Under the pieces are notes generated by a model. It was not told the DNA's origin, made no database searches, and saw only the letters and a list, made by a program, of their open reading frames with translations. Below are positions 1-38,664 of a DNA stretch of 38,664 nt, piece after piece (position 1 is the stretch's first letter; every line of letters begins with the position of its first letter). A program made the translations under genes and the position numbers. Source of the stretch: Octopus sinensis. Taxonomy: Eukaryota. The DNA is taken from positions 1-38,664 of the forward strand of contig NW_021835499.1 of NCBI RefSeq assembly GCF_006345805.1. The letters run 5' to 3'.

Positions 1-7
1 CAAAACA
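1..7 (+). CDS. Possible 3' end of the preceding EPDR exon (window edge)
   Basis: ACA|GTGAGT donor-like site at 8-13. A phase-1 exit would join in frame to the phase-1 exon at 3586 (..QN-S-NAHL). Only 7 nt are visible. Confidence 0.3.
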
Positions 8-231
8 GTGAGTGGGAAGGTTTTTACTCATTATCATCAGCATCATAATCATCATCATTGTCGTCGTCATCATTTTTGCTTGCTTCTCAACATGATATGA
101 ATGGGATAAAGACTTCTTTATTCTACAGACAGACCCATACATGTGTGTGTGTGTGAGTGTGTGTGCACGTGCACGCGTGTGTATAAAAATTTAAGTTAGT
201 TAAAATATATTTGTGGTATATTTCAACTACA

Positions 232-445
232 AAAGGCAAGTTCATTGCAGCTATAAGCGAAAAATTACTTCTCTTATGGTAAAAAGGTGTGAAAACACCC
301 TACTTGTTCAGTGTTGCCCAGTTTGGCTTTTATCAATGAGAAGTACCTGAGGGAAGCAACTCTGAACAAATTTTATAAATCAATAGCTTTATGTAAAATA
401 CAGTCTACAACGTTGACTGGTTTGCACTGGTCAAGTGTTCGATTG
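232..445 (+). mobile_element. Degenerate Penelope-like GIY-YIG endonuclease C-terminal remnant
   Basis: Translation INEKYLREATLNKFYKSIALC resembles the recalled PLE C-terminal pattern (C..CL.EK..I...TLNK..E.I..C.H). Interrupted by stops and frameshifts. Confidence 0.35.
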
Positions 446-795
446 TGGGAAATAATGAAATATTGGCACCAAATATATATATATATATATAACTTATAAA
501 ATAAGGGCAAAAGAAAAATTCTAAAGCCAAATATGCCGAAAAAAGACAAAATTGTCAATAACCATTATAATTTATGCGTCTCAAAACAAACCGATAGAAA
601 TTTCTAAAAAATCCGTTATTACCGTATTGGTCCCAACTTCGGGGTTAATTCATAAGAATTTTCCCCTCCTCAGTGATAAATACGTAAGACATAAATGAAA
701 TACTTACTCATACCCATGAAAAAGCAAGCACTAAGTCCTGAGCAGACCTAAGTACCCCAAATATATCCAAAATAGAAAATATTTATATATATATA

Positions 796-836
<41 letters not shown>

Positions 837-1079
837 ACATATTATATAAATGGAGTTAAACACAGGTATTATTCAAATTCTTTTACTTCCAACACGTTTC
901 AAAGATATCACTGGTATTATTCCAAAGGAATAAAATAGTGTTAATTGTTAACAAGGGAAAAATACACACATCTATTTATATATATATATATATAGCATTT
1001 TTCAATTGGTCATGCTTAATCACATGATCTGTTTTATCATGTGACAGGAACATATTTAATAATTTTGATATATATTTAA

Positions 1080-1255
1080 AATAATATAAATTAATTAATC
1101 TTATGTATTGGCTTAAGTTTTTCATTGTTTGATTTGCCTAATAGTGGTTTCATCTCTAATTTAATATAATATAATATTTTACTATAAAATTGGATTCAAT
1201 CCTAAATCTTATTTTCCCCTGTAAGTTTGGATTTATTCCCTAATATTTTATTATA
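1080..1255. repeat. Partial copy (right arm plus tail) of an AT-rich fold-back repeat family embedded in (TA)n
   Basis: AATAGTGGTTTT..CTCTAAT and the tail ACTATAAAATTGGATT..CCCTGTAA.TTTGGATTTATTCCCTAATATTT are shared with the copies at 21282 and 34043. Confidence 0.6.
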
Positions 1256-1359
1256 TATATATATATTATATATATATATATATATTGAAAGAGGAGATTT
1301 CAATGCATTTTTCTATTTGAATTTTATGTGGATTGTTTACTGGATTGTTTAATGAAGAG

Positions 1360-1602
1360 GATTATCCTGCAAGAACCTTGTGCCAGTGCCATGTAAAAAG
1401 CACTTGTGCCACCACTGCATGAAACTGTTTGTTCCTGTGCTATGTTAAAAGCACCCAACACACTCTGTAAAGTGGTTGGCATGATAAAGGGCATCATGTT
1501 GCAGAAGACAAGCCAAAACAGACATGGAACCTGGTGTTACACTCTGGTTTGCCAGCTGTGGTCAAAGTGTCCAACCCATGCCCGTTTGGAAAAATAGACA
1601 TT
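1360..1602 (+). mobile_element. RTE-LINE 3' UTR/tail fragment
   Basis: Similar to the 3' end of the LINE at 15476-18938 (GTAAAAAGCAC..GTGGTTGGC..CCAACCCATGC). Confidence 0.65.
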
Positions 1603-1603
1603 A

Positions 1604-1746
1604 GGTGTAGGAGTGGCTTACCAACCACATGGTTCTGGGTTCAGTCCCACTGCATGGCACCTTGGGCAAGTGTCTTCTACTATAGCCTCGGGCCGACCAA
1701 AGCCTTGTGAGTGGATTTAGTAGACGGAAACTGAAAGAAGCCCATC

Positions 1747-1823
<77 letters not shown>

Positions 1824-2025
1824 TGTGTGTTTGTCTCCCCACATCGCTTGACAACCGATGCTGGTGTGTTTACGTCACCGTAACTTAGCGGTTTGGCAAA
1901 AGAGACCGATAGAATAAGTACTGGGCTTTCAAAGAATAAGTCCTGGGGTCGATTTGCTCAACTAAAATGTGGTGCTCCAGCATGGCCACAGTCAAATGAC
2001 TGAAACAAGTAAAAGAGTGAAAGAG
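1604..2025 (+). mobile_element. tRNA-derived SINE, family 1, with internal (TG)n
   Basis: Head with GGTTCAGTCCCAC B-box-like motif and conserved 3' end CAGTCAAATGACTGAAACAAGTAAAAGAG; many homologous copies in the window. Confidence 0.85.
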
Positions 2026-2361
2026 ATATGTATATGTGTGTTTGTATATGTGTGTGATTGCAATGGAGGTGATAATAATATCGGTGACTGCGGTGTCGGT
2101 GCTGGTGGCAGACAACATGTGATGTGAGACAGAACTATACTAAATAAAATTCTACAACGTATCGACCTTCTACTTGCAGGGAATCATGTACATAATGACT
2201 GCCGGAACCTGCAAAAAGAGCAAATTGGACATATCATGGCTTCAGGGCACCGAACTTCCCCATTGCATACCAAGTGAGTGACCAAAGAAGGGTTTTTAAT
2301 GTTTCTTGTTTGTTATTTTCTTTCATATTTATGTTTCTTGTTTACATTCTAAGAAATTCAG

Positions 2362-2875
2362 TAGGGGTGGGTGAGAGTGGATTTGGTAGACGGAAACTGA
2401 AAGAATCCCATCGTATATATATATATGTATATATATATGCATGTGTGTGTTTGTGTGTCTGTGTTTGTCTCCCTAGCTGGTGTGTTTATGTCCCCGTTAC
2501 TTAGCGGTTTGGCAAAAGAGACTGATAGAATAAGTACTCGGCTTACAAAAGAATAAGTCCTGGGGTCGAGTTGCTCGATTAAAGGCGGTGCTCCAGCATG
2601 GCCGCAGTCAAATGACTGAAACAAGTAAAAGAGTAAAAGAGTATATGTATGTGTGTGTATGTTTGTGTGTCTGTGTTTGTCCCCCTAGCATTGCTTGACA
2701 ACCGATGCTGGTGTGTTTATGTCCCCATCACTTAGCAGTTCGGCAAAAAAGACCGAGAGAATAAGTTCTGGGCTTACAAAGAATAAGTCCCGGGGTTGAG
2801 TTGCTCGATTAAAGGCAGTGCTCCAGCATGGCCGCAGTCAAAATGACTGAAACAAGTAAAAAGAGAAAAAAGAGA
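2362..2875 (+). mobile_element. Two tandem 5'-truncated family-1 SINE copies
   Basis: Two successive family-1 3' halves, each ending in GACTGAAACAAGTAAAA. Confidence 0.8.
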
Positions 2876-3103
2876 TATGTATATATATATATATAATAAC
2901 AATTAAGGGTTTAGCAACAAGTTGCTTCACCACATACCGAAATTTAGAAATAGCAGCCAAACGATAACAATATTTGTAACTCACATAGGTAAAAAGAAGA
3001 AAAATAATGAAATCAAATTCTTCAATTAATTATGGATGCATTTCTGGATTAGAATTATAAAGATTCATTCTAAATTTCTAAATTTTCGGTATGTATGTAT
3101 GTA

Positions 3104-3491
3104 TCTCTCTCTATATAAAGCTAAAGTTGTCTATGTATGGCAGATTTGGTAGCCTTCAACTAACACTATCTCCTCCGAGACCCTGCGATGCAAGTTGACC
3201 AAAATTGAGAGTATGATAGAAGAAGGCTTGCTCTTCCTTCCGTAAAAGAAAAAGTTCAAATCATGTTAACACCAAAAATTATTTACATCAAAAAGTTGGG
3301 CTTTTTTTCTATGAAAACCCCTATTTTTTACGATTTTTTGACTGCTGTGTCGCCATTTTTCAGTGTATTTCAACCAGAAAAATGTTCACTTAAAGGGAAT
3401 AACATGCTACATAATGCAAAATTTTTACTTTTCAAAATTCCAATTGTAAAGGGTCGAAACAAACCCGAGCAACGCTGGGCGATACTGCTAG
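3104..3491 (+). mobile_element. Non-autonomous Helitron
   Basis: 5' TC, 3' CTAG, inserted between A(3103) and T(3492). Subterminal hairpin CCCGAGC-AAC-GCTGGG at 3464-3479. No TSD. Confidence 0.85.
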
Positions 3492-3585
3492 TGTATGTAT
3501 AAAACTGTGTTACATAGATATTTTATGTATAGAAGTGACAGCCATGGTGTTGACTGATAAAATTCTTTGTGTGTTATTTTGAAAG

Positions 3586-3762
3586 GCAATGCCCACCTAG
3601 ACAGGGAGATATACCTCGGAGGACCCCATGAAGATATTGAAGTAATGACCTACACCCATGCAGTTAAACATGGAGTTCGACATCTGACTGTCTCCGCACA
3701 TCACTGCTACCCTATCCAGGAGGTCTTCTATTTTAGAGATTCATCCGTCTCAGATAAATCCA
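3586..3762 (+). CDS. Ependymin-related protein (EPDR family), internal exon, phase 1-1
   Basis: TTTTGAAAG|GC acceptor and CCA|GTAAGT donor, 177 nt open. NAHLDREIYLGGPHEDIEVMTY..SAHHCYPIQEVF aligns by eye with recalled EPDR1 NSTFEDQYSIGGPQEQITVQEW..TVKDCYPVQETF. Confidence 0.88.
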
Positions 3763-3905
3763 GTAAGTTCATGGATCTTTGATCTTTTTCTTGGTTTTCT
3801 TTGTTCCATAATCTGTATTTTGTATTGCATGTGAATATATGCTTTAACTTTCCTTGTATTTTTCTGCTTTTCAGTTCAACAAGAACCACTCTAATAAATA
3901 GCTTT

Positions 3906-4372
3906 TGTAACGAAGGATCTGTTATCGATTCACTGAAAGGGTGTCGATATCCGATCTAGTCACATACAATTTTATAAGACAATACAGACGAAGTCAGGTT
4001 GTAGGTAAAAAGACAGCAGTTCGTGTATTTATTGCGATGTCGTACGTGTGTCTGATGGGAGAAGGACAACCTCTGATGTGCGGCTTCTTGTTAGTTTGTT
4101 GAAGTTTGTTGGTGGTCGTTGGCGGCTATGTCGGTGAGGTTGTCAGAGCCTGTTGAATGTACGTCCGATCGTGATGAGCTGACTTGCCGGAGAGAAAGAT
4201 TTGAGCTTGGCGGTCTTGAGGGAACGTTTCCCGCACATGCGCATGGGGAAGACTTCCGGTGGCCACCCGGAAGTAGTCCCATTCTGCGCATGCGTGCTGA
4301 ACCCTACACAGTAGCATCACTACAAGGCTCCCCTTCGAGTGCGAAGTACGACAACAAGAAAATTTGTGGTGG
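3906..4372 (-). mobile_element. 3' LTR (419 bp) of a Gypsy-type LTR retrotransposon with adjacent polypurine tract
   Basis: TGTA...TACA termini at 3906/4324. On the minus strand there is an AATAAA near 4027-4032 and a PPT-like GAAGGGGAG just before the LTR start. No TSD, consistent with a truncated 3' end. Confidence 0.62.
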
Positions 4373-4664
4373 TGCTGCAGAAAACAGAAGGCTTGCTGAT
4401 CCCCCAGAAGACTTGGTACATAATATCATACAACAAGAAAAATTTGAAAGAAAGTTAAATGTAGATTGTCTTTGAAAGTTTCTTGGGCCAATACACTGTT
4501 CTGCCTGATTTTGTAACATACGGTGTGCTCGGGGCAGAACAGTGTATTGGCCCAAGAAACTTTCAAGACAATCTACATTTAACTTTCTTTCAAATTTTTC
4601 TTGTTGTATGATATTATGTACCAAGTCTTCTGGGGGATCGGCAAGCCTTCTGTTTTCTGCAGCA
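4373..4664. repeat. Near-perfect inverted repeat (133/132-bp arms, 27-nt loop)
   Basis: 4373-4505 is the reverse complement of 4533-4664 with one mismatch and one 1-nt indel. Confidence 0.95.
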
Positions 4665-4724
4665 GTGGATGATCAGAATGGAGTTAAAGTTAACAACCAT
4701 ACAATTACTACACTGTTTACAATG

Positions 4725-5898
4725 CGCTTCCATCTATCTGGTAGACTTGCAAGGCCCCTCTTCCAAAACTCACTTGTCCATGATGAAAAATGCTCCTCTA
4801 GTACTGTTCTCACCTCATCTACAGAATTCATATTTTTTCTGTCCAAATGATTTTGAAGACTGCAGAATAAATGATAATCAGATGGGACAATGTCCAGAAA
4901 ATATGGTGGGTGGGGTATCGTTTCCCATTCAAATTGCTCCAGCCTTTCGAATGTCATCCTCACTGTATGTGGCCAAGCATCATCCAACATAGAAAACACC
5001 TTTCGTCTTGAAACCAAAGATGGTCATTTTTCTTCTAGCGCTGACTTAAGCCACTCAAGCTGTTCACAGCAGATCTCCTTTGTTATCATTTGGTTTGGAT
5101 TTAAAAGTTCAAAGTGGCGTAAAACTTTCCTATCCCACCAAACAGATAACACCTTATATGGGTGGAGACCTTCTGTAGCCTGGGGTGCCAGTGTTTCTTC
5201 TTTCCTTACCCACTGTCTTCAGCGCTTGACATTTTTATAGAGAACCCATTTCTCATCACCAGTTACTATTCAGTCCAAAAAAGGTTCATTTGTGAGACGT
5301 GACAGAAAATAAGAGCACATATTCGCTCTTTGCACACAATTAGCCTCAGAAAGTTTATGAGGCACCTATTGACCCAATTTGCTGATTTTTCTGATGGCAC
5401 ACAAATGTCAAGGAATGATTGAACGACCAAATCTAAGCTTTTCTGCTAGTTCCACAACAATTACGATGTGAATTTGTTCCACCAGGGTTTGCAGAACATT
5501 CTCATCAAGCTCTACAGATCTTCCAGGATGAAACTCATTTTCTTGGCTGTAGTTTCGGGCTCAGAATTTCTGGAACCACTGTTGACACTGGCTTATGCTT
5601 ATCATCCAATCCCCTTATACTGCATTAGTATTCCTCACATTTTCCATTGTGTTGTTGCCTTTATTGAACTCATAATGCAAAATATGCCAAATATGCTCCT
5701 TTGTCACTTCCATTATAGCTTTGAAAAAATAACTGTTAAAATCAAACTGCACTCTTCAAAACTTGAACTAAGGATAAGTACAAGGTAAAATTACTACCTG
5801 CTTTTATAGCAAGTTGATGCAGGTAGTTTATCCCATCCCCCTCTGATTTTTAGTTCATGCAATTGAAAAAACCGCATTATTTATGGAATGACCCAATA
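4725..5898 (-). mobile_element. Defective mariner (DD34D) transposon, 3' end truncated
   Basis: KLGQ*VPHKL (WVPHEL motif with a stop), SVWWD, HPPYFLDIVPSDYHLF (YSPDLAPSDY motif), LPDRW. One TIR (TTGGGTCATTCCATAAATAATGCGG) followed by TA at 5897-5898. Confidence 0.9.
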
Positions 5899-5899
5899 C

Positions 5900-6370
5900 A
5901 TGTGGCTATGTGGTAAAAAGCTTGCTTCCCAACCACATGGTTCTGGGTTCAGTCCTACTGCATGGCACCTTGGAAGGTGTCGTCTACTATAACCTCAGGC
6001 CAACCAAATCCTTCTGAGTAGACATGGTAGATGGAAACTGAAAGAAACCTGTTTTGTGTATGTGTGTGTATATATATATATGTTGTGTGTGTTTGTGTGT
6101 GTATGCATGTATGTATGTATGTATGTATGTATGTATGTATGTGTGTGTGTATGTGTGTGTGTATGTATGTATGTGTGTTTGTTTTTGTTTGTCCCCCACT
6201 CCCACCCCATCACTTGACAACCGATGTTGGTGTGTTGACATCCCCATAACTAAACAAGTTTGGCAGAAGTGACCGATAGAATAAGTCCAGGGGTCGATTT
6301 CTTCGGCGAAAAGGCAGTGCTCCAGCATGGCCACAGTCAAATGACTGAAACAAGTAAGAGAATAAAAGAA
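5900..6370 (+). mobile_element. tRNA-derived SINE, family 1
   Basis: Near full-length match to 1604-2025 with an internal (TGTA)n/(TG)n tract. Confidence 0.85.
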
Positions 6371-6490
6371 AGAACAACCAGGCAAAATATGTGGGCATCA
6401 CTTAAAAACATGGAATTTACGATTCAAATATAATAAGGATTTTGAAGTAAAAGGGGTCACACAAATGAAGAACTAAGAAGTTGTGTATAT

Positions 6491-6803
6491 ATACACACAC
6501 ACACACACGCACATACACATACACACACTCACACACACACACGCACATACACACACACATGCACATACACACTCTCACTCACACTCACACACTCACACTC
6601 ACACACACACTCACACACACATGCGCACACACATACACACACACACGCACACACGCACACACACACTCACACACACTCACACTCACACACACACGCGCGC
6701 TCACACACACATGCGCACACACATACACACACTCACACACACACACACACTCATACACACACGCACACGCGCACACACACGCACATACACACACACACTC
6801 ATC

Positions 6804-6834
<31 letters not shown>

Positions 6835-6938
6835 TCACACACTCACACACACTCACACACACTGCGTTCACACACACACACACATTCACACACACACACA
6901 CGCACATGCGCACACACATGCACACACACACACACATA
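6491..6938 (+). repeat. Compound CA-rich microsatellite (~450 bp)
   Basis: Interrupted (CA)n/(CACT)/(CACG) tract; explains the His/Thr-rich pseudo-ORFs. Confidence 0.95.
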
Positions 6939-6960
6939 TAATTATATTATAGAAGAATTT

Positions 6961-7105
6961 CTAATCATTTTCTGTACTCCTTTCTTTTTCTAATCATTTT
7001 CTGTACTCCTTTCTTTTTCTAATCATTTTCTGTACTCCTTTCTTTTTCTAATCATTTTCTGTACTCCTTTCTTTTTCTAATCATTTTCTGTACTCCTTTC
7101 TTTTT
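6961..7105 (+). repeat. Five exact copies of a 29-bp unit forming the branch-point/polypyrimidine region
   Basis: CTAATCATTTTCTGTACTCCTTTCTTTTT starts at 6961, 6990, 7019, 7048 and 7077, followed by TCCAG|exon. Confidence 0.95.
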
Positions 7106-7110
7106 TCCAG

Positions 7111-7211
7111 CTGGAAACGGCACCATCGCCCAAGTGAAAAACCTCAAGCTGTCTGTTGATGATCCCTCCGTCTTTGAGATCCCAGACATATGCCACAAGG
7201 CACCAATATCT
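7111..7211 (+). CDS. EPDR exon with the family C-terminal motif
   Basis: TTTTTTCCAG acceptor, TCT|GTAAGG donor, phase-compatible with 3762. (T)GNGTIAQVKNLKLSVDDPSVFEIPDICHKAPIS matches the ependymin motif (N/D)I.LGI.DPSVF.PP..C; NGT sequon. Confidence 0.9.
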
Positions 7212-7523
7212 GTAAGGAAATTTTTACTATTTATTGGACATGACATGACGTGGGGGGGGGGGGAGTAATTATGACAAGGATGGATGTAAATGATGGTTTT
7301 GGCAGCAGTGGTGGTGGTAACCATGACGGGTAGTAGCACCAGTTGTAGATCAGACAACCTCATTTAATGATTGTAAGTTCGTCAAATGAGACTATTTAGC
7401 TGTTTCAGTTAGCAAGTCAAGTAACTACACAGAAGCTCTAATGTTATCATTATTGAGCAAGAGAGCAGTGCATTCCATCAAAGTGATACAGGGGTAAAAT
7501 ATACAAAACCCAGTATACCCATC

Positions 7524-8390
7524 ATGACCTCCTGTCTGATAAGGGTACACCAGGCACATGCATCACAACCATATGTGTGCAACATGGTGATCTCATATCA
7601 AGTGCATGATCTTGCAGGTGAACCCCAGTTAGAAGTTTTTTGTGTTCAAGCAGCCTATCTCATGCAAAAGGTCCTTGAATAAGGGTTGTTTAGGGATGAT
7701 GAACGAAACACCCACATTTCCAGAGGTGAATTATTCAAACCCCAAAGAATTCCTCTCAACACATCGCTATGATGTTCCTCCACTACTTCTGCTCATGGTC
7801 AGAGATGCACATATCATCAGCCACGAAGGGGCATGATCAACTGGTTACGGTCTAACAACTGACAAGCAAATCTGAGCAGAATATTTGCTGTAGCTCATCT
7901 TTTGTACCCGTCTGATAAGGGTACTACCAGGCACATGCATCACAACCATATGTGTGCGACATGGTGATCTCACATCAAGACAAACAGCACATGACCTTGC
8001 AGGTGGGGCCCAGTTAGAAGTTTTTTCAGGTTGAGTAAACCATCCTGCTCAAAAGGTCCTGGAAAAAGCACTGTTTAAGGATGTTGAACAAAACATCCAT
8101 GTTTCAAGAGGTGAATTATCCAAACCTCCAAGAATCCCTCTCAACACATGGCTATGATGCTCCCCCACTACTTCTGCTCGTGATCAGAGATGCACATATC
8201 ATCAGCCACCAAGAGACATGCTCAACTGGTTAAGGTCAAACAACTGACAAGCAAATCTGTGGTATTGAGCAGAATATTTGCTGTAGCCCATCTTTTATAC
8301 CAAGACAAAACAATGTACATGATAACACTTCCAATCAGTTAGGATCAGAAGCCATGAGAGCCACTGCCTGGTACTGCATCAGGGCATTTA
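7524..8390. repeat. Tandemly duplicated ~390-bp dispersed repeat (two diverged copies; third fragment at 8625-8730), unclassified
   Basis: TCTGATAAGGGTAC..CATCTTTT occurs at ~7534-7905 and ~7910-8300. Confidence 0.75.
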
Positions 8391-8445
8391 TTATTATTAT
8401 TATTATTATTATCATTATTACTACTATTATCATCATCATCATCAT

Positions 8446-8625
8446 GAAGGCAGCAAGCTGGCAGAATCTTTAGCAAACCAGACAAAATGCTTAATGGCAT
8501 TTTGCATGTCTTTATGTTCTGAGCTCAAATTCTGCCTTTTGGGGTCAATAAATTAAGTACCAGTGAAACACTGGGGTCGATGTAATTGGCAAGTCCCCTC
8601 CCACCAAATTTCAGGCCTTGCACCT
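8446..8625 (+). mobile_element. tRNA-derived SINE, family 2 (degenerate)
   Basis: AGCTGGCAGAATC..TTAGC A-box-like and GAGCTCAAATTC B-box-like motifs; similar to 23831-24060. Confidence 0.7.
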
Positions 8626-8754
8626 TTAAGGATGATGAACACAATACCCATGTTTCCAGAGGTGAATTATTCAAACCCCAAAGAATTCCTCTCAATACAC
8701 AGCTATGATGTTCCCCCACTACTTCTGCTCCCATCCTAGACCCTTTTATCTTTA

Positions 8755-9128
8755 ATCTTTTATCTTTTACTTGTTTCATTTGTTTGAGTGGGGCCATGGT
8801 GGGGCCCCGCTTTGAGGAATTTCACTTGAACAAATCGACCCCTGGACTTATAACTTCTTTTCTAAAACCAGGTACTTATTTTATTAGTCTATTGGCTGAA
8901 CCACTAAGTTATAGGGACATAAACACACCAACACCAGTTACCAAGTGGTGGCGCAACACAAACACACACAAGACAGGTTTCTTTTAGTTTCCATCCTCCA
9001 GATCCACTCACAAGGCTTTGTTCAACCTGAAGCTTTAGAAGAAGACACTTGCCCAAGGTGCTGGCAGTGGGACTGAACCCAGAACAATGTTGTTGGGAAG
9101 CAAACTTCTTACTACACAGCCACGCCTA
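8755..9128 (-). mobile_element. tRNA-derived SINE, family 1, antisense in the EPDR intron
   Basis: Reverse complement of family 1 (TTTTACTTGTTTCA..GGGACTGAACCC..CACAGCCAC). Confidence 0.8.
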
Positions 9129-9178
9129 TGTCCATGCAACAAGAAATAAATAGTCTAACTCCCACCTCACCTCCCATC

Positions 9179-9250
9179 CACCCATCCAGCACCCTCACTC
9201 CCCACCCACATAGCACCCTCACTCCCCACCCACACAGCACCCTCACTCAC
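9179..9250 (+). repeat. Three copies of a 24-bp unit just upstream of the last EPDR acceptor
   Basis: CACCCA(TC/CAT/CAC)AGCACCCTCACTC(CC/AC)-type unit at 9179, 9203 and 9227; each contains CTCAC. Confidence 0.9.
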
Positions 9251-9274
9251 TTTCTTGTTTTCTTCCTTTTGCAG

Positions 9275-9340
9275 CCAGCACCTGAAATGCCCTTAACTCT
9301 GGGTCTTCTCCCAAATTTTGCCAAACATTTTGACTACTAG
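9275..9340 (+). CDS. Probable terminal EPDR exon (PAPEMPLTLGLLPNFAKHFDY*)
   Basis: Strong acceptor TTTCTTGTTTTCTTCCTTTTGCAG, phase 0 matching the donor at 7211; TAG at 9338-9340; AATAAA downstream. Confidence 0.75.
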   Translation, partial: PAPEMPLTLGLLPNFAKHFDY

Positions 9341-9433
9341 AATGGAAGCCTGGCTGACCACCACAGAAGAGTGGACAAGAGAAGAAAGAAGAAAAAAAGA
9401 AAGAAGGAAAGAAAGAAGAAAAGGAAGTCTTCA

Positions 9434-9439
9434 AATAAA
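9434..9439 (+). terminator. Polyadenylation signal of the EPDR gene
   Basis: AATAAA ~95 nt after the stop codon, following a purine-rich 3' UTR. Confidence 0.6.
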
Positions 9440-9599
9440 ACATTTGTGAAATATTACTGCCATGTTAGTTGTTGTTGTTTAACCCCAAGTCAGCCCTGAT
9501 CCAGCATAGCGATGATCAAATACATCCCAGCAGTGACCATCCCACCTTTTCTTCAAATATAGTGTATCTAGGACTACATTACCCAATGTATGGTATCTC

Positions 9600-9997
9600 T
9601 CTCTAACCGCTCAGTCGAAGTCGACTCTCGGTCACTCGTTGGATCAGTGTCCTCCAGTCAGTTCTATCCTGGGCCGCTTCTTTCAGACTGGCCATGTCCA
9701 TTCCGGTATCACTCTTGATGGTGTCAAGCCAGCGGGTTCTTGGTCGGCCTCTTCCTCTCTTGCCACTGACCATTCCGAGCATGATGTCCTTCTCCAGAGA
9801 TTCTCTCCACATAATATGACTGAAATATGCCAATCTATGCTTGGTGATCCTTGCTTCTAGCGACATTTTCGGCCTTATCTGCTTAAGAACTTCTCCATTG
9901 GTCAGCCTCGCTGTCCATGGAATCCGTAAAAGTCTTCTCCAACACCAAAGCTCGAATGCATTAATTCTCTTCTGGTCAGCTTTCTTTAGTGTCCAGG
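9600..9997 (-). mobile_element. 3' fragment of an RTE/BovB-like LINE
   Basis: WTLKKADQKRINAFELWCWRRLLRIPWT..LEARITKHRLAYFSHIM..GKRGRGRPRTRWLD, the typical RTE-BovB C-terminus; ORF tail intact. Confidence 0.85.
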
Positions 9998-10016
9998 TAT
10001 AGTAGATTGTATTGGT

Positions 10017-10650
10017 GATTGCTGGCTCAGTGGTTAGAGTGTGGGCTCACAACCATGAGGTAGTGAGTTTGATTCCTTAACTGGGCTGTGTGTTGTGTTC
10101 TTGAGCAAGATATTTGATTTCACATTACTCCAGTTCACTCAGGTGTAGAAATGAGTTGCAACATCACAGGTGCCAAGCTGTATCGGCCCCTTTGCCTCAG
10201 ATAACATCAGTAGCATGGAGACGGGGCAGGGACACTGGTATGTATGGGTAACTGCTGGTTTTCCAAAAGCAACCTTACCTGGACTTGTGCTTTGGAGGGG
10301 AACTTTCTCAGTGCAATCCCATGGTCATTCATGATCGAAGGGGCTCTTTACTCTTTACCCTGTGTACATATAATGGTGTGGAGATGGGTGGCCGGTAAGC
10401 AGAAGCGACTGCTGGTTTTCCATAAGCAACCTTGCCCAGACTTGTGCCTCAGAGGGTAAATTTCTGGGTGCAATCCCATGGTCATTCATTACAGAAGGGG
10501 GTCTTCACCCTTTATACATATAATGACATGGAGTAGGGAGGCTGGAATGCATGGACTGCAGTTGGTCTTCCATAAACACCCTTTTTGGACTTGTTCCTAG
10601 GAAGGGAACCTTCTAGGTGCAATCCCATGGTCATTCATGACTGAAGAGGC
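10017..10650 (+). mobile_element. tRNA-derived SINE, family 3, with three ~130-190-bp internal subrepeats
   Basis: TGGCTCAGTGGTTAGAG A-box and GAGTTTGATTCC B-box. TGCAATCCCATGGTCATTCAT recurs three times; second copy at 33545. Confidence 0.7.
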
Positions 10651-11279
10651 TCTTTATCTATGTGTGTGTGAGTGTGTGTGTGTGTGCTTGTATATATATG
10701 TGTGTGTGCTTGTATATATATGTGTGTGTGTGTGTGAGTGTTTGTGCTTGTATATATGTGTGTGTGTGTGTGGAGCCTATGCTCTTCAACAGAAAGGAAT
10801 AAGAGTGAAAAACAGAGAGAATGAATAAAACCGGTAGATTTAGATTTAGCAGTCAAGCATGGTGATATATATATATATATATAAAACTCAACTTGTGTGT
10901 CTGTGTGTTTAACTTCCCGGCACATCTCCTCCTAGCCAACAAATCGTAGAACCACCAAAAATGGGTCATTTAAAGTTTAGGCGAATGAAAATTGAACTGT
11001 GCTATTTCTGTTCCGAAATTCATCTCGCAAGTGCAAAAATCGATAATGTGTTTGTTTATGCCTTATCCCATGCATTGAATAGTGAACTTTACTCAGTCAG
11101 CTGTTTGACGTGAACTGTGTTCACCACGCGTGCAAGCATGCGTAAATTGCATGAAAAATAAAAAGTTAAGATATAAAAACGAATCGCCGTAAACATTGTA
11201 GAAATTTGGCAAAGAAATGAATTTTCGGGATGTAGCCTGGAGGGTTTTTTCGTATTAATATATATATATATATATCATC

Positions 11280-11320
<41 letters not shown>

Positions 11321-11329
11321 TATATATAT

Positions 11330-11587
11330 GAGAGTATGATAGGAGAAGGCTAACTCTTCATTCTGTAGAAGATAAAATTCAAATCAAACCATGTTAACAC
11401 CAAAAATTATTTACATCAAAAAGGTGCCTTTTTTCTATGAAAATCCCTATTTTTTACGATGTTTTGACAGCTGTGTCGCCATTTTTCGGTGTATTTCACT
11501 TAAAGCTACATACTGCCAAATTTTACTTTTCAAAAATTCCAATTTTAAAGGGTCTAAACAAACCGCAACACTGGGCAATACTGCTAG
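11330..11587 (+). mobile_element. 5'-truncated copy of the Helitron at 3104-3491
   Basis: Homologous internal sequence (ATGTTAACACCAAAAATTATTTACATCAAAAAG) and ATACTGCTAG|T end. Confidence 0.8.
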
Positions 11588-11620
11588 TATATATATATAT
11601 ATATGTATATACAATATATG

Positions 11621-11694
<74 letters not shown>

Positions 11695-12717
11695 GGGCGT
11701 GCACTCTCAGGTATGCAAGGTATGCGTTGCATGCCCTGTGATTTTTTAATCCATATGATCGGAAAATTAGATAAAATAGTTACTTTGTTTCAAAGAAAAT
11801 CCGTCCAGTTGTATTTTTCTCCCCTTCTCTCTCAGTGACTCTACTTCTGCTTTTAGAAGTCATGCATTGACAAGACCAGCATGTTAGACACTCCCTCTCT
11901 GTCTCAGTTTGTCCTTCCTTCCTCTCTCTCTCACTCTTAGCGACTTGTTTAAAAGACATGCTAAGGGGATAGGGCATTTGAAATATTTTTACCCCCTTCC
12001 TCTTTCTCTTAGTGGCTATGCTGTGGGAAGACCCGCATGACCTCCCTCTCTATCTCCTAGTTTGTCCCTCCTTCCTCTCTCTTAGTGAATTGATAAAACA
12101 GATGCTAGGAGGAAAGGTCGTTCATAATATTTTGTACCCCCTTCCACTTTCTCTCAGTGGCATGTCATGCTATGAGCTGACCGCATGATACCCACTTTCT
12201 GTATCTTTCTGTTTTGTTGAAATTGACTTAGAATTTATGCCGGCGCTTCCACGTGTGTTCTGTTCGTATATAAGAACAGCCTTTTACGAAATGTGTGTTA
12301 TAAACGATATTTTGAGAAATAGTTTTTCGAAAGGAGAATTCGATGGAAAATAATTAATTATATCGGTGGGAGAGCAACACCGAAAAGGGCTAATGCATTA
12401 GATAACATTGTTAAAAAAAAGATTTCCGGAGGCAACAGCCTCACGGCTTATTACCACAAAGGAAAATTATCATTTCATAATCAGCCTTTTTGAGCACATC
12501 ATTGAAAATCCTGAAGCATGGGATGATACCACCATAAATTCAGCAATTGGATTCTTACAAACTTTAAAAGCTCCTGATTTCTTATTTTTGTTAGAAGTAT
12601 TCAGTGAGATTTTTTCTTTTTTCATATTTAACATACTCCAGAGTAAAAGTCATGACATAGTGTAAAGATCAAATAGAACTAGAACTGTACTCGAAAACAA
12701 ACTTGATAATTTTTCAA

Positions 12718-13010
12718 TCTCTTTTACTTGTTTCAGTCATTTGACTGCGGCCATGCTCGAGCACCGCCTTTAATCGAGCAACTCGACCCCGGGACTTATT
12801 CTATCGGTCTATTTTGCTGAACCGCTAAGTAACGGGGACATAAACACACCAGCATCGGGGCACAAACACACACACACGCATATATATACATATATACCAC
12901 AGGCTTCTTTCAGTTTCCGTCTACCAAATCCACTCACAAGGCTTTGGTCGGCCCGAGACTATAGTAGAAGACCCTTGCCCAAGGTGCCACGCAGTGGAAC
13001 TGAACCCGGG
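12718..13010 (-). mobile_element. tRNA-derived SINE, family 1, inside the hAT element
   Basis: CTTTTACTTGTTTCAGTCATTTGACTGCGGCCATGC..GGAACTGAACCCGG. Confidence 0.85.
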
Positions 13011-13224
13011 GGGAAAAATATGGAGTCGATGCAGGAATCGGAATTCAGAGATCCAAGAACATATCTATTGAGCCCCAACGACATTATAAAATGCTTATAA
13101 CAAAATTATCAGTACAATAGTTGACCAAATAAAAGCACGATATTCATCCTTAGAAGAGTTTAAATTCATGGAACTTCGAATTTCAACAAATTTGATGAGT
13201 ATTGCAAACAATTTAAAAATCATG

Positions 13225-13476
13225 GGTACTATTTAAGAAGAGTTGTCCCGGTGCGCGCACCCGAGCATCCACGCCAGCTAGTCGTGACTAGTCGATCCTT
13301 ACTTTGTGTTTTATTTACTTTGTTTAAAACATGATTTACTTTGTGTTTTTGTGTTTTATATATTTTGTTTAAAAAATTTATTTACTTTGCTAGATAGTCG
13401 TAGGATCGACTAGTCACCACTAGCCAGCACGGATGCGCGAGCGCGTGCAACGGGACCACTCTTCTTAAATAGTACC
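13225..13476. mobile_element. MITE with ~75-bp TIRs starting GGTAC (Merlin-like terminus)
   Basis: GGTACTATTTAAGAAGAGT..GACTAGTCGATCCT is inverted as AGGATCGACTAGTC..ACTCTTCTTAAATAGTACC. No TSD found. A partial sister copy ends at 27018. Confidence 0.75.
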
Positions 13477-13975
13477 AGGGCGACGTTTTTTTTTTTATTC
13501 TAGGTCATACGGGGTTGATTGCATATTCAGAATCTCCCATATGTAAATCGTAGGAATTCGAAAATTTTTTTTACTGAAAAATTGCCGGGGGGGGGGGGGG
13601 CAAAGAAATACATTGCATGCCCAGCCCCGGAAGTCACCGCACGCCACTGATATCCAATATACTGCTAGTGAAGTACCCAACAAAGTTAATACATAAATGC
13701 TAAGAATTGCGATGCAATTAATTCATTACTGTATTATATGGGCAAAGGTAAAATGTTACCACCAAATTAATAATACAAAATAAGAAAATGGAGAAATACA
13801 TCTAAATCATTATCAACTACCAGATAATACCAATCACATACTTTATTAAACCACTACATAAGAACATTAAGGTCAAACATAATAATATAGAACAAAACAG
13901 TGTACATGAAGGAGTAATATGATACAATAAGTATAATATGTATAAGAGGATATAAATAAATATAAATATACACTA

Positions 13976-14104
13976 CATCTTACAGCTGTTTCGGCCATGC
14001 AGATAATGGTGTCTCATTTTACTTATATTATCCATGTGTGATAGGTCAATATGTAGTTATAAATGAGACATTTACAAAAATATCCCAAGGCCTCTTCGGA
14101 GATT
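13976..14104 (-). ncRNA. Type I hammerhead ribozyme motif (Penelope-associated type, variant core)
   Basis: Minus strand: stem I ATCT / core CCGAAGA (U4C) / stem II GGCC..~92 nt..GGCC / GAAA / palindromic stem III ACAGCTGT / GUA cleavage triplet / stem I AGAT. Confidence 0.65.
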
Positions 14105-14639
14105 ATGAAATACAAACCAAATTAAATATGCACCCATAGAAGTGTGGGTACATACCCATAATATATCATGTACACATACATATGAGTGCATATACTCATA
14201 CTCCTATACATATATATATATATATACATAGATATACATAATAATATAAATAATATAAATCAATAAACATACATATGTTCCATATTCAATGTAACAGTTT
14301 TTCAACTTAATATTATGATATTATAATGTAGAAAACATACACATATTAATACCCAAATGCAGATATACAGAGTCAAGAGTACATTATATTAATTTATGTT
14401 TATTTCCAAAATGTCATTAACGTTAACAATATTAACATCATTACCATTATCATTACCACTAATGCTACCAATATCATTATCTTATTATTAATAACACTAA
14501 TACTAGCAAAACAACATATAGATCACATTATTAGCAATATAATAGCAAAACCAGTACCATGCAAAGCATTAAATATCTGCACATACGTACAAAATAAGAA
14601 ATAAAAGCATATAGTTTACATGATATTAAGTTCCACAAG

Positions 14640-14785
14640 TGTACAAATGTACATACGACTGCAATTTATAATTTCAACTGTTACACAAAAACAGTATTAC
14701 GTTCAGAAATATTTAAGAATCGAACGCTAAAATATGATTGGCTTGTACATTTAAATTTAAATTACAATTGTCATTTTTACGGTTG
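14640..14785 (-). mobile_element. Possible degenerate Penelope endonuclease C-terminus upstream of the hammerhead
   Basis: KNDNCNLNLNVQANHIL..FLN..LC...YKL loosely fits C.LC..E...IL..LN...C.H..K.L; highly degenerate. Confidence 0.3.
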
Positions 14786-14924
14786 GTTTGTTAAGAAACA
14801 TCCACACACGCACATTTGCAAACGTACGCCTAAACGCACATACACAGACAAATCACAACACAAGATATACCAGCCCACACACACACACATGCTTACGTAC
14901 ATACAAATCTACACACATGTGTAG

Positions 14925-15000
14925 GTGGACAATAACGAAAAGGAGTGGGCTGAGGACTGAGCCTTGTTGAGCACTTACCTGTACACCAGATTCTTAGTTA
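14925..15000 (-). mobile_element. Small RTE reverse-transcriptase fragment
   Basis: Translates as GVQVSAQQGSVLSPLLFVIV, matching GVHQGSVLSPLLFIIV of the large LINE. Confidence 0.7.
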
Positions 15001-15082
15001 TACCTGTGGGTAACTCATGCAGACAGAGATATACATTAAATACAGTGACATAAGGCATTGAGGCTCTATGTTTAAACACTAT

Positions 15083-15427
15083 TCTTTTACTTGTTTCAGT
15101 CATTTGACTGCAGCCATGCTGGAGCACCACCTTTAGTCGAACAAATCGACCCCAGGACTTATTCTTTGTAAGCCTAGTACTTATTCTATCAGTCTCTTTT
15201 GCCGAACCGCTAAGTTACGAGGACATAAACACGCCAGCATCGGTTGCCAAGCGAGGTTGTGGGGACAAACATAGACACACAAACACACACATGCATATAT
15301 ACGACGGGATTCTTTCAGTTTCCGTCCCCCAAATCCATTCACAAGGCTTTGGTCAGCCCGAAGCTATAGTAGAAGACACTTGCCCAAGGTGCCATGCAGT
15401 GGGACTGAACCTTGAACCATGTGGTTC
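15083..15427 (-). mobile_element. tRNA-derived SINE, family 1, 5'-truncated
   Basis: Family-1 reverse complement; ends abruptly at a duplicated GTGCATGAATT. Confidence 0.85.
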
Positions 15428-15475
15428 GTGCATGAATTTGTGCATGAATTAGAAAAAAATTATTATTGTTATTAT

Positions 15476-18237
15476 GGTAATCAGAGTAAGTGACAGAATA
15501 CTTAAGCTTAGAATAGTGCTTCATCATAGATTAGCAACCATTATATCGGCCTATGCCCCTCAGCCAGGGCTACCCGATGGACAGAAAGACAGTTTCTACG
15601 ACACCCTACTGCAGACCACCTCATTGACGAATGACAGGGACCTTCTCTTTGTGGCTGGTGACTCCAATGGGCATGTTGGACGACATGCTGGGGGCTTCCA
15701 TGGCGTACATGGAGGCTACGGATATGGTTCCCGCAACGAGGAGGGAACCAGGCTGCTGGAGTTCTGCGATGCGAATAGTCTTATGGTTTGCAACACTAAC
15801 TTCAGGAAACCGACAAGCCACCTGGTCACCTACCGATCGGGCTGGCATACTAGCCAAATCGACTACATCCTTGCCAGAAAAAGGGAAAGATGGCTGCTTA
15901 TAAATGCCTAAACCTTCCCAGGCAAAGAATGCACCCCACAACATAGACTTGTAGTTAGTGACTTTAGGATCAGGACTAAGAGGACGACCAACATGGAGAA
16001 GAAGGGTCTGGAAGCTTAAAGACCCTGCGAATGGACAGAGATTTAGAGACATGTTACTTGAAGCCTTTGACGAAATAGAAGGGGGTATAGCTACACATGG
16101 GGTAGAAGACAACTGGACGCTTCTGAAGGACAACCTGCTGAAAGCCACTGACCAGATCTGTGGCTGGTGCAAAGTCCCCTCAAGACCCAAAATAACGTGG
16201 TGGTGGAACAATATTGTTGACAGGGCTATTAGACAAAAGAAACAGGCTTGGAAGGACTGGAAGAACGGTGGTAGCAGGGAAGTGTATCAGACTGCCAGAA
16301 GGGAAGCTAGGATGCAGGTGTATTTAGCCAGAGGGGAAGCAGATGGGAAAAAATTTGCCAATGTTCTGCGCCGTGAGGATGAAAGACTTGAGGTATTTCG
16401 TGTTGCAAGACAGTGTGTGAGAGAGAATCATGACGTGGTAGGAGAGAAATGTGTTCGCAAGGATGACGGTTCACTTGCGCTAAATGAGGATACAAAGAGA
16501 GAGGTTTGGAGACGCCACCATGAAAGGTTGCTGAATGAGGAAAATGAATGGGATAAAGAGAGTCTGCCGAATGTCGACCCAACAGAGGGACCACCAATCC
16601 GAGTTGACAGTTCCTTAGTAGTTAAGGCAATTACAAGCATGAAAACAGGGAAAGCCCCAGGCCCATCAGGAATTACTGCAGAGATGCTCAAAATATCTGG
16701 TAGTGTCGGCTATAGCCTAGTCACCCGTATAGTTAACCAGGTGATACACGAAGGAGTCATACCCAATGACTGGTGTAGCAGCATAATAGTCAACTGCTAC
16801 AAAGGTAAAGGTGATGCCCTAGATACAAATAACTACAGGGGTATCAAGCAGCTGGATCAGGTAATGAAGGTTACGGAGAGGGTTATAGCCCAACTAATTA
16901 GAGAGAGAGTTAGCTTAGATGAGATGCAGTTTGGGTTCGTGCCAGGGAAAAGTACTACTGATGCTATATTCCTGGTAAGACAGCTGCAGGAGAAATACCT
17001 AGCCAAAGATAAGCCCCTGTACCTGGCTTTTGTTGACATGGAGAAAACCTTCGACAGGGTCCCCCGATCCCTTATCTGGTGGTCAATGAGGAAACTAGGG
17101 ATAGATGAATGGTTAGTGAGAGCTGTGCGAGCCATGTACAGAGACGCTGCTAGTAAGGTGAGGGTTGGCAACGAGTACAGTGAATTCCGGGTAGAGGTTG
17201 GGGTCCACCAAGGTTCAGTCCTCAGTCCCCTCCTATTTATCATAGTCCTCCAGGCAATAACGGAGGAATTCAAGACAGGATGCCCCTGGGAGCTCCTCTA
17301 TGCTGATGACCTTGCTCTAATTGCTGAGTCGCTATCAGAACTGGAGGAGAAGTTTCAGGTGTGGAAGCAAGGATTAGAATCGAAGGCCCTTAGAATTAAC
17401 CTAGCCAAAACCAAAGTCCTAATAAGTAGGAAGGTAGACCAATCACAAACGACTTCAGGTAGATGGCCCTGCTCGATCTGTAAAAAAGGTGTAGGTAGAA
17501 ACTCTATGAGGTGCACCAAGTGTAAGCTATGGACACATAAGAGGTGCAGCAATGTCAAAGGAAGGCTAACTATGAAAATAGTTTTCGTTTGTGGCAGATG
17601 CTCAGGAGCAATAAACACTGGAAATATGCAGAGACCAACTTCCACCACGTTCCAGGGAGACAAACTAGAAGTAGTTGATAGCTTCCGCTTCCTAGGTGAC
17701 CAAGTAAGTAGCAGGGGTGGGTGTGCTGAAAGTGTAACTGCTAGAGTAAGAATAGCCTGGGCAAAGTTTAGAGAGCTCTTACCCCTGTTGGTGACAAAAG
17801 GCCTCTCGCTCAGAGTAAAAGGCAGACTGTATGAAGCATGTGTATGTACAGCCATGCTACATGGTAGTGAAACATGGGCTGTGACTACTAAGGATATGCG
17901 TAAGCTCGCAAGAAATGAAGCCAGTATGCTCCGATGGATGTGTAATGTCAGTGTTCATAATCGACAGAGTGTAAGTACCTTGAGAGAAAAGTTGGACCTA
18001 ATAAGCATCAGTTGTGGTGTGCAACACAGACGTTTGCGCTGGTATGGTCATGTGACGAGAATGGATGAAGATAGTTGTGTGCAAAAGTGCCACACCCTAG
18101 CAGTTGAGGGAACCTGTGGAAGAGGTAGACCCAGGAAAACCTGGGACGAGGTGGTGAAGCACGACCTTCGCACTTTAGGTCTCACCAAGGAAATGACTAG
18201 GAAGTATGCTGTGCGTGAGAAGACCCGGCAAGACTAG
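15476..18237 (+). pseudogene. LINE ORF2 (APE-RT): partial endonuclease, nonsense at 15909-15911 and a frameshift near 15960-15990; RT portion 15958-18237 open
   Basis: RT motifs KAPGPSG, QFGFVPGKST, AFVDMEK.FDRV, QGSVLSPLLF, LYADD, FLG. C4HC3 finger CSIC..CTKC....H..C..CGRC lies inside. Confidence 0.92.
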
Positions 18238-18938
18238 TGAGAACATAACCCGTGGCCCCTACCTGGTATGTAGCCAGTCGACTTATACATACCTTTCCTT
18301 CTTGGTACACAAAACTCCACTTGTGAAGACCCGTTGAGGCAAGTGAAAATCAAAAATCAAAATCAAAATCAAATCAAACCAAATCAAATCAGATATCAGA
18401 AAGCAGAACCAAAATCGAAGTCGATCAACATCAATGGAAATTGCGGCTGTGATACCAGTGCCGGTGACAAGTAAGCGAACCATCCGATCGTGGCCGTTGC
18501 CAGCGCCGCCCCGACTGGCCTCCGTGCCGGTGACATGTAAAAAGCACCATCCGTTCGTGGCCGTTGCCAGCGCCGCCCCGACTGACCTCCATGCTGGTGG
18601 CACGTAAAAAGCACCATCCATTCGTGGCCGTTGCCAGCGCTGCCCCGTCTGGTCTCTGTGCCGGTGGCACGTAAAATCACCATCTGTTCGTGTCCATTGC
18701 CAGCCTCACCTGGCATCCGTTCATGGCCATTTGCTAGCTCCGTCTGGCTCCTGTGCGGGTGGCATGTAAAAAGCACCCACTACACTCGCGGAGTGGTTGG
18801 CGTTAGGAAGGGTATCCAGCCATAGAAACACTGCCAGATCAGACTGGGCCTGATGCAGCCTTCTGGCTTCACAGACCCCAGTTGAACTATCCAACCCATG
18901 CTAGCATGGAAAGAGGACGCTAAACGATGATGATGATG
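15476..18938 (+). mobile_element. 5'-truncated RTE-clade LINE with (GAT)n tail and 5-bp TSD ATTAT
   Basis: ATTAT at 15471-15475 and 18939-18943; empty site preserved in paralog B at 37111-37115. APE motifs (AYAP, GD.NGH, SQIDYIL). 3' UTR has (AAATC)n and ~4.5 copies of a ~67-bp repeat. Confidence 0.93.
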
Positions 18939-18964
18939 ATTATTAGCAGAAGTCATTTCCTTAC

Positions 18965-19216
18965 CTTCTTCCTTCAAAGAAATCCTTGCATAGCGAGTTT
19001 TCTTGTCATGGAAAGTCCAATCCACATCTGCCTGTGATATATATTTTATCAAAATAGTGGATGTATTACCACTCTGCTGAACTTCTACTCTGCCAGATTT
19101 ATAACATGTTCTATCACATTGAAAGCTTTCATTCACATTTTTCCAGGTAATAGTTCGCTGCATGTTGGGTATTTCTTTAGTTTGAAGAGTCATGTTTCCT
19201 CCAAGTACAAAACTTC
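18965..19216 (-). CDS. Ig-like domain exon of paralog A (252 nt, phase 1-1)
   Basis: TTTTATTTCAG|GA acceptor, GAAG|GTAAGG donor. SFVLGGNMTL..TITWK..SGRVEVQQSGNTSTILIKYISQADVDWTF fits an Ig-like strand pattern. Same length and phase as paralog B. Confidence 0.85.
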
Positions 19217-19576
19217 CTGAAATAAAAATATATATATCAATATTACAGACTAGTTTCCCATATGAAAGATTTCAGGATTAACTTTTCATCATCATCATTC
19301 TCTCAACATCCATTTTTTCCATGCTTGGGATCAAAATTTTCTTTATATACAATTCAAAACTCTTCCTGACATAATATCCCAGACTATTGTATAACAAAGA
19401 GCCTGGAGATTAAATGATGATGGTTATGGTTGAATTTCAAATAAAATTGTTAAAAATTATGTTAATCAGGAAAATTTAAAAACAAAAACATGACTATAAA
19501 CTGAGGGGAGAGAAAGAAATAAAAGAGAGAACTGAGAAGATAGTGTCCAGTTTAAAATGAGAAACAGGTTTCTTAC

Positions 19577-19613
19577 CTTTTTAATGATTTTGTAGACTCT
19601 TTCACACTGCGAG
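19577..19613 (-). CDS. Micro-exon of paralog A (37 nt; frame anomaly)
   Basis: CTCTTTTAG| acceptor, AAAG|GTAAGA donor. One frame gives SQCERVYKIIKK, homologous to B's WQCKKEYKIGILK. Confidence 0.65.
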
Positions 19614-20371
19614 CTAAAAGAGATGAAGACAAAAATATTTTCAAATTTTACATTTTTGAGTATTATTGTCGTCGTCATCGGCGTCATTTAATATCCGTTT
19701 TCCATGCAGAAATGAGTTGGACAGTTTAACCAGAGTTGACAAGATGGAGAGCTGCACAAGGCTCCAGTGGGATTTAGCATGCTGGGTGCTTTTATTTGGC
19801 ACCACATGAGAGCCTGTTCATGGCACTGCCATGTGCTTTTTGTGTGGCAATGGCACAGAAATCTTGCAGGCCAATCTTCTTCAGCGGGGGAGTGAACTTA
19901 ACATATCTGCTGTGGAGTACAGCTCTCTTGAGTACAGCAAGGCCCCAAGCATTTTGGTTGTTTGTCATCTTGTCTGAAAGGCAAGTGGGAGTTGTAGGGT
20001 GTGGGACGTTGTCTCACAGTTGCTGACAGTAAACCTCATTTCTCCCTCTGACTAAGGTTCATGAAGTATTTATTTACCGTCACGTTACAATACCTTGCTT
20101 TGACAGGCAGGTTATGATAAATCCAAAAGCATGATGCGAAGAAAAGTTTGTGTTTGTGTTCTCTTCATTGTTTAGTAGTAAATACAGAAAGAGATAGAAT
20201 GATATTGTAAGAGAACAGAATTAGAGCTAGTGAGAGTTGTAGGGTGTGGGATGTTGTCTCACAGTTGCCGACAGTAAACTTCATTTCTCCCTCTGACTAA
20301 GGTTCTAGCTGGTCAGCCAATACTGAAGGATTACCCACTAAAAAATAGAGCAAAAACAAATGAAAACTTAC

Positions 20372-20423
20372 CATAAAAAAATGTAAACAAGGCAAAGAAG
20401 AAGATGAATAGCTGACTGTCCAT
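20372..20423 (-). CDS. Signal-peptide exon of paralog A (MDSQLFIFFFALFTFFY..)
   Basis: TTTATTTTTCAG|ATT-ATG (exon starts 20426), hydrophobic 17 codons, TATG|GTAAGT phase-1 donor. Confidence 0.82.
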
Positions 20424-20564
20424 AATCTGAAAAATAAATTTTAAAAAGAGTGAAAACTTGTTGTCTCAGTCCCATCAATGGGAGGAACTGATAATATTTT
20501 AGGTCTTATTTTAACTCCTTTTATTTTCAGAATTTCAGTCCCAATGTCTTCTGATGTCACTTAC

Positions 20565-20640
20565 TCTCTCCTCCATTTCCCAAAACACAAAATAACAAGA
20601 AATATTCATGTCAGATGTCTACTTAACAATCATGATGACA
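20565..20640 (-). other. Putative non-coding first exon of paralog A
   Basis: GAGAGA|GTAAGT donor at 20564-20559 would give a 138-nt intron to the acceptor at 20427. TA-rich TATA-like tract at ~20664-20686. 5' boundary unknown. Confidence 0.5.
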
Positions 20641-21240
20641 TTGCTGTGGTATTTAACATTAGGTTATATATACGTGTATATATATAAAAGGCATCGTGTG
20701 TGTGTGCGTACGTGAATGTAATTTATGCATGTCCACAAATTAGCAAGCATGTCGCTCTAATTTTAGGAGGACATTCGTCATGATCCTAGCTATATTTTTG
20801 TCAAATTATTTTACGTATATTTCTAAGTGTATCTCTACTGATTTCCTATAGAATTTCAGGTAAACAGTGAATCTTATGATGTTTCATATTCAAATATGTT
20901 TATGTAAATGATGTTATTAGAGACAGAAAAGATAGGTAATAGGTGTATGTACATATTTCGAGAGTTGTTGTCCTTTCATCAGCACCACATCCTACCCATC
21001 GACTATCCATCATGCCTAAAAGTGTTACACAGTGGGACTGAACCTGGAATCATGTGGTTGGGAAGCAAACTTGCTTGGTTTTAATAGTATTAAAATAGAT
21101 TGTATTTGTATTTTATGGTCAGATCAAGGATCTCATCAAATGCTGATGAAACCTGCTGCTCGTACCATGTAAACAAGTGAAGAAAATATATAGTGCATGT
21201 GTTTATTTGGCAAAAAAAATTTAAATAACCATCCTGAGAT

Positions 21241-21281
<41 letters not shown>

Positions 21282-21287
<6 letters not shown>

Positions 21288-21584
21288 GAAAAACCACTAT
21301 TATGCAATTCAAACAATGATAGACATAAACCAAATCATAAATAAAAAATAAAATATAGTTTAAAACATAACTAGATCACATTCATTTTTGTACTTTTTGT
21401 GATCTAGTTATATGTTTTATAATATATTTTATTTTTTATCTATGATTTCGTTTATGTCTATCATTGTTTGAAGTGCATAATAGTGGTTTTCCTCTAATTT
21501 ATAGATATTATATATTTATATTGTGAAATTTGATTTAATACCAAATTGAATTTTTCCTTGTAAGTTTGGAGTTTATACTAAGAT

Positions 21585-21590
<6 letters not shown>
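21282..21590. repeat. Fold-back element (~98-bp arms, 21282-21498) plus tail, flanked by (TA)n
   Basis: ATTAGAGAAAAACCACTATTATGC.. is inverted as ..GCATAATAGTGGTTTTCCTCTAAT. Confidence 0.85.
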
Positions 21591-21621
<31 letters not shown>

Positions 21622-21714
21622 CCAATAACTGATGAGCATGTCCATGTCTTATTTTTTTCCTTATGTTCCTTTCTCATCCTTCTGTGCATTTCTTACTCTT
21701 TCCTTCTCTCTCTT

Positions 21715-23700
21715 ATCATTTAACATCTGTTCTCCACGCTGGCATGGTTGGAATAGTTTGACAGAAGGTGACCAGCTGAAGAGGTGCCTGGGATCCATAT
21801 TGTTTGTTTTGACATGGTTTTAGTGGCTGGATGCCCTTCCTAATGCCAACCATTTTACAGAGTATAATGTGTGCCTTTTGTGTGGCACCATCACCAGTGC
21901 TTTTCACAAGGTACCAGCAAGAACTTGCACGCTTTTCTTTTGTGGGACCATGGTTTTAGGATCTCAACTCTGTTGTGGTGGGGCAGCTCTGCTCAAGTAT
22001 AGCAATGCACCAAATTTCTTCCTGTCATCTCTTTCATCAGGTTCAATATTTAAAGATCGGTTTTCAAAACATTGACACAAGTCTTCCTGGGTCTCCTTCT
22101 TCACACCAACATGCATCATATAATCTTCCCTTCACCCAACAGAGGGAACAGCTCTCGGAAAATTCTCCATCCTATTTTTATTCTAGCAATTACACTTTAA
22201 GTACAACCTCCTCCCCCCTACTAATCAGAACACCTAGGTAACAAAAACTATCTGCAACTTCTATAATCACAGGGACATTTAAGGAAATCAATTTCTCGTG
22301 TAGCTGTGGTCGTTATGGCTCCTGTACACCTTCACATACAAACACTAATTTCTCTGTTATCCTTCCAACTATTCCACTACACCTCTTGCCTGCTTATAGC
22401 TTGCACTGGGTACATTGAATGGAATTACTGCCTACACCCTTCCTACATACTGAATAGGGACATTTAGCTGATGGGCGAAAGGTCCTGTTGGGTTTCTTGC
22501 TTATTACAACCTTGGTCCTTGCTAAATTTACCTTAAGACCATCTAATTCCAGGTTCTGTTTCCGCACCCAGAATTTCTTTTCTAATTCTGTTACATATTC
22601 TGCTATGAGGGCAAGGTCATTAGCATGTAGAAGTCCTCTGGGCTTCCAGTCTTACATTGCTCTCTTATGGCCCAGAGGATGATGAAGAATAGTAGGGGGC
22701 TGGGAACCAACCCTTGGTGGACACCTACCTATGCACTAAATTCATCAGTGTACACACGGCTAACTCTCACTTTACTAACAGTACCCCTTTACATGGCCTA
22801 TACTACTTTCATGGGCCATTTGTCTATCTCTAGCTTCTTCAGGGACCACTCTATCTCACAGCAGGGATCTCTGTTGAAGGTTTTCTGCAGATCAACAAAT
22901 GCCAAGTAAAACTGCTTGTTCTTAGCTAAATACTTCTTTTGACTATGTATTTCTATCTGGGACAAAATCAAATTGCATTTCAGCCAGCCTAATTCCGCTC
23001 CTAATTAATTGTGCTAAAATTCTCTCTACAACTTTCATCACCTGTTCCAGCATCTTGATACCTCTATAATTACTTCTAAGGCATCTCACTTGCTCTTGTA
23101 GCACCTGACTTCATTGTCATTAGGGATTACATCTTGAATCACCCAATTCACTACATTGGCGAGACTGTATCCAACTACCAGATATCTTAAGCATTTCGAC
23201 AGTGACTCCTCATGGGTCAGGGGACATTCCTATTTTCATATCCTTAATTGCTTTATCTAGCATGCTGGTGTCAACCAGGACAGCTGGTCCCTTTGTAGGG
23301 TTCACATAAGGAAGATTCCCTTCCTCCCGTTCATTCTCCACATCTAATAGTCCCTTATAGTAGCTCTTCCAAATTTCTTTTTCTCCAGAATCACTAATAG
23401 CAAACATACCATTATCTGTCCATACACACTTCTCTTCCACATGTTGATTCTCTAACACAAATGTCTGGCAACCCAGAACACCTCAAGTCTCTCATCTTCA
23501 TATTGTAAACTCCTTCCTTTCTGCTTCTGCTCTGGCAAGATATACCTGACGTTTAGCTCCTCTTTTAGTTGTCTGATATGGTTGTTTGCTCCCCCAATTC
23601 TTCCTGTCATTCCAGGCTTGTCTTGTCTCTTCCATAGTCATGACTAGCTTGTTCCATCACCAGGACTCTCTTGGGCTGGTGGAGCACAATTGTGCAGCTA
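21715..23700 (-). mobile_element. Old degenerate copy of the RTE LINE family (RT region to 3' tail)
   Basis: Broken-frame motifs EKCV..EIWKSYYKGLL, PSPLLFFIIL, LHANDLALIAE, DSFCYLG; family tail at 21715-21900. Confidence 0.85.
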
Positions 23701-23806
23701 TGCCAATGGTCTGTGTTTAACTCAAACACGCACTCATACAATAATCCGTGAACAGAAGACAAAAGAAAATTGCAGCAAAGCTGTGGGATAGTGGTGACAG
23801 ACGTGG

Positions 23807-24060
23807 GGCGAAATGCGTAGCCGTATTTCGAAGGCGGTCAGCTGGCAGAGACGTTAGCACGCCGGGCGAAATGCGTAGCCGTATTTCGTCTGCCTTTACG
23901 TTCTGAGTTCAAATTCCGCCAAAGTCGACTTTGCCTTTCATTCTTTCGGGGTCGATAAATTAAGTACCAGTTACGCACTGAGGTCGATGTAATCGACTTA
24001 ATCCGTTTGTCTGTCCTTGTTTGTCCCCTCTATATTTAGCCCCTTGTGGGTAATAAAGAA
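23807..24060 (+). mobile_element. Young tRNA-derived SINE, family 2, with 10-bp TSD
   Basis: TSD ACAGACGTGG at 23797-23806 and 24061-24070; A-box TGGCAGAGACGTTAGC and B-box GAGTTCAAATTCC. Confidence 0.9.
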
Positions 24061-24079
24061 ACAGACGTGGTGTGCAAGG

Positions 24080-24560
24080 CCACCATTTAACTTGACATTG
24101 CATTTTTATTCTTCTCCTCAGTTTCATTTTGACATATGCCTTGCGTTCTTATCCTTCTGTGTCACGAATTCAGTGTGCACATGGATATTGCGTATTCATC
24201 CTTCTTGCCTTGGTTCCTACTCAGAACTGCTTTGGGTTCATAACCATCTCACGAACTTCGATGGTTGTGGAATAACTGACGAGATTAGGAAATTATTGCA
24301 GTTTGATATCTAGGAGTGATCTCCCTTCTACGACTTCCTTGACCGAGCAACAAACGGCCACACCCATTAACTGTTGCCTAGGAAACTGATCAGGTCCTTG
24401 GTGATGTTCACCGCGGTACATAATAACTCCTGATGCTTCATACATTCCACCCATTCCGGTGTTCCTTTTGATGTACGGACTATATTACCTGGATAGCACT
24501 ACTGGATTATAAACCCTTTTGAATTAGACCTGGTAATAATTTTGAGTCTTTGTAAATGAC
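24080..24560 (-). mobile_element. Possible degenerate R4/Dong-like LINE C-terminal remnant
   Basis: Fragmentary similarity to ..KLL...HH...PR..GGRGL.. across frameshifts. Confidence 0.3.
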
Positions 24561-24627
24561 AGGGAAATGGAATATTCGGCGGAATTCTAGTTTAAACTTT
24601 CCATATAACTCGTCATAACCTTCTTCA

Positions 24628-25054
24628 TTATGGCTCCTGTACATCTTCACATACAAACACTAATTTCTCTGTTATCCTTCCAACTATTCCACTACACCTC
24701 TTGCCTGCTTATAGCTTGCACTGGGTACATTGAACGGAATTACTGCCTACACCCTTCCTACATACTGAATAGGGACATTTAGCTGATGGGCGAAAGGTCC
24801 TGTTGGGTTTCTTGGTCTTTGCTAAATTTACCTTAAGACCATCTAATTCCAGGTTCTGTTTCCACACCCAGAATTTCTTTTCTAATTTTGTTACATATTC
24901 TGCTATGAGGGCAAGGTCATTAGCATGTAGGAGTTCCTCTGGGCTTCCAGTCTTACATTGCTCTCTTATGGCCCAGAGGATGATGAAGAATAGTAGGGGG
25001 CTGGGAACCAACCCTTGGTAGACACCTACCTATGCACTAAATTCATCAGTGTAC
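24628..25054 (-). repeat. Recent local duplicate of 22313-22753 (RTE fragment)
   Basis: Near-identical sequence with a 15-bp deletion (CTTATTACAACCTTG) at a CTTG microhomology. Confidence 0.92.
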
Positions 25055-25690
25055 TGTTACTATTATTTATGACAACCCTAACCCCAAAACCTTAAAGGTA
25101 AAACCAGTACAAACGCACGAACGATGTCATAACAGTGACAAACGAAATATACACGGAAGATAGTTGCTGTTGATAAATAAAAGCAGTAATTTTATTCAGC
25201 TGAATACACATCACTGATTTGTTGAAGGTAAAGATTCCATATAACTCGTCATAGCATTCTCCAGTTTCTTTGGGCATTCTTACACATGCATGACCCCCAC
25301 CACAGAATTTGGGTAAAATTACAGATCAACACCCGCACGATTTTCACTAAGAAAAAAAAAAGACTCGGACTTTTTGCGTGGAATCAAGTACCCTGACCTC
25401 CTAATATGCTGCAAATCCCATATTTTGGTTCGGAATTGGTCCGGAGGGGGGCGGGGACCCTAATTCTAAAACCTTAACCCTAATTCTAAAACCTTAACCG
25501 TAAAGCTAAACGCACGACCGATGTCATAACTAACAGTGACAAACGAAATATAGTTGACGGCTGTAATTTTATTCAGCTGAATACACATCACTGATTTGTT
25601 GAAGGTAAAGATTCCATATAACTCGTCATAGCATTCTCCAGTTTCTCTGGGTATTCTTACACATGTATGACCCCCACCACAGAATTTGTT
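25055..25690. repeat. Two direct copies (~25075-25310 and ~25480-25690) of an unclassified element
   Basis: Shared AACGCACG..GTAATTTATTCAGCTGAATACAC..CCCCACCACAGAATTTG. Confidence 0.8.
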
Positions 25691-25753
25691 GACTCGTAAC
25701 TGTCAGAAAAAATGGATATTTTTTAACAAAAGTTTCCACAAATACACTTTAGA

Positions 25754-26015
25754 GATCTTTTCGGTTTGGACGGCAGTTTTTTCTAGCGGTGTCATATGAA
25801 ATTGACACCCATAATTATAACCCTAGTATCGATCTAATGCATTTCAATCTCTTTTAGGGTTAGGGTTAGGGGTGGGGAGAAGGGTATCTATTTTCTTCAG
25901 AAATGTAAATAAACCCAATCTGTTTCTTAAACGAGGGACATATTCAATCGGCACAGACTGTTTTCACCTCAGATCCCACTTCAGATGGCATGGATGCCGA
26001 TTACATCGGAATTTA
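25754..26015 (-). mobile_element. Internally deleted inverted copy of the element at 28716-31068
   Basis: 25855-25970 and 25972-26015 are reverse complements of ~28954-29070 and ~28716-28758; GATC at both ends of the core. Confidence 0.75.
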
Positions 26016-26689
26016 TTATATATTAAAAAAAAATTCCGAGTGTGGGGTGAGGAGTTTTGGAAAATTCAAACGAAACAGTTTTCTTTATGGGTAACTTTAA
26101 GAAAAAAAAGCATCGTTTTTTAATGAAAACGAAAAATATCGATCTTCCGCAGATGGTATACCAAAACTGGAACCATTTGGATGGTGATTTCCATAAAAAT
26201 ATGTGGTAATCTTGCATATATACACCCTCGCCGACTTTGTTGCCTAACTGCCAGAAAAGTAGATACTTTTCAATGAAATTTTCTACAAATCGCTTAGATT
26301 CTGCAGATTCAGAATATATAGGAATTTGTTGGAAAGAACTTTTCTGAAGAGGTGTGGAAAGTTTCTGAAAATTCATACGACCCGACTTTTTTTCCTCATA
26401 ACTTTTAGTAATTTAACGAATTGCTTTTTCAAGCGGTTTTTTTTTGGATATTTCTTTTTAAAAAAATCTAAAATAATTTCTCGTTTTGTGTTGTTCTTGA
26501 TTGCTTTTCATTCATCTATTCAAGAAATAACATAGAGGTGGATAACAAGTGCAGACAAAGGGATTAGTGTTGCATCATCTTCGAAGAACACCACAATCGT
26601 GTGACAAGTCGCTCCTACAACGACTACCTATCCTATAACAAATGTTCATACAATTTCGGTTGAAAGTTATTAAACAACGTAAAAAAAAA

Positions 26690-27018
26690 TATTTATGTTG
26701 TTTAGAAAAAAAATTTATTTACTTAGTTTTAAAAAAATTATTTACTTTGTGTAAAAAGTTATTTATTTTGTTTAAAAAAACCCAAGTTATGATGAGGTAC
26801 CAAAGGTTTATGTAATTATGATGAGGTACCAAAGGTTTATGTAATTATGGGTATGATGGGGGTACTTGCCGTGTATTTAGGTTGTTTAGAAAAAATTATT
26901 AATTTATTTTGTTTTGGAAAAAAAACCCTACATAACACACTCGCGCTAGGTAGTGGCTGTAGGATCGACTAGCAAGCGCTAGTACGCGCACCGGGACCAC
27001 TCTTCTTAAATAGTACCA
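26690..27018. mobile_element. Partial copy of the GGTAC-TIR MITE
   Basis: AGGATCGACTAG..GGGACCACTCTTCTTAAATAGTACC terminus and similar T-rich interior. Confidence 0.7.
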
Positions 27019-27188
27019 ATAATATTTCATAAAGCATGGATTAGATTCTGTAGGTTTAAAATTGGTTTTATGCAAGCAGGTATGTGTTTATCTATGCAGT
27101 CTGTGTATGGCTGTGGTGAGAGTTTTTCACCTCTTTTACTTTTTTCAGTAAAATACATATGCGAATGGTAAAAGAAAAACTATGGATC

Positions 27189-27423
27189 TTACATTCGACG
27201 GATATTCGTCCTCATCTTGTTTGTTGTTAAGAGTGGTTAAGAGCACGGGCTACTAACCCCAAGATTCCGAGTTCGATTCCAAGCAGTGACCTGAACACTA
27301 ACAATAATAGCATCGAAAAATACCCTTAGGAATGAGAACCCACGTTCGATGGAGGCTGGGGGGTATATCAGCCGAAACCTTGTGTTAACAACAAACAAGA
27401 TGACAGGTATCCGTCGAATGTAA
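27189..27423 (+). mobile_element. Composite repeat: inverted ends, tRNA-like Pol III boxes and hammerhead-like relic
   Basis: 27189-27230 is inverted at 27385-27423. AGTGGTTAAGAGC and GTTCGATTCC boxes; GGCTG..CAGCC-GAAAC at 27354-27378. Confidence 0.55.
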
Positions 27424-27435
27424 AATAATGTACAT

Positions 27436-28264
27436 ACTTTCTCATCTCTTAAATATAGAACTGTAAAAAGCATTCAGTTTACGAACTTTTTGCTTAAATC
27501 CCAGTAACAGGCCATGAAATGTGTTTATGGGGAAAAAATATTGAAAAAAATCGATACATCGGAGAACAAATAAACGATGACGGTATGAGATTGTCGTGAG
27601 GGTGGGTGGGCACTGTCATGGTGCTAAAAGTTCCAGTCCTTAAACTACACGCCAAAAAATGTTTTCTTTTGCTTTTTTTAACAACTTCATAGTTACAAAT
27701 TGCAAGATAAAATAAGGGTTTCTTACCTTCCTTCACTTAGCAAATAATTCCAGTCACTATTTGTGTACAAAGAATTGCAAGGGAACCGGTCTATCATACG
27801 TGGTGGCCGAAATGAAAGTAGATGCAGCGATGGGTGCACCTGTAGCGGTATCTGATATCCTCACTCGAACACACAGACACAAACACGTGTTGCATGCACA
27901 CATACACAACACTTGCTAACACTCACAACCTCTAACTTGTAAATAAAATCTTATCTTATCTCAAACAGTGGAACGGCTTGTCAACGTGCATTTATATTCT
28001 GTTGGCACTACTTTGTATAAATAGTACCTATGGCTTATCTTATTTCGTTACGGATGCGATTGCGTGACTTACCTATGTCACCAACCTCATCACATGCGGT
28101 CGTTTTTTAAGGAACTAACATTCGTCATGAGAGACGATTTTGTGTATCGATTTTTTTCAATATTTTTCCCCATAAACACATTTCATGGCCTGTTACTGGG
28201 ATTTAAGCAAAAAGTTCGTAAACTGAATGCTTTTTACAGTTCTATATTTAAGAGATGAGAAAGT
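27436..28264. mobile_element. ~830-bp element bounded by ~125-bp near-perfect inverted repeats
   Basis: ACTTTCTCATCTCTTAAATATAGAAC..GATACA is inverted at ~28140-28264. No TSD recognised. Confidence 0.75.
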
Positions 28265-28308
28265 TTGAGAGACACTTTCCCTCCCTTCTACCAATCTTGG
28301 AAACCTTA

Positions 28309-28707
28309 TCTTTATATATAAAAGTCAAGTTGTGTGTCTATCTCCTACGATTTAGATTCCTAACTACTCCCACATTTTGCGGTGCAGTTTAACCAAAACT
28401 GGGTATCTTATAGTCGTGATTCATATCGAGCCCTTCTGGGTATTAGCGGATGTCTACGATGAGTCTACGATTTTAAAAATAATTTACCATTAATTTTTCC
28501 CATTTTAATGCATTTTTTCGCTATTATATAAGGGAAGTAACTCTCTAAAAATGTCTACGATGAGTCAACGATTTAAAAAAAAAATTTACCATCATTTTTT
28601 TCCATTTTTAAATGCATTTTTTTGCTATTTTTTGGCTACAACTCTCTAAAAATGCTTATATAGTTATTTCCCTTACAAACCCGAGCAACGCCGGGCGATA
28701 CTGCTAG
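28309..28707 (+). mobile_element. Non-autonomous Helitron (second subfamily)
   Basis: A|TC start, hairpin CCCGAGCAACGCCGGG, CTAG|T end. Confidence 0.85.
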
Positions 28708-28754
28708 TATATAATAAATTTCGATGTAATCAGCATCCATGCCATCTGAAATGG

Positions 28755-31068
28755 GATCTTTTCGGTTCGACCGGTAGTTTTTAAAAATAATTTCCACGTA
28801 ACTAAACACTTTTAAACTTCGTATACTGGTAGAATGTGTTTATAAAACATCTCTTTCTCTTGGCTTTATTGAGGGAATTCTATAGTTTGTAAGATATTTA
28901 TTGTTTTTTTTTTTCTTCAATTTCTGCAATTTTAACCAATCAATGACGTCTACTGAGGTGAAAACAGTCTGTGCCGTATGAATATGTCCCTCGTTTAAGA
29001 AACAGATTGGGTTTATTTACATTTGTGAAGAAAAAAGATACCCTTCTCACCACCCCTAACCCAAACCCTAAATTTTAGCCTTTCGTTTTTTTTTCTTAAT
29101 TGTTAAATTAATTTAATTGTTACGCGTGTGTCTAAAATTATTCGTTTTGTTTTTGTTTTGAGTTTTTGCTTTCGTTTTTTTTTCTTAATTGTTAAATTAA
29201 AATTATTTTCCATTGCTTTCGTTTTTTTTTCTTAATTGTTATCCTTAAATTAATTTAACAATCAAGAAAAAATAAACCGAAAGGCTAAAATTTGGGGTGA
29301 GGGTTAAGGTTAGTGACAGGATGTTGTCTGTTTTAGACGCAGCAAATGATTGTAGCTCACTAGAGGCCGTAGGATTAGTTAAAATTCGAAAAATTAAACT
29401 TCGTTAAACTTACAAATTACAATTTTTTCAAGAAAGCCAAGAGAAAAAATTGTTTTATTTTGACACATTCTACCAGTATACGAAGTTTAAAAGTGTCTAG
29501 AAAACTAGAAATTGTATGCCGTTCAAAAGGAAAAGATCCAAAAAATGTTTTATTTTGACACATTCTACCAGTTTACGAAGTTTAAAAGTGTCTAGAAAAC
29601 TAGAAATTGTATGCCGTTCAAAAGGAAAAGATCCAAAACATGTTTTATTTTGACACATTCTACCAGTTTACGAAGTTTAAAAGTGTCTAGAAAACTAGAA
29701 ATTGTATGCCGTTCAAAAGGAAAAGATCCAAAGCATGTTTTATTTTGACACATTCTACCAGTTTACGAAGTTTAAAAGTGTCTAGAAAACTAGAAATTGT
29801 ATGCCGTTCAAAAGGAAAAGATCCAAAGCATGTTTTATTTTGACACATTCTACCAATTTACGAAGTTTAAAAGTGTCTAGAAAACTAGAAATTGTATGCC
29901 GTTCAAAAGGAAAAGATCCAAAACATGTTTTATTTTGACACATTCTACCAGTTTACGAAGTTTAAAAGTGTCTAGAAAACTAGAAATTGTATGCCGTTCA
30001 AAAGGAAAAGATCCAAAGCATGTTTTATTTTGACACATTCTACCAGTTACGAAGTTTAAAAGTGTCTAGAAAATAGAAAACTAGAAATGTATGCCGTTCA
30101 AAAGGAAAAGATCCAAAGCATGTTTTATTTTGACACATTCTACCAGTTACGAAGTTTAAAAGTGTCTAGAAAACTAGAAATTGTATGCCGTTCAAAAGGA
30201 AAAGATCCAAAGCATGTTTTATTTTGACACATTCTACCAGTTACGAAGTTAAAAGTGTCTAGAAAACTAGAAATTGTATGCCGTTCAAAAGGAAAAGATC
30301 CAAAGCATGTTTTATTTTGACACATTCTACCAGTTTACGAAGTTTAAAAGTGTCTAGAAAACTAGAAATTGTATGCCGTTCAAAAGGAAAAGATCCAAAG
30401 CATGTTTTATTTTGACACATTCTACCAATTTACGAAGTTTAAAAGTGTCTAGAAAACTAGAAATTGTATGCCGTTCAAAAGGAAAAGATCCAAAACATGT
30501 TTTATTTTGACACATTCTACCAGTATACGAAGTTTAAAAGTGTCCAGAAAACTAGAAATTGTATGCCGTTCAAAAGGAAAAGATCCAAAACATGTTTTAT
30601 TTTGACACATTCTACCAGTTTACGAAGTTTAAAAGTGTCTAGAAAACTAGAAATTGTATGCCGTTCAAAAGGAAAAGATCCAAAGCATGTTTTATTTTGA
30701 CACATTCTACCAGTTTACGAAGTTTAAAAGTGTCTAGAAAACTAGAAATTGTATGCCGTTCAAAAGGAAAAGATCCAAAGCATGTTTTATTTTGACACAT
30801 TCTATCAATTTACGAAGTTTAAAAGTGTCTAGAAAACTAGAAATTGTATGCCGTTCAAAAGGAAAAGATCCAAAACATGTTTTATTTTGACACATTCTAC
30901 CAGTATACGAAGTTTAAAAGTGTCTAGAAAACTAGAAATTGTATGCCGTTCAAAAGGAAAAGATCCAAAACATGTTTTATTTTGACACATTCTACCAGTA
31001 TACGAAGTTTAAAAGTGCCTAGAAAACTAGAAATCGTGTTGAAAACTACCGTTCAAAAGGAAAAGGTC
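28755..31068. mobile_element. Non-autonomous element with long imperfect terminal inverted repeats whose right end is tandemly amplified
   Basis: Left GATCTTTTCGGTTCGACCGGTAGTTTT versus right AAAACTACCGTTCAAAAGGAAAAGGTC. 28795-28850 is the reverse complement of the satellite unit. Internal palindrome at 29055-29310. Confidence 0.7.
29451..31068. repeat. 95-bp tandem satellite, ~17 copies
   Basis: GTTCAAAAGG recurs at 29521, 29616, 29711, 29806, 29901, 29996 and on to 31051. Confidence 0.97.
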
Positions 31069-31772
31069 CTGTGTGTGTATCCAACAGGTTTCTATCAGTT
31101 TCTGCCTACCAAATCCCTTCACAAGGTTTTGGTCAACCCATGCTATAGTAGATGACATTTACCCAAGGTGCCACATGGTGGGACTGAACCTTAGACCATG
31201 TGGTTCTATTTTCAGTAATGCTTATTTCTAACCTAAAAACAGTGAATGCATCAGTGCTTTATTAGAATACAACTCCCAGCTATTTGCCAAAAATATTAAA
31301 TATGAATATTGTATTTTCTCCTTCCTGGAAACACATCAGGTTAGATAGCCACAGGCGTGGCTGTGGGGGAAGAAGTTTGCTTCCCAACCACATGGTCCTG
31401 GGTTCAGTCCCACTGCAGCAGTACCTTGGGCAAAGTGTTTTCTAGTTCATCCTTCGGCTGACAAAAGACTTGTCAGTGGATTTGGTCAAAAGAAACTGAA
31501 GGAGGTAAAAGATGAATGGTAATGGGTTATAAATAAAGCAATTTTTTGTCAAAAAGTTAAAATCCATAAAAGAGTTTGTTTCAAGGTTAAAACCGAAAAT
31601 AAGAATCTCTTTTCAAATTAAAAATCATGCAATAAGGTAGGAAAAATGAAATTTCGCAATAAAAAAAAATGGATTAAATACTGAAAGGAATAAATAAAAT
31701 CGTTAATATATATTTTTAGGTGTAGTCTAAACCTAAATTTGATATCATCTCTACTAGATTTTTAGTATTAAA

Positions 31773-32847
31773 CCCTTTCGTTACCAAACCGCCCAAAGCC
31801 GCCCGAAAGAAATTTTGGTTAATGTGACCAAACCCGCCCGTATTTACCTATTCATATTTAAATGAGAATATCAGAGCAAATCTCTTTAGTACATTCGTGA
31901 AAACAAGTGATAATACTTCGTAAACAGTCCATCTACAGTTTTGTACAACGATCAAAGTGTAATTTTAATTACGTTAATTTTGGGAGATTTTTTTCCGAAA
32001 TTTGTTCCTATTGTGTTTTCAAAATTTGTAATTCTGACAAAAAATGGATACGAATTTCATTATATCAAGCAGCGAGTCAGAATTCGAAGGATTTTCTACT
32101 GAAGACCTTCATAAATCTAACTCTATGACTGAAAAAAAAAAAGCACGTGGTATTTGATAATGAATCTGATGTTTCATTTTCCGAAAGTGAAAACAGTGAA
32201 TCCGAGAGCTCCGACAGCGATAAAGAAAATGAATTGGCACCTGAATGGAGTGAAAATTAAAACTGTTTCTTTCGGTGATTTTTCTGAAGAAACTGGACCA
32301 AGCCACAGACTTTCCCAGGAGAGTAAAGTGATAGACTATTTTTTTACTTTTTCCGATGAGTCTATTTGAACTCATTATGGCGGAAACGAATCGTTACGCT
32401 AAATGTAAACAAAGCGAAAGAAAGGATAGTTAGTGGTTTCCCACAACCTTAAATGAAATTCAGACTATTTTGCCATAAATATTATTATGGGTATCAGGAA
32501 GTTACCCAGAATAACAAATTCTATCGTAAAATTTTGTTGTATACCCAATTGAATATTAGCTAATAACCCATTTTCTATAGCGATGTTTGAAAAAAAATTT
32601 AATAATTTTATATTTTGTTGAATTAACCTGTATCTACCTGCAATTAGAGTCACCTTGTGACAAAAATTATAGTATAGAATTGGTTGAGAACATTTCATTA
32701 AATTATCTTCCAAAAATCAGATAAATATATTGATAAATAAAAAAGTTATAGTTGTTTAATGAAGCCAGACTAAATTTATGATTATGTTAGAAATTAATTG
32801 AAACACATAAGGGGGGTATTTTGGTCAGAAATATAGTAACGAAAGGG
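31773..32847 (+). mobile_element. Internally deleted piggyBac-type transposon
   Basis: 12-bp TIRs CCCTTTCGTTAC / GTAACGAAAGGG; TTAA on the right and TTAAA on the left. Acidic N-terminus plus ELIMAETNRYA..WFPTTLNEI..IMGIRKLP remnant at ~32150-32520. Confidence 0.88.
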
Positions 32848-33544
32848 TTAAACTGCCTGTGCCTTGTCCTACCCCTCGATGTTGAGAATTATTTAATAAT
32901 TCAGTTTTTCAATGCAGAAAAATATTTCTGCTAAAAATAGGAACTTTCTAACTACAAATATAAAGCATTATTTCATATAATAAATTTACACAATAGTTTT
33001 TTTTTCTTGCTTTGATTAGACTCCTAAAGTAATCAAAGCTAAACAGAACTTAATATTTATGGATTTATTAATAATCGAAATAAAGTTTTGATATTGTGTG
33101 AAAAAATTGGTCTTGGTAAAAAAAGACTTGGTCTTGGTAAAAAAAACTTCTCTGAAAATACAAGAAAAATAAAAAGGCTATAAGGAGTCGTATGGGATGC
33201 CGAAACCAAAATTTTGCCTTTTCTTTATAGATTCTTGAAAGGATGAAAGACAAAGTTGACCTTCGCAGGATTTGAACTCGGCATACTGAGGGAACAAATC
33301 CTGCATGACATTTTATTGGATCCAGATAATTTACCTCATTGTTTATCATTAAGGTAGGCCATGGTGGGATTTGAATTTGGAACATTAAAAAGCAGAACTA
33401 AATAATCTTTTCTACTTTGGTTACGAGGCCTGAAATTTTCAGGAAGGGGGCAGATCAATTATATGGACCCTATTGCTTAACTCAGTGGTTCTCAACCAGG
33501 GTCCATATAAGGTGTTGTTATTAAAATTTATCTGCAATAAATTG

Positions 33545-33750
33545 CTTGGCTCAGTGGTTAGAGTGTCAGGCTTGCAATCATGAGGTAGTGAGTTCGATTC
33601 TTGGACTGGGCTGTGTTGAGCAAGACACTTTATTTCACATTGCTCCAGTTCACTCGGCTGTAGAAATTAGATGCAACTTCTCTGGCGCCAAGCTGTATTG
33701 ACCTTTGCCTTTCCTTTGGATAACATTAGTGGCATGGAGAAGGGAGGCTA
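33545..33750 (+). mobile_element. tRNA-derived SINE, family 3
   Basis: TGGCTCAGTGGTTAGAG..GAGTTCGATTC; homologous to 10017. Confidence 0.75.
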
Positions 33751-34013
33751 GTATCTATGTTTGTTCTTTCTCGAGTCATGCCTGGCTCATAAGGGCTGGT
33801 TTCCCGGTCTCTTGGCATATAGGTTTCCCACCTGGACAGGACACCGGTCTGTCGCAGGTGAGCTGCAAGATGCAGGAGAAAAGAGTGAGAGGAAGTTGTG
33901 GCATAAGAGTCAGCAGTTCTTTTTAATGTTCCAAATTCAAATCCCACCATGGCCTACCTTAATGATAAACAATGAGGTAAATTATCTGAGTCGGATGTCC
34001 TATTATAGCCATC

Positions 34014-34042
<29 letters not shown>

Positions 34043-34052
<10 letters not shown>

Positions 34053-34300
34053 TATTAGAGACAAAACCACTATTTTGCAAAACAAACAAGGAAAGACAAG
34101 AAACGATTGTAGTGGCGGTTTTTTTGACTATTTATTAAAATTTTATGTATTGATTAAGTCTTTCCTTGTTTCTTTTGCAAAATAGTGGTTTTGTCTCTAA
34201 TAATATTTTATAATATTTTACTATAAAATTGGATTTAATCCTAAATCTGATTTTTTTCCCTGTAAATTTGGATTTATTCCCTAATATTTATTATTATTAT
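34043..34300. repeat. Fold-back element (~55-bp arms, 34043-34212) plus tail, in (TA)n
   Basis: TATAAAATATTATTAGAGACAAAACCACTATTTTGCAAAA is inverted at 34158-34212; tail shared with 1180-1250. Confidence 0.85.
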
Positions 34301-35149
34301 ATATATATATATATATATAGGGAAATGTGTTGTTGAAAATGCAGATAAATTCAAAAACACGTAATTGTTTAAAATACATTTATTTTCAATGGTTAGAATT
34401 ATTTACTTTAATAAAATAAAATAATTTATTTAGAAAGGTTAAACAACAATTTGGGAAGACGATAGTCGATACACAGTAGGATGGAATGTCGGAGTCGTGA
34501 TCAGTGTGTAAGGACTGCTTCTTTGTTGATAGCCATTATGTTTACATGAAAGAACGATGGTTGAAGTGGTGAAGAAAACATTTATCTACCGTTATGTTGA
34601 AAATACCTTACCTTGTCAGGTAAGTTATAAAATTTGAGAGCATGTGAAAGAAAGTTAGATGTGGTAGAATTTTTCTTTGTACAATTTTGTGTACATGTTC
34701 TCTTAGCAGTAAGCCACTGATAGCAATAGAATGATTTTGTTAGGGAACAGATGTAGAGCTAGTGAAAGTGGTAGGGTTGTGGGATGTTGTCTCACAGTTG
34801 CTGACATTAAATTTCATTTCTCTTCCAGACCATTGTCTTTAGTAGCTGCCATGATTGGGATCATGGTTCTAGCGTTCCGCTCCCTAACTCATGGTAGCTG
34901 TCTCTGACTTGGTTGAGTTGTCACGAGCCAACTGACCAACTGTCTTTTTGCTTGAGGTTCTTGCTTTTATAACTATCCAGGATAGACCTATCGTTGAGAA
35001 CAATGTCCTTTGTTGGTGGTACTGTGATATCTCTATTCTAGCTTTTGGTGAAGTAGAAGAGGTTAGAAAGGGTCAAGTGGTGAAGACATTATTTTGGCCT
35101 AGCTAAAGGCATCTGGAAAATGTAAAACTGCTGTCAGAGAGAAACCATT

Positions 35150-35420
35150 GTTCCATCATCATCATCACCATCATATAACGTCCGTTTTCCATGCTAGCAT
35201 GGGTTGGACAGTTCAACCAGGGTCCAGGAAGCCAGGAGGCTGCACCAGGCTCCAGTCTGATCTGGCAGTGTTTCTACAGCTGGATGCCCTTCCTAACAAC
35301 AACCACTCCGTGAGTGTAGTGGGTGTTTTTATGTGCCACTGGCACAGGGCCAATGAGGCCGGCAACGGCCACAATTGGTTGGTGTTTTTTACGTGCCACC
35401 AGTACAGAAGTCAGTCAAGG
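35150..35420 (-). mobile_element. RTE-LINE 3' tail fragment
   Basis: (CAT)n followed by CGTCCGTTTTCCATGCTAGCATGGGTTGG, the reverse complement of the LINE end. Confidence 0.8.
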
Positions 35421-36154
35421 ATGACTGTGGTACTGCTACGCCAGCCATTGGGTATGACTCCATCATGAGCTACCTGGTTTACAATTTGGGTGACCAGACA
35501 ATAGCCCACGCCACAAGATGTTTTAAGCATCTCAGCAGTGAATCCTGATGGCCTCATCTGATTTTTGATTTGTTAAAATACTAAATACTGGTGACTTTTT
35601 TTCGGTGGTCAAGCTTGTCGTTCTGCTTGATTGGCTTCCCTGTGGAAGTTAAGCTAGTTTGACCTATGTAGTCCCCACCACACCCTCCACATTTGAGAAA
35701 ATAGATTAAGTTCTTCAAAGCACATTATGGTAAAAATTTGACTTGATTTAAATTTGTATGTTGAGCCCTCAAAGGGTAAGATGCAAGTTCCACAGTTGGG
35801 GCCGTTGTACTTTTTGACTTGTAATTTTTTTTCAAGTTCTTGGAGTCGCTTTTCTCAGGTTTTAGGGATTTGATGCCATCGTGCAAATTATGGGGCACAA
35901 AAGAAAAAGCACCAACCAATCCTTTCTTGCATGCTATACCAATTTTTTCTACATTCTCCATAGGCTAATTATGATGAGAGCAAAAAGCATGACTCCAGCA
36001 AAGAAGAATATGCAAAGGCTTATTGCTACACGCGCGCCATTGCTGAGTCCTTCTGATGTAGCAACTTTAAAATCTTTTGTTCTTTCATTATCTGCAAAAA
36101 ATGAACAGTAAAGCATATATCTTTTGTTTTTGATAAAAAAAAAAATTGTAATAT

Positions 36155-36697
36155 TTAGCCACATACCGAAGTTTAGAAATAGCAGCCATAGAACCTTAGC
36201 TATTTCTTCTACTCTGGTATCCTTATCCCGTCCATACATTTGATTTTGCCTCTCTTCAAGACTAACACACCACACTTCCTCAGTCCGAACTCCATTCTGA
36301 TATCAGCACTGAAGGTAAATACTGTATCAACGAGGGAACTGACTTGGCTTCATAAAGTTTGAGGTCATCCATGAATAACAAATGGTTGACTTTTTGTTGG
36401 TAGCTTTCGAATACACACCCAGCTTTTGCTTTCCTCAGAATCAGTGTTAGTGGTATCAAGCACATTACAAAGATCAGTGGGGGCAGACAGTCTGTTTGGA
36501 AGATGCCCCTCCCGATATCTACTGTCTGTAAACTTCTTCCATATGCTATCAGGTTCGTCCTCCCATTTGCCATACTTTTTCCAAGCAATCGCTCAACATT
36601 TGATGCAACCCTTCTGCTCACATGGCAGGACTCCATCTTTTCTTTTCCAGATGTTTGTACATTGACTCTGCAAGTATTCCAGTCAATAATTTCCACA

Positions 36698-36698
<1 letters not shown>
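36155..36698 (-). mobile_element. R4/Dong-clade LINE RT fragment joined to a 3' end, adjacent to (TAA)n
   Basis: GRGIFQTDCLPPLIFVMCLIPLTLILRK..NHLLFMDDLKLY..DIRMEFGLRKCGVLVLKRG. (TAA)n at 36699-36735 on its 5' side. Confidence 0.8.
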
Positions 36699-36735
<37 letters not shown>

Positions 36736-36736
<1 letters not shown>

Positions 36737-36935
36737 GGCGGTGAGCTGGTAGAATTGTTAGCACACTGGACAAGATGCATTTTTGTCCATTGCTATGTTC
36801 CGAGTTCAAATTCTGCCGAGGTTGACTTTGCCTTTAATACTTTCAAGGTCAATAAAATAAGTACCAGTTGAACACTGGGGTCGATGTAATCAACTCATTC
36901 ATACCTCCCCTAAGCTGCTCTTGTGGAATAATTTG
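36736..36935 (+). mobile_element. tRNA-derived SINE, family 2
   Basis: GGCGGTGAGCTGGTAGAATTGTTAGC..GAGTTCAAATTC. Confidence 0.8.
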
Positions 36936-37048
36936 AAATAAAAATACTAATTATAATCATTATTATTATGAACTTGAGGTTGTTTCCTGGCAGAATTGTT
37001 ACTGCACCAGAAAATATATTCAATAGTACCAGCCAAATAGACTCAAAT

Positions 37049-37065
37049 TTATGTAATCAAGGAAC
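37049..37065 (-). CDS. Candidate short terminal exon of paralog B ((G)SLIT*)
   Basis: TTTCAG| acceptor 71 nt after the donor and phase-1 compatible, but two alternative AGs lie 6 and 13 nt upstream. Confidence 0.35.
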
Positions 37066-37136
37066 CTGAAACTGATGACTGTGCATGAATTAGAAAGAAT
37101 TATTATTGTTATTATTAGCAGAAGTCACTTCCTTAC

Positions 37137-37388
37137 CTTCTTTCCCAAGAGTAATAGTTGCATTACAGGAGTTCTTGTCATAGAATCTCCAAAACAAATC
37201 CCCTCTCGTTATATTCTCGATGTAGAGAGTAGAAGTTCTATGAATCTGCCTAACTGCATATGTGTCATTCTCGCAATATTCCTTATTGCACTCGATAGTA
37301 CGGACCTTATTTCTCCAGACCACAGGCCTTTCCATATAGGGCATATCTTTAACCTCAAGATAGATACATTGTCCGAGCACAGGGTTTC
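37137..37388 (-). CDS. Ig-like domain exon of paralog B (252 nt, phase 1-1)
   Basis: TTTATTGCAG|GA acceptor, GAAG|GTAAGG donor. NPVLGQCIYL..PVVWRN..TSTLYIENITRGDLFWRF; 27/83 identical to paralog A ungapped. Confidence 0.88.
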
Positions 37389-37703
37389 CTGCAATAAATA
37401 TATGAATCATTATTATTGACTAGTTTCCCATATGAAAGATTTCAGGATTCATTTTTATCATCATCATTGTTTCAACACCTACTTTTACATATCTGGAATC
37501 AGAGTTTTCTTTATATAAAGATTTGAGACACTTCCTCTCGTGATATCACAGGTGATTGTATAACAAAGAGCCAGGACATTAAATAATGACGGTCATGGTA
37601 GGTGAACTTCAAGTAAAATTGTATGAGTTAAGAGAAAAAAATAAAAAAACAGAACTGAAAAGATAGTGTCTAGTTTAAGATGAGAAAAAGGTACTCCACT
37701 TAC

Positions 37704-37745
37704 CTTTCAAAATACCTATTTTGTACTCTTTTTTACATTGCCAAC
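37704..37745 (-). CDS. Micro-exon of paralog B (42 nt, phase 1-1; xWQCKKEYKIGILK-G)
   Basis: TTTGAATAG| acceptor, AAAG|GTAAGT donor, in frame with the 252-nt exon. The signal exon is expected beyond the window end. Confidence 0.8.
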
Positions 37746-37797
37746 CTATTCAAATAGAAAACAAAAATATTTTCAGATTTTAAATTTTTGATTACTC

Positions 37798-37985
37798 TTT
37801 ACTCTTTTACTTGTTTCAGTCATTTGACTGCGGCCATGCTGGAGCACCGCCTTTATTCTTTGTAAGCCCAGTACTTATTCTATCGGTCTCTTTTGCCGAA
37901 CCGCTAAGTAACGGGGACGTAAACACACCAGCATCATGTGGTTGGTAAGCAAGCTACTTACCACACAGCCACTCCTGCGCCTATA
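37798..37985 (-). mobile_element. Internally deleted family-1 SINE in paralog B intron (absent from A)
   Basis: TTTTACTTGTTTCAGTCATTTGACTGCGGCC..CACACAGCCACTCC. Confidence 0.8.
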
Positions 37986-38014
37986 ACAAAGATTATTATT
38001 TTTTTTTACAAGAT

Positions 38015-38664
38015 CATCATCATCATTTAACATCTGCTTTTCATACAAGAATGGTTTGGAGGGATTGACCAGAGCTACCAAAGGGGGGAGCTGCACCAGG
38101 CCCCAATTGTCAGATTTAGCATGGTTTCTATAACTGGATGCCCTCCCTAACATAACCCCTTTACTGAGAGTGCTGGGTGCTTTCCTCTGGTGCCCAAACA
38201 CATGGCATAGGCATGTGTGCTTTTTACAAGGTATCAGCACAGAACTCTTGCAGGCCAATCTTCTTCACCAGGGAGACTGCCATTAACACTTCTGCTGTGG
38301 AGTATGAGGTCTTCTTAGGTCCATCGATGGGCTAGGCATCTTGGTCTTACTGTCTGAAAGGTTCAGCATCCTGATGTAATCCTTCAGTACTTCGTTCCAT
38401 GTCCTCCTGGCTATCCAAATTTCATGTGTTCCACCTAATTTGAGAGATTGGCTCATCTTCATAGAGCTATCAGCATCCATCTGCATCACTTGCCCAAATC
38501 AGTGTTGTCTGCTTTCTTACACATTGCATCTAATTCCTCTTATGCCTTACTTCTCTCTCAATACACTAGACTCTGTCAAACACGAACCCATACATTACAC
38601 ATCCAGCAGAGCATACTAGCCTCATACCTCTCTAACCTTCACATATCATCTGCATTAATGGACC
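38015..38664 (-). mobile_element. Old RTE-LINE 3' part in paralog B intron; counterpart in A at ~19675-19985
   Basis: DM*RLERYEASMLCWMCNV matches the LINE's DMRKLARNEASMLRWMCNV. CTTGCAGGCCAATCTTCTTCA is shared with 19863. Confidence 0.8.

Follow-up and report, generated by a model that had tools for sequence, protein, structure and literature searches.

Two 252-nt exons on the reverse strand of the window, the whole 38,664-nt stretch of DNA analysed here, raise the question of why the protein-coding parts of two related modules should differ more than the introns beside them. The exons, at positions 18965-19216 (module A) and 37137-37388 (module B), are both entered and left in phase 1, and in each of them exactly one frame is open, that of phase 1-1; at the base composition of the window, 84 stop-free codons are expected by chance with a probability of about 0.003 per exon. 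An earlier note, made from the sequence alone, had described these equal, phase-sharing exons as a tandem Ig-like gene pair of cephalopod origin. The window is about 97% identical to O. vulgaris OX597842.1, and the DNA is indeed that of Octopus.

The proteins encoded by the two exons match each other with a tblastn E value of 1.6e-14, and the earlier count of only 27 identical residues among 83 was reproduced. Nucleotide identity is 143/252 (56.7%) in the exon vs 250/306 (81.7%) in the intron upstream of it (Fisher p = 1.5e-10), with divergences K of 0.645 and 0.21, respectively. The similarity forms a single colinear block (18939-19662 vs 37111-37794) that runs along the intron, as had been claimed. 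The 32-nt identical block (19248-19279 = 37418-37449) is exact, and the near-identity noticed around the donor amounts to 32 of 34 bases, with 25 of the first 26 intron bases shared. Within the exon, the longest identical run is the expected 10 nt, ATGACAAGAA.

A family profile search gave 31 matches, about 28 of which are family proteins named 'uncharacterized LOC', and all members with a source name come from Octopus. These proteins comprise a signal peptide, one to four modules and a C-terminal anchor, each module being encoded by a micro-exon of 39-42 nt and a 252-nt exon, all in phase 1. In O. sinensis XP_036369874.1 (P0002) the order is signal, micro-exon, D1, micro-exon, D2 and anchor, and it maps onto module B and an anchor exon of the window; this model may be partly chimeric because it spans 35 kb and skips intervening copies. 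The description as a tandem gene pair has to be replaced: A is the D1-type module and B the D2-type one of the two-domain architecture seen in P0002, and the two exons code for the corresponding Ig-like domains in a single member of a family of small surface proteins that is restricted to Octopus. Family members lie in arrays that duplicate in tandem, and the O. vulgaris and O. sinensis loci share the D1-D2-anchor order and differ in copy number. A spliced octopus mRNA was found for one family member, which at the level of the family removes the earlier reservation that spliced transcripts might be missing.

No family member passes the Pfam threshold, and only sub-threshold matches to I-set, obscurin, CD79b and CD2 were seen. 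A literature search with six family locus IDs found no mention of them; with names no more specific than 'uncharacterized protein LOC...', the family appears undescribed, as proposed. Its assignment to the Ig fold comes from structure prediction. The AlphaFold model of the D2-type module (pLDDT 89.3, pTM 0.83) is a nine-strand beta-sandwich, and among the 50 Foldseek matches listed all are Ig domains or Ig-containing chains (TM 0.42-0.66, probability 0.98-1.00), including Ig domains of basigin/CD147, shark vNAR, antibody V and titin/obscurin I-set domains. Unlike a close relative of these neighbours, the module is only 8-20% identical to them in sequence, with Foldseek E values of about 1e-3, and since it lacks the canonical intradomain disulfide it is best regarded as a very divergent Ig-like domain, not of the V, I or C set.

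Module B belongs to a gene that appears intact. Its 42-nt micro-exon (37704-37745, reverse strand, as are all features given here; phase 1-1) is recognised by its AG/GT boundaries and by a frame that stays open into the D2 exon. It encodes xWQCKKEYKIGILKG, the first strand of the D2 Ig-like domain, and matches residues 116-130 of P0002 exactly. It is followed by a conserved 315-nt intron (37389-37703) holding the 32-nt block at 37418-37449, and by the D2-type exon (37137-37388), identified by its single open frame and its match to the family profile. Conservation continues in the 3' flank of this exon (37064-37136), which, if the donor is not used, reads through as GKEVTSANNNNNNSF and then a stop; this read-through peptide forms the C-terminus of the RefSeq models P0005 and P0006. 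About 73 nt of the flank match that of the O. bimaculoides D1 exon almost perfectly, and about 38 nt (TTCTGCTAATAATAACAATAATAATTCTTTCTAATT) read as identical in the genomic contig L006. The terminal coding exon (35949-36091), located by tblastn, acceptor and stop, encodes a stalk and a C-terminal hydrophobic anchor. Entered through a phase-1 AG acceptor, it reads …SNGARVAISLCIFFFAGVMLFALIIISLWRM and then a stop (TAG at 35951-35949), and is 72% identical to the tail of P0002 (tblastn E = 1e-17). The anchor would be a GPI-attachment signal or, alternatively, a transmembrane segment without a tail. Of the earlier suggestion of small secreted or surface proteins, the surface part is retained and the secreted part is not, given the predicted anchor. 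Module B and the exon at 36091-35949 thus make up the 3' half of a gene that looks intact and has its 5' end beyond position 38664.

Copy A is different in nature. Its signal-peptide exon (20372-20423, MDSQLFIFFFALFTFFY, ending in phase 1) is conserved in relatives: the O. vulgaris version has a 3-nt indel that preserves the frame, and the O. bimaculoides version differs more than its flanks. The micro-exon (19577-19613) is 37 nt long and has suffered two 1-nt deletions relative to the 39-nt in-frame form (xSQCERVYKIIQKG), which O. vulgaris and O. bimaculoides carry and to which tblastn found a match in O. sinensis. The three-exon model proposed earlier is therefore right in its coordinates and not in its translation, which runs into a stop codon because the middle exon has 37 nt instead of 39 nt; exon 1 spliced straight to exon 3 is in frame. 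Next comes a conserved 360-nt intron (19217-19576, holding the 32-nt block at 19248-19279) and the D1-type exon (18965-19216) of this truncated downstream duplicate, which is 74.6% identical in nucleotides to its O. bimaculoides orthologue and whose O. sinensis counterpart carries two frameshifting deletions. After 26 nt of conserved donor flank (18939-18964), the conserved 3' flank is broken up by a SINE-like insertion (18745-18938) common to the window and O. vulgaris and absent from O. sinensis and O. bimaculoides. The whole duplicated A unit, at approximately 13650-21258, holds three exons (signal, micro-exon and D1) together with a portion of the D1-D2 intron. It includes no D2 or anchor exon, and a tblastn search of the window found no second anchor exon. 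In O. vulgaris a second copy of exactly this stretch lies upstream of B (L001 8416-15556, 94-98% identical). Copy A is a truncated 5' duplicate, frameshifted in the window and in O. sinensis.

Comparison with other octopus genomes shows all coding exons of the gene to be diverging at 2-5 times the rate of the adjoining non-coding DNA; the excess of exon over intron change holds between orthologues as it does between A and B. Between the window and O. bimaculoides, K is 0.31 in the exon and 0.061 in the intron, while spacer DNA shows 9.5% mismatches; contig L006 gives 0.44, 0.27 and 0.56 for exon, intron and outer flank. At the shallowest depth, each domain exon differs from O. vulgaris at 11 of 252 positions (for D2, nine of the 11 differences change an amino acid) and the introns at 1 of 331 (A) and 0 of 315 (B). 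Intron invariance at this depth is only modestly unusual, as 16 of 97 background 300-bp bins have one mismatch or none. Signal and anchor exons also diverge more than their flanks.

Such a pattern could be left by ordinary old duplicates, whose exons drift near neutrality through weak constraint or as pseudogenes while purifying selection on the intron is the only oddity. Consistent with this, the mismatch rate between window and O. bimaculoides is lower in the intron than in spacer DNA (21/358 vs 269/2835, p = 0.024) and the B intron remains 77% identical to L006 where the outer flank is barely alignable (61% for DNA beyond the conserved 3' flank); when copy A of the window is compared with its O. 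vulgaris counterpart, dN is close to dS (0.047 vs 0.041), copy A is frameshifted in two genomes, and dS is saturated for the deep A-B pair (omega 0.4-0.9). However, drift cannot exceed the neutral rate, and the exon pN between window and O. bimaculoides, 0.233, is about 2.5 times the spacer mismatch rate (Fisher p = 2.8e-8). Intact B copies differ by 16 nonsynonymous changes to one synonymous, and the 252-nt exon is kept in 9/9 copies examined in four genomes, being open in all but the O. sinensis A copy. We consider drift of old duplicates improbable.

Diversifying selection on the exons is the best reading of their excess divergence. Pooled over close copies there are 60 nonsynonymous and 9 synonymous changes (omega about 1.7, p = 0.08), and pairwise dN/dS ranges from 1.15 to infinity. 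The diversification proposed earlier is thus borne out in that amino-acid change exceeds the non-coding rate, while a dN/dS above 1 is not formally established. The competing account is a mutational process confined to exons, namely patchy micro gene conversion, multi-nucleotide mutation or a locally raised mutation rate; conversion donors would be other family members homologous only within exons, and the changes need not be useful. Substitutions do fall in tight clusters, with five changes in 9 nt in B (ENDT/DRGK) and six within 38 nt in A. Exon synonymous divergence is also raised (NG86 pS 0.36 vs 0.095 for spacer), and both this rise and the clustering suit patchy conversion or multi-nucleotide mutation no less than selection. 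The exon excess over intron remains in the pseudogene-like, frameshifted copies (window A and O. sinensis A), and a distant paralogue is homologous in the exon and not in the intron. Within the 252-nt D2 exon, two variable sites are found in all four combinations, which indicates recombination among copies. Against this, only 8/44 synonymous third positions differ at conserved residues, and 2/16 four-fold sites do so, near the spacer rate, which argues against general exon hypermutation, and the ratio of 60:9 exceeds the neutral expectation. About 200 kb of related loci yielded no donor for the clusters, and family exons, only about 57-73% identical in nucleotides, are a poor conversion substrate. 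An exon-confined process is accordingly judged rather unlikely, and selection remains the preferred reading.

The other side of the contrast is the intron. Change in the module intron, and in some 75 nt past the domain exon, is slower than in spacer, so part of the exon/intron contrast arises because the intron itself is constrained. The conserved stretch around the micro-exon covers about 50 nt upstream and the whole 315-360-nt downstream intron, while identity within the micro-exon is low, at 62-74%. In 8/9 copies and in O. bimaculoides, the 32-nt block has at most one mismatch. Upstream of O. sinensis B1 it was missed by a search allowing 6 mismatches, and later alignment shows one substitution there.

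Recent gene conversion or concerted evolution sparing the exons would also yield similar introns; the exact 32-nt block and 82% intron identity beside a 57%-identical exon fit such a process, and tandem copies do exchange sequence. The A intron, however, is nearer to its O. bimaculoides orthologue (337/358 identical, K = 0.061) than to B in its own genome (K = 0.21), so no homogenisation of introns has occurred since the split from O. bimaculoides. Introns group by module type, the ratio of exon to intron rate is alike at every depth (3.1x, 5.1x and more), and the near-invariance of the block across copies fits an overall pattern that points to constraint, leaving intron conversion very improbable. 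Equally hard to credit is an independent non-coding RNA gene in the intron (snoRNA, miRNA or similar), or a dispersed repeat. A stretch ATGATGATGATGA...CTGA resembles C/D boxes and snoRNA models match weakly at 19239-19299 (E = 5-6), but no Rfam match reached threshold anywhere in the window, and neither stable nor covarying structure was seen in the copy A intron: RNAalifold gave a weak consensus of -25 kcal/mol across about 450 nt, with a covariation term of -2.7, and on either strand the segment with the 32-nt block folds worse than its shuffled versions (z = +1.1 to +1.7). In O. vulgaris and O. sinensis, about 210 nt of the intron have been lost from the functional D1 copy, and in all related loci compared the intron sequence occurs only beside family exons. 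The two objections raised at the outset, a dispersed repeat and recent conversion, therefore fail.

Lineage-specific tandem Ig-superfamily receptors under diversifying selection are known from several animals, including primate KIR/LILR and CEACAM, teleost NITR, amphioxus VCBP and snail FREP. The octopus family resembles these in having a signal peptide followed by small Ig-like domains outside the cell, short or absent cytoplasmic tails, with members that are transmembrane or apparently tail-less, one domain per phase-1 exon, clustered genes whose copy number differs between close species, and rapid amino-acid change with recombination among copies. It differs in having no sequence relationship to them and no Pfam Ig match at threshold, in lacking the canonical B-F disulfide while conserving another cysteine pattern (ECD-x-TC and others), and in splitting each domain over a micro-exon and a main exon. 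Vertebrate neural micro-exons have highly conserved flanking introns, and the 39-42-nt octopus exons are likewise flanked by unusually conserved, unstructured intron sequence; unlike them, the octopus micro-exon is itself variable and the functional D1 copy tolerates its 210-nt intron deletion. Exons diverge faster than introns in cone-snail conotoxins and abalone sperm lysin. So do those of crotaline snake venom PLA2 and of the small serum protein array, with KA/KS reaching 1.74 and an intron KN of 0.065 (PMC6609765). The octopus locus shares with such genes the greater exon than intron divergence in tandem duplicates, and a KA/KS of at least 1 among the youngest copies that falls below 1 with saturation in older pairs. 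Its products, however, are membrane-anchored Ig-like proteins rather than secreted toxins, inhibitors or gamete proteins, its signal-peptide exon is not conserved either, unlike that of conotoxins, and its exon/intron contrast partly reflects real intron constraint.

Taken as a whole, an Octopus-only family of Ig-like surface proteins with exons under diversifying selection is a reasonably probable explanation. The conserved unstructured intron would contain protein-bound splicing signals by which the micro-exon stays spliced to the domain exon, and the conserved 3' flank may support an anchor-less read-through isoform. Recombination among tandem copies would reshuffle ectodomain variants, the ectodomain serving as a recognition surface under diversifying selection, most likely in a host-pathogen setting or another conflict-driven form of recognition. 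Divergence of exons beyond that of introns is a pattern seen in recognition genes pressed to diversify.

The two domain exons, 18965-19216(-) of copy A and 37137-37388(-) of module B, are each 252 nt long, form a single open frame and are entered and left in phase 1, and their products share 27 of 83 residues (tblastn E = 1.6e-14), as the earlier note had described. Global alignment of the two units gave 143/252 identical bases (56.7%; JC distance 0.645) for the domain exon and 250/306 (81.7%; JC distance 0.21) for the upstream intron (19217..19576(-) in A and 37389..37703(-) in B), the difference in identity having a Fisher p of 1.5e-10. The intron contains a 32-nt block that is exact between A and B, the longest identical run within the exon is 10 nt, and 25 of the first 26 bases past the donor are identical, so that the claim of an intron better conserved than its exon is borne out. 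The A-B similarity forms one colinear block (18939-19662 versus 37111-37794), bordered by SINE-like dispersed repeats of which further copies occur elsewhere in the window.

A and B had been taken for a tandem pair of genes, a reading that must be given up. The O. sinensis protein P0002 (XP_036369874.1, 260 aa), 81-84% identical to A and B, consists of a signal peptide, SQCERVYKIIKK micro-exon, A-type domain, WQCKKEYKIGILK micro-exon, B-type domain, and a stalk with a hydrophobic C-terminus. Its mapping located in the window the 42-nt B micro-exon (37745-37704(-)), the B exon and the terminal anchor exon of the B gene (36091-35949(-)), which is entered in phase 1 behind an AG acceptor and codes for ...ISLCIFFFAGVMLFALIIISLWRM up to a TAG stop. 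Since P0002 carries both domains in series and these three exons map to the window, A is the D1-type and B the D2-type domain of a single architecture. The B gene runs past position 38664, and its 5' part falls outside the window. Copy A, which has a signal exon (20372..20423(-)), a micro-exon (19577..19613(-)) and the D1 exon and is followed by neither a D2 exon nor an anchor exon, is a truncated duplicate; when the sequences following A and B were compared by tblastx, only shared repeats came up and no second anchor exon. In the three-exon model proposed for A the exon boundaries stand, but the joined reading does not, because exon 2 is 37 nt in the window and the frame runs into a stop; exon 1 spliced straight to exon 3 is in frame. 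In O. vulgaris and O. bimaculoides the same micro-exon has 39 nt and keeps the frame, and it has a tblastn match in O. sinensis, where the D1 exon of copy A bears two frameshifting deletions. Mutually exclusive exons of the Dscam type are ruled out as well, both exon types being in series in P0002, other members having 2-4 tandem modules, and A possessing its own upstream signal exon.

The O. vulgaris locus (L001, OX597842.1) matches the window colinearly, in reverse orientation and with about 97% identity, and holds three domain exons, namely A, B and C, a second A-type copy upstream of B, which sits in a duplicate of window 13650-21258 that is 94-98% identical. Array structure differs among the three close genomes. 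The plan of a micro-exon and an exon of about 252 nt, phase 1-1, with a signal and a hydrophobic C-terminal anchor, is the same in the O. vulgaris, O. sinensis and O. bimaculoides loci; in the window the signal exon is present with A and the anchor exon with B. Family arrays also contain inverted copies, since the O. bimaculoides locus of another member has an opposite-strand family-type domain exon (L008 8000-8242(-)) at a distance of about 1 kb from the annotated exon.

Gene models predicted automatically for such arrays can mislead. The O. vulgaris model P0001 (L001 10001-35639) is chimeric and in the wrong frame, with two misframed micro-exons and an internal acceptor, and the O. sinensis model P0002 (L002 10001-45011) spans 35 kb to connect the first D1 with the second D2 and anchor, passing over an intact D2 with its anchor and a frameshifted D1. 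P0001 takes as its last exon a short ORF, VEIINCSRMYICTLVELNIM and then a stop, at window 14619-14678(-). This ORF lies in the duplicated part of the D1-D2 intron and is unlikely to be a genuine exon.

Several other elements accompany the array. A 95-nt tandem repeat occupies 29451-31034 (16.7 copies, 97% matches); its O. sinensis counterpart (L002 24939-25422) has only about five units, so this satellite has recently expanded or contracted. A SINE-like element (18745-18943), which carries a 67-nt tandem repeat of 3.7 copies (18458-18704; the whole at 18458-18943), has inserted 26 nt past exon A; it is common to O. vulgaris and absent in O. sinensis and O. bimaculoides, and an inverted copy is found at 35155-35416. 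The product of the neighbouring gene at about 5574-9400(+), annotated in O. vulgaris (L001 41782-45639), is 370 aa long and contains an ependymin domain (PF00811). The ORF fragments at 4673-5017(-) and 9603-9866(-) resemble a mariner-type transposase C-terminus and the reverse transcriptase tail of an RTE-like LINE, and long (CA)n/(TG)n-rich tracts surround positions 6000-6990.

To define the family, a profile built from A and B was compared with 1.84 billion representative proteins. Of 31 hits, about 28 form a coherent family with 1-4 modules per protein, and 18 proteins reached E <= 1e-10 by hmmsearch over the 83-residue module, many of them with 2-4 modules. All members whose source is named are 'uncharacterized' or 'hypothetical' proteins of O. 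sinensis, O. bimaculoides or O. vulgaris, and many share one chromosome within each species. The family was detected by exhaustive profile search and lies beyond word-index search, which with A and with B returned either a single match, a chimeric 72-aa O. vulgaris 'hypothetical predicted protein', or none. In the literature search, six family locus IDs were mentioned in no paper, and a query on octopus Ig-family expansions gave nothing relevant. The earlier view that these proteins could not be assigned to a described family therefore holds, the system being a sequence member of none. A 1,067-nt octopus metatranscriptome contig encodes an intron-free member, and therefore the family is spliced and expressed; this spliced transcript is evidence for the family and not for copies A or B specifically.

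Regarding the fold, neither A nor B has any Pfam hit, and no family member passes the threshold of the curated Ig models (such as Pfam I-set, V-set and Ig_3), the best one falling short of the I-set cut-off (23.7 bits) with 23.6 bits and the others scoring lower. Profile search of PDB sequences gave weak matches, all to Ig domains (obscurin, CD79b, myotilin, CD2 and titin), with E = 0.2-0.5 for the first four. AlphaFold was uninformative with the two-sequence alignment of A and B (pLDDT 42); with 23 family modules it produced a nine-stranded model with pLDDT 89.3 and pTM 0.83. Each of the 50 PDB matches listed by Foldseek for this model is an Ig domain or a chain containing one (TM 0.42-0.66, probability 0.98-1.00), among them basigin, vNAR, titin/obscurin, antibody V domains and CEACAM. 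The canonical disulfide between the B-strand and F-strand cysteines is not present in the module. Invariant in the family are the C-strand tryptophan (W38) and the Cys of the C'-region motif ECD, the only invariant Cys; A has no B- or F-strand Cys, and the Cys at the predicted B-strand position of B is found in the window copy only. The module is thus predicted to have an Ig-like, very divergent fold, which gives structural support to the Ig-like domain proposed previously.

Divergence was compared at four depths, and the proposed exon bias holds in each. Between D1 and D2 within the window, dN is 0.55-0.72 and dS 0.78-1.39, the latter saturated. Against the syntenic D1 orthologue of O. bimaculoides (L003), the exon is 74.6% identical (K = 0.31), the intron 94.1% (K = 0.061) and the 3' flank 25/26, while orthologous non-coding spacer blocks have K = 0.064-0.127, with 269 mismatches in 2835 positions overall (0.095). 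The nonsynonymous proportion in the exon (pN 0.233) exceeds the spacer rate by a factor of 2.5 (Fisher p = 2.8e-8), which contradicts pure neutrality of the exon change, and the intron of copy A is somewhat slower than the spacer (p = 0.024). At conserved residues, 8 of 44 third positions differ, near the spacer rate; the exon excess is therefore mainly amino-acid change and not general hypermutation. The NG86 pS within the exon is also high (0.36) because many codons have multiple hits. Module B compared with a genomic contig of a presumably more distant octopod (L006) gave K = 0.44 for the exon and 0.27 for the intron, and the outer flank is only 61% identical (K = 0.56), which shows real constraint on the intron. 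Against O. vulgaris, each exon differs at 11/252 positions (9 amino-acid differences each) and the introns at 1/331 and 0/315, or 22/504 and 1/646 when pooled; differences amount to about 3% in the downstream flanks and 2.15% in the background. That background is heterogeneous, 16 of 97 bins having at most one mismatch, and this weakens any claim of strong intron constraint at the O. vulgaris depth.

Pairwise dN/dS among close copies ranges from 1.15 to infinity. A count by codons (32 amino-acid-changing versus 2 synonymous-only) overstates the effect; counting substitutions gives 60 nonsynonymous to 9 synonymous, with omega about 1.7 and one-sided p = 0.08. The signal and anchor exons likewise diverge more than their flanks, the signal exon differing from that of O. 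bimaculoides at about 9/49 positions and by a 3-nt indel beside flanks that are about 95% identical. In a second paralogue pair, which is possibly not orthologous, the exon is about 73% identical and the last 100 nt or so of the intron about 90%. Conservation of the intron across the whole family is ruled out by a distant paralogue whose SINE-filled intron has a 45-nt match only.

Other origins of the intron similarity can be rejected. Gene conversion between A and B would have made their introns alike, but the A intron differs far less from its orthologue in O. bimaculoides (K = 0.061) than from the B intron of the same genome (0.21). An independent dispersed repeat could also place similar sequence at both sites, but this intron sequence was found only beside these exons, and the distant paralogue has an unrelated intron. 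An RNA gene of the snoRNA or miRNA type hosted by the intron would account for its conservation; however, Rfam gave no match at the gathering threshold and, at the E-value threshold, only noise (E = 4-6) in the intron region, the RNAalifold consensus fold is weak, and single sequences around the conserved block fold more poorly than shuffled controls (positive z-scores). Conserved yet unstructured, the intron may be where splicing factors bind to keep micro-exon and domain exon coupled.

The exon divergence may alternatively come from patchy conversion or multi-nucleotide mutation confined to the exon. Changes are clustered, with five in 9 nt in B and six in 38 nt in A, and the excess is also seen in frameshifted copies. 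Furthermore, the four D2 copies (window 37137-37388; L001 16262-16513; L002 15976-16227 and 43546-43797) show all combinations of ENDT/DRGK at codons 39-42 with G/E at codon 62, implying recombination or conversion inside the D2 exon. An N-D-T glycosylation sequon arises in the ENDT variant.

These data establish a modular, membrane-anchored Ig-like family in dynamic tandem arrays, in which the coding exons outpace their surroundings and the micro-exon introns are conserved. Judged from sequence, the ectodomain would be an extracellular recognition surface under diversifying selection, with variants shuffled among copies. The most conserved part of the module is the DNA directly 3' of the domain exons (window 37064-37136 and 18939-18964; L003 29997-30070; L006 about 770-850). 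This donor flank of about 75 nt reads through as GKExTSANNNNNNSF, x being V, M or I, and then a stop. Because two RefSeq models (XP_014774040.2 and XP_014775462.1) terminate in this read-through peptide, an anchor-less, intron-retaining isoform may be produced. A more far-reaching proposal, which we consider very unlikely, is that octopuses possess a lineage-specific set of Ig-like surface receptors with a mechanism devoted to varying their exons and restricted to them, either templated micro-conversion or targeted mutation between tandem cassettes. The conserved introns would serve as fixed scaffolds in pairing and splicing, and reading through the conserved donor flank would yield an isoform lacking the anchor. 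Such a set would be the invertebrate equivalent of variable recognition receptors and would act in immunity or in telling self from non-self.

By analogy, and with no sequence membership, the family may function like lineage-specific arrays of Ig-superfamily receptors. It also resembles 'accelerated evolution' genes with conserved introns, such as the habu small serum protein array, where KA/KS is 1.74 alongside an intron KN of 0.065 (PMC6609765). With genes of the conotoxin, venom PLA2 and lysin type it shares an exon rate above the intron rate. Conotoxins, however, keep a conserved signal-peptide exon beside the hypervariable mature region, a pattern not seen here, where the signal exon itself outpaces its flanks. 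The locus is a clean molluscan case in which exons evolve faster than introns at each of four time depths and the micro-exon intron is under a constraint of its own.

Cephalopods have large genomes and complex biology, and to our knowledge no family of rapidly diversifying recognition receptors has been described in them. The present locus indicates a family of about 30 genes, restricted to Octopus, that encode Ig-like surface proteins. These are publicly 'uncharacterized' and missed by Pfam, and their ectodomains change faster than nearby neutral DNA. These genes are concrete candidates for studies of immunity, gametes or cell recognition, and the family is a testable candidate for a diversifying receptor repertoire.
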